Shown here one piece after another: positions 1 to 62,933 of a stretch of 62,933 nt of DNA; the first letter of the stretch is position 1, and the number at the start of each line of letters is the position of its first letter. The stretch comes from Rhizaria sp. SCN 62-66 (Eukaryota). Below the pieces are notes generated by a model. The model was not told the origin of the DNA, searched no databases, and saw only the letters and a list, made by a program, of their open reading frames with translations. The stretch is from NCBI GenBank assembly GCA_001724265.1, contig MEDY01000145.1:1-62933 (forward strand). The letters run 5' to 3'. A program made the position numbers and the translations under genes.

Positions 1-1
1 C

Positions 2-691
2 TTGGCGCGGCTGCGGCGCGGCGTGGAGAAGGGCGAACCGGCTGCCATGTATACATACGGCCGTGCAACGTACTATGGTCAGTTTGGCCTCAAGCCGGAA
101 GCTACGCTCGGACACGCGCTGATGCTGCGATCTGGGAAATCTGCCGAAGGCGACGGCTTCTATGGCCCCGCGGCGGCGTATTACGGGAAGAGCGAGCGTT
201 CTATGCTGCACACGAAGGCTGCGGCCGAGGCCGGTGTGACTGAAGTGCAAGTGACCCTCGGCAAGCACCTCGTCGAAACAGGCAATCACGCGAACGGCAT
301 GTACTGGCTGCGCATCGCCGCCGACGCGGACGACGTGCAGGCGCTTGTTCTGCTTTCGGAGATCAGCTACAAAGGCCTTTACGGCCAGCCCAAGAACAAC
401 GACGACTCGTTCCGCTTCGCCATGCGCGCGGACGCGACGGGCCACCCCGCGGGGCGCGCAGAGCTGGCGATGCACTACGTGCTGGGCGTCGGCGTGCGGC
501 ACGATCCCGAGCGCGGCGCGCGGACGCTGTATGAAATTGTGACGGCATCCAATAACGAGCACGCGATGTATCTCTTGGCCGTCTGTCTGGTCAACGGCTG
601 GGGCATTCTTCGCGACCATAACGCCGCCAAGTATTGGTTGATTCGCATCCACGATAGCCCCAAGGCATCGCTTCTGCTCTGCCAGCTCTAA
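2..691 (+). CDS. SEL1-like repeat protein, 5'-truncated by the window edge
   Basis: Several roughly 36-aa units with SLR consensus A-x2-LG-x2-Y-x2-G-x-G: AAMYTYGRATYYGQFG, ELAMHYVLGVGVRHD, AMYLLAVCLVNGWGILRDHNAAKYWL. Ends TAA 689-691. Confidence 0.85.
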   Translation: MARLRRGVEKGEPAAMYTYGRATYYGQFGLKPEATLGHALMLRSGKSAEGDGFYGPAAAYYGKSERSMLHTKAAAEAGVTEVQVTLGKHLVETGNHANGMYWLRIAADADDVQALVLLSEISYKGLYGQPKNNDDSFRFAMRADATGHPAGRAELAMHYVLGVGVRHDPERGARTLYEIVTASNNEHAMYLLAVCLVNGWGILRDHNAAKYWLIRIHDSPKASLLLCQL

Positions 692-1180
692 GGGTTATGT
701 ACGATTTAGGTTGAGAGAGTAAGGTCGCGCAATTATCTCATGTTTATTAAAGGCATAATTTAAGTAGAATAAAATGTCATTTGTGTGACCTGCTCTACTA
801 GTGAGTGTTGTTGTGATGCTTTGACCATGAGAAACTGCGTTAAATCTCTTTAACATATAAACTCGAGGCCGCACTTCTGGCACTCGGAGTCGATGACCGG
901 GCGAACATATAGAACCTATCAAGTCATGTTTATGGTAATATGATGTTTGTATTAGGCACATATCGCCAATAATCGGACATGAACATCGAAAAGTCCTAGT
1001 GGCACTGCATACATCCCCGTGAAGAAGGCAGCTAACATCGCATGCAGCTGTGCAGCTCAGCACTACTGTGAAGCAGCACCAACGATTCCAATCTATATAT
1101 CGCCAACTAGAGTATCTCCCCCGCCATGTTTCGCTATGGTTCTGTGTTGATTTAGTTAGTCTTTTGCGTGTTGCGTGTGT

Positions 1181-1776
1181 TTACGCGCTGGTGGTGTTGC
1201 CGGCGTACTCCCACTCGACGTTGCATAACGGACACAGCTTGTGGTCGAACAGCCAGCGCTCGATGCAGTGCTGATGGTACGAGTGTTTGCAGATGCCTGT
1301 GCAGCGCGGGTAGGAAACAAAGCAAGGCGAGGCAATGAAAGGAAACAAGAAAGCGTGAGCACGTGATCAGTTGATGAATCGGATTGGAAACGAGTTGGAT
1401 GAAGGAGCGACAGCAGTACAGTGAACGAGCGCGACGTACCCCACGCGGGCATGCAGTCGCGGACGCGCGTGTTGCTCCCGCCCTCGGCAGGCGTGTTGCA
1501 GTTGAGGCAGTGCATGGTGAGCGCGTTGTGGCAGATGGAGCACGTGGTCGAGGTCTCGCCGTAGGACCACACGGCCACGGCGCTCCACTTCTTCACCACA
1601 ACAGGCGCCGCGGCGGCGGGCTGCTGAGCGGATGCGGCCGGAGGAGCTAAAGGTGTGAGAAATAGACGGTAGTATATAATTTGTGCAAACGTGAGTGGTT
1701 TTGATTCCTGAAGAGAAACAGTGATAGTAGGGTCTCGGATGAGGTCCTTTTGGCTGATGGAATTCGTACCTGACAT
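1181..1776 (-). CDS. RING-H2 protein of the RBX1/RBX2 (RING-box) family, 3 exons (1776-1770, 1646-1440, 1296-1181), about 109 aa
   Basis: Spliced translation ...VVKKWSAVAVWSY...CSICHNALTMHCLNC...DCMPAWGICKHSYHQHCIERWLFDHKLCPLCNVEWEY matches the RBX pattern. Donors GTACGA and GTACGT, acceptors TTTAG and CACAG. Stop TAA. Confidence 0.85.
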
Positions 1777-2379
1777 GGCGGTCTATCAACGTGTTCCAAA
1801 GTAATGAGTCAACGAAAAAAATAGGAGTAAGAGTGCCAATATGAGAACCGTCTCTGCATTTCGAGAACACGAAAAAAATAGGCTTGACGAGAGAGTCCTA
1901 GACATCCTGGTCACTCCACCACCACAAAGCAAGTTCGTCATTTTTGAAGACAAGATTCTTAACCATAAACAACATAATACATAGTATAAATAACAGTGAG
2001 TAGTCAACACAAACGTGTCTGTGTCATGCACACTACTAGCTCCCATTAACGGCCTATACCCGAACATATTCATCATCATAGACTCCCCATCTATGATACC
2101 CAAGCAGGCCTCTATTGAGCAAAGTACCGCCGTCTTTTGGCGTCTGGTGCGACTTATACAGTCCGTCTATGGGGTCGATAGTCGAGAACCTATATCACGT
2201 AATTACTTTCTGTATTTTCCCATAATTATATCACCTGAGACATCTGGCTAACCTCACTTGGGCATTCTCCACGCCTTCTGTCCGTTAGTCGCCTTCAGCA
2301 ACACTCGAGCCACACGACGCAGTGTGTGACAACGTTCTCTTGAGACACAAGAAGCCTCGCATTCGGAACGCGAGCGCGC

Positions 2380-5300
2380 ATGGCGCACGCAGCTAACTCG
2401 CAAGCTATTGAGCGCATCGTGCAATGCTTGATCTGCTACGGCCCTCCTGATAAGGCCCGCGCCTGCTCATCATGTTCAGCACTCTTCTGTGAAAACTGCA
2501 TCCTGGTACGGCATAACAAACGCCACTAGGGTCGTGGTCTCGGTATAACACTTTACTCGTGATGTGCTTTGGTTTTGTGTGGTATTTGTTTTCTTTATAA
2601 CATGCTATCACTCCATCTCTTCATCACTTCTCACTCGCACAATGCTGCCTCATGTGTGCTTGTATCCCTGACCGTCTCGCTACAACAGCGGTGGCTCGTC
2701 ACCAAGCCCCGCTGTCCGCTCTGCGCAACGCCAGCGACATCTATAGACCGATTTGTCAAGCTCCGCTGGGTCGAAGACTTGTCTTCGCTTGTGCACAAAG
2801 CCCCAGCGACGGGGCCGCCGGAAGAGGAGGTACGCGTTGTTAACACTGCAACTCTGATATATCAGCGTAGCATGGGTAACTTTGAATTATATTTACGTGT
2901 ATTGTCTGCATATTTTTTTATAATCTCAATGTAACTAGTCGACATTATGCTTACTTCACTTCGTGCACCGTCCTGCTGTATCGTTCCTGCGCGGGCGCCC
3001 GCCCGCCCGCAGTCTTGTCCGAGCCACTCCGCGCCGCTGTCGTACTGGTGCGTTGACTGCGCGCAGTGCCTGTGTGGCGACTGCGCAATGCTGGACGCCA
3101 CGCACCGCGGCCACGCCTTCCGTAAGGTTGCCGACGTGCGGGCCGAGCTTGCGGCCCGCGCCGACGCGCTCGTGCCGCACATCGCCACGCGGTCCGCGGA
3201 ACGCGAGCAGCAGGAGCAGGACATGGTGCTCTTCTACGCGCGCGTTAAGGACACGCTCGCGTGGCTCGACTCGTGCGCAACGCTGCTGCCTGTTGCGGCT
3301 CTCGCGCCGTGCCACGCGCTGCTGACCTCCTTCTCCTCCTTCCTCACGGCCTCGGTCCACGCAGAGCGCGCGCACGCCCTGGCCGCGGCGCACGCGTACC
3401 ACGGCATCGAGCGCGCGCTGGCCACGCCCACGGCCGCCGCGCTGGCCGGGCTCGCCGCCGCAGCCCCGCGCTGGGCGGCGCGCGTCCTGCCCCCGCTCGC
3501 GCTCGGCCCCGACCACTGGGCCGCCGCCAGGGCGCTCTTCGCGGGCGCCTTCGCGGACGCCGCCGCCGCCGTCGTGCCCCGCGCCGCCACGGGCGCCGCC
3601 ACCGTGCCCGTCGCGGCGCTGGGCGCGGCGCCCGGCGCAGTCCGCGAGCTCGGCGTCGTGCGCCTCAACGGCTCGCGCTTCGCCTTCTTCCTCCACTGCG
3701 AGTGCCGCTGCGGCCGCGGCGCGGGCGCGAGCGCGGGCAGCGGCGCCGGTGTCGGCCTGGGTGGGCTGGGCGCGGCGAGCGCGGCGGCGCTGGCGGTGTG
3801 CGCGTGCCCGCTGTTTGCGCTGGCGCACTGCAGCAGCGAGCGCGGCGACGTCCGCGCCCCCGCAGCGCAGCGGGAGGCGGTCACGCGCGCGCTCCAGCGA
3901 CTCACGCCGGCGCCGCCCGCGCCCTTCGAGACGTTCTCCTCTCAGACCGGCGATGCGTCTGCGCACGCGGGCGCGGCGGTGACGCAGGCAAGCCTGCTCT
4001 GCGGTCCACATCAAAGCAGCAACAACAGCAGTAGTGGCGGCGGTAGTGTACTGGGGCGGGTCTGGGCCAGCGAGGCCCGCGCCGCCGCGGCCGCGGCCGC
4101 CACGGCCGCCACAGCCGCCAGCACAGAGACCGCTGACAACCACCAACAGCAGCAGTTGCAGCCGCAGCAAGTGCGCGAGTCTGCGCTCGACTCGCAGCCG
4201 CCGTTGCGCGCCACGGGCTCGTACAAGCTGCAGGTGACGGTGATGCGCCGCCTGCCCGGTGAGACGGCGGCGGCCGCGCTGCGCCGCACGCAGGCGCTCG
4301 GCGCGACGCCTTGGGAGCTCATCGACCTTGCCAACGCCAACCCTACCGCGAGCGTGGGCGCGGGCGCGTGCGCACACAGCTGCGGCGGCGGCGGCGATGG
4401 CGCTCTTAGCAGTTTGAACGCTGCGGTGAGCGGCGAGACTGTGAGCGGGCGCGCAACGCTCGCTGACGGCGACTCCGGCCGGCTCAAGCTGCCGTCTACT
4501 GAAGAGCTTGTCGCGCGCGGCCTGCTCTCTGCGCTGTCGGGGCCGGCCGCGGTGTCGGCGTGCACGGGAGCTGACTCAAACTGCCACGGCGACAGTGAGG
4601 GCAACAGTGAGGCGAGTATCACTGTGCGCTTCTCCGTGGCGTGCTGCGACGTGTTTCAGCAGGCGCAGGAGGCTGACGCGCACGCGCTGTGGCTGCAGGA
4701 GCACGCGAGCAAGCTCGAGCGTGAGAACCAGCGCCTGCGCGCCGCGCTGAACACGGCAGCTGCGGGGCAGCAGCCGCAGCAGCAACCGCAGCAGGAGCTG
4801 CAGCATATGAGGCCACAACAGCCTCAGCAGCAGCAACAGCATTATACGCAGCAACAGCAGCAGCAACACGGCGTGTCTCAGGACACTGCGCCCCGCACTG
4901 CGGCCGCGCGCGCCCGTTTGGCGCCACCGACAACAACAACCGCTGCAACGACTGCGTCGGCGCCTGTGACCGCGGCTGCATATGCTCCTGCTCTGGCGTC
5001 CCCGAACAAGGCTGTCACGCTAGCTACGCCGCTGACTGTGCCGCCTGCTGTTCAGCGCACGCGCAGCGGCACTGATCTGCCGTCCGCAGCAGCAGCGCCT
5101 GTGGCGGGGCGAAACTCGCTTGCTTACACAACACCGCTGCCGCTGGGTCCCGCAGCGTACGCGCCTGCAAATGTTGCGCCAGCCAACAACAGTGTTCACA
5201 GCAGTGCTGGCGGTGCGGTTCCTGCTCGTATTGGCGCCGACGGTGCTGCTAACGCTGGTGTCGCTTCAGAGGCGCTGATCGCAGAGCTCACGCAGCTTAC

Positions 5301-6276
5301 GGAAGAGCTGCTTTCGGTCTCCCCAACGCCCATCTTTGTCCCTAACACTGCGCCACAGAATAAGCTCTTAAACGTTGCGAAGGCAGCGGCATCCGCAGTG
5401 CCGGCAATGAGTGTAGCGACACCGCGGCGCGCCGCCGCTAGCAGCACGACTATGGCCGCACCACCGGGCAACGCTGCGCGCGCTCACACGGCGCACGCGA
5501 GCGTGACCATTGCGCACGCGGGCACAAATGCAAGCGGCGTCGATGCTGAGGCTGACGCGGAGAACGAGACGGAGCGGCTTGTGGCGCGCGCGCTCGCGGC
5601 CTTGGCGCGGCACACGGGCTCTGTGCCCGCGCTTCCGCCGCTGAACCAGCCGCTGCACCACACGCCTTCTCGTGGGAACGGGAACGCTAACGCTCAGCTG
5701 CAGCCGCAACCGCAATCGCAGTCTTTGTCGGCGCATCTGCCGGGGCGCAGGGGCGGCGCGCTGCTGAGCCCGACTGGTCGGCTGCTGACAGGCGTTCCGA
5801 CGCGCGCGGCAAGTGGTGACGAAGACTTTGACGATGACGACGACAACTATGGCGATGTCGGTCGTCCTGCTGCGGCGCAAAACAACAATGGGATGCGCTA
5901 TAGCGGTGATAGTGTTGCTGGGATTGCGGACGCGTATAACTCAAAGATGATTGCGCCGATAACGAGTCGCGTCCTGAAATTTGGTGTGAACGACAGCGCC
6001 ACGAACTGTGACGACACTGCGCAGTTTCAGTCACATGCGCATTTGCCGCATGACAGTGTGCGCGCGCGTCTGGCGGCCGACAGTTCGGGGCTACCACGAT
6101 ATGCGTTCCGCAGCAATAACAGTGATAGCGAGATCCTCGACGTCAATGATAACGACGGTCGATGTAACCTGAACGGCCAAGAAGACAATTGTTCGATCGG
6201 TAACTACGCCGATGACGCGTCCTCATTGGGTGAGGTGAGGTCGCGGCAAGACAGCGTTGACAACATCGACAACTAA
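2380..6276 (+). CDS. TRIM37: TRIM37-like E3 ligase (RING, B-box, coiled coil, interrupted MATH-like domain, long low-complexity tail); exons 2380-2505, 2689-2829, 3013-6276; about 1176 aa
   Basis: CLICYGPPDKARACSSCSALFCENCIL|RWLVTKPRCPLC...VKLRWVEDL and B-box CPSHSAPLSYWCVDCAQCLCGDCAMLDATHRGHAFRK parallel the TRIM37 N-terminus as I recall it. Both introns are GTACG...CAG and keep the frame. Stop TAA. Confidence 0.8.
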
Positions 6277-7099
6277 GCAATGTGTACCGTATGTTTCCTC
6301 TCGGTCACCAACACGTTTTTCAGAGTAATATTGTTCCGGCGAGTGGAAATGGACGAACTCGTTGCAGCTGACACATCCAGATTTGTACTTAGTATTTTAA
6401 AGAAAGTGAAAAAATAAACAACGTCATAATGTGCGTGCTTTTAACTCACGTCAGGCAGAAATTGTGTGTCATTCACGTATGGCTTGCTTTTGTTTTCTCC
6501 TGCATTAACTAGTACTGTATCGTGTATGTTTACTCACCAATGAACCTCTCTTAAAACTAATGATCACAGTCACCACGAACCTGCGTCCAGCGATGTATTA
6601 TCCAAGAAATGATCCCATGTACGATTTTGTATTTCAAAGAAAACACGGATTTTCAATCATAGATTGATGACGGAGTTTCATTGGAGCATGTTGTACGATG
6701 CCTTGTGAATGTATATATTTGTAAGTTCGCACTTTCGTAGAAGCATGTTGACACGTCAGAAAGACGCATGCTGTGAGTTGCGAATCTAGTGCGAACATGG
6801 CGAGCCGCAACGATCGTAACCGCCTTCTCCGGCTCGTTAGATGCAAATTTTAGCAATGTAGTATGGCTGTGATAGTGCCTATGTTGGCGCCATTTATTTA
6901 TTAAACTGGATTTCTCTTAAACCACATGTTTCATAGTTTCATAGCCCATTGTACTGGCAACTCTGACGGCCTGCAATAACGCTCGTCTGTCGATCACCAG
7001 CCACTGTTCTAATGTCGTGTTCCTTGTTTACTCGCTTATTCACGCACGCACAATGCGCTCAATCTGTTATGTGGCGTGTGTTTTTCCCAAGTAGGCTGC

Positions 7100-9186
7100 A
7101 TGTCGCGACTGTATCTCACCTACCTGTTCGCGAACGGCCTGCCCCTAGAAGATGATAAAGCTTCAGATATTCCCAAATGTGAGACCCTGCAGCCGGTTGC
7201 TAGCTCTCCCAGCAACGCTGTTTCCAGTGGAACTTCCACGCCCACCGCCCAGCATGCCTCATCGGATGAGTACTGGGCGTCCTCGGCGCTGCTCAACGAG
7301 AGCCAGGACTACACAACCTTGGTGAAGGCTTTCGCAGGCGTCAAATGCGACGCTCGCTACGTGTGTCGTGTGGCTTCACCGGACAAGCTGAAGGACTGCA
7401 TCTACAAAGCGTGCGCGCTTCGCGTTGCAGAGCCCGACTCAGTGTCCGTGCTGCATTTGACGTGCCACGCTGATTCCGCGAGTCTGCACCTTGAGTGCGG
7501 GACAGCGAACATGGACACGACGTACATGAAGAAAGAGGAGCTCGAATACCTTCTGACAAACGAGTACAACAGGGTCGCCTCAGATCCTAACGTTTGCTTC
7601 AACGAAAAGGACCATCGACCCCCGTTTGACCTGGTTTTGCTCATGTGCTGCAACGGCGTCGTGCACGCGAAGCCCTTCACACTGCGCAACATGCCCGTCA
7701 TCACGACGGGCAAATGCGCGATCGATGACACTGTGGGTGTGAACTTCGCACAGGCCCTTTACCAGAAGCTCTTTGTGTGGGACGAGCGCGCGCCGTCGCT
7801 GATAGAAGCCTACGAGCATGCGTGCAAGAGTGTTCGGGGCAAGAAAGGTACAGTCGCAGACTGCGCAAACAGTGCGCCCATGATGCCAAATACCTTTCTG
7901 TTCATCGAGCCGTTGTCCAGCTGCGAATACGGCAAGTGCCATCGCACGGGTCCAAACCTCGGTAACACCATGCCGTCGCAGCGCCTCAAGTCTCACCGAC
8001 CCAGTCAGTCGGTTGCCCTGAACCCGCCGTTCATGCCTGTGGCGAGCAGCGAGAGGCTGCTGGGGCGCGACCGCGAGCTGAGGCTACTGTGCTAGGTCTT
8101 CACAAAGTGCCTCGATTCGCGGCCGCGGCCAACCGTTGTGTGCGGACTGCGCCACGGTGGGAAGTCAACTTTTGTTGATGCTTTCTGCACACGCTTGGGC
8201 ATGCGTCATTTCTTCTGGCCTGTGGTGCAACTCAAGGACTGTCTGCAGAGCTCTGTGGAGGAACTCTTACAGCAGGGCAAAATTATGGACGCTTTCCGTG
8301 AGCACTTTCGCTACGATCTCTGCACTGCGTTGGACGTGGATCCTGATGGCTCGGGACCCTTTGACATCAAAAAGATTCTCACGCACCCCAACTCGCTCAA
8401 GGAGTTCGCCCGATGCCCTGGCTACAACTTTCCACGCTGCGACGTCGACGAGTTTCTCCGGACGGTCTCGATTCGCTGGCTGCTTGTGGTGCCGCGCTGC
8501 GACGACATGCTTGAGGCGATGTGCAAGGCTTCACGGAGCTCTTCACAGGGCATATCAGAGTCAAAGCTGAAGGGGGCGTGGATCCAGTGGGTAAACCAGC
8601 TCGCTGACTTTGGGGTCGCGGTGTGTTTGGGCGCAACCCTCAAGGTCAACGACATGAGTACGTCCGGCTCAGATGAGACGTCGGATGATTCCCCGTACAG
8701 TGGCTTCAACCAAGTCGCCGTGCAGCCGCTGGTGGAGCCTGCGATGCGCCAAATCGTCAGACGGAAGCTCACTCTCAGTGTGCACAATGGGCAAGTCCTT
8801 ACCGCGGTCGAGGAGTACTTTAACAAAGAGCAAATCATGCTTCAACAGCGACTGGCAGGACTTGCCGCCGCGGCCAAGGCATTTGCCAAGCACCTCAACA
8901 AGGGCCTCAGCTCGTACAGTCTGAATAAGATCAAGACGATCGATGAGAAGACCGTCAAACAGGCTGTTGACCGCGCGCTTCAAGTTACGCAAGAGGAGTT
9001 TAAGGAGCGTATTAGCGAGTTCGACAGAGGATAGCGCAGGAGTTCGAGTACAAGCGCCAAGAAAAGCTCAAGCGGATAGCGCAGGAAGTTGCGGTGGTCG
9101 AGGGCAACGCAGCGTCTAAGGAATCGGAGATGGCCGACCCCCCAGAAGGACAAGAAGAAGACAACAAAGACGAGGAGGGGCAGTGA
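7100..9186 (+). CDS. CHAT (caspase/HetF-like) protease domain fused to a STAND-like P-loop NTPase; in-frame TAG at 8093-8095 and an apparent -1 frame change at about 9016-9031
   Basis: VLHLTCHA and LVLLMCCNG resemble the CHAT His and Cys motifs. LLGRDRELRLLC*VF is followed in frame by Walker A GLRHGGKST. The codon-biased C-terminus RIAQEFEYKRQEKL...DEEGQ-TGA lies in the -1 frame. A pseudogene is possible. Confidence 0.65.
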
Positions 9187-10186
9187 GGGAGTGATGGTAT
9201 TGTGTCTGTCATTGTAAGCTGCAGGCACGATCTGAAAGTGAATAGCGCATTATATTATTGCAACTGACAGTGACGCGCGTCCGATATAACAGCATTGCTG
9301 TAATATGGTCAGTGATAGAACTGACGTGAGATAAACTGACATTTAGAAGCAATACAAGCTTACTATGATATTTTCGACGTAATTCGATACTTACATGTAC
9401 ATGTATGTACCAGCCTAACACTACTATGCTGTCCACGAACAAAATAAGCCGTAAATGCTCCACGCACACTCTAATTGAGAACTAATTAAATCAAAACAAA
9501 ATAATTAAGTACAATTATTCAATTTTGTTGTCCATATGAAAGAATTATCACAATATTTTTCATCTCAGCCAACAGACGTTGAAGATATAGAGCCAATTCA
9601 CGATTGGCATCCTCAAAGACTTGGTATTATAATAGATGTGAGACATTGGCTAAGGATCTTCATTCTTCAAACAAAAACAATTGCAGATCGCCAAACTAAT
9701 GTGCAAAACGCACGCAATATCAGAAGTTGGCATCCTAGCTCAATTGTCTTCATTCTTTCCGCCCTGCAGAATCTGACCGCAACGCAGTCGCCTGATGCTG
9801 CCAATCGTGGATTCGTTATAATTATATAATTAGTATGGACATGTTGCATCCTACACAGATTATTGCTTGCTAGGACAAGAGCTAATAAAAGTCCGTCATG
9901 TATTGTCCATAAAAAGGCCTGCAGAGACCATTAACTAAAATACCTCACAATTTGCAACAACGGCTTATCTCGGAAGATCTCTGACCCGAGTTAGGCCTTT
10001 GCACGACGCCATTTTGAAGGTTTGTGTCAGTGATTAAATGATACGTGCATGGTTTGCATGGACAAGATAAGATAATATGCTTCATAACATCGCCACACGA
10101 GAAGTACTACTGCTGGTTTTAAACACCAACGCGTTCTTGATTCGCAAAGCAAGAACATTGTACATACATGCTGATGCTAATAGATT

Positions 10187-11058
10187 TCACTTCTCCTTCT
10201 TGGTCACCGTGTCCATGTCCGACATGGCCGCGCCGGCCGCCGCCGCGGTCGCAACTGCGGGCGCAGCGGCGCTCGACCTGGCGAGGGCGCCGTTGGCCGC
10301 GGTGGCGTCGACGATTGCGGCCTCCGCCGGGTCGATCTTTGCGACCTTGCGGTACTCGCGCTCGCCGGTCACGGGGCACTGCATGCACTCCCAGCTCACT
10401 GGGGCCATCGGTTTCCCTGCGCGGCCCTTGGCGGCCACGACGCCGAGGTCCTCGCGCGCCGTGGAGAGGTAATAGGATCGCGAGTCGCCCAGGGAGATGA
10501 CCACGGCGCGCACGATGTCACCAGGGAGGTACGAGTTGTGAACCTCGATCGCGTCCTGCTCGAACGAACGGATGTCGCGCGCTCTGTAAAACAAAACAAA
10601 GGAGAACAACAGCACATACACATTATACGTGAGGGATACAAGACAATCATGAGAGGTGCGAGCATTTGTGGGGATAAACAATCGATTATCGAAGTAAGTG
10701 AGGTTAAGGAAAGTGAGGTGTGAGAGTGGCAGCAAGCAAAGACGTACTTGATGACGCCGGGGATGGGCTGGCGGAAGGTTGTGCTGTTCTCGACCATGAG
10801 GATGTCGGCGTGGGCCATGCGCGCGTTAATCTTGGAGACGCGGCACAGCACCACCGCGCCGATCGCGGGCACTTCGGCCTCCTGCTTCATCAAGCGCACC
10901 GAGAGGGTCTTCTGGCCCGTGGACGCGCGGGTAACCTGCTTCCAGCCCACAACTGAGGCATAGATCGTGCTGTTGACGGCGTACGTGCCAGGACCGCTGA
11001 TATAGTCGCTGGTCGAGCCGACATGGGTACCCGGCACCACAATTTCCTCGTCAGCCAT
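10187..11058 (-). CDS. EXOSC1: Exosome complex component CSL4/EXOSC1; exons 11058-10748 and 10583-10187; about 235 aa
   Basis: IVVPG...GPGTY...IYASVVG; S1-like PGDIVRAVVISLGDSRSYYLSTAREDLGVV; Zn-ribbon PVSWECMQCPVTGEREYRKVAK. One GTACGT...TTACAG intron. Stop TGA. Confidence 0.95.
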
Positions 11059-11581
11059 GCTACGGCACATGAGTGAGTACGCAACGAAAGTTCCGTCAGT
11101 GAGCAAACGCAAAGAGTAGTGGATATACAAGCCAAATAAAGATTACTTTTTTAAAGTTACACAAACAACACATGTCTCATATGAGAGGCAACGCTCATTT
11201 CAAGATGAGCCTAGATGGCCGATGACTGTGTGCAGCCGCCATCACGGCCATCGAGAGGTGGCAGGCCGAGGCGGATCTCAAAGTGGGCCTCAACTGGCTG
11301 TGTCAGCTCACCATATGGGCGTCTTCCCACCGTGCCACCAGGTTGTCATTGCTTTGTCAAGATTTTACCGCTATTGAATCACTTTTATCTTTAATTGAAA
11401 TATGCATGTTGGCTATTTGGCTTCTCCACTATTCGAAATCAGATCTTGTCCTTCAGTGATTCTCTCCCTCAACCACCCTCTCATGTATCCGCCTCAACCC
11501 TGCCTTTCCTATCTCTTCATCTCGTGTTTCCCTTGCACCACGGCTTTATTCTTGCTTGCTGCTGCCAAGCCAACGCAGACC

Positions 11582-13135
11582 ATGTTCGTGCGCAGGGGTC
11601 TTGCCTCTGTCTGCTCGCATGCGATTCTGTTCGTGGCGCTGCTGCTCGCTCTCTTGGGCGTCGCTTCCGCGCTCACTGAGACGGTCAGAATCACAAACGA
11701 CGCCCGCTCCGCCATCCTCCTCCGCTCCTTTGGCTTCCGCGCCGGCGGCTTCCTTAACGTCACGCTCACCAAGCACACCCTCGCGGTGCCCGCGACGACG
11801 ATCGACGAGCAGAAGAACCGCGAGGTGTACGAGCTGGCGCTCATGGTGGAGCGCTCCGACGCGCCCGCGGCCGTCGACGCGCTCGCCTCGGACGTCTGCC
11901 TGCACCGCACAGCGATGGACCAGTCATCCAAGGTGACTCTGCTGAACCGCAAGATGTGGGACCGCGTGAGCTACACGGCCACGATCACCGAACCCGGCTA
12001 CTACCACATCTACTACTCCAACTGCGAGCCGTCCTCCCTCGCCTCGTTCACCGCCTCTGTCTCCGAGTACAACCTTGCGCCGCGCTCGGGCACTCGCAAC
12101 TACCTCTCGGTTGGGCTGGAGGAGCTCCCGCGCCTCTACGCCGTCTTCTTCGCGATCTTCGCGCTGGAGCTCGTGCTCTGGGTGTGGACACTGGTCCGCA
12201 ACAAGGCCGACGTCAAGATGATGCACGTGCTCATGGGCACCGTGCTGCTCTTCAAGGTCCTCGCCGTGCTCTTTGAGGCCTTTAAGTACGACGTGCTTGC
12301 CTCCACCGGCCACAACAACGGCTGGGCCATCGCGTACTACGTCTTCAACACGATCCGCGCGCTGCTTATGTTCGCTGTCATCGTGCTCGCGGGCACTGGG
12401 TGGTCGTACCTCAAGCCGTTCCTGACGAACCGCGACAAGCAGTTTATCTTGGCCGTGTTGGTGGTGCAGATCATGGTCAACGCGGCGTGGATCGTCATCC
12501 AGGTCACCGAGCCCGCCTACGCCGGCTGGGGCACGTGGCGCGCAGTCTTCTACCTCATGGATCTCGTCTGCGGCATGATCATCCTGCTGCCCATCTACTG
12601 GTCCATCCAACACCTCTACCAGGAGGCCGAGACGGACGACAAGGCAAGTACTAGCCTCACCCGGCTCCGCAACTTCCGCCTCTTCTACCTCACCGTCATC
12701 GCGTACCTCTACGTCTCGCGCCTCGTCACCTTCCTCATCGAGAGCTCGGTGCCCTACTCGCTGCAGTGGCTCTCGCACGTCTTCGCCGAGACCTCAGCCA
12801 TCGGCTTCTTCTTCGTCGTGGGCTACCTCTTCCGCCCACAGCCGCTGAATCCTTACCTCGCGCTTGAGATCGCAGACGAGGAGAACGGCACCGAGCTCAT
12901 GTCCTTCTCCAAACAGTCCATCGCCAGCGCCAAGTCCTCAACCGCGGGCGGCGTCGTCGGCAGCAGCAAGCAGCGCGGGCCCGGCGGCAAGGATCTCGAG
13001 AGCGGACTTCCCGTGCCCGCGAGCGCGGACGACGACTTCGACGACGAGCCGCTCACTGACGTCGACGGCGGCGGCTACGGCCACCCCCAGGGCGCGCTCG
13101 GCGGCGGCGTTCCCGGCGACGACCTCGACATGTAA
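11582..13135 (+). CDS. GPR107/GPR108 (LUSTR, lung seven-TM) family protein, about 517 aa
   Basis: Signal peptide, luminal domain (DARSAILLRSFGF...GG; PGYYHIYYSNC; NYLSVG), seven hydrophobic segments, family motifs GTGWSYLKPFLTNRDK, LLPIYWSIQHL, LRNFRLFYLTVIAYLY and FRP..NPYL. Stop TAA. Confidence 0.92.
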   Translation: MFVRRGLASVCSHAILFVALLLALLGVASALTETVRITNDARSAILLRSFGFRAGGFLNVTLTKHTLAVPATTIDEQKNREVYELALMVERSDAPAAVDALASDVCLHRTAMDQSSKVTLLNRKMWDRVSYTATITEPGYYHIYYSNCEPSSLASFTASVSEYNLAPRSGTRNYLSVGLEELPRLYAVFFAIFALELVLWVWTLVRNKADVKMMHVLMGTVLLFKVLAVLFEAFKYDVLASTGHNNGWAIAYYVFNTIRALLMFAVIVLAGTGWSYLKPFLTNRDKQFILAVLVVQIMVNAAWIVIQVTEPAYAGWGTWRAVFYLMDLVCGMIILLPIYWSIQHLYQEAETDDKASTSLTRLRNFRLFYLTVIAYLYVSRLVTFLIESSVPYSLQWLSHVFAETSAIGFFFVVGYLFRPQPLNPYLALEIADEENGTELMSFSKQSIASAKSSTAGGVVGSSKQRGPGGKDLESGLPVPASADDDFDDEPLTDVDGGGYGHPQGALGGGVPGDDLDM

Positions 13136-13935
13136 GCGGCCGCCGTGCTAACTGCGAGGCTGTGGCCACATCGTTCTTTTTAGGAGCCTGTTCTGTATGT
13201 TTTTAGTTTGTGTATGTTACAAAGATAGTTGATCAGGGTTTTGTTTGCGTTTATGTTCACAGTTGCAGCATTACGGTGTACGTTTTGTTTGTTTGTTAGT
13301 GTGTGTATGTGTGGCTGCTGTTGTTGAATGTTTAAGTCGCATTAGCGTGGTTTATTCAGACCGCGCTTCTGTGACCTGAGCTGACAACCGTTTCGCGCTA
13401 TTGATCGTTGCTGTTGATGTTCGTGTGGCTTTAAAGTACTTTCGGCTCACGCACTGTTGGCGACGATCAGATGTAACGCAATCGCAGCACAGCGACTCTT
13501 ACTGCGGAATGTCAGCCATTCGCGGTCACTTGCTTGCAAACGCAACGCTATGCAGTGTGTGCGCACTGTTGCATGAACACGACGAGCAAGGGAAGCTGTC
13601 GAGATATATGTTTTTTTCTTCTTTTAAAACTACTTAGTCCAAATGAGTCGCACGTGTGATTCTTTGGTGCATCTTTTCATAAAGCCACTATTTTATTTCA
13701 TTGCAAACAGTCAAAGTTCGAATCCCACCACAAACGCTCAGGAGATCCAAACACTCTTGCGGCAGATCAATCATCAAATTAGGATCATGTCCTTAGAACC
13801 ACACCGTTCGTCAAAAGAGCTGCAACTACGTTTTTGTATAGAGTATTGTTTGAATGCGTAGTTATATATTTTGAAATCTCACCTGGACATCTGTTTGACC
13901 TTTGAATATGCTCTTCATACCCTTTCTGAAAAGGC

Positions 13936-16900
13936 ATGAGTGGAAGCAGCCAAGCGCTTGCGAACCTCCAGGCCTGGTTGGCGCAGCAAGAGAAGCGTCC
14001 CGGCTACGCCGACCTCTCTGCTCTGTCTGACATGATCATTTCTACCCCCGACGACGGTGAGGTTGAGTCCTTTGTCATTGGGATCCTCGGCGAAGCGTCT
14101 GGCATTAGAGACTTTCTCTCTGAACTCAAGCGTCGCCGCAAGCTCGTACGTCTACACCAGTTCTCGCTGTCAGTTCAGTTTCACATCAGAATCGCACCAT
14201 GCACCGCCTAACACACACTTAATCTCTACATTATTTTGCTCAGGCCCGCGACGGCTCATCTCAGCCCGCATCCGCTGTGGCAGTTCCTGTCGCAGTCGCC
14301 ACCCCTCGTGCAACGACACAGTCCTCCTCCATGGCCGCGCCGCGCAGCAGCGCCCATCGCCCGCACACGCCGCCGCTCGTTTCGGGCTCCAACGTCCCTG
14401 AATACTCGTACGTGCCCACGACCGGCAAGGCACCTCAGATCGTCGCCGCCGAGGCCGCGGTCGCAGCCGCCGCCGCCGCGACGGCCGAGGCGCTCGCTGA
14501 CGCAAAGACCTCCGCTTTCCCCACGCTCGCGCGCCCGCCCGCTCCCACCGCCGCGGCCGTCGTCGCCTCCGGTGGCGCCGCCGAGGACCTGAGCGCGGCG
14601 CTGCAGACGAGTCGCAACGTCAAGATCGTTGCCAAGAGGGCCAAGAAGCCCTCCGCGGCCGCAGCCGCGGCCGCCGCGGCCGCGTCTGGCGAGCGCCGCG
14701 TGTGCGGCTGCGGCGCGATGGAGCACGACCTGTACGCCAACTGCACAGCATGCGGGCGCGTACTATGTGCCGTCGAGGGCGAGGGCGCGTGTCCGTTCTG
14801 CGAGTCGTTCGTAACGATCGACTACACGCTCACCAACGAGGAGTTCGCTGCAGTCGTGGCCGAGACCGCCAACGACGCCTTTCTCGAGCGCCAGCGCAAG
14901 CACAGCGCCAACCGAACCCTCAGCGCGGCGGCCGCTGACAAGCGCGCTCAGAGCAGCAGCAGTAGCAACAACAACAACAACAACAACAAGAAGGCTGCGC
15001 CTGTGGCTGCGAAGTCTGCGCAGCAGCAGCAGCAGCTTGGCGAGGAGGAGGAGGAGGAGGAGGAGGAGTGCGCTCCTGAGCGCTACGGCGACGAGGAGCC
15101 GGCGTCGCTTAACTGCCGCGCGTTCCCGCAGTCCGGTGGCGTGACCTCGGTTGTGGGTGGCACTGAGGCCGAGCTGGGCGCACCGCTGTACGCGCAGGCC
15201 GCGTCGCGCTCCGTCCCACTGCCAGGCTCGCGCTCCGCAGAGAACAACGCCGCCGCGGCGGCCGCGGCGGGCGCCGACGACGCCGCGGCCGCGGGGCTGG
15301 CGGCGGCGCGCGCGCACCGCGACAAGCTGCTGAACCGCGCGGCGGTGCAGGGCCACCGGCCGCACGTGATTGACGAACAAGCCGACTTCTACGACTTCGA
15401 GGGCAACGCGTGGCTGTCCGAGGCGGAGAAGGAGGTCCGTCGCCGCAAGGCCGAGGAGGCCGACGAGCTTATCCAGCAGCGCCAGCGCCAGCGCACGCTC
15501 GACCTGGACCTCACGGGCGCGCTCTCAGGCGCCGGCGAGGTTACCGTGGGCTTTAACAGGGACGAGCGCGCGCAGATCGGCGCCGGCGGCGCGTTCGGCG
15601 TCACGGGCGACGTGTACAAGGAGGTGCAGAGCGAGCTGAGCCGCAAGGACCGCGCGCGCGAGGCCGCCGAGGCGCGCGACCTGCAGGGCCACTCCAGTGT
15701 CAAGGACGCCGTGACAGCGTTCCCCACGCTCAGCGGTGAGCGGGCCACCACGGCGCCGGCGGCGACGGCGGTGGCCGCCGCGGGCCAGCAGGCGACGACG
15801 GGCAAGTGGGGCGTGTTCGCCGACGCCTCGCGCGAGGCTATCGTCGCGCGCCTGCTGAGCAACGACACGCTGCACGGCCGCGCCAAGGCTGTGTACGACG
15901 CCTTGCAGGCCTCGCTCGCGGAGGCGGCTGAGACCGAGCGCGCGCAGGCCAAGACGCGCGCCACCCTCGCCGCCGCGGCGAACAACAGCAAGAGTGCCGC
16001 CGCGACGGGCGCGCTGGCCACTGGAGTTGCACGCACGCTCGGCGGACACGTCGCGGCGTGCGCGGGCAAGGGCAAAGGACCGGGTGCCGACGGTGCGCGC
16101 GCGGGCGGTCGGCTGCAGCACGACGTGCTGCCCGTCATTGCGGGCGAGGGTGCCGCTGACCAGGCACGTGGTCTCACCAATCTTTGCTACAGTTCAAAGA
16201 CTTGCACACGTTCAATATTTCGTGCAGTGCAATCATTGTTTATTTTACCTCACCTGTTTTTCCCCCCTCCTCTACCTCTTTGTTTGTGCTCATTACAGGA
16301 TGTTCTGCGTGACTAGCCCGAGATGCGCGGCCGCAAGGAGTACGGCACCAACGACGGCAGCTACAGCTCTGACTCTGCAGCCGGCGAGGACACGTTCGAC
16401 GGCTTCATGACCGTGGTTAATAAGTCTCGCGGCAGGGGCCCCAAGTCCACCAACGCGAGTAACGCGACTAGTAGCGCGCCTGGCGGTGCCACTGGCGGCG
16501 GCAGTAGCAGTCGTTTTGGCATGCTCGACTCGCTGCTCGAGGACACCGCAGATGCCGCCGAGCTCATCGGTCCCTCACAGCCGCCCGCGAACGCCTCAAG
16601 CGCCGCCAGCGCCACCGCGACGGCGACATCCTCCGCGCGCGCTGCGGGAACGCGCTTCAACATCCCGGCGTCGGCGCTGCAGCTGGCGCAGGCGCTGGCC
16701 GCAGCCGAGGAGGAAGAGAGCGCCGCGCACGCCGCGGCGTCCGCGGCCGGCGGCAAGAAGAGCCCGTACGTGCCGCTGACGACAGAAAACGCCACTGCGA
16801 GCGCAGGCGCGCCTGCGAACTTCCTGGCGCGCATGATGCTCGACGGCAGGGCGGAGGCGTTCACGGACGCGAGCGACAACGGGACTTGTTTGTCGATGCA

Positions 16901-17447
16901 CCAGCCCTGGGCGAGTCTGCTCGTGCACGGGCTGAAGCGCTTCGAAGGCCGGCCTTGGTTCACGCCCTTTAAGGGCCGGCTGTGGATTGCGGCGACGTCG
17001 CGCCAGCCGGAGCAGAGCGAGATCGACGAGCTGGAGGCCTTTTACCGCCGCGTCTACGGCGCTAACACGAGCAAGATGCCGTTCCCGCGCTCGTACCCAC
17101 ACGCCGCGCTGCTGGGCTGCGTCGACATGCTAGGCTGCTGGGACTCGGCGCAAATGGCTGAGTACGCGCGCGCGCACCCAACGTGGTGCGTCGAGCCCAA
17201 CGAGTCGCATCACGTGTTTGTGTGCGCCAACCCGCGCGTGCTGCCGAAGCCGATCCCGATGAGCGGCAACCACAAGCTGTGGACGCTGCCGGCCAAGATG
17301 CACAAGGGGCTCGCCGACACGCTTAAGCCCGTGGGCGACGCGTGGCTCAAAGAAGCTGTGGGGCTCCTGGACAAAGGTCCTAAGGTCAGGACAGTCAAAG
17401 AAGTCACTGAGCGTGTCACCGTCGAGAAGCCGACAAAGAGCTCGTAA
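13936..17447 (+). CDS. TRIP4: Activating signal cointegrator 1 (ASC-1/TRIP4)-like: C2HC5 zinc finger plus C-terminal ASCH domain; exons 13936-14145, 14244-16163, 16299-17447; in-frame TAG 16314-16316
   Basis: CGCGAMEHDLYANCTACGRVLCAVEGEGACPFC; HRDKLL...VIDEQADFY...WLS; ASCH motif CLSMHQPWASLLVHGLKRFEGRPW...GRLWIAA. Stop TAA. Confidence 0.9.
16164..16298 (+). other. Probable GC-AG intron (135 nt)
   Basis: CAG|GCACGT differs from the local GTACGT donor only at +2. The body is AT-rich with a pyrimidine tract ending TTACAG. The phase-0 join keeps the frame; the nearby GT at 16168 would not. Confidence 0.7.
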
Positions 17448-17625
17448 GCTGTGACCGTGAGTCAGACCAACTCCTGTAAAACGGGAACTTGAATGAAAAA
17501 TAAACACATCCATTGACACCATAGAATCGTCAACTTGAGCCGAAAAACATTTTCTTATTTTTCATCATTGCATACCTCTCTAGACTTTTAATTAGAAACT
17601 TGAAGACATCGTTTAAGATTGCTTA

Positions 17626-20600
17626 ATGCGCTCTCAACGGGAGTACTATCTCTCCCCAAACGAAGGTACGCATCATCGAATGAAAACAACATGTCGCACG
17701 TGTTTTTTAAATAGATATCACACAGTCTCACTTTAGGAGCTTTTATCGGTTCAGCTTTGCGCAATGAGAGCGTTGATCAGGACAAGTACCTTCGGCGCGT
17801 GTTGAACCTGGCACGTTCTTACCACGATGCCGACTCCGTTGCAGCAATTGCAACTGGACCTGCACAGGCCATCAAGCCCCCGCTCAACGTTTGCCTTGCA
17901 GCTGGGCTCTGTCCACTCTGTTACTATGCGGTGACACCTAGCATTGGTCCGCGCGCCTTTGGTCTGACTGCAACCCCGTGCTGCGGTGGGCCTGTGCACA
18001 CGCGCTGCTTTGCGCAAGTCTTTCCCAGTACGTTGTCGCTCATTTCAAGTTGATAATGTTCACAGAGTGACCCCTGACTTACTTGCATCCTCAATTTTAA
18101 AAGCAGGACTTATGTCTCCACAATCTTTGTTCGATTTGTTTAGTCACTACGCGTGGGCCGTGTCCATACTGCAAAGAGACGATCTCAACGTCACCCCATC
18201 TGCCCCAGGCACGCCGTCCTCCGAATCCCGTTACCGCAGCTGCTCCAAGCGGCCCATCGCTAATGTTGCCGCAAATCACTGGCCCAGCGGTAATTCTGAC
18301 TGGACGCGACGCAGCCGCTTGGGTGGCAATGCAACAAGGACAGCAACAATTTGCCTACACTGACGATGACGATGATGACCAGGAGCCTCAGCAACATCAG
18401 GCTCAAGCTCAGCCGCAGAGCGCGCCCATCAGCCGACGCAGGGAGAAATACAAGCGGTCCGCAACTGGCATGTTTGCGCCAAAGGCGGGCGCCCCGCCGG
18501 TATCCACTGCAGCGTCCACTGCGCTGCCCGCGACTTCGCTCACAGCGTCGTCAGGTGGCGCGTTAGTCCGCAGCGGTGGCGTTGCGGAGCAGGAGGATGA
18601 GAGCGCCGCACCAGCACCATTAGTTCCGCTGCCACTGGCGCGGGAGCCGCGCGTAAAGCGCCCACGTGTTGCGGGGGCGCTGGTCTCTGCAGCTGGCACG
18701 CCGGTGATGTCGCAGACGCAATCCGATGTCAGCAGCAGCAACAATGGGCGCTTGAGCAACAGTGACGATGAAAAAGAGAACGCACCGGTTGCGGCTCTTG
18801 CCGAGGCCGCTGCAATGCCCGAGCACGTCGCGCACGCCAACGTCTCTTACGCAGCTGCGGACGATGCTGCTGCATCTGTCATTCCGCCGAAGACATTAGT
18901 GTCTGATGCAATTAGGGCAAGCACCGATGTGACGCCTGCTAGTGCAGCGCAGCAGGACGCCGCGAGGTTTATTGCCATTGCCATGACCGATAAAAGCACC
19001 ACAGGTATCGTTATAGAAGCACCAGTTCACACGCGGTCAGCACCGCGCAGTGCGTCATCAACACTTCGAACCGATGCCGCCACTAACGCCGACGTTAGGG
19101 CAACGCCGAGCAGGGAACGGTTGCCTCACCAGCCATCAGATGCGGTTGCGACTATTGGTGTAGCCTCTGTCGAAACAGTGGCGTCCACTGGTGCAGGCAG
19201 TGTAGACAAGGCTCCAACGCCAAAGATGACCACGCCCAAGCCACTGCCTTCTCTGCGACATGTTGCTGTTGCACAGTACGATTTGCTGCCTGAGATAATC
19301 GACATCACTCCGTGGGTTAAGGCGCAGACCCACGTTCTTACCATGTTGTATGGAGCACGGCGCCCCAGCGCAATGACGACGGCATGTCTGCAAGCGTTGC
19401 TTTCATCAACAGCCCTTGACGCTCACTGCGCGGCTGCGGCCATCGCCACGTTCACTGCTGCCGCCGACGCCGCTAAGACGGGCGCCACCCCGGGCACAGG
19501 CCCAGTCTCTCCTGCGCTGAGCTTGCAGGTGCTGCTAGCGCTGGACCTTGCGCCCGCTATTACCGGCCCTCTCACGGCGCTACCTGTGGCGACACTGATG
19601 CGATGTCCCAACGCTGCGCTCAGTGCCCTTGTCAGAGCGGGCTGCAGCGCAGCACTCGGGCCACTACCCCCTGCCGTTGTCGCCGCTGCTGTGGCCACCG
19701 ACGCGCGCAGGGCGGGGCGCAAAGATCCCTACGCGAGCGAAGTCGTCATGGCTCTGGCGCCGACAATCAGCGCTGTAACCGCAGTAAATACTGTGCGCGC
19801 AGCGTGTGGTCTCTTTGACGCAGCAGTGCCGGGACTTGCCTGGGTTAAGGAGTCCGGTTTATCAGCGCTCGCAAGCGTGTTTGCTGACAAGTACAACAAC
19901 AACACAAGTGCAGTCGTTGGTGGAGAAAGCGAGTTTGACAAGCGATGCTCGGCTGTAACTGCGTTCCGCAATCTAGTTGCAGCGCGCAACTGTGCGGTAG
20001 CGCACGCAGCCGCCGCGGCCGGCGCTGCAGCTGTTGCCGCAACTGCGCTCGCTGCAGCGTGGCGCTCGTTTACATCACAGAGCACGGTTGAGAGCACCGG
20101 TGCGCGATACTGCGAGCAAGCACCATTAGAACCAGCACTGGCGCTTGGAGGCCGGGAGTCACGCTGGCGGGCAGCAGGCGTTGCCTCAGTGCGCCAGGCG
20201 CTTATTGCGACTGCGCTTGCTGCAAACACGGATGGCGAGAGCAGCAGTTCTGCGACAGATGGTGTCCCTGTAAGTCGGGACGAGCTCGCACTAGTGCAGC
20301 AACGCGCGTGGCAGTTTACGCTTGCGGCAACGCAGGTGTGGGCGCTTACGGTTGCTGCGCGACAATGCGTGACAGCTGCTGCTGAGGCGTCGTTTAGGCT
20401 TGAAGGCGCCTTTGGAGGCAGGGCGGCGGCAGAGCATTGGCAGGTAGTCAAATACGGTAAGTTACGTTTCCATTATCTCACAACCGATTTGCTGAGCATC
20501 ACTGAACATAATTTCGTTTGTCGTTGGCTCATAGACTAAAGAGTTGTTTTTGCGTGCGACTGTTCCTTGCTATGCACAGAGCAACGTGCAATCTTTGAGG

Positions 20601-21108
20601 CTGTTTCGCAACATCCGATGCCAAAGGCTGTGTCAGCTGCTCTGAGCGCTTGCACTGCAGACGACACCGCTGCTGCAGTCACTGCACTTAGACAGGCAGT
20701 GGCTTTGCAGACTCTTGGCACGCCCGAAAGCACCGTTGTCTTGCGTGCTGTGGCATGCGATGGCGTCAGCTGCCACGATGGGACCATGCCACAAGCGTTT
20801 ACCTGCGTCACCGCAACAACAAGCACAGCAACGCCGCTGCATGTTGCTGTAAAAAACGTCCATGTCAACGCAGATGCGACTAGCAATAGTGGCCTTCAAC
20901 GCGCACGCCAACTGTGGTCTCAAGCACACAGTGTTGCTGCGGCCGTTGCCGCGACCGCAGGCGCAACAACTACGGACGCAAATCACATTGATGCAGCCAT
21001 TGACCCGCTTGCAGTGCAAGTTAACGCCGCGCTTCATACCAAGGATCTTGCCTGCGCTTACGCAAAGCACAGCGCGCCTTCAAGTACTATTACAGCAAGC
21101 TCAGAGAC

Positions 21109-21142
<34 letters not shown>

Positions 21143-23230
21143 GCAAGTGCCGGTCATAGGGATGTACACGAGTTGTTGTGGAGCGCATTTATGCGCGGTG
21201 GCGACAGCGCACTTGCACTCTGTCTTGACACTGGGCTGTGGATGCACTTGCATACCGTTGCATCAATTAACGCGGGATCAAACGTTGTCTTTAACAACAC
21301 AGCGGCAACTAGCAATGCGTTAAATTCTACGAGTTCGACGCTTGATTCTGACTGGGATTTGCCTCCTGTGTGCATTATTCCGCGCGTTAGGACGGCGATA
21401 CCGGGCTGGACCGACGGCTGTGCAAATACAATGGCAACGCAGAAGACGAGCGCGACCTCAACTGGTCCTTCCGTCGATGGCGGGAGCGAGATTGCTGCTG
21501 CCGTCGGCGAAGATTAGCCAGCGATCACGTTGTGCCCTGTTTTGGTTAAGGGCGCGCCGGACGGCGCCGGAACTGCGTGTGCCCGTGTGCCCTATCAAGA
21601 CAAGTCTGCATTAAAGCTTTTCAAGGTGCCGCAGCTTGAACTCTCGTTGCTGTCCGGCAGGATCACACCGAGTTCACTGCCACAACCCAACACAAGCACT
21701 AAACCTGCAGATGCAACGACTGATGACAACGGCATAGTCAACGGTGTTGATACGAACGAGATTGTCACATTCACAAGTGACCCACTATTGCGTCTTCCGT
21801 TGCGCGACGCACTGTGCCCACCGCAACGCGCTGTGTGCATGTATCACTACCCGACCTGGCGCCAAGACGCGGCCCCGCCTGCTGACGCGTACGCGTTGGC
21901 GACGCAGCGCGCACGCCAAGCGGTTGGCTTTGCCTGTGTCGCCAACGGGCTTGAACCTCGCACAACCCGCGTCATCATGCCGAGCATGTGCAGTGACGTT
22001 CCGTCCGCAGACGCTGCACGCGCGCACACCGCCCCGCCCGACGTGAGTTCACTGTTACTGCCGCCGCCGGCGAATGCGCAGTACCAGTGCCACGAGCTTG
22101 AGTGCGTCGACTCTGGGGCTGAAGTTGCTCCTGCGCTATTTATGTCGGTGCGGCCGCGTTGCTGGGGCGTTGGGCTCAGGCGCGTGTTTAACAAAAGCCA
22201 CAACGTACCTCGTGCGTCTCTCACAGCGGAGCGCAATACCCAAGGGCTGCGCGCACGCGACGACTTTATCGCATTGACTGCGACTGCGGCAGATCGTAAG
22301 AAAACGGTGGCAGCCGCGCTGGCGCCTCATAGTAACGAGACAGTAGACGCAATTCTGCTTTACACAGTTGCTTCCAAACACGCCGCAGCTGTCACCGAAC
22401 TCGCACTTCGTCACGAAGCCGCTGACAGTGCACGTAGCATAAGCTACAGCAGCGCGACCACGGTGCCACCGGAGGCGCGCGTGGACGTGGACGCCGTGTC
22501 TTCGGCGCTGGTGACGGGCCGGGACCTAGTGCTGGTCGGCCCCAGCGCCTGGGTTGGGCTGCTGCTGGGCTGGCGCGATGTTGGCGAGTCAGCGACCGCG
22601 GGCGCTCTGATGCGCGCGACGTTCGCCGGCTCCGGTACCGGCGACTCACGTGTTGCGCCCGAGTGCTGGGTCGAGTGGGGCGCAAGTGCGATCCCGAGAG
22701 GGAACAGTTACCGCAACATCAAGCGTGCCGACAACGCTGCCCAGGCGATCAATGGTAGCGAGAACAACAGAAGTGCCGCAGCTGACGAGAGGGCGAGTTC
22801 TATCTCTAGTTCCAATGCAAGCGCTATCTCGAGCGCGAGTGCGGGTGAAGGCGTCGCTGGGCAAGACGAGTGCACGGCAACCGGCGACTGCGGCAGCGAC
22901 TGCGGCTGGGGCTGCATTGATTTTGCCGTGAGCGCTGGCGCCAAGCGCAGTCCGCTGCTGTGGCCACGCTGGCCGACCGCGCACAGCCGCTTGCCGCCGC
23001 AGTCGGTCACGACCACTGCGAACGGGAGCGTCGTGATCAAGGCGGGCAGGTGGTCAAACCCGGCAAACACCAAGTACTGTGGGAGCCCCGAGGACCCGCT
23101 GGTGGCGAGGTCGCTCTTCGCCGCGCTGTGGCTGCGCGGGCTCAGGGCCAGCGTCGCGGCGGCCGCGGTGGCCAAGGCCGCGGGCGGCAAGGGCGCGGAG
23201 GCGGATCAGGAGGAGGAGGAGGCAGAGTAA
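17626..23230 (+). CDS. Large Ala-rich protein with N-terminal RING-like finger; exons 17626-17665, 17737-18027, 18144-20456, 20580-23230; in-frame TAG 21515-21517; about 1764 aa
   Basis: CPLC...PCCGGPVHTRCFAQVFP|ITTRGPCPYC assembles across an intron. Three GT-AG introns preserve the frame. ORFs 20567-21517 and 21530-23230 share one frame and are separated only by TAG. Stop TAA. Confidence 0.7.
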
Positions 23231-23553
23231 GGAATCGTATGGTGTGATGGAGGAGGTTTGCAGTTCCAAAAAATATGAGATGACGTTTCTTATGTACACG
23301 TACTACGTGGAATGGTGTGAACGGTGAATCATAGGAATGTATTGTACTCGTTGAGTGCATTTAGTAATTTGAGTTCGGTTACGACTAGGTAGGCAAATCC
23401 GAGAGAGTCACTCTCGCGGTGAAATATGTAAAGCTTGGGACACACGCGAATATTATTTCATTTTACTACGCGTGATCTATCGAGAGTAGATGTGACCGGA
23501 GCAAACATCGCCAAGCTTAAATAGTAATAAAGCGAACGTGTGACTGTGGCACC

Positions 23554-23991
23554 TCACGCGTTCTCCTCCTCGGCGTCGAGCTCTGGCCGCGACACGCTGC
23601 CGACCTTGCGCGCGCACGAGGCGCACGCGACCTCGTCTCGGGGGATCTTCTTCGCCAGCGCCATCTGCTCGATGCAGTGCAGGTGGAAGTGGATGCGGCA
23701 CCACTCGCACACCAGCGGCGGGCAGCTCTCGCCGGGGCGCTGGCAGCTCGCGCGGATGCTATACAGGGGATGCGGAACAAATAAAGCAAGCATGGAAACA
23801 TTAGGATGAACAACAAACATCAACGTTCAGTTGCGCTTTAGGGGCGTATACAGTGGGTTTGACACAACGTGTGGAGCGTACCATGTGCTGTCGAGGCGCT
23901 TCTGACAAATCGGGCACTCGGTGTTCATGTCCTGCCAGGTCCAAGCAGCAACAGTACGCCACTCCTTAAGGCGCATCTTCATGAGGGGCAT
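23554..23991 (-). CDS. Divergent APC11-like RING-H2 protein; exons 23991-23882 and 23758-23554; about 104 aa
   Basis: MKMRLKEWRTVAAWTWQDMNTECPICQKRLDSTC|IRASCQRPGESCPPLVCEWCRIHFHLHCI...CASC follows the APC11 pattern (W-x2-VA-x-W-x-W, CxxC, PGxxCP, FHxHCI). One GTACGC...TATAG intron. Stop TGA. Confidence 0.75.
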
Positions 23992-24579
23992 GGTCAGAAC
24001 GCCTCGAGCAAGGTGTGACAGCGTGGCCGAGTTTGCAGTGGGACGAGGGTCTATACAGTGATGCGCCAGGACAAGGAGGACCGACGACTCTGAAAGGATT
24101 AAAAGAATATAATATATATAAACTAATATTTGTAAGTATATTTGAAGACTGGGCGGATTTGACGATCATACGAGGTACTTATTCTTGTGAAAGAATGTCT
24201 TGCTCACAGTCGCTTGGGCAGCGCTGGACAGGACTGGTCTAACAGGGAACCGTCGTCGAATACCGGAGACTCTAGATTGACGCCTATAAAACGTCAATTA
24301 GCGAGCGACTTGGTATCGGTAATTTTCACTACATGACATTGCTTAAATTATTGCTCAAACCTTCACCATGTTCAAAATGCCACCTGTAGTCGAACTTGTA
24401 GTGATACCACTCACCAGTAACGGCCCACCCTTCTTCTTGCCCAAATATTGCTATCTGCAGCGTCTCAACAAGAACTTATTGTCCATCGTGAGACTATCGC
24501 TTGAAATTAGTGAGAAAGAGTACGCCTGCACCTTGAATATCCCATATACCACTTCTTGCGGCCCGCTCGCGTCATTCTG

Positions 24580-27500
24580 ATGCCAGGCGAGGGCGAAGCT
24601 ACTCCCCAGGGCACTCCGCGCCCCGGCACGGCGTCCCGCTCGCGCACCTCTGCGCCCGTGGACGTTTCCTCGTCTACGGCTGCCACCGCAGCGCCCGCCG
24701 TGCTCCCGCTGCTGCCCGGGTCGCGCCCCGGCACCGCGCGGCGCGCCCCGCTGCCCCAGCAGTCGCCGTCGTCGTCGCGCACTGCGCCGCCAGCCCCGCA
24801 TCGCGGCACGCCTACCGCGCCCGCGGCGCCCGCTGCGTCTGCCGCGGCCGCTGCGGTCACCGGGGGCGCGGTGTACGGCCCCGTGTCGCCGCCGGCCGCC
24901 GCGGTCACGCTCGCGGCGCTGCCGAACACGTCCTCCGCCCCCTCAGCAACAGCCTCCGCCTCTGCCTCTGCCGCCGGTCACAATGACGACGACGACGACT
25001 ACGACGAGGACGAGGACGAGGGGGAAGATGATCATGAGGAGGACGCTGCGCCGGAGCCCGCCCGCGAGGAGAGCCACGAGTACACCAACACTGACACCGA
25101 GGACGAGGAGGACGACGACTACACTGCCAAGGCCAAGACCCCAGTGAAGCCCGCGCCTGCCGTCTCCGCCGCCGCCGTCGCCGCCGCCACGCCCGCGCCT
25201 GCTGCCGCTGCTGATGGCGAGGACGAATATGAGGACGATGACGAGGACGTGGACGAGGACGAGGACGAGGAGAACGAGGCAGCGCCCGTTGCTGCTGCTG
25301 CTGCTCTTGTCCCTGCGCTTGCGTCTGCGCTCGCACCCACCGCCGCCGCCGCCACTAGTAACAAGAGCGACGACGAGGAGGATGAGGACGAGAATGAGGA
25401 CGAAGATGAAGATGAGAGTGAAGCAAAGCAAACCGAGGCTGTTACGCCTGTCGTCCCTGCTGCCTCTGAGCCCGCGACCGCGACTGTCCCCCCGGCTACG
25501 ATCAAAAGCGAGGACGACGAAGACCAAGACGAGGATGAGGACGAGGACGAGGACGAACCCGCTGCCGCCAAGCTCGCTCCCGCTGATGCCGGCCCTGCCG
25601 CCGTCGCCTCCGCCTCTGCCTCTGCCCCTGCACCCGCCACCGCGTCGGCCACGGTCCGCACTAGCAAGGGCGACGATGATGACGACGAGGACGAGGACGA
25701 GGACGAGGATGAGGATGAAGACGAAGACGAAAAGAAGGCTTCGCTGCCCAAACGTGCGCCCGTGGCCATTGTCGCCGCTCCTGAGGCATTCGCGGCTGCC
25801 GGCGAGGCCGCCAAGACCAAGGCCGAGGTCAAGACTGCGTCTGCGTCCAAGTCAGATGACGAGGACGAAGAAGAGGACGAGGACGAGGATGAGGACGAGA
25901 AGGATGACGACAAGAAGGCGCCATCGAGCGCTGATGCTGCTGCCTCTGCGAAGCCCGCGTCACTTATGGCCAACACCCCCGCTGCTGCTGTTGCCGAGTC
26001 GGCTCGTAGTGAGGAGCCTGCCGTTGCTGTCGCACCGACTGCCAGTGCTGCTGCCGACGCCTCTGCGTCTGCTAGCGCCGATCCCGCTGCTCCCGCGACA
26101 CCGCTGGATCTGCCGCAGTCTGCGAGCCGCCCCGCTGCCTCCCTCAGCGCGTCCCCTTCGGTCTCCGCCGCCTCGCCCACGGCCACGCCGGCTCGCGCTC
26201 CGCGGCGTGTCGCGGCCACCCCGGCCCCGGCCACGGGCGCCAAGCTCCCCGCCACAAGTAGAGGGGACATCGCGAACGGCGACGACGTGGACGCGCTGCA
26301 CGAGCGGTTTCTCGCCATCTACAGCGACGTCGACGCTTACGAGCGCGCGCAGCATCGGCAGCGGTCCGCCAGCGACGACGAGGCCAACGCGCTGCCGCCG
26401 TCGCCCTCCGCCGCGGCCGCCGCGCAGCAGCACGGCCAGCCGCAGCCGCAGCCGTACGACCTCCACTCGTCGTCGAGTGCGTCGCTGTTCGCGCCCGCAG
26501 ACCCTCGCCTGAACCCCTGCAGTTCACAGTCGCAGGCGCCGGCGCAGTCGCGCGCGCAGTCGTCCCACCAGGCGCGACAGCCGCGTCCGCCCTCGCACGC
26601 ACCGCCCTTGACAGCCTCCGCGCGCCGCTCCGCACGCGGCGCCGGCGGTTCCGTTGCCGAGGGCACTGCCTCCGCGAGTGCGAGTATGACGGGGGCGGTG
26701 TCGGGCGCGGACGGCGGCGGCTGCGGCGGCGGCGAGCGCAGGCAGTCGCCGACGGCGCGCGCGGCAGCGGTGGCGCGGACTATTCTGACCGCGATTGAGT
26801 TCGTGCCGCCGCCCAAGGACCGGGACGGCGCCGCGCAGGGCGGCGACGACGGCCAGCCCACGCACTTGCACTCCCACGCGCACTCTAACGCGCACGGCCG
26901 AAGCCACAGCCGTGGGCCGACGCGGCCCGGCACTGCGGGCGACTCCTCTGCCCAAAGCGCTCATGTCCACGGTCGCGCCCACGGTCACTCGAGTGATGAT
27001 GGCGGTAACAGCGCAGCCATCGCTGACCCTGACCACGCAGCGGAATCCGACGTTGCTGACACTGAACAGCATCAACACGAGTCTGCTGCACCTGCACCTG
27101 CGCCTGCACCTGCGCACGAACACGACGTGTGGTCGCCGGTGGCGCAGGCGCGGCGCATGCTCGAGCTCGAGCGCGAGCGCGCTGCGGGCGTGCGCAAGGG
27201 CTCGCGCGCGCGCGGCGGCGGGCTGGGCGGCGGCAACCACAACAACACCGCGACGCAGCGCGACGTGTCGGCCTCGCGCGCGCGCACCAGCAGCGCCGGC
27301 CGCGATGACAGCGTCAACGGCGTCATCTCGCGCCAGGCGCAGGCCTCGCTCGGACACAGCAGCGGCGGCCGCAGCCGCGGCGGCGCGCGCGGCCCCGGCG
27401 GCCCCAACGGCTCTGACGACGACGACTGCGAGCATGACGAGAGCGGCGCGAGCGGCAAGCGCGATGCGCGCGCGCTGTCGCCGCCACACGCGTCGCGGCT

Positions 27501-30500
27501 GCCACCGGGCGCAGAGGCGCTGCCTGAGGGCGGCGGCGCGTACCCGCTGGCGCCGCCGCTGCTGTCGGACACGGCTGCGGGCGCGGCGCTGCGCGCAGAG
27601 CGGCGCGAGCGGCGGCGCGTTGAGGGCGAGCGCGAGCGCGCGTGGGACTCGAGCGCGCCGCTGACGCAGACCGACGGCGCTAAGGGCCCCGCCAAGGGCT
27701 CAGGCGGCACGCTCTCGCAGCAGTTTGGTGCCGGCCGCAGCCACCGCGACGGTGCCATCGCGGCGCACGCGCAGACTGGCTCGCAGGTCCACGGCGGCGA
27801 TGGGAGCTACAACCGCAGCCGCCGATACAGCCAGAGCGGGCGCCAGTCGCACTCGCCCTCGCCCGCGCGCGGCGCCGGCCCCGTCCACGGCCACGGCCAC
27901 GGCCACGGCCACGGCGAGTACAATAACACGCACGGACGCTCCCCCTCGCGATCGCGCTCGCGGTCGCACTCGCCGCGGCCCGTGCCGGGCCCCGACGAAG
28001 GCTACCGGCGTGGGCTGCACCGCCCGCCGACGGGCCCGCCGCCGCCGTCACAGTCGACACTGGACCTGCTGGCATGTACCGCGCTGGCGCCCGCCTTCGC
28101 GCCCACGAGCCAGCAGCAGCGCAACCGCGGCATCCCGCCGCTGAACCCCACCACGGCCGGCGCCACGGCGGCCCACGGCCAGGGCGGCGGCAACGGGGCG
28201 GCGCGCCCCGCCGCCGGCTGGAGCCAGGGCCGGCCCGCAACCCAGGGCGCCTCGCGCGCCCACCTGCAGACCGGGAGCGGCGCTCGGCAGCCGCAGTCTC
28301 AGTCTCAGCAGCAGCAACAGGACGGCGTGGTGCTGAACCCGCTGATCCACCCGTCGGCGCTAGCGTTGACGACGCCGCTCGCGCGCACGCAGCTGTTGCT
28401 AACCGCCTACGGGCTGCGCGCGACCATCGCGCCGCCGCCTCACCAGCAGCAGCAGCAACAACAACATCAGCAGCAGGGCGGCCGCGGCCGCACTGCTGCG
28501 CCGCAACAGACGCGCCAGAGCCAGCAGCCGCAGCAGCCGCCACAGCACGGCGACGGTGACAATGAGAACAACGGTATGGGCGACTTGTGGAACGTCCCCG
28601 CCGACTCTGACGACGACGACGACGCCGCAAGCAGCATCGGCGGCGGTGGCGCTGGACAGCAGACGCAGCCGGAGCCCTCGCACCGCAGCCGTGCCGTCGC
28701 CAACGAGCGCCGCCGCTCAGTCACCTCCACGACGTCCTCTCAACCGCAGCATCAGCAGCAGCAGCCTGCTCAGAGCGAGCCCGCCGCCGCGCCGCTGCTG
28801 AGCCCGGCCTCCGCGGTCGCGCTGCTGCCGCCCACCGACGTCTCGGTGACGAACCACCTGCGGCGGCAAGCCACGCGCCACGCCTCGCTCGCGCGCGGCG
28901 TGCTCAGCGCGCTCTACGATGGCGGCTGCGACCGCAGCGCGCAGCACACCGTCAGCGGCGCTAGATACAACGGCGGCGACGGCGGCGCTGGCGGACAGCA
29001 GGGGCACAGGGGGTTCTCACAAGGTGGGCTGCAACACAGGTTACAGCCTCGCGCGGACGCGTACCAGCTCAACCGTCGCCCGCCGACGTCCGCCTCCATT
29101 GCGGGCGGCAGCCACCACGACAGGAATCACGGCCAGGCGCAACACTCCAAGAGTCAGACTCAGCAGCACCAGAAGCAGCAGGACCAGCAGGCTCAGCAGC
29201 AACAGGGCCCCGCGCCCGCGCAGTCGACCGTTGCGGGCGTGCCGCTGACCGACTACGCGCGCAACATGGGGCTGCTTCGCGCCGCCGCCGTGTGGTCCTC
29301 GGGCGTGGTCCCGCCGGAGCTCGCCAAGACGGGCAAGGCCTCGCGCGTGGGCCGCCGGCCCTCGGTCGCGAGCACAGGCGGCCCCTCGAGCTCTGCCGCA
29401 GCCTCGTCGCGGCCCGGCACCACGGCTGCCAACAGCAGTGGCAGCAGCAGCAGCAGCAGCAGCGTTGGAAACGCCAACAACAACAACGGCAACGCGGTCA
29501 TGTTCGCGCCGCTGCCGCCGTTGTCTGCGAAGTCCTCTGTGGCGTCTAGAGACGACGCCGGCGCGCGCCCCCAGTCGCACGCGCGCTCGCGGCCGCAGTC
29601 GCACTCTCAGTCGCGCTCACGGCAGCGGCCCCGCACGCGTGGCGCTGGCGAGCCCGCGCCGCACGCGCACGCCGAGGAGCCTGACAGCTACCTGCGTGGC
29701 GACGGCGTCGGCGACGGTGACAGCGCGATAGGCTTCACCGACAGTGCCGACTACGACTTGCAGCGGCAGGATGGCGACGGCGACGCTGACGGCGACGGTG
29801 AAGGCGGCACTGCGCAGCCGCAGCCGCGGTACCCGGTGCCGCCGCCGCTGTGGACATCCCCGCCGCGTCGCGCGGCGACCGCGGCCGAGGGCAGCTCGCG
29901 GCGCCACCCCAGCGGCAGCCCGCACCGCACGACGGCGCCGCCGGCCGCGCTGACGCCGCTGTCCTCCTCGGGCAGCGCCAGCGCGCGCAGCGCCGCCTAC
30001 GGCAGCAGTGGCGGCGCGGGCTTCACGTCGCCGTTCCGCGGGCCGGCGTCGCCCAGCACCAACACTGCGCGCGAGTCGACCAGCCGGTCCTCGTCGCGGC
30101 CCGCGACGCGCGGCGGCGCCGGCGCCAGCGCAGTCAAGTCGACGCCGCGCGCGCGCGCCAGCGAGGAGCGCAACAAGACCGAATCCATCGGCGGCTCCCC
30201 GCGGCGCGCGACGCCGCCGCCGAACCAGAAGGAAATTGGCATCGACAAAGCGCGCGTGATCGCACAGCGTCGCTACGGCGCGCAAACGGCCGAGGACATG
30301 CTGCTCGCGCGCGAGGCGCGGCAGGAGGAGAAGCGCGCCGCGGCGGAGGAGGCCCTGCGCGCCGAAGCCACTGCGGCGGCGTCGGCCAAGAAGCAGCAGC
30401 GCGGGCGGCTCGAGCGCGGCGCCGCCGCGGCACGGCTGGTGCGCGAGCGGCTTGAGAAGGAGAAGCAAGAGAAGGCACAGAAGGAGGCCGAGGCCAAGGC

Positions 30501-33500
30501 CGCCAGCTTGCGCGCCGCCGAGGCCGAGAAGGGCTGGCACAAGGCCGCCGAGTCCGGCGCCGACATGCACGCCGACGACGCCGATGCTGGGTCCCAGCAC
30601 CAGGATCAGCAGCAGCAACAGCGCAAGAACGAAGCGAAGGACGGTAAGCACAACCAGCGCGCGCCCGACGGGCTCTCGCCGCTGGCCATTGACGGCGCCG
30701 ATCAGGGCCGCGAGGACTACGACGCGCTGGGCGCGCTCGCGGACCCGTTGGCCGCGCGCCACGCCGGCGCTGACGGCAACGAGAGAGGCGCAGAGACGAC
30801 GACGCCGACCGCAGCCTCGCAGCGCGGCCGACGCACGCACCCGCTCAGCCTGAGCCAAGGCCGCAAAGGCGCGTGGGCGGACCCGTTCTTGTCGCCGTAC
30901 ACCACGCCCGCGCACGGCCGCAACAAGAGCTTGCAGATCCCCACGCTCTCGCCCACCGCGTCGCAGCAGTCGGGCGCCGCGGGCAGCGCCGCGCAGCCCG
31001 CCGCGGGCGCGCTGATGATGACGCCGATGATCCGCGCGACGCCCACCGCGGCGGGCGGCGCGTTGCGTGTGCCATCGCTCGTCGCGGCGCCCTCGGGGAG
31101 CCCGTCGGTGTCGGTGCGCCGCACGCCGTCGCAGGCGCTCATGTCCCCGCTGCGCGCGCGCCGCGACCGCTACCTGGTCACCGTCGGGGGCTGGCTCGCG
31201 GGGTCTGCCGAGAGCTCGCTCGTGGTCGGTGTGGACGCCGCCGCGCTTGTGGAGGCGCTCGCAGCCGCGGCGGCCGACGCGGTCGCCCCCGCCGCGCGCG
31301 CACTCGCCGCGTTCTTGCCTGCTTCCTCCCCCGCAGTCGTGCCAGCGCACGCCGGCGACTCACTCGTCATGAGCAGGGACGCCATGGCCACGGTACGCCA
31401 GGCCGGCGCGGCCGCGCTGCTCGCCGCCGCGGCCTCCGCGCTCGTGCCCGCGGCCGGTGGCTCGCTCTGGCTCACGGTGACCACGGCGCCCGTCGTTGCC
31501 GCGGCGGCCGTGTCGAGCGAGGACGTCACGCCCGCGGTCGCGCGGCAGAGCTCGCTCACGCTATCAACCCCCACGGCGTCCACCGCTGGCGTCATGCCCA
31601 TCACGCTGCTTGCCTGTGCGCCCGTCGCTCTCGCTGCTGCTGACTCTGGTGACGGGAACGCTGCCTCTGTGCACAAGCCCCTGGCTGCGCCTGACCGCGT
31701 TGCGCTGCCCGCTAACGCCGCCGCCCCGGTCCCGTCGCCGGCCACGGCCGCGCGCGCCAGCGCAGCGCCGACGCCCCGCGCGAGCGCGGCCGCCGCGGCT
31801 GCTGCTGACACCATCCACGGCGCGACCGCCCAGCACGGCTCCGCTGCCGCCGTCGCAGCCGCGAACAAGGCCGCTGCGCTGTCGTCGTTCGAGCTCATGC
31901 ACCGTATTTCGTCCCGCGCCACGGTCCCGCGCGTCCCCGCGGCGCCAGCGTCCACCGCTGCCGCCGTCGCCGCCGCCACGGCTGCCGCGACCGTCCAGCC
32001 CGTGGCAGAGCAGTCCGGTACTGCCGACGCTAGCGGGCCGGAGCTGCAGCCGCAGATGACGCGCGAGATGCTCGAATCGCTGCCTCCTGCGGACGCCACT
32101 GCTCAAGACATCGTTGAGCTCGTTGCCGCCGAGAGAAGCAACGCCGCTGCCACTGACACGGTCTCTGCGCCTGCTGAGACGACCATTGTCGCGCCGCCTG
32201 CGCAGAAGCCCGCTGCTAAGCCCACCCCGGCCGTCGCGACGCAGACGCTCAGCGCGCTCGTTGCGGTGCCGCTGTCTGACTCGGTGAGCGAGGACGCACC
32301 CAACGCGCCCCGCAGCCTCACCGAGGCGCTGTGTCTCAGTCTCGTCTACCTGCCGCCGCTCGCTCACGCGGCGACGCTGACCGCGGCGGCGACCACGACG
32401 GCGACTGCGGACCCCGCGGAGGCCGCGCGCCGCATCCGCCAGGGCGCCGCAGCGCCGCTCTTCACGGCCTGGCTGCGCACCGGCGAGCTGGCCGCGGTCG
32501 CTGCCGCGCCGCCCGCGCTCACGGTCGCTGACGCAGAGGCCGGCGCCACCGCCGCGCCTCCCAAGGCGACCATGGCGCTCGAGCTGTTCGGCATCGGCGT
32601 CGTCGCGCCGGCGCCCGCGCAGTCGGGCCAGAGCGCGTCGCGGCAGCTCGTGCGGCTTTCGGCGGCGCTCGAGGTCGCGCGCGTGCTGCCTGCGGGCCCG
32701 CCCAACGCAGCGCCGCCGGCTGTCGGTCTTGACGCTCATGCGACGCCGCACAAGCACGTCTCCGTCGCAGACTGCGGGTCTACCGCGGTTGTGCCCGACG
32801 CGAGTGCTGGTGAGGGCGCGGTGAGAGCCGGCGATATGCCGTCGCTGCCTGACCCTTCAGTTACCCCCGTGCCCGGCGCTACATCGCCTGTGGCCGTCCC
32901 GACAACCCCTGCTCTCGCTGCTGCCCCTGCCCTGACCATCGCAGCTGTCGCACCCGTGCGCGTTGTGGGATCGCCGTACTATACGGCCACGCGCAGCCAC
33001 GTCTCGGTCACTCACTCGGTGCCCGGCACGCCCGCTGCGACGTCTGCGGGCGACAGCCTGACGGACTCGATTCCCACTGTCACGCGCCAGCTTTCGCTGG
33101 CTGCGCGTCGCCGCACATATGGCCAGAGCAGCCTCGCGCCCACGCCGATGCACGCAGGCGGGCCCAGCCGCAGCCACGCCGGTGGCGCCGCTCCAGGCGC
33201 TGCCGTGGGGCAGGACGACGACGCCCTGGTGCACTCGCAGTCTGTCGATGAGTTTGCGATGGGGACGCTGCAGAACTCTCAGTCGATGCCCGGTCATGTG
33301 GTCTCGGCTTCGTTCTCGCTCACGGCGCCGCTGCCGATGCCCTCCGTCGGTGGCGCGCCGCACCCGCTGCGAATCCCAGAAGAAGACTCAGCCGCCACCG
33401 CCGACTCCGGCGACGGCGAGCGCGTGCTTTCGGCGAACAACCGCAGCTCCGCGCGCGCCGCCAGCGACGACGGCATGACGACCGGCCGCTCAGCGCACGA

Positions 33501-35820
33501 CGACTCCGTCGCGTTCGGTGCCGGCGCCGGCGCGGGCGACGACGCGCTGCTAGGCGCGAGCCTCGACGGCGCCGCGGCCCCTACCGAGCCCGAGGCCGGC
33601 GCTGCATCCGGCGTGGGCCGCGGCGGCTGGGTCGCCCCGACCCCGCTTGTCCCGCCCAACGACGGCTTCGGCGACTCTGGCATCATCGCTGACACCGCCA
33701 GCGCGTACGACGACGACGCCCCGTTCTGTGTCGACGGCTTCGTGGACCCGTGCGGCGTGCGCTGGCAGTACGACCCCGAGGCGGACGACTACTACCCGCT
33801 CGGCGTGCCCTCGGTGGCCGCCGGCCCCGTCGGAGCTGGCGGCCGCGGCGACGACAGCAACGGCGACGACTACCACGGCTACGACGCCGAGCGCGAGGTT
33901 GAGATCCGCGACTATGACGGCGACAGCCTGTGTCCGTCGCCGTCGCCGGACCGCGAGCGCTCCATCAGCTACGCGCCGATTGAGGACGACCGCCAGATTC
34001 CCGCCGCCGCCGTTCCGCCGCCGCCACCTGACCATGTCGTGTTTGAGATGGCGCTTGCCAACGCGTACCTGCTCGCGTCCCCTGCCGTCGCGCATGTCGG
34101 CGGCGCCGCGCAGTCCGCGCCCGTGATGTCTGCGCTCTGCGCCCCGTCGCCCGTGTGCGCTGTGTGGGTCCGCGACGAGCCCACCACCGTGGCCGCCGCC
34201 GCTGAGATGAGCGAGGCTGGGCAGCAGCCGTCGCGCCGCCGCCGCGGGTCTGTGCAGCCGGCCGCTGCACCCAGGCGCGCGCTGGTGCCCGACTCGCTGC
34301 TGCTGGTGCAGACCGAGTGGAGCGCGGAGCCCGCCGCAGACACGACGTTCTACATTAAGCTCGCTGTGCCTGTCGAGTTCCTTCTGCAACCCTACGACGC
34401 CAAGCTTAAGTTTGTTGTCTACCACGTGCCGCCTTCGGCTTCTGTTGCCGCTGATGACGGCAACAGCGGTGCTGGCGCAGTTGAGCCGACTGCGGACCTG
34501 TCCCGTGGCGTGATTCTCGGCATTGCTTCGGTCCCGTGCGCAGATGTGCTGTTGTCCTTTGCGGCTACACCCGACGCACCGCTGTCGCTTAAGCTTCGCG
34601 GTGGCGAGGCGTCTGTCGCCACACAGGCTGCCCGTCGCGCGCGCAAGCAGGCCGCGAGCGCGGACCCCGAAGAGGCCGCAGTGGCGGCGTACGTGATGGA
34701 CGCACTCGCGGCTGCGCACGGCAACGTCGTCGGATGCTCGCACGGCGCCACTTTGTCTCTTAAGATCTCTGCTGGTGCCACCGCACTCCGCGATAAGCAG
34801 GTGCTGCTGACGCGCATTGCCACCGAGACTGCCCAGCAGATGACGAAGCCGAAGCCCCTCACTGCTGGCACCACTGCCACCACGCTGCAAGACTCAGTTG
34901 AGCCCAATCCACTTCAACACCAAAGTCTGGAGCAGGTGCAGAGTGGAGCGGCTGCTGAAGACAGCGGGCTCTACGACAGCAACGCGTTCGGACCTGATGG
35001 CGCGCACCACCATGTTGCTGAGTCTGCTTCCGTGGCCAACACAGTTCCCACTATTGCTGAGAACGCAGAGGGCGTCGACGGCAGCTCAACTGATGCTCAA
35101 CACCATCACACTCAGCCACATGCAGAACAGCAAGCTCAGCTGCACAAGTCGCTCCAGCAGGAGCCAGAGCAGCAACACGACGGACATATGCTGCAGCAAC
35201 AGCTGTATGACGAGCAGCAGCCGCAACAACAACCCTTCGACCAGCAGCAATACTCAAGTGATCAACAGCTTCATGAGCATGTTTATGAGCAGCAACACGC
35301 GCCTCATCTGACTGATCATCAAGAACATGAAGTGCAGCTGAACGATCAACACGATAGCAACACTGTTCATCCGCAGCATAATACTAATGATGCGGCTGTG
35401 GACACTCATGTTGCAACCCATTCTTATGCCCACGATATGCAACCCGCTGTCGCTGCACCCGCTGACCCCGTTAAGACCGAGCCCCCGCGCGCTTGCGTTG
35501 TCGCCGACGCCGCGGTATGGACCGCTCATGGCGACCGTAGCAACGCTGAACCCGCCTTTGTGCATGCTGATGTCGAGCAACTAGAACACCGTGTTGGTGA
35601 AGACGAAGGCATCGTCATGAGCGGCCACCATGGGTTCGTGACTGACGAGAGAGGCGATGAGGGTACTCAGCGTGGTGTCGCCGCAGCGCCGCGACTATAG
35701 GCATACGTCAGTGAGGTCCACCCTGACATGCATGCACACCTGATACTGCCCCCTGTCCCCGTCATGTCGCCCATTGCTGACACACGTGTCTACGACTTTG
35801 AGAGTTTCGGTAGAGGCTAA
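24580..35820 (+). CDS. Giant (about 3746 aa) mostly disordered protein with acidic repeats and a C-terminal C2-like domain; in-frame TAG 35698-35700
   Basis: 11-kb uninterrupted GC3-rich ORF. C2-like strands at about 34030-34600 (VVFEMALANA, SPVCAVWV, VQTEW, TFYIKLAV, KLKFVVYHV, ILGIASVP). Another 39 sense codons follow the TAG before TAA 35818-35820. Start codon is uncertain. Confidence 0.75.
24982..25915 (+). repeat. At least six poly-Asp/Glu blocks ((GAG-GAC)n) separated by Ala/Pro-rich spacers
   Basis: Repeated K-S/G-D/E-D-(ED)n blocks: SNKSDDEEDEDE, IKSEDDEDQDEDE, TSKGDDDDDEDE, ASKSDDEDEEE. Confidence 0.85.
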
Positions 35821-36237
35821 GCATTCTTGCAATTGACTCCACTCAAATCTACGCTTGTCGTCAAGATATACTCGAAAGGGTTAGTATGTTTTATGATTTA
35901 AATTACAATTTTCAAACCTCTATTAATACATAAGTGATAACTCTTCCAACGTAATGATTTGTCGTCCGTTTACTAGTTAGATGACATGTTGAAGGTGAGT
36001 GAATGTATGTGTATTCACTCTAAAATTAATCATTTTGCTTCACCGCGGACTCTCACTACTGTTACAATTACCCATTCCGCAACCGCACACATTTTAAACA
36101 AAGTAAACAGCAGATGATGTGCTAAAATTAAACAACACCAGAAATACATTCCTTCAAGCTCAATCATTACATTAATTTTAGTAACTTCCACCTCAACTTA
36201 CTCTCGACACGAGAGTCGCTTAGTTCTGACATCACGC

Positions 36238-39200
36238 TTAATGCATAAGCTCACAAGGGCGTGTGCCGATCAGACACGCAATCGTGTGATTGACGCCGTT
36301 GCACTTCTTGCGCTCAGTGAACGCAACCTCGTGTCGCTCCTGTTGGTTCGCAGCAACGGCAAGCACTGTCGTGCTGAAGCGACGCATGCTCCCACTATCA
36401 GAGCCACCCTTGCGCTCACTCGTGTTGCTGCTGCTCTTGCCCCCCATCGCCTGGCCCTGCTTGCCTTGTTGCTGCTGCGGAGACTTACCTGTACTGCTAG
36501 AAGTGCTCTGTGTCTTCTGCGCGCCCTGACCGGCCTTCTCGCTCTGATTCTGCGGGCTCTGCTGCTGCATCTGGTGTTCCTTGTCCCACGAGCGGTCCTC
36601 CATGGAACCGGTGGTGCCCATGCCGCTGCGCTTGCGCACGCCGGGGTCAGTCATCGGGTCAAACGCTCCCTTGCCTGCGCCGCTGCCGCTCTTGTCGTAG
36701 CTTGCAGTGTTGCTCTTTGTGCTCGCCGTAGCGTTGCTCTCCTTGCCCATTTCGCGCTGCTGGTGGCCGCCGCTAAAGCTGCTGTTGCTTCGGTCGGCGC
36801 CGGGCTCGGGCGACTTGATGGGCCCGCTGCGGCTGGCGCCCATGTGGCCGTGAGCAATGCCGGTGCCGCTCGGGTCGATGTTGACGTCGCGCGCTCCGCT
36901 GCTGCGTGCATCGCGGGCGCGCACGCCGCTCTGGCGCGCCACGCTCTCAGCACTGGCACCGGCGCTCTTGTTGACGCTGCCACTAATCCCGCTGTTGTTG
37001 CTGCAGGGCGCCTCGTTGGTTGAGATGTAGCCCTCCGCGTAGCCGCCACCGACGTCGCTGGAGAAGTAGCGCCGCGTCGACGATGCCGCGCGGGGGCTGC
37101 CAGTCTTGCCCGTGCGCTCGCTGGCGCGGGTTCCAGTGGGACTGCGAGAACGGCCGCGCGCGGTGCTGGTGCTGCCCATGCTATCGGCCGCAGGCGGGCT
37201 GCTCAAAATGCGGTACGACGTGCGCTTGCCACTGCCGATGATGATGCCGGCGTCCTGCGAGTCCTGGGCCATGCTCTGGCTCTTACGGCCGCGACTGCTG
37301 CTGCGCGTCGTGCTGGCGGGCGTGTGCTCGCCCACGTTGTGGTCAACGTGCTCGGCCGAGGACGCTGACGACGACAGGCGCGCAGACTCCTCGCGGCTCA
37401 GACCGGGCTTGCCATGCTCGGGCATTGACTGCTGAGGCACGCCGCGAATGTTGAACGCGATGTTGAAGCTCACAGGTGCAGTCATGTCCTCCTTACTATC
37501 GTTGTCCTCCTTGGCGTTGCCTTGCTGCGAAGCCGCATTACTGGCAGTGCTGCTGCGTGCGCGCGTTGCAAAAGAGCGACGCGGGCTGCGATCGCGGTCC
37601 GCGACGGCTTGGCTCCCGCTGACAGCGCCGGGCCGCTTGCCGAGCCCTGCACCCAGGTTGGACTTGGAGTCATCCTTACTACTGCTGCCGTTGATAGCGT
37701 CGGAAATCGTGCTCTTGACCTTGTTGATCGCGTCACTAGCCGCGCTGGCAACCTTGTCAATAATAAAGCCGCCGGGGTTGGGAGAGGAGACGCGTGTGCT
37801 CAGGCCAGGGGTGTCGTAAGGGCGGTTCAGTGCGTCGGCAGCGAAAGCGCTCATATGCGGCGCCGCGTTGGCGCTCCAGTAAGGAGTCCACGCACCGTTG
37901 TTGTTGTTGGCAAAGCTTGCAGGGTTGTCTTCGTTGTTGATGTTGGGGTTGCCAATCCCAAGCGTCGACTGGAATGACTGCTTGATCACACCGGTGACAG
38001 CGCGTGCAGCAGCGTCAAACGCGGCGTCAAAGGTGCTTGGCGACGGCACGCGCTCGCGCAGGCGCAGCAGCTGTTCCTGAGACGGCTGCGCATAGCCGCC
38101 CTCAGTCGGCGCACGCGTGCCGAAGAGCGAGGCCGCCAGGGCAGTCTGCAGAGCGACTGCGATCGCAGGGCCCGCGTTTCGCGCGAGCGTCTCGACCACG
38201 CTTGACGGGATCAGCGAAAACAAGGTGCTGGCGCCGCTGTTGTCAGTACTGCCAGTCGGCGCGGCCACCTCGCGGCGCACGTTGACGTTTGACGGTGTGT
38301 TGCTGTGGCCGAGAATCGTGTCCTTGAGAGTCTGTGTCGCCGTTGTAGCGATGCGGTCGAAGATCATGCGCGTGACGTTGTTGTCAAAGAAGCTCGCCTG
38401 CGCAGCCCGTGGCATGCCGCCGATTGTGGTCTTAAGCGCACGACCAGTCGCTGCACCGGCCGCCGCAGCAAACGAGTCCAGCACGTTTTCGATGGCTTCG
38501 GCACGCGCAGTATGACTGACCTTGCCCGCCTTGTCCGCATCAGAAGTGCCCGTAAAGAAACTCACAATGTCTGCTACAGAGCCCTTCTTGTTGCTGCCGG
38601 AAAACACGCCCACAACGCCCTGCGCGGCCGTCAGCGCAAGCGCGGGGTCGTTGAGCGCCTTGTTCAATGTGTCCTTAAGCGCGTTGGCCACGGCGTCGGC
38701 AGTCTTGCTTGCGAGCGCGTGTTCGTCGGCGGTAGCACCGGTGCTGACGCTGTCGGTACCGGTGCTGCCACTTGCGCTAAGCTTGTCAGCACTGGCCGGC
38801 TTTGCACTTTCAGAGCCCTTCTCGCTAACGGCATGCGAGTCGGTGTACGCGGGGCTTGCGCCGCTGCTGTCGGCGCTGCGCTCTTCTTCGGTTACGTGGA
38901 ACACGTCGTCCCTAAGATTCTTGGGGTTCAGTCCGCTCTTCTTAACCCAGTCGTCCGTGCAGTGAGCTTTGCGCATGTGCACGCTGCTGTGGTCGTCCTT
39001 CTTGTCGCGGCCGCTGATGTCGCTCGTGTCACTTCCGCTGTAACCGGAGGTGGTACCACCAGTGTCGCTGTGACCAGACTTGTCACCCGCAGTCTGGCTG
39101 GAACCAGCGCTTTGGTATGATGAAAACATCCGCTTCGCAGTGCTGCCAGTGTAGCTGCTTGTGTTATTGCTTTTGTTGTCGGGCTTGTACATGTGGGTCT

Positions 39201-41040
39201 TTTCGTCGTACTTCATACCACTGTGCTGCATCTCCTGACTCGTGCCGGCCGAACGAGTGCACTGCGTACTCGCCTTCTGCTGCTTGTGCTCCGGCCCGTT
39301 GACGAGCTCGTCAACCTTGTCAGCGACTGCGCCAGCCGCGCCCTCGATCTTGTCCTTGCCTGCGTGCACCGCGGAAGCAACCTTGGACGCGGCGCGGCCG
39401 ACCGCGTCTGAGGCGCTGTGTAGCACGCTCTCGCCAGCGTGCTTGGCGCTCTTGGCAGCGTCGGCCACGCCGTGCGCAGCGTCAGCAACGGTGGACTTCA
39501 CATTGTCCTTGACGCTCTCAGCGGCGGAGGAGGCCTTGTGCGCTGCGTCAGACACGGTCGACTTTACCGTCTCCTTGACGGTCTCAGCGGCGGAGCTCGC
39601 CTTGTCGGCGGCCGCACGGCCGAGGTCTGACGCGGCCTCGCCGGCAGCGGTCGCAGTGGCGGAGGCAGCGCTCTTAGCATACTTCATCGCCTCCTGTGCG
39701 TTGGCCTTGGCGTACTGCGCTTGCGCACGCGCTTCGGGCTTGATGGCGTCACCGACGCGCTCTGCAGCGCGCGAGACAGTGTTCTTAACAGTCTTGGTTG
39801 CGTCGGCAACAGCCTCAGCCGCGGAGTCAATCGCGTCCTCGCCCTGTTGCTTGCTGTCGCTCTTGTCGTCGGGCACAACGGTGCTCGCAACCCAGAATGC
39901 GCGCTGGTACTCGAGTCGCGTCTTGGGCGGGTCCACGGCCCACCACGACTCAGCCTCCATGCCCTGCGGCCAGCTCTTGCCGCGCTTGCCTTCGGCGTTG
40001 GGTGCGTGCGCTGACTGCTCGCGCGCGAGCTTGTCAATTGCGTCCTGCGCGCTGTAGCTCGAGCCGCCCATGCCGCCGGAGTTCTGCCCGAACTCGCGCT
40101 CGTGGCTCGTGGCTTGCTCCTTCTGCTGCTGTTGCTGTTGTTGCTCACGACGGAGCGCCTGCGCGGTGTCATGCTGCGGGTTAACAGGGCCAGAAGCGGT
40201 GCTGCTAACGGTGCGACGTGGCGCGGCGCCGGGAGCCATGTTGCGCGTGCTGTCATTGAAGCCGCCGCTCTTCGCGCTCTTGTTATCAGATTTCGCGTTA
40301 GCGTTCATTGAACTCGACGAGCTTGCACCGCCCATGTTGGCGCTGTTCTTGGACATGTCCGCGGGCTTACTGTCAGCGGCACCCGCTTTCTTGTTGCGGG
40401 CCGTCATGCTGCTGATGTCGCACCGGTCCGTGTCGAACGCAGTCTTGTCGCTGCTCTTGCGCATCTCGCCGCTGCTGCCGCTCTGATTTGCGTTCTGGGC
40501 ATCACTGCTCCGCATAGTTGTGGCGCTTGGAGCGGCAGTGCGCTTGTCAGTACCAGCGCCGCTTGACGGGCCCGACACACCAGAGCCAACCTCTGCTGAC
40601 GAGTTCATGGAGGTGTACGCATCGCTCTCGCTGCCATAGTCGAACCCGTCACCACTGCTGCCGGTGCGGGAGTAGTTCTGCGCCTCACCGGAGCTCGAGC
40701 GCGCTGTCTGGTGGGCCTGGTAGCGCTGGTTCTGCTTGTTAAAAGCCTCGTTGTCAATACGTGGTGTTTGCACATTGGAGGACTTGGCGCGGGCAGACTC
40801 CGCGGCCTGCTTGTCGGTCGAGACGGAAGAACCACCGCGAGCGGCAGATCCCATGCTACGAGCGGCAACCGAGACCTACGCAATCAAAAAGTAAAGAATA
40901 AATGTTTTGGTGTCAGTTATAATATATACCTTATTTATATCGCTCAATACTGTCCAGACTGAGCGCTGGAGACAGAGACGTACTTGGGGAAGGATCATCT
41001 TGGTCGTTGCCGCACGGCCAAGATGGACCAATCGATTCAT
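36238..41040 (-). CDS. Hydrophilic LEA-like protein with predicted mitochondrial presequence; exons 41040-40984 and 40875-36238; about 1564 aa
   Basis: The upstream exon (GTACGT donor, CGTAG acceptor) gives an acid-free, Arg-containing N-terminus MNRLVHLGRAATTKMILPQVSVAARSMGS. The centre has A/K/D/E/T-rich 11/22-mer amphipathic repeats. Stop TAA. Confidence 0.7.
39310..39830 (-). repeat. LEA group-3-like 11/22-aa helical repeats
   Basis: AADKASSAAETVKETVKSTVSD / AAHKASSAAESVKDNVKSTVAD / AAHGVADAAKSAKHAGESVLHS. Confidence 0.75.
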
Positions 41041-41313
41041 TGAATCCTACAACAAAAATAAATTTGATTTAAAAGCGATGTGGGTTAGATCTAACCTAAA
41101 ATATTGTTTATATTCTCACCGGGGTGCGGCTTCAAGCTGCTGATCATGTTATGTTTATGTTCAAGTTGTGGGATCAAACGGTGACTGTGAGCAACCGAGT
41201 CATCCCTAATTGTCAGTTCACGTTGTCATCAATCACATTTGTCGTTACACGATACTTTAAGTTAAATACTGCTCACGACTTTATCACACCCTGTTTAGCC
41301 TTATGTCCTCGCA

Positions 41314-41637
41314 ATGATTGGACGCTTCCCGCACTTTCTCTTCCTTGCTCTAGTGCTGCTTTCGCTGCTTCTGCTCTCGACTGCGCAGCCCCCGCGGCGC
41401 TGGGCCGGTGGTGGTAAGGCTCGTCGCCGTCGCACATCGATGATTGACCTTTATGGGCGACCCCGCGTCACAAACGGACGCAATCCTGTCGACCCGCGTC
41501 TGCCCGTTTACCACTTGGACCGCAACAACGCTATTCCGCTCGCGCCCTATGCTGTCTTCGGCGCGCTCGATGAGTTCGATGACAGCCGCTACGGAAAAGG
41601 TTGGCGCAATATCGATGGCCGTCATCTGATGATTTAA
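41314..41637 (+). CDS. Small putative secreted protein (107 aa)
   Basis: ATG to TAA ORF, GC-richer than its flanks. Hydrophobic signal FLFLALVLLSLLLLSTA followed by polybasic KARRRR. Confidence 0.65.
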   Translation: MIGRFPHFLFLALVLLSLLLLSTAQPPRRWAGGGKARRRRTSMIDLYGRPRVTNGRNPVDPRLPVYHLDRNNAIPLAPYAVFGALDEFDDSRYGKGWRNIDGRHLMI

Positions 41638-41827
41638 AAGTGCATGCATAATGTATTCTGTGTCTTGTGAAGAAAATACAGACTGGAACACTTAAAGCTG
41701 ATATTTAGCATGTTGTGATCGGGCTCGTAAAGTTGGAGTTCGATCTTGGGAGTAAGAAGTGAAAAGCGTGAGTTATATGTATTAATTACAGTTACTTCTT
41801 GCTAAATAAAAGTTGTTATACAAATCT

Positions 41828-44800
41828 TTAGTTGCGTTCGGTCGTCATAGAGACGTTGTGGAGCCCATTATCAATCGCGAAGCTACCTTGCCCGAAAAAA
41901 GAACCATCACCAGCTTGCTGGTGTTGAGGTTGCGGCTGTCCAACAAGATGGAGACCTGCAGCGCGGCGCATCGACCTATTCAAAGGAAGCTGTTGATGGG
42001 CAGTGTTGCTTGCTGGCAAAACGGGTGCAGCATTGCTAAGCGAGAGGTCAAGTGAGGGACTGCTTGCATCGCGTGCGCTCAACGCTCCGGCCGCAGCGGC
42101 GCGCATTGCACGGGACATGTTGACCGCGCTTACGGCCGTCGCATCGAGCGAAGTGTCCGCGGAAGACGGCAGCAGCGTGCCCCAGTGAGAGCCTGACATC
42201 CCGCCAACTGCGCCTGGCGCCGCGAGATAGCCGTGAGCAGCGGCGGGTGAGGCCAACGAGTTGCCCAGGGACTCGGGAGTCATGAGTGCAGCGGCCGTCA
42301 TGGCGGCCGTTGTTGCAGAGGTAACTGGTGATGCAAAGCCTGCGCGACCGCCCAAAGTCGCCACCGCTCCAGCACCAGTACCGGCGCCAGTCGTAGCAGT
42401 TGCTAAGATGACATTTGCAGCGCGGTTCGGACCGAGAGGGGTTGCCATAAGCGGCACTCCCGTCGGCACAGTGTAAGGAGGCTGCGAGCGCGCGTGGCTT
42501 GCACGCATGTCGCTGTCGGCGCTGCCCACAGTCGTGTAGTTAACAGCCGCGGCGTTGTTGCTCCCAGATGCAAAGCCTGGTGAGACGAGTGTCGCGTGCG
42601 GCTGCGGGGCCTGCGAACGCGCTGGGGTGACCGTGAAGGATGAACTTAGCACTGACGCGGGTGAGCCGAACCCGCTGCCAGGAGAAGCCATGTTGCGCAT
42701 CGGTGTCCCAACCGTGTGAGGGTTATTACTGAGCGTACTGGCTAAGCTCGAAGAAGGCAAAGACGAGGACGTGTTGCTTCCACTTGCACTGTCAACACTG
42801 GACGTTGGCGGCGACAGCCGGGACGTGGGCGAGAGCTGCGGAGGTGCGGGTAGCGTAAGCGCAGGCGTAGCCCGCGGCACCGGCACTGAGGGCGCAGTCA
42901 CAGGGCGGCCGATAGGCAGCGGTGAGACCGTATGGGCGTGACTGGCAGATGTGGCGGCGGCAAGCCCGCTAGATCCGTGCGGTGCCGGAGTGTAGCCCGC
43001 AGCGTGAGCAGGAACGGGAACGCCTCTGTGTGCAGCGCTGGCGCTGCCTGGGGGCGCTGGAAGTGCGTTGGTAGTAGCAGCATTCGGGTTTTGGCGATAA
43101 AACGCGAGAGAGTCACTGAGATTGTCGACAGTCTCGGTCGCCAAGCGCAGATGTTGCGAGACACATGCCATGCGCCACCTAGGATAAAGTAAAGGAATCA
43201 AAACAAAGCACATCGATTTCAGTCAGCAATAGCCATAATTTATGAATACCGAAGCAACACAACCGCTTGAGAGATTGACGTACTTTTGGAGCACCATGCG
43301 TGCGTTCTTCTCCCAGTGATGGGACGCCCACGTCGCGAGCGCACGACGGGCAGCAGCGCGGCGGAAACGCTCGAGCAGCATACCCGCCAGGGCGCGTGAC
43401 TGAAGCGACCGCGCCCGGAAGTAGTCAGCTTGTGACCGAGCATGCAAGCGGTGCTCTTGCTAAGAAAGCAGAGTCACAAAGAATACAGTTAAAAACAAAG
43501 GTGAGAACGTTTCAAGGAAAAACATATCAAAGGATACAGGAATAATTTTAAGAAATATGTTAGTACCGTACCTCTCGAACCTGGCTCGCCCGACGAAGCG
43601 CAACGACCTCTTGCTTGGCCTCCTTCCACGCCGCACGCAATGCGCGCTGGCGGCGCAGCGTCGCCTCAATCGCGGCGGATGCGCACTGTGTGATCGCCTC
43701 GGTGACTGCGCTCGAGAGCGCGTCGGCGGCTGCAGATGACGGCATCGGTGCAGGCTGGGCAGCGAGTGCAACAAGCTCTGCAACGGCCTCCGACGCCTCA
43801 GCCGCGGCAGTTACCGCAAACGAAGGCAACTGCACGGGGGCCGCAGCAGCAGTTGTAGAATCCGATTCGACCGGATCAGCAAACGCGACACCAGGAGTAC
43901 CGCGCGCGGCGGCAGTAGAGACAGCCTTCCGAACGGGCGCCACGGTCGATGCGGAGTCGCGTTCCGGTGAGCCAGCGGTGTCGCCAGCGGTCGCGCGCGG
44001 CGGCGACGGGTATGACGCATCATTGCCAGAGCGCGGGCTTTCAAACTCGCTGAAAGCGTGGATTGATGCCATCGAGTACTCGACAGCGTTGGTACCGGCA
44101 CCAGAGCGAGGCAGCGCAAGTCCACCATCACTGTTCAGAGCAGGGGACTCCGAACGAGAATCGAACAGGGCATTATAGCCTGGCGCAGCAGCGTCACTAC
44201 GCGCGCCGCGGTTACGAGAGCCGGAGCTAGAGGCAGGAACAACGGTGGCCCCGCGCGATGACGGTGACAGAAGTGCAGAGGCAATCGTGACGTCAAATGA
44301 CGTCTGCAGACTCTGGTCGTCCTCGACAAATGCGTTAGCCCGCGATCCTGCATTATTGGCAGCAGACTCAGATCCCGCTGCGCGACGGGCCTGCACGTCG
44401 TCCTCATCATCAGTGTCAATGCCGAGTCCCGGGCCGGCGACTGCAATCGCACCTGCGGCAAAGCTCGCGTTGCGAGATGGGGGCGCGATAGCGATGCGCC
44501 ATCCGCCAGCGCCGCCAGCGTTGCTAACGTTCGTTGTCGTGTCGTTGCCAAGGTCGGCAGCAAACCGCATACCGCGTGCACCATCGACAGCGTCATCATC
44601 GTCGGATGACTCTGCGTCGGCCCACAGTGCGGTAAGTGCAGCGATGCCACTGTCTTCAGCACCCGACGCATCGGCGCCCCAGCCAGAAGTGCGACTGGTA
44701 TTGGCAGACTTCCGTGAACTGCCGGGCGTGTCGCCGCCACGCGGGCGCCGCTCCGCCGTCTCCGAGGCCACCACGCGCAGCGCCTCGGCTTTGGCTGCCG

Positions 44801-47800
44801 CGACAGCGCGGTACACCTGATTCGCACTCTCACGCACGGCGGCCGTGGTCGCGGCACGACCTGCAGCAGCAGCGTCGGCGAGCGCTGCAATGTCGCGACT
44901 CCAGCGCTCTTCGGCAGCAATGGCCGCAGACCGCAGTGCGGCTTCGCGCGCCGCGGCTGCGATCGCAGCAGCAGTGGCGGTGGCATCAGCATCCGCACGA
45001 AGCGCTGCCTCGCGCTCTCGAGCGGCAGCGGTGATCTCGGCAATGGTCGCAGCAGCGTTGCGCTGGGCTTCAGCAGCGGTTTCCTCTGCAGCAGCAACGG
45101 CGGCAAGCAACTGCTCTTCGCGCGTGTTAGCCGCATTCTCAACCTCAATTACTGCGCCCTCCACCGCTGCTGCGAGTGCAGCCGCTGCCTCAGCCTTGGT
45201 GACCTCGGCTGCGGAATCCGCGTTTGCAAGGACACGTCCAACTTCAGCCTGCGCTGCCGAGCGCTCCGCGGCAATGGCGGATTCGGCCGCTTCAATTGCA
45301 GCAACAAGCTCGCGCTCTAGAACCTTGTTCTTGCGTTCAAGCCGTGACACAGCGTGCTCAGCGCGCCGTTTCGTAACCAGACGGCGCCATAGTGCGGCCG
45401 CACGCCTAACGACAGTGCCAATGGCATGCGCGTGTGCGCGTTCGGCAGCAGCATCGGCGACGCGCGCAGCGAATGCCAGAAGTGCTCGCTCACCCTCGCG
45501 CGCTGATGCAGCTGCTGTAGCGTCAACAGCCGCCACGAGTTCTGCCTCGGCCTCGGCTCGTACGGACGCGAGTGTGGCAGCATGCTCGATTGACACTGCG
45601 TCCATCGCAGCGGTTGAGTTCTGCGCACCAGTGTTTACATCCAGCTCGGCAGCCTCTGCACGCGCGACAGCGGCATCACGTTCTGCGGAGACCCTAGCAA
45701 GCTCGCTTTGGATACGTGCCAGATCGCGCTGAGCTTCCTCGGCTGCAGCAACATTCTCCTTTGCAGCAACTTCGGCGTCCGACTGCACTGAAGCAAGTGT
45801 TTCATGTACAATGATGAGTTCCTGCTCCTTCTGCGCAAGCACTTCAGCGACAGCAGCGGTCTCCACACGCGCCGTCTCACGTTCCAGCGTGAGCTCCTCC
45901 TCCATCTCTTCGCCCAGCGCGACAAGCGACGCCGCGTGCGCGTTCGCCTGGCTGGCCGCAGTCTCCGCCGCAGCCGCGCGGTCGTTCAACGCAACTTGCG
46001 CGCGCAGAGAGACGCCGAGGCGCCAGCGCAAACCGGCGGCGCGCGTGATGAGAGTAGAACGCTCGTGAGCGCGCGCCGCACCGAGAACAGCTGCAGCAGT
46101 TGCAATGCGCGTCTCCAAAGCGAGCAGCCGTGCGGACGCCGCGGCATCCGACTCCGCACCAGCAGCTGCAATCGCGTCGTGAGCAGCCACCGCGGCAGCC
46201 TCGGCGCTGGCGGCACGTGCGTCAGCATCTTCACGAGCAGCAGCAAACTCAGCGTGTGTCGCGTCAGCAGCGGTAAGCAGCGCACTGAGCTCGTCAACAC
46301 GAGCACGCAGCACGGAGATTGTGAGTTCACCGGCTGCCCGCGCATCCTCACTTTCACGCGCAGCTGCAGTTGCGCAGTCGAGTGCAGTACGAACATCTGC
46401 GAGCTCAGCACTCAAAGCTGCGGTCGACTCACTTTGCGTTGCTGTCACCGTGTTGGCACGCAGCTCGGCAGCCTCCGCGCGCGCCGCAGCTTCGGCAGCT
46501 AGCTTTTCTGCTGCCGTGACGCGAGCTGCTGCATTCGCCATTTCACGGTTGTGCTCCATTGTACAAAGAGACTGCGCCTGATCGGACTGTGCCGCGGATT
46601 TGGCGACCCGAGCCTCAAAATCAGCGAGCAGGAGTCGCGCCTCCGCAAGCGAAGCGTCACGGTCTGCTGCACAGTCTTGCGCACCAATGAGGGCAGTCTC
46701 AGCTTGACGCCGCGCGAATTCGGCGGTCGCAGCCGCAGTGCGGGCCTCGATGAGCTCTGCTGCCAAGCTTTGCATAGCGACAGCGTGCGCAGCGTTTGCT
46801 GCAGAGATACTAGCCTGCGCAGCAGCAGCGTTAGCATTAGATATCGCGAGCTCGGCACCAGCAGACGCAGCCCCAGAGCGCGCAACAATAAGCTCAGCGT
46901 TCATGGCCGCAAGCTTTGCGTCAGTCTCAACTCTAAGAGCTGCAAGCTTGGTTTCGGCCTCGCCGGCGCGAGTTTCGGCAGCGGCAGCTGCAGTGCGTGC
47001 CTCAGCAATTGCCAGGGCCTGAGTATTCGCGTGTGCGTTCTGTGTTTCAGAGAGAGTTGCAGAGAGAGTTGCATTGTTCTCATCTAACACCGCGATCTGC
47101 TTTTTGAGCGCTGAAACAGCGTGTTCCTTCTCAGTACACTTAATCTCGAGCTCTGAGGCAAGTGTTGCGGCACTTGCAAGCTTCTCCTCGAATTGAGCCT
47201 TTTGAATCCCAAAATCTTTCTCACGAGAAGACAGCTCAGCAGCTCTGAGGTCCACAGTACGGCCACCTACAAGCTCTTGCTCAGTGAGGGCGTCTTGCAA
47301 TTGCCGGACGCGGGCCTGAAGAGCTTCGACCGCCTCAGTATACTTGGTACGTTCGGCATCAATAATGGAAGAATCGGCAAGAGCTCGTGCAACATTGACT
47401 TCATCTGCAGCAGCGGCCGCAGCCATAGCAGCGTCCCTGGCCTCAGTCACAATCTCCAGCTCCGCCCTCAAGCCTGTAATCTGCTGATTGAGCTTCGTGA
47501 CAGCATCCGCAGTTGCCGCAGCATCGACCTCAGCTGCGTGTCTCAGCTGCGCGATTGCGGTCTCGAGTGTCGCATTCTTCTCAGAAGCAGCGGCAAGACG
47601 GGCCTCCCACTCAACCTCACGTTGCACAACACTGGCCTCACACGCACGTAGTTGGCGTTCAGTCTCAGCAAGCTCATCTTGGCAAATGGCCATCGCGAGC
47701 GACGTGGCATCAGCGTGTTGTCCAGCTGCGGTAGCTTCGGCGAGCGCTGCCTCGGCTTCCTCACCAGCAGCTGAGGCTTCGACGCGCGCCGCGTCTAACT

Positions 47801-50800
47801 CAGCACGCATAGTCTCGAGCGCAGCTTCCGCAGCAGCTGCCTCGGCACGCGCAGCCTCTGCCTCATCAAGCGCGTGCTCAGTGTCCAGGTGCGCGCTTTC
47901 AATCTCGGCACGCGCAGCCTCAGCAGCCGCCTGAAAGGTGTGCACTTCTGCACGCGCGGACTCCAGCTCCGCGCGGGAGGCTTGGGCATCAGCACGGGCG
48001 GCCTCGACGTCGGCCAACACTGCAGCAAATGCAGACTCGGCTGGAGCAGCATTCATGCGGTCCGTCAACTCGGCAACCATGTGCTCAAGTTCATGAACGC
48101 GAGCAGCCGAAGACTCAGCCCGCTCAGCCTCAGCATCAGCGCGCTGTTTAGCTGCACTAAGCTGATGCTCCGCAAGCTCAAGTGCAGCCGCAGCAGCTGC
48201 GCGCGCTGCTTCGTATTGCGCAACCTCGGCGCGCGCTGCAACAACTTCCGCTTCACGGGCGGCACCCTCAGTCCGCAAAAGGTCAGCGGATGCAGTCGCT
48301 TCAGCGACCTCCTGGCGCGCGGATGCAAGAGCGGTGTGCGCATCTGCGTGACGGCTCTCCCAGAGCACAAGCTGCGCATTGAACGCCTCAAAGCGGTCTT
48401 CGAGCTCACTCGCGCGGTCCTCAGCCTCTTGCGCGCGCCGCTCAGCAGCAAGCGCACGGGTGGTCACCTCCTGTACAGCAGTCGCTTCACGCCGATGGGC
48501 CTCATCGAGTTTCTCATTCAGCTCGCCCGATTGCAGCAGAGACTGTCGCAGCGCAGCCAAGTCTTCCTCCCATTGGCGCTCGCGCTCAACGGTCTCCTCG
48601 GCGACCGCGGCGACTGCAGCGGCGTTCGCAGAAGCCGCGCTCTCCTCAGCCGCGTCGGCGCGCGCAACCGCTACGGATAGCGCAGACTCAGCGTCACGCA
48701 AGCTGCGTGTTGCAGCTTCGAGTGCTCTCTCAGTGCTTGCAAGCTTCGCTTTAAGGGGAGCCTCGGCATTAGCCGTGGCATTCGCAACAGCGACTCTAGA
48801 GGCAGACCGCTCGCGTTCCACTGCTGCGGCGACTGCGGCAGACTGAGCGGCCTCGGTGCGGCGTTCGGCGGCTGCCACAGCATCTCGAGTCGCCTCGGCC
48901 TCAGCGTCGCCGCGGGTGCGCGCGGCCTCAACCTCACTGCGGGCGCGTCGTTCAGCGGCGCACGCGCGAGCAACCTCCTCTCTGGCGCGAGCAGCGGCCT
49001 CGGCAGCCTCTTCGCGCGCGACCACAGCAGCACGCTCCGCAGCCGCAACCGAGTCCGCGGCGCGCCGGGCCTCGCGGCGCAGAGCAGTGCAGCGCTCCTC
49101 GCTCGCGCGCGACGCGCCGTCAGCGGCAGCCAGTGCAGCTGCAAGACGCGAGACCTCGGCACGCAAGACAGCAACGAGAGCATCATTGTTATTGCTTTCG
49201 TCAACGGCTGCAACCTCACTGGGGCGTCCTGTTGTTGTCACGGTGTTGTTCACGACAGTAGGTGCAGCTGCGGGCTGAAGCGTGGACGGGAGTTGGGCAG
49301 GGGGCATCATCACAGCAGCGTGTGCAGCAGCATGCAGAGCACGCTCCCGCTCGCGCTCTGCCGCGCGCTCCTCACGGGCCGCAACGGCGCACTCGCGCTC
49401 ACGCAAGGCTCGCTCCGCAGACGCGATCTCATCTTTACGGGCCCGTAAAGAGTCCTCCGCGCGCGCGGCCGCTGCAGCACGCTCGCCAGCAGCGTGCTCC
49501 GCATCCCGTGCCGCGGCCTCACGTGCGCCTGCCGCGCTCTCGCGGGTCGCAGCGGTGCTCTCGCGCGCGGCTGCGGCGGCCTCGCGCTCCCCTGCCGCGG
49601 CCGCGCGCGCGGCAACGGCGGCGGCGCGGGCAGCCGTGTCAGCCTCGAGCGCCCGGGCAGCGGCCGCGGCGTCTGTGTCTGCGTCGCGCGCCGCGGTCTC
49701 CCGGGCTGCCACTGCGCGCTCGCGCTCGCTCAGCAGCTGCGCCCGGTCCCGAGCGGCCTGCTCGCGGTCAGTCACCGCCCGGTCCCGGTCGTCGGCGCGC
49801 TGTTCGCGCTCAGCCGCCGCGCGCTCACGCTCGCTCGCCGCGCGCGTGGCGTCCAGCGCGACGCGCTCGCGGTCGACGGCGGCGCGCTCACGGTCGCTCG
49901 CGGCGGAGTCCTTCTCTGCAGACGTGCGCTCACGCTCGCCCAGCGCACGCTCGCGGTCGGCGGCACTGCGTTCACGCTCGCTCGCGGCGCGATCACGGTC
50001 GCCTAGCGCCCGCTCGGCCGTTGCGAGTGCGCGTTCGCGTTCGTTGACGGCACGCTCTCGGTCGCTCAGAGCAGCAGCATCAACCGCGATCGCGGCGGCG
50101 TCAGCGGCGACAGCGGCAGCGGCTGCAGGGACAGACGCGGCAACGCGGCGCGCGTCTGCATATGCTGTCGCCGCGGCGGCTGCGGAGGCGGCGGCAGCTG
50201 CAGCGGCTGTGTTCGCGGCAGTGGCTGCTGCACGCGCGCCCGGTGGGGTCACTGCAACCGCTGGCGCGGGCGCGGGCGCAGGCGCAGGTGCAACACTTTG
50301 TGTTGCGACTCTCGCAGCACCCGCGGCCCTGCGTGCAGGCGTCGGGTCGTACGCGTACTGCTGCAGCAGCGAGAGGTCGCCGGCGTCGGGCGCGATAGTG
50401 TCACGCACGGCTGCGTATGCGCGCGCACGGGAGAAGTCAAGCTCGAGCGCGTCGACGATGGCGGCGGTCGCGGCCGCAGACTCTGCCGAGGCCGCAGCGG
50501 CAGCGGCAACGGGGGTGTACGCAGCAGGTGTCGGTGGCAACGGCTGCGGCTGATGAGAGTGCAGGGGTTCAGCATCACGGTGCAGAGAGCCACCGGTGCT
50601 TAGCCTGCCACGTGGATACGGGTTGGGCTCAAACGAGATGTACAACCCGGAAGGCTCCTTGCTCCCGCCTACTGCGTCAAAGGTGCGGGCCGAGGGAGTG
50701 TGGTTAGAGCCGGATAACAGCCTGTTCGAATACACGGGCTGTGCAGTAGAGCCCCGCGCTGCTGGCACGGGGGCATCCGCAGCAGCAGCGACCAGCGCTG

Positions 50801-51347
50801 AGACAGAGGCGGAGGCCGAGCCGGCGGCGGGAGGCTGCGCAGGGGAAGGAGTGAAGCGCGGCGTTTGCGTCGGCGTGAGCCCGACGGCGCGGAACGACGG
50901 CCGCAGCAGCAGCGATGCGTCCAGCGACACGGCGGGCGACGTAGTAAGCGTGGGTGAGTGCGTGGGCAACGCGGCACTCGAGCTAGACGCTGACGATGTC
51001 GTAGGTGCGGGCGTAGTGGGCGTGATGAAGTGCGAGTAGTGCCCCGTTCCAGCAGCTCCGGGCGCGGACGCCGGGGCGGCGACGGATGGCGTGAACATAG
51101 GCGTAAAACGCGCGGGGGCGCGGGGTGGAGACGGCGGCCCGTAGTAAACGCCGCGGGGTACTGTCGAAGTCACAGAGGCGCTGGTGGTCACGGGAGCCGT
51201 CAGCGGCGTCGGCGGAGTAAAGAGTGAAGGCCGCAAGGCGGCAGACCCTGTGGTGGAAGTTGGCGCAAGGCGAGATGATTTCGCAGGTACCACCGCCGGG
51301 GACACATAAGGATCCCGATACGGGTAAAACTGCGAGTTCAGATCCAT
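41828..51347 (-). CDS. Giant (about 3100 aa) Ala/Glu/Arg-rich coiled-coil protein; exons 51347-43572, 43459-43284, 43178-41828
   Basis: 7.8-kb first exon with long heptad periodicity. Two GTACG...TAG introns join three ORFs in frame (VRE|QEH and LQK|WRM). Stop TAA. Confidence 0.8.
49707..50063 (-). repeat. About 17 tandem 21-nt (7-aa) repeats, consensus [DE]RERA[AVL]x
   Basis: DRERAVN ERERALA TAERALG DRDRAAS ERERSAA DRERALG ... ERERAVA. Confidence 0.85.
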
Positions 51348-51936
51348 GGCGCGAGCGGGACGCGGCCTGGGAAACAGCGCGTGGAAAGAAAGGACAACGC
51401 GGTAGCTAGGCTGTCAATAAAATATCGAGCTGTTGGTGTCAAGAAAGCGATAAGAGTAGAAGTGGTGTGTTAATAGTAAGTAAATGAAAATATCTAACAA
51501 TATCTGAAGTCGATATTGCTAACAGTCGAGTTGCCACAGCGTGGTGAGCAGCCGAAAGTGTTCGGAGGGTCACGGAGAGACAATGAACTCGTAGTGACTT
51601 CGATTCGATATAACATTTGCCCCACACCGTCCACACCAACATATTTTAAATATGATAGGCCGCAGATACGGTTCGGTATGTACAAAAGATAAGAATACAA
51701 CTCTACGATATTAATAGATCTTGCTATCAAATAATAGACTCAGTTTGCGAGCCAAGTTTGAAATTCGCTCCCTGACTTCATCATCACTTCCACTATACCG
51801 ACGCTTCTTTCATGCAATATATCATATCAGTTCAGTTGGCATCGATAGGAACGGAACAAAAACGGTTCATGGGGGAAATAAAACTGTATACAAGTTATCT
51901 TAAATTATTACTATGTCGATCTATAAAAAAGCGTGT

Positions 51937-54900
51937 TTAATCCACTTCCTCCTCTCCGAAGTCGCCGTCGTACGGCAACACCTGCGACCCCGACGCCTGC
52001 TGATCCAGCGCCGACGCCAGCGCCTGCGTCCGCACCGCGGTCCGCAGCGGCGCCATCAGCGCGGGCAGTTCAGCTTGGAACGCCGCGCCGACGCGCGCCG
52101 CCCGCGACCGCTGTTGTTGCGGGCCCGCACGCCCCGTAGTCATCGCCGTTACAGAGTATGCAGTGCTCGGACTGCCGCCGTCGCCCGTGCCAGTCGCGCC
52201 TGCCGTCAGCGCAAGGCGGGCCGCACGGCGCCGCGCCTCCGCCGCCGGGTCCAGCCACATGCGCGGGCCGCACATCTCGCCGCTGCCGCTCTGCACGCCG
52301 CCACGGCCCGCGCCCGTGCGGTCGCTTTGACCGGCCATCAAGGTGTTGTTGCCCGCGTTGTGGCCGCGATGGCCGCTGCTGTTGCTGCTGATGTTGTGGT
52401 GGTAGCCAAACGCGGGGGCAACGAGCTCTCGCGCGGCGGCGCGCGCGCGCAGCATGCCGGCACGCGTGGCCGCCGCGCCCGCAACCACAGCGGGGTCGGA
52501 GTCGGCAGAAGACTGTTGCTCGGTGCCGTTGATGCGGCTGTGGCCAGGCTGAGAGCGGGCGCTTGTGGCGGCCGCGGCGGCGGCGGCGGCGGCCGCAGCG
52601 GCACGCAGCACGGCCGCGTCGTCTTCATGGTCATCCTCGCAGTCCCGGTCAGCGGGGCCTTTGCCACCAGTGTGAGCCGGACTGTGACTCGGACCGTGAC
52701 CGTGACCGTGACCGTGGACGCGAGGGGGCAGGGAGAGCAAAGAGCGCGCGGAGCGGTAGTACGGGTTCTCAGGGCGGTAAAACGGCATCACGCTGCCGTG
52801 GCCTCTCGAGCCGCGACCATGAGCGGAGTGACCGTGAGCGGAGTGAGTGTGAGCAGTAGGACTGTTCGTGGCCAAGAACTCATCGCCAGAGCCAGCATCA
52901 TCGTCCTTGCCGTTGCTCGCAGCAACGAGCCGTGAGCGTTTCACTGACGGACCGCCATGCTGACCTTCAGCGGAGTGATTGAGGGTGGAGTGACCGTGAG
53001 CGGAGTGACCGTGCCCAGCGTAGGCGTCGTCGTCCGATGACCCCGCGTCGCGGCCCTGGAGGATGGCCTCGACGTCGGACGCGAAGAGCGCATCATACCG
53101 GTCCGAGTCGGAGCTGTGCCACGACGACGCAGACTCGTCCGAAGCCGCCGCCTCGCTGTCATCGTGACTGTCGCCCGCGCTGTCGACATCGCCAGCAGCG
53201 GCGCCACTGTGGGTGCGCTTCTGCTGACCGCGACTGCGAGAGCGTTTGTGACCGTGAATGCGGGGTTTGCGACTTGTGTCGTCATCTGTAGTTTCGTAGT
53301 CCGCGGAGCTGTCCTTGCTGTCCTCGCTCTCACTGCTCAAAGCACGGCGGTACACGATCGCACTGTTCGTGGCCGCGACAGACTTCGGCTTCGCAGCCGC
53401 CACCGCAGCCTTCTCCCTCCTCGCCCGAGGCGCCGCGCCAGCGCCGCTAGGGCCGGCGCCAGTGGGAGACTCTGCAGCATCGCCGCCGATGCGGCCGTGC
53501 TGAGCGCGCGCGCGCGGCGGAGGCGGCTCGAGTCCCGCGGCGAGGAACCTGATGCTGCGCGGCACGCGCTGCTTGGCCGCGACGAGGGAGGCGGCAATGC
53601 CGCGGGCGCGCGCGGTGGACAGCGCGCGGCGGGCCGCGGCCGAGGGCGACGGCGGGCCTGCAGCCGTCGCGGCGGCAGCGAGCGCCGAGGACGACGACGG
53701 CGTCGGGTTCGAGTGCAGGATGCGCGACTCGGAGGAGGAGTTCGGGCTTGATCGAGAATGTGACAACTGTGACTGAGTGACATGGGTCTGCGCGTGTGTG
53801 TGCGCGCGTGCATGTGGGTGAGTGGCGTCGTAGTCGCTGTCGAAATCACTCGAGCAGTGCACTTGTGCATACTCGAACGAGTCGTCGCCGCATTCATCAT
53901 CCTCGTTATCTTCGTCTTCATTGTCGTCTTCGTCTTCGTTCTCTGTGTCGCGGTGGACGCCATCGTCGCCTGTCGTGTCGTCCACGTCCAACTGGGCAGG
54001 CTCAGAGGGCTGCAGCATCGTAGGCGGTGGCGGCAACGGCGCAGGGCCCGTCTTCCCGCCGTCGTCGCGCCCCGCCTCACTACTATGGGCGGGGTGCGGT
54101 GAGAGCGACCGCAGCGCGACGCCCGACGAAGCCTGCGGCAGCAGCGACAGATTCGAGGCCGAGGACTCGCACGAGCTCACCGCGGCATCAGACCACAGTG
54201 CGTCAGACTGTGCCGAGTGGGACTGCGCCAAGTCGGCGCCGCGCAGCACGGGGATGCACGCGTGGGCGACTCGGACGGCCTCGGTTGTAGCCTCGGTCGC
54301 CGTCCCCGTCGCCGTCAGCACGACACTGTCATGGAGGGAGCTGTTGGGCGACGCGGGGACGACGACCGCGGAGTCCGTAGTGAAGCCAACCGGGAGCGCT
54401 ACTGGCGGCGGCCGCTGCAGCGCCGGGATGCTCAGACTCACCTCAGACTGGGCATTTGACTGGGAATGAGACTGCGAGTGTAACCGTGACTGCGGCTTAG
54501 AGTGGGGGTTCACGCCAGAGGCACTGCGAGACATGAGTCTACTTGCTGTGCCACTAACTGTCCCGCTTACTGTGCCGCTGGCAGTACCGCTGACAGTACC
54601 GCTGACAGTACCGCTGACTGTCCCGCTGACTGTCCCGCTGTGAACGTTTGAGCCAGGCCCGGACGTGACATCATCAATGTCACACATCACTTGCTGATGC
54701 TGCGATAACTTGATATCTGTGTGTGTTCGTGTCTGTGTGTCGGTGCGAGGAGCTGACGCGAGGGTTAGGGAGGGGTCAGCATGGTCACCGGCATGGGCCT
54801 CCCACCCGCGTTTAAACCGACGCCGCCGACACTCTTCCCACTCCTCCCACCGGCTCCAGCGCCGTCACCGCCACCCTCACCGTCACCGGTGCGAGGGCTG

Positions 54901-55917
54901 TCGCCATCGCCGTCAGCCTCACTGGCGCCCGCAGAGTCGCCCCCCACCTAGTCCTTGCCGCTCCCGGCGCTCCCGCCGCTGTCGGCGGTGCTGCTGGTGC
55001 TGCCGCTGGGGTGGGGCTCCAGCGGCGCTACTACCACCGCAGCCGTCGGGCTCACCGACGACGCGCGCGAAGCGCCGGGCGGACCCCCGCCCGCGGCCCC
55101 AGTAGCTGCAGCAGTGGCGGCGTCTGACATGAGCAGACTGCGCCCTCCCGCGGTGCCGCTCCCAGGCCCCGCCGTCGCGGAGTGACCGTGAGCAGCGGCA
55201 GAGTGACCGTGGGCAGCGGCTGGGTGACCGTGAGCCAGTGCGCCGCCGCCGGGCACCGCGGGGTGACCGTGGGCGTGACCGTGGGCGTGGACGCCGAACG
55301 CGGCGCCGGCGAGGCTGCGGCCCTTGGCTCCCGCGGCAGCCGCGGCGGAGGAGGCGGCGGCGGCGGCGGTCGCGGCGGCGTGCGCGGCCTGGGCGGCGGC
55401 CACGGCGGCCGAGCCGTACGTCGGCGCATCGCCACCCTGCAGATGCTGCTGCTGTTGCTGCTGCTGCGACAATTGCTGTTTGTGATACTGGGCGGCGCCG
55501 GCGACAGTGACTGTGGGTGCGGCCGCAGCGGACAGCAGGGGGGACCCGACCCGCGAGACGCCGCTGCTGTTGACCGCAGAAAAGCCCGGAGTGGGCGCCG
55601 GGCGCATGTTCGGGCTCGCTGCTGCCGACGACAGCCGCGACGCGCCGGCACCAGTCGCAGACCCGGTGCTGAGCCGCGGGGCCGCGCCGCCCCCCGCGGC
55701 GTGGAGCAGCGGGCCCGCGCGCGGCGACATGGCGACGGTGGCGGCCGCGCGCTGCAGCGAGGCGAAGACGGGCGAGTCGCAGATGGCGAGCGCAACCGCC
55801 AGCGCGGGATCGACGTGCGCCAGCCGCGCGTCGAGGCTGCCGCTGCCGGTGGCGGGGCCGCTGGTCGTCGCGGCGGCCACGGCGGCGGCAGACGGCAGCG
55901 ACGGGTCCCCGGCCGTC

Positions 55918-55949
<32 letters not shown>

Positions 55950-57985
55950 CGATGGTGGCAGCGGCAGCGGGCGGTGCGCCACCACAAAGGGCTCCGCCGT
56001 CCCGCTCGCCGCTGTGGCGGCGGCGGTGGCGGTGGCGGCGCGGCAGGCGGGCGGCGAGGTGCCCACGCCGGCGGGGTCGTCGGCGCCGGAGCGGTTCACC
56101 AGGCTTAGCGCCGTCACCGGGGACCCGCCGCGGGCTGTCGTGGCACCGGTGGCCGTGGCGGCGCCGGCGGCGGCGTTAGAGGTCGCGAACGACGACGACG
56201 CCGAGGACGACGACGACGAGGTCGCCGCAGAGGGCGGGCCAGACGCGGCGGCGCCGTTCGCGGGGCCCAGGTGGAAGTGCTCGCTGTGGCTCTGCGGCCC
56301 GTGCCCCGCGGTGCCAACGGCGGCCTTGAAGGGGCCCAGACTGGCGCTGGCGGCCGCGCTCGCAGGGCCGCTACCGCAACTCGCGCTGGCGACCGTGGGC
56401 GTCGCGCGCGTCGCCGCAGAACCCACGGCGCCCGCGGCGGCGCGCGCGGGGCCGAACTGGCCCGAGTGACCGTGGGCGGCGGAGGCGCTGTTGTGCACTG
56501 CGCTACTATGCACGGCGCCGGGGATCGAGTTGAGGGACTCCACGGCCGCGCGCAGCCCCGGCGAGAGGCCCAGCCCCTTGCCGTACGCCGCGGCTCTGCC
56601 GGCGGGGGCGCCGGAAGCCACGGCGGCGGCCGCGGCGACAGCGGCGGCGGGGGTCAGCCCGGCCGCGGGGCCGCGCGGCGGGGACCGGAGCGGCACGCCA
56701 TGCAGCGCCGTCGCGGGCACCGCGGCCGCGGTCAGCAGCGCGGACGCGGGGCCGTCACCGTGGTTCGGTCCGGCGCCCGCCGCAGCGCCCGCGGCCGCGC
56801 CCGCGGCGGCTGTCGAGGTGGAGACGGCGGACTTCTGCTGCAGCAGGTGCGACTTGTGGACATTTGCGGCGCGCGCGATGTCGTTGGAGATGAGCACGGA
56901 GAGGTGCTGGTCGATCATGATACGCGAACGCGTCGCCGACAGCGTCGCCGCGGCCGCGCTCTCGGTCTCACTGCACAGCGCCGGCGCAGCCTCCGCAACA
57001 GCATCACCGGCACCGCCAGTGGCAGCGCCAGATGCCGAGTCAGCAGCGGGGGCCGAGTTGGCGGCCAGACAGGGCGAAGCCGCCGCAGAGACGACCGAGG
57101 ACCGTGATGGGTGACCGTGGGCAGCGGGGTGGCCGTGGCAGTGGGCTGCGGCGTGACTGTGGGCAGAGAGCATCACAGAGCCCACATCCAGAGGCGGCGG
57201 CGCGGGCATCGCCACCGTCGGCCCAGCGGCGCCGGCCCCCGCGTCCCTACTATGGGACGCCCCGAGGTCGAGCGGCTGCAGACCGGGGGACACGGAGCCG
57301 CGCCGGCTGTTGCCGCGGCTGCCGTTGTTATTGCTGCCGGTTAGCGGGCCCAGCTTCGGCGACATCGAGGCCAGCATCGCCAGGTCCGACAGGGCCTGTG
57401 TACCCATGAGTACCGGCGGTACAGCGCTTGCCGCAGTACCGCCAGTGTTATTGGTATTGGTGCTGCGGCGGCGCTGCGCCGCCGTGCCGTGGCCATTGCC
57501 ATGGCCGTGGCCGTGGCCGTGGACGTGGCCGTGGCCGTGGCCGTGGCCGCCGGGCAGCAGCGGCGGCGACGCGGCGCCCGCTGCGGCCGCGGCGGGGCGC
57601 AGGTGTGGCGAAGTCACTCGGCTCACGGCGCGACTGCCGCCGCGAGAGCCGGCGGCGGCGGCGCCGGGGGCCGTGGCGGCGCCGACGGCGGGCGACTGCT
57701 GCTGCGACGCACCCGCGGAGGACCCCGCGGCCACGGCGGCCGCCAGCGATTCGGAGCGCTCGGAGGCCGAGTTGGCCGTGAAGGACTGCGTGTGTGCGCG
57801 CTTCGGCCGCGACCGCGCCAGCCCCGGCTCGGTGCTGACAGCGGCGGCGCCGGCGGTGGTTGCCGAGGAGGGCGGCGAGGGGGACAGAGGGGAGAGCAGA
57901 GCGGCGTCGGCGCCGGCGTCGGTGCCGGTTTCGGCGTCGGGGGGGATCGTGTCGCCGCCGGCGTCGGCAGTGGCAGTGGTAGACT

Positions 57986-58023
<38 letters not shown>

Positions 58024-58214
58024 GCGCGGGATGAAGCAAGCTTGGTGCGCTTGGCGGGGGCCGAGGAGGGCGAGATGGGGCTGGCAAAGCCATCAGGCGA
58101 CACGGGCGTCGCCGCGGGCGTGGCGGGCTTGTCGGTCGGCGAGGCGAGGCCGGAGGCGGCGGCGGCGGAGGCGGCAGCGCGGGCGCGACCGCGGCCACGG
58201 CCACGGGACGACAT
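51937..58214 (-). CDS. Low-complexity protein with C-terminal ELM2-like motif, encoded in two frames: frame 0 58214-54765 (in-frame TAG 54950-54948) and -1 frame 54810-51937; predicted frameshift product about 2092 aa
   Basis: Two long GC-rich ORFs overlap by about 100 nt with no AT-rich intergenic gap. Both carry AHGH[SP] motifs. C-terminal ARVGAAFQAELP matches the ELM2 start motif (I-R-V-G-x2-[YF]-Q-A-x-[IL]-P). Start is uncertain because the frame is open to about 58379. Confidence 0.7.
54544..54639 (-). repeat. 8 x 12-nt coding tandem repeat (SGTV/SGTA)
   Basis: SGTVSGTVSGTVSGTVSGTASGTVSGTVSGTA, with mostly synonymous third-position variation in the -1 frame. Confidence 0.9.
54752..54816 (-). 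other. Candidate -1 programmed ribosomal frameshift element (U_UUA_AAC, 6-nt spacer, H-type pseudoknot)
   Basis: Minus strand reads GGT TTA AAC gcgggt GGGAGG cccatgccggtgaccat GCTGAC c CCTCCC taaccctcgc GTCAGC. Stem 1 is 54803-54798 with 54773-54768; stem 2 is 54780-54775 with 54757-54752. A -1 slip enters the 957-codon downstream frame. Confidence 0.7.
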
Positions 58215-59239
58215 CAACAGCGGGGTAGGCGGGGACGACGGAGGAGGCTGAGTCCGGCAGTGAGGCGGAGAGAGGGGTGGAGAGTGGGACGGCGACCCAG
58301 GCGGCGACGGAGATACGGAGGGCCGTACGCGGGGCGGGAAGCCGCTGGCTGGCGGGTTTAGAGGCGCTGGGTACGGTTCTAGGATAATGTCAAGGTTTTG
58401 GAGTATATCTTAGCAACAGATCTGTGTGAGCAAAAGAATTTGGGGGAGAGAATGGACAGAGAGTGTGAGAAAATGCGATGAAGGAGTCGTTGGCTGATGA
58501 CGTCGCAGAGCACCGTCAGAAGCAGGCGTACGGCATGGCAACAAATGAGCGAACAGCGCGTGGTCAACAGTCTAAGTGGAATGGCGCAACAGAATCTTAT
58601 GCGACCAGTAATGCCCTGTCAAATGGACATGGCACGTCACAACGGAACGCTGCAAAGAGGATCCGGTCGCCGAAGTTTTGCGACGCGCCATTTCAAAATG
58701 TGCATATGCGCAGAGAATATACGCCCTAAAACAGGCGTTCAAGCTGGCACCGCAACTCCTCACAAGAGACACATATGCTCATCCAGGTCATCATGCGGAA
58801 TTAAAACGAACGACCGAGTAATTTCAAAAGATTCGCGAAGAGAGCGCACTCTCTGGCGTGATCTGTCTCTGCTTCACAAGATCCGACGAACTAAAGCACG
58901 GGGAGTCCTATCGACAGAACCTCCAAGTATTGGATATATGAAACTTTAAGACGTAAACTGAGTAAACAAATCTTTAAATGTGCAGAAACATGCGTCTCGG
59001 CCGTGACAAGTTCTCATAAAGTCCGATTACATGAACGGGTCTCGTTGTTGTGGTGGAGCAGCAGTTTAGGTTCGCAAAAATTGGGGCGGATCACGAATTC
59101 GCGAATCTCGACCTCAGATTAGCATCATATTCTCCACATCTGCATCGTTGATAGCGCTCATATCAATATCAAGGTGTATTTCGCTCACATGTCCATTTGG
59201 TGCCATTGTTTTATTTTCTTAGAAGTTGCATTCTACTGA

Positions 59240-60128
59240 ATGTCTGACGTCCCTGCTCAAGACGGCGCTGCTGTGCCCATCGTCGCCCCGCTGACCGCGC
59301 CCGTGGTTGCCAAGGATGACAAGTCCCTCAAATCGGACTACTACTTCTTCAAGTCGACGCCCAAGGACCAGCTCGAGAGCTACCTGCCGAAGCCGCTCTC
59401 GGGCCCCGTCGAGGAGACGACTGCGGTGCCCAAGGGCGCGTCGACTTGGAACAAGGCGGGCACCTGGGAGGAGAGCGATGCCACGGCCTGGGCCATGGAG
59501 CGTCTCAAGGAGCTCTTCATCGGCATCGCGCCCACCAACGGCGCCGCCGTTAAGGTCACTGAGGCCTCGTCGGTACGCTCACTGTCCTCGCTCCCTATAG
59601 GATGCGCTGCTCTTTCGCGCTGCTGACGCGTAACACTTGCATTCAAATTGAATCTGCATATGCTCTGCTAAGACTTGCCACAGAGCATTAGTATGAATCG
59701 CCGGATATTTAAAATGTGTGTTTCTGTGTCATTTCATCATTTTATCTGATCTGCCTTTCACTAACTTGCTCTACTGTCCTGCTTTATACCTCTGCCCCAA
59801 TCTTTGATCATAATCGACCCTGCACACTGCGCAGGTCTCTGGCGAAGCGAGTCGCATCATGTCCCGCGGCAAGCGCAAGGCCGACTTCGAGGTCACGGGC
59901 AAGTTCGTCTGGGCTGGCACCGACGCCGCGGGCGCCGCCGTCTCGGGCACCATCTCCTTCAGCGACGTCGACAGTGCAAGCACCGACGACTTCGACGTCA
60001 CCGTGGCCGCCGACGCCGCCGACGCCGGGCACGTCGAGGCGCGCAACGCGATGAAGACGTGCGTCAAGGAGTTCCGCAAGCGCATGGGGCAGTTTAGCAA
60101 GGAGCTCGTCGAGGGTCCCCAGGAGTGA
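59240..60128 (+). CDS. Aha1 N-terminal-domain protein (Hsp90 co-chaperone-like); exons 59240-59572 and 59835-60128; about 208 aa
   Basis: GASTWNKAGTWEESDATAWAMERLKEL and V.GEA...SRGKRK..FE are typical of stand-alone Aha1_N proteins. One GTACGC...GCAG intron. Stop TGA. Confidence 0.85.
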
Positions 60129-60861
60129 GCGCGCCGCGCGACGAACTCAATGCACTGATCATCAGCTAATATCTTGGCATGCGTCAGAGTTTCTTTTGAG
60201 TTTGTGGTATGAACAAGCTGCTCCTGGTGGTTTTCGGTGGCCAGTGTACGGCAGTATAGGCTGCAAGAATGGCGTGTGTTTATCGGTCGATGTAATGTGA
60301 GGCTGCTTTCAGTGAATCTGCGAAGGTCTGGGTGCGCCAAGGTAGACTGATGATGTGCTTGCGTCATCACTTCCAGGCACGCCGATGATTACGACGGACT
60401 GCGCAAGGTATATGAACTTCAATAGAATAATACATACGATATTTCAAAGCAATGCGAGCGGGGGAAAAAACGTCAAATTTGCCGTAGACATAAAGGCCTC
60501 AATATCATTGAGATCTCCACAGCTTTTAAAATAGATTCACAAACAGCCACAAGTTGGTTCTGAACGGCTCGTTGCAGAACGATCGCGAGCGATTTTGAAT
60601 GCAGTTGCTAAGCGTTTCGCCTTCGCTAGTTTTGGCAGCTCGTGTAGAAACGCTCTAATTTTGTAGTGCACTTATTGCTTTCATTGTTAGATACTCTTGA
60701 AAACTCTTCTATGGTGGCACATCCAATGGTGCAAACGGAGTCACATGCTCACCCCTTCTCTTTACTCCGACCTGCACTACCACACGGCGTTCCATCAAGG
60801 TGTTTCCAACCACACTAAGCAGTCGCAGAAATAGCGCATCTCCTGAGTGTGTTATAATCAA

Positions 60862-62383
60862 ATGGTGCGCGCTCAGCGGCCATTCCGCCGCGTTCTCGCC
60901 GCTCTCTTGCTCAGTGTCGTCTCCGTCTCGTCACTCGTCTCCCTGACACTGCTGAGCTCTCTGCCCGCGCCCGCGCTCGCGACTGACGCTGCGGCGCTCA
61001 ACCCCGACGTACCACTTACCGCGGAGGACATGGCGCATCTGAACGCCGTGATGTCGGACCAGACTGAGGGCTTCTCCGGGCTCGCTGGTGAGTTTAACAT
61101 GGACACATACACGCCCGCTATGCCCGAGCGAGAGGCCGACGACGAAGCGCTGCGCTACGTCGACACGTTTCTGCACAGTCAGATGACGTTGCAGTTTGAC
61201 ATTGGCGACAATCTCGACTACTCTGCGCTGCCCGTGGCGGGCGCCGTCCCCGCCGACGCCGCCGAGGCTGCTGCCGCCGCCGGCGACGGCATGCTGTACA
61301 AGTCCTTCACAGAGCACGTTGGCCAGCAGCCGTTCCGCGCGCATTTCGTCATCCTGCAGCGCCCACACGCGCTGACTGTGTTCCCGCCCTCTGGTCAGTC
61401 TCCCGCGCAGCCGCTCACGGTTGCCGCCGAGTCGCACCGCTGCAAACTCGCGCTGAGTTTGGGTTTGGTCAACCTGCAGAGCCACAGCATCACGGGCACG
61501 CTTGTCGCCAACGGCACCGCGCTGCACCGCTCGCGCACCGACAAGGGCCGTCGCCGCGTCGCGCTGGGTATCGACGCCGAGCGCAAACACGTCGCCGTCG
61601 GTTACCCTGAGGACTCGGACCTTTTCCCCACGCTCGTGCCTTCGCCTGCGAACAACCACAACACGGCCAACAACGCCAACAACAATGCAAACGGCGGTGC
61701 GCATTACCCGATGGCGTCGCCGTCGACGCCCGCACCGCTGTCACCCGCGCTTGGCCCCACGGGGCTCCCACCGGCCGGGACGCCCGTGGCGTTCAGCGAG
61801 ATGGTCACCGGCGCAGGCTGGTTGGTCCGTAAAGGCCAGTCGTTCCTCGAGACCGCGGTGCCGATCGAGGGGCTCGACGAGGAGGACGTCGCGCGCCGCG
61901 GGCCCCGGGCCGCGCTTGGCGTCGACGAGAAGGGCCATATCATGGTTATCGTCGTCGAGGGCTCACGGGTACGTCTTGAAAGAAACGACACGTTGTAATC
62001 GCATTGAACTCACACTGCAAATATTACTGGTTACTTGGATTGTGCACTGCCTTGAATGTTCGAAATCAATATGGACTGAATTTAACGAGTTGACTCACTG
62101 TCTATTAATATCCTTCCGTGTATCTCTCTCCGTCATTTTCTTCAATTTGCAAACCTATGCACTTACCTTACAGTCGCGCGGCGAAGGCCTGGACCTGTAC
62201 GAGTTCACCGACGCCCTGACGCGACTTAACTTCTACCAGGCGATCAACCTGAGCGGCGACGGCGGCCGCGCGCTCATCGTGCGCGGCTCCATCGTCAATA
62301 GCCCGCGGTGCCGGCGCGGCAAGGGCGACCCGCCGTGCTTAGAGCGCGACGACGCACTGCTCTGTCTCCAGGAAGGCAAATGA
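60862..62383 (+). CDS. Secreted/luminal phosphodiester glycosidase (NAGPA/UCE)-like protein; exons 60862-61968 and 62174-62383; about 438 aa
   Basis: Signal or anchor segment; MVTGAGWLVRKG, GPRAALGVDEKGHIMVIVVEG, GLDLYEF, QAINLSGDGG and VNSP resemble NAGPA-family motifs. Stop TGA. Confidence 0.8.
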
Positions 62384-62740
62384 AGTGAAGTAGCTCCGAC
62401 AGCGGACCAGGAACGGAAGTAAAGACTGGGGTGAGCTCAGAATAGCTAAGGAGATAGCAATATGGCCAAAAGAGTCCTGACTAGTGACTAAGACATACTT
62501 GTGGACGAAAAGAAATACCAGGTCACGAATTCAGTTTAATACAGTTAAGACGATTTCAAAACATGAGCATACCGTATGTCATTGTACTATTTGTCTCCAT
62601 AAGGGGCACTTTATTATAAGCAATAAAATACGCGATACATTAGTCACTGCGAGTCGTTACGCGTGGCACTGCGTGCTGCGCGCGACTCCACCGAGTGTCC
62701 ACGAAGGCGCACGGTGCTGCGGCGGTGCTGGTGAGGGCAC

Positions 62741-62933
62741 TTAGAAGCACTTGCGGTGGACGATGGTGGGGCCGGACTCGTCGTACTCCTGGCGGGTGAC
62801 CCACATGGTCTGGAAGGTGGAGAGGTAGGCGAGGATGGAGCCACCGATCCAGACGGAGAACTTGCGCTCCGGGGGCGCGATGACCTTGATGTTCATCGAC
62901 TGGGGAGCAAGGGCGGTGATCTCCTTGGACATA
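62741..62933 (-). CDS. ACT: Actin, C-terminal fragment (5' part outside the window)
   Basis: KEITALAP...[24 protein letters not shown]...[15 protein letters not shown] then TAA. Confidence 0.97.

Follow-up and report, generated by a model that had tools for sequence, protein, structure and literature searches.

The window, that is, the whole stretch of 62,933 nucleotides analysed here, matches contigs from bioreactor and wastewater metagenomes and belongs to a GC-rich, uncultured eukaryote. For a conserved membrane protein encoded in it, the closest relative shows 58% identity. Neither the protein atlas nor the GOST and ASCH homologue lists pointed clearly to a lineage; the best named GOST matches are oomycetes (38–41%). 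A metagenome scan for related loci returned one identical contig of 1973 bases as its sole match. Canonical spliceosomal cis-introns are present, for example in the EXOSC1, zf-rbx1 and Aha1_N genes, so the original prediction had been wrong to treat the organism as intronless. Long open reading frames (ORFs) and strand runs had prompted a reading of the locus as kinetoplastid-like polycistrons with trans-splicing. This was rejected because cis-introns split the three genes just named across frames, and because CSL4 lies on the opposite strand inside a plus-strand run. In a RING and B-box gene, no in-frame placement was found for the second intron. Contigs from the RNA libraries are too sparse to show transcripts across the TAGs, and those listed over intron positions are unspliced. 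The features discussed below are collected in Table 1.

Table 1. Genes, introns and in-frame TAG codons discussed in the text (a slash marks the exon–intron boundary).
Feature	Position	Strand	Details
G3, NLR-like gene	7100–9217	+	AAA_16 P-loop NTPase domain; frame ends TAA 9215–9217
In-frame TAG in AAA_16 domain of G3	8093–8095	+	before Walker A motif GLRHGGKST
Two more TAGs in G3 frame	9032–9034, 9077–9079	+	both in direct repeat
EXOSC1/CSL4 gene	10187–11058	-	intron 10747–10584; TGA end 10189–10187
TRIP4/ASC-1 homologue	13930–17447	+	Pfam zf-C2HC5, TRIP4_3rd, ASCH; TAA end 17445–17447
TRIP4 exons and introns	exon 1 to 14145; intron 1 14146–14243; exon 2 14244–16163	+	
Putative GC-AG intron, 135 nt	16164–16298	+	CAG/GCACGT ... 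polypyrimidine tract ... CAG
In-frame TAG in TRIP4 gene	16314–16316	+	five codons past CAG acceptor
G7/G8, one orphan gene	18263–23230	+	1614 codons after intron removal; TAA end 23228–23230
G7/G8 intron, 123 nt	20457–20579	+	G/GTAAGT ... CAG; contains TAA 20537
In-frame TAG, codon 1044 of G7/G8	21515–21517	+	same frame best-scoring either side
G9, low-complexity protein, 3746 codons	24580–35820	+	TAG 35698–35700
G14, low-complexity protein	54765–58214	-	TAG 54950–54948
Aha1_N-domain gene	59240–60128	+	intron 59573–59834; TGA end 60126–60128
Actin, C-terminal 63 codons	62741–62933	-	...HRKCF, then TAA

TAA and TGA are retained as terminators in this window. The conserved actin C-terminus directly precedes TAA, as the original prediction had stated, and the CSL4 and Aha1_N genes end at TGA. 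In CSL4, GC3 stays at 0.85–0.95 up to the TGA and falls afterwards, and TGA is therefore a working stop. As also predicted, no long ORF requires an internal TAA or TGA. Eighteen gene ends could be assigned in the window, comprising 15 TAA, 3 TGA and 0 TAG; the earlier count of 12 ends (8 TAA, 4 TGA) thus stood in its absence of TAG and not in its numbers. No gene in the window has TAG as an evident terminator.

In-frame TAG codons were found at the five predicted positions and in the predicted peptide contexts: 8093, 16314, 21515 and 35698 on the plus strand and 54950 on the minus strand. A comparison of the 40 codons following these TAGs with those following 17 TAA or TGA stops showed higher GC3 (p=0.0005, Mann–Whitney) and a higher codon-usage score (p=0.0005, Mann–Whitney) after the TAGs, and the open-frame lengths differed as well (p=0.002). 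A rival reading, which we consider unlikely, keeps the standard code and takes the TAGs as a mixture of ordinary stops, one spliced-out TAG and nonsense alleles. Under the standard code the tally of gene ends becomes about 12 TAA, 3 TGA and 5 TAG, which is unremarkable. TAG is also the most accessible nonsense codon, accounting for 66% of the stop-creating single-base changes in this codon usage, so that internal stops that are all TAG are expected about one time in five for four sites. Against this, the standard code requires five separate coincidences within one 63-kb window.

Two of the TAGs lie near C-termini. In G9, TAG 35698 is followed by 39 in-frame codons and then by TAA 35818–35820; in G14, TAG 54950 is followed by 60 in-frame codons rich in Gly, Asp, Ser and Ala and then by TAA 54767–54765. 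Both extensions keep coding composition and frame-specific codon usage, and the steep drop in GC occurs at the later TAA and not at the TAG. In the G9 extension, GC by codon position is 0.67/0.41/0.62, compared with 0.30/0.28/0.35 directly after its TAA; the G14 extension has a GC3 of 0.70 and a score of 0.31, compared with a maximum score of -0.20 among the 17 controls. The standard code would make 35698 and 54950, along with a further TAG at 9032, ordinary stops with downstream frames open by chance, and in GC-rich DNA it is not unusual for a frame to stay open for 39 or 60 codons. Such chance frames would, however, have to exceed all 17 TAA and TGA controls in both GC3 (p=0.014) and score (p=0.006), with the break in composition falling at TAA. 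The C-terminal residues of the two extensions, ...FGRG and ...LTPP, look unlike known targeting signals. At TAG 54950, a GCAAGG 8 nt before the TAG would allow an in-phase junction with the next gene; an intron here was rejected because the 269 nt between are 72% GC and have no polypyrimidine tract, unlike every confirmed intron.

The TAG at 21515 lies deep within an orphan gene. The TAA that had appeared to divide this gene in two lies inside an intron. No 5' splice-site-like motif was found from 372 nt upstream to 374 nt downstream of this TAG, and more generally no GTA[AC]G or GCA[AC]G motif is usably placed near 8093, 21515 or 35698. A separate gene starting after the TAG is unlikely because the next ATG, just 24 codons downstream, is too close. 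In the database the gene is entered as two proteins, one of 299 and one of 547 residues, and these two fragments were its only relatives among 1.84 billion protein representatives; no Pfam family was detected in it. An RNA contig over 20405–20586 is unspliced.

The TAG at 16314 lies in the TRIP4/ASC-1 homologue. The putative intron 2 begins at 16164 (GCACGT), and GC3 drops to 0.47–0.53 and the coding score to -0.73 within 16164–16298. The TAG lies 16 nt downstream of the polypyrimidine tract and CAG (16296–16298), and the AG of the TAG itself (16316) is an alternative acceptor, giving an intron of 153 nt from which the TAG is removed. Both intron variants (135 and 153 nt) preserve the TRIP4 frame. 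The TAG may thus be exonic or intronic and is uninformative for the code, and its position beside an acceptor favours the standard-code reading, in which it leaves with the intron. ASCH homologues reach E values down to 6e-46 with query coverage of 34–66%, about the extent of the ASCH domain; this domain lies far downstream of the TAG, and none of the homologues spans it. The database lists the ASCH half of the gene as a separate 374-residue protein. One RNA contig has its start at 16316 and a second its end at 16186; neither position matches an in-frame splice junction, and both are probably coverage limits.

The TAG at 8093 lies in G3, whose N-terminus carries a weak CHAT-like match (E=0.036). 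It is located 13 residues past the start of the AAA_16 domain match, and GC3 is continuous across it (0.65–0.82). The domain was found only with both sides of the TAG joined (25.2 and 27.8 bits; E=2.6e-5 and 4.2e-6, a single weak domain match scoring below the Pfam cut-off of 32.6 bits), and in neither half alone at E≤1. Searches with G3 gave 0 homologues and no match among solved structures. TAG 8093 is retained in a haplotype of ~6% divergence seen in runs X3 and X4 from two other studies, which differs from the window at 8054–8141 and, among the differences listed, not at 8093–8095.

In the standard-code reading, both 8093 and 21515 are nonsense alleles, one in a decaying NLR-like gene and the other in an orphan gene. 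G3 is indeed a hypervariable gene and is possibly decaying: among the differences listed between runs, 25 changed codons are non-synonymous and 8 synonymous, a ratio near 1, with differences spread 12/12/12 over the three codon positions, and a frameshifting 10-base difference lies near its end. On the other hand, the TAG predates the split of the two haplotypes, and the G3 frame has stayed intact between them (~5–6% divergent) over 1.9 kb (7100–9025), with just one +1 and one -1 indel, four bases apart, among the differences listed, whereas the 1.3 kb of adjoining non-coding DNA after 9025 has three indels among those differences. Two premature stops in ~19 genes would also be unusual for a free-living organism.

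The original prediction of a single TAG per gene did not hold for G3, where TAGs 9032 and 9077 precede the TAA at 9215. Composition places the coding sequence at 9032–9079 in the -1-shifted frame, whose end is TGA 9184–9186; GC by codon position changes there from 0.63/0.33/0.68 to 0.33/0.63/0.70. Run X4 carries 10 additional bases after 9025 that restore this -1-shifted coding frame, while the allele in the window is without them and its frame hits TAG 9032 directly. TAG 9032 could be an ordinary stop. The end of G3 is thus ambiguous, with TAG 9032 among the candidates, and was left out of the stop tally.

It is very improbable that the TAGs arose as errors of sequencing or assembly or from chimeric joins in the contig. 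The window is a metagenome assembly and was compared with assembly contigs, not raw reads, which leaves some room for errors of this kind. The divergent haplotype, however, covers 8093 without a change there, and the bin containing 21515 is covered by contigs of three runs. An independent X3 contig from another study has 0 differences over 15662–16768, and TAG 16314 is therefore not an assembly error; for 21515 and 16314, the comparison with other runs covers the differences listed. Three of the TAGs are uncovered by the X9 RNA pieces listed.

A further alternative is that TAG is a leaky stop: in a minority of genes, near-cognate tRNAs would read through it in a gene-specific or context-dependent manner and yield extended or full-length proteins, amounting to dual use as stop and sense codon and no full reassignment. 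This fits the great rarity of in-frame TAG (4 or 5 in ~17,000 codons). It also fits the C-terminal extensions seen in two cases, since programmed readthrough classically takes this form, with a short in-frame extension running to the next stop. Unlike in programmed readthrough, the two or three other TAGs lie deep within genes, and the bases after the five TAGs (GTC, CCC, CCA, GCA and GTG) share no common motif, as had been predicted. Moreover, nowhere in the window is a terminal TAG directly followed by UTR-like sequence, and a TAG ahead of an essential motif, as with Walker A in G3, would require efficient readthrough. We therefore regard a leaky stop as improbable.

TAG in this window sits within coding sequence, with coding signatures running on to TAA. 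We think it somewhat probable that UAG specifies an amino acid, or that readthrough is efficient enough for selection to treat the codon as sense. The core of the original prediction, that TAA and TGA act as terminators in this window but TAG does not, is upheld for four TAGs (8093, 21515, 35698 and 54950). Of its five cases, 16314 drops out, being explained equally well by splicing, and 8093 counts with the proviso that it lies in a hypervariable, possibly decaying gene. No homologue was found that aligns across any of the TAGs.

If UAG is sense, termination would fall mainly to UAA and to a lesser degree to UGA, a tRNA reading UAG would be present, and eRF1 would recognise UAG poorly. ARAGORN found no CUA-anticodon tRNA in the window, only one doubtful tRNA call inside a coding region without a determinable anticodon, and Rfam gave 0 matches; the eRF1 gene is absent from the 63-kb window. 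The predicted assignment of UAG to glutamine received no support in this analysis. Glutamine would be the most economical guess only, being one transition from the common codon CAG. That low TAG usage fits the GC bias, as had been proposed, is a weak argument, because TAG has G at its third position and such codons are favoured (CAG 420 compared with CAA 105). The rarity of UAG codons suggests either a young reassignment or a low-abundance decoding tRNA.

The code in which TAG means Gln is listed as NCBI table 15. UAA and UAG nearly always change meaning together, and UAG-only cases are few (PMC11687900). According to that source, UAG alone was reassigned to Gln in the fornicate Iotanema spirale, in Protocruzia tuzeti and in some phyllopharyngean ciliates. 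As in these organisms, UAG would be sense here and UAA still a stop. As for differences, the wastewater eukaryote studied here is GC-rich, carries introns, is not ciliate-like and uses UAG extremely rarely. The same account describes UAG as Leu in an uncultured rhizarian and some phyllopharyngean ciliates, and as Ser in the green alga Scotinosphaera. These cases have in common with ours that UAG alone is reassigned and UAA kept as a stop, but they concern different lineages, and nothing here favours Leu or Ser. In Blastocrithidia nonstop and in ciliates with ambiguous codes (Condylostoma, karyorelicts), UAA is described as the main or sole terminator and the other stops as sense (PMC12153298, PMC12152300, PMC4967479). 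As described there, all three stops occur in frame in those organisms, whereas the long ORFs here are without in-frame TAA or TGA, and TGA terminates 3 genes.

A bolder reading, to which we give about even odds, is that the window comes from a previously unsampled eukaryotic lineage, in line with the orphan gene G7/G8 and the 58% identity of the membrane protein's closest relative. In its nuclear genome, GC-rich and terminating at TAA, UAG would have lost its role as a stop independently of other lineages, and the change would still be at an early stage. At such a stage, UAG codons would still be very rare, several of them at former or near C-termini. In practical terms, standard-code gene callers have already split the G7/G8 and TRIP4 genes. 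If UAG is indeed sense, the organism would be a further independent UAG-only case, in a GC-rich, non-ciliate-like eukaryote. It could then help to test whether code changes start with codon capture or with an intermediate stage of ambiguous decoding, and its very low UAG usage would make it especially valuable for this. It would offer a natural snapshot of a UAG-only reassignment at its beginning.

The genes of the window identify it as eukaryotic DNA: they encode an actin C-terminus, a TRIP4/ASC-1 homologue, a GOST 7-TM protein, B-box and Sel1 proteins, EXOSC1/CSL4, an RBX1-like RING-H2 protein and an Aha1_N protein. GC3 is 0.7–0.9 in coding regions, and intergenic DNA is far lower in GC. Identity between the GOST protein and its closest relative is 58%, and the named matches are oomycetes at 38–41%. 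Bioreactor and wastewater metagenome runs of several studies contain DNA near-identical to the window; a metagenome scan for related loci returned solely an identical 1973-base piece. In the database, the proteins of the window are assigned to a contig of 63,025 bases, nearly all of which the window thus covers. Three very long proteins are of low complexity, rich in Ala, Ser, Gln, Asp and Glu, and a Pfam scan of the two longest found no family. A RING-finger exon pair suggests a gene of TRIM-like make-up, with RING and B-box, in which no in-frame placement of a second intron with the B-box ORF was found.

Positions of genes, introns and other features in the window
Feature	Position	Strand	Remarks
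RING-finger exon pair	2380-2505, 2689-2829		Upstream of B-box ORF, in 2380-2946
NLR-like gene (G3)	7100-9031		Contains TAG 8093
Tail of G3	9025-9217		Direct repeat encoding KRIAQE twice
TRIP4/ASC-1 homologue	13930-17447	+	Contains TAG 16314
First TRIP4 intron	14146-14243		
ARAGORN "tRNA-???"	14606-14700	-	95 bases; almost certainly spurious
Candidate GC-AG intron in TRIP4	16164-16298		Likelier acceptor CAG at 16296-16298
Intron of the orphan gene (G7/G8)	20457-20579		123 nt, G|GTAAGT...CAG
Low-complexity gene (G9)	24580-35820	+	3746 residues; contains TAG 35698
Low-complexity gene	36241-40860		About 1540 residues
Small ORF	41299-41637	+	Signal-peptide-like start (MIGRFPHFLFLALVLLSLLLLSTAQ); ends in TAA; between two minus-strand genes
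Low-complexity gene	43563-51347		2595 residues
Short intergenic interval	54687-54767	-	78 nt from one gene's TAA to the next same-strand gene's first ATG
Low-complexity gene (G14)	54765-58214	-	Contains TAG 54950

Introns are present in these genes. Two domain matches are each split over two ORFs in different frames: EXOSC1, with profile positions 1-30 in one and 81-112 in the other, and zf-rbx1, with 2-31 and 26-55. The intervening sequences begin with a donor of the form GTACG[TC] or GTAAGT, contain a T-rich tract and have a CAG acceptor; their excision yields continuous proteins. RNA-library contigs are sparse and unspliced wherever they cover introns. The existence of introns changes the reading of two sites. 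In the orphan gene, the TAA that had appeared to terminate it lies within an intron, without which two ORFs join in frame into a single 1614-codon gene; this intron is still present in a polyA-RNA-library contig that covers 20405-20586. In the TRIP4 homologue, a second intron-like stretch begins with CAG|GCACGT, which is the organism's GTACGT consensus except for C at +2. Here GC3 and the coding score sink as low as about 0.5 and -0.73, respectively, and a long polypyrimidine tract and CAG close the stretch, five codons ahead of TAG 16314. With 16298 as acceptor the intron would measure 135 nt; with 16316, where the TAG supplies the AG, it would measure 153 nt. The first seems likelier, as CAG is the acceptor in each of the six introns for which one was placed. 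Because both acceptors keep the frame, TAG 16314, which the original prediction had taken as a sense codon, is exonic or intronic by choice of acceptor and is countable neither way.

TAG 21515 is codon 1044 of the orphan gene, which has zero relatives among 1.84 billion representatives. The best-scoring frame is identical on either side of it, and no donor-like motif was found from 372 nt upstream to 374 nt downstream. The next ATG is only 24 codons downstream, leaving no room for a separate gene. TAGs 35698 and 54950 are followed by 39 and 60 in-frame codons, respectively, each run ending at a TAA. In the first 40 codons after each, GC3 is 0.60 and 0.65 and the codon-usage score 0.02 and 0.31, exceeding the maxima after 17 control TAA or TGA stops (0.575 and -0.20; p = 0.014 and 0.006). 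In the 35698 extension the three codon positions have a GC of 0.67/0.41/0.62, against 0.30/0.28/0.35 directly past the TAA, a drop that places the composition boundary at the TAA. At 54950, a Gly/Ser/Asp/Ala-rich low-complexity peptide carries on across the TAG. In the gene following the 78-nt interval, the coding score climbs only about 150 nt beyond the first ATG, making a later ATG a possible true start.

Taken together, the five TAGs exceed the 17 controls in open-frame length, GC3 and score (p = 0.002, 0.0005 and 0.0005). Of 18 assignable gene ends, 15 are TAA and three TGA (CSL4, the Aha1_N gene and a PHD-like ORF); the earlier count of eight TAA and four TGA was not reproduced, while the statement that no gene ends in TAG held. 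The TAA preference is unusually strong for a GC-rich genome, and the base after TAA is G in most gene ends. Low TAG usage had been attributed to GC bias, an explanation contradicted by the preference for G-ending codons (CAG 420 vs CAA 105); it points instead to recent or inefficient reassignment. A window-wide search for tRNA and other RNA genes found no CUA-anticodon tRNA and no other RNA gene; the ARAGORN candidate lies in an Ala-rich TRIP4 coding region, was assigned no anticodon and has no Rfam match. None of the homologues found in our searches crosses any TAG.

TAG 8093 lies in G3, whose NLR-like layout comprises a weak CHAT-like N-terminal match and an AAA_16 P-loop domain. The latter scores 25.2 and 27.8 bits (E = 2.6e-5 and 4.2e-6), both below the Pfam cut-off of 32.6 bits, solely when read across the TAG; neither the 331 residues before it nor the 312 after it alone match AAA_16 at E ≤ 1. 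A GR-x-EL signature precedes the TAG, a Walker A motif (GLRHGGKST) follows it, and GC3 is unbroken across it. A haplotype present in contigs from metagenome runs of two other studies, X3 and X4, differs from the window 15 times within 215 bases (7926-8141), with none of the listed differences at 8093-8095. Sequencing or assembly error is a very improbable source of the TAGs. Over 7100-9025 the sole listed indels are one of +1 and one of -1, separated by four bases, and the following 1.3 kb holds three. These frame-neutral indels indicate that the G3 frame was kept, though the TAG predates the haplotype split.

The end of G3 is less simple than the one TAG per gene originally described, as its frame holds two more (9032 and 9077) before TAA 9215. 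Past about 9030, GC by codon position marks the -1-shifted frame as coding-like; it encodes KRIAQEF...KRIAQEV before its stop, TGA 9184. In X4, 10 extra bases after 9025 bring the gene into this frame, and a 1-base insertion at 9157 shifts it again. The 10-base difference implies a frameshift close to the end of the gene in the window's allele, which an X3 contig confirms, matching it without a difference over 8839-9790. TAG 9032, two codons past the frameshift, could be an ordinary stop. X3 harbours two coexisting haplotypes of 7000-10300. Window and X4 are about 5% divergent over 7.0-10.3 kb (84 differences and 12 gap positions in 1713 bases), about five times more than elsewhere (0.3-1.1%). 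The 36 differences in G3 are spread 12/12/12 over codon positions, with 25 non-synonymous and 8 synonymous changed codons. This excess could reflect balancing or diversifying selection; the pattern is compatible with diversifying selection, the gene being NLR-like, and with relaxed constraint as well.

These irregularities of G3 favour a standard code with TAGs of mixed causes, under which the stop tally would look unremarkable. Moreover, 66% of stop-creating single-base changes yield TAG under this codon usage, so that the internal stops all being TAG is not significant. However, under a standard code two of about 19 genes would have to carry premature stops, and one of these stops would be older than a 6% haplotype split after which the frame was kept. 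Such a code also needs two ordinary TAG stops that are both followed by coding-like sequence up to a TAA with a composition break there, and the total absence of clear TAG terminators in the window. We consider it a distinctly weaker contender and a leaky TAG with dual stop and sense use an improbable one, and regard TAG as probably, though by no means securely, a sense codon in the window, through reassignment or near-complete readthrough.

PMC11687900 describes UAG-only reassignment for several phyllopharyngean ciliates, an uncultured rhizarian (Leu), Iotanema spirale and Protocruzia tuzeti (both Gln) and Scotinosphaera (Ser). A selective literature search returned no such code for a wastewater or GC-rich non-ciliate eukaryote. 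If real, the code of this organism would be a further case of the already described UAG-only reassignment.
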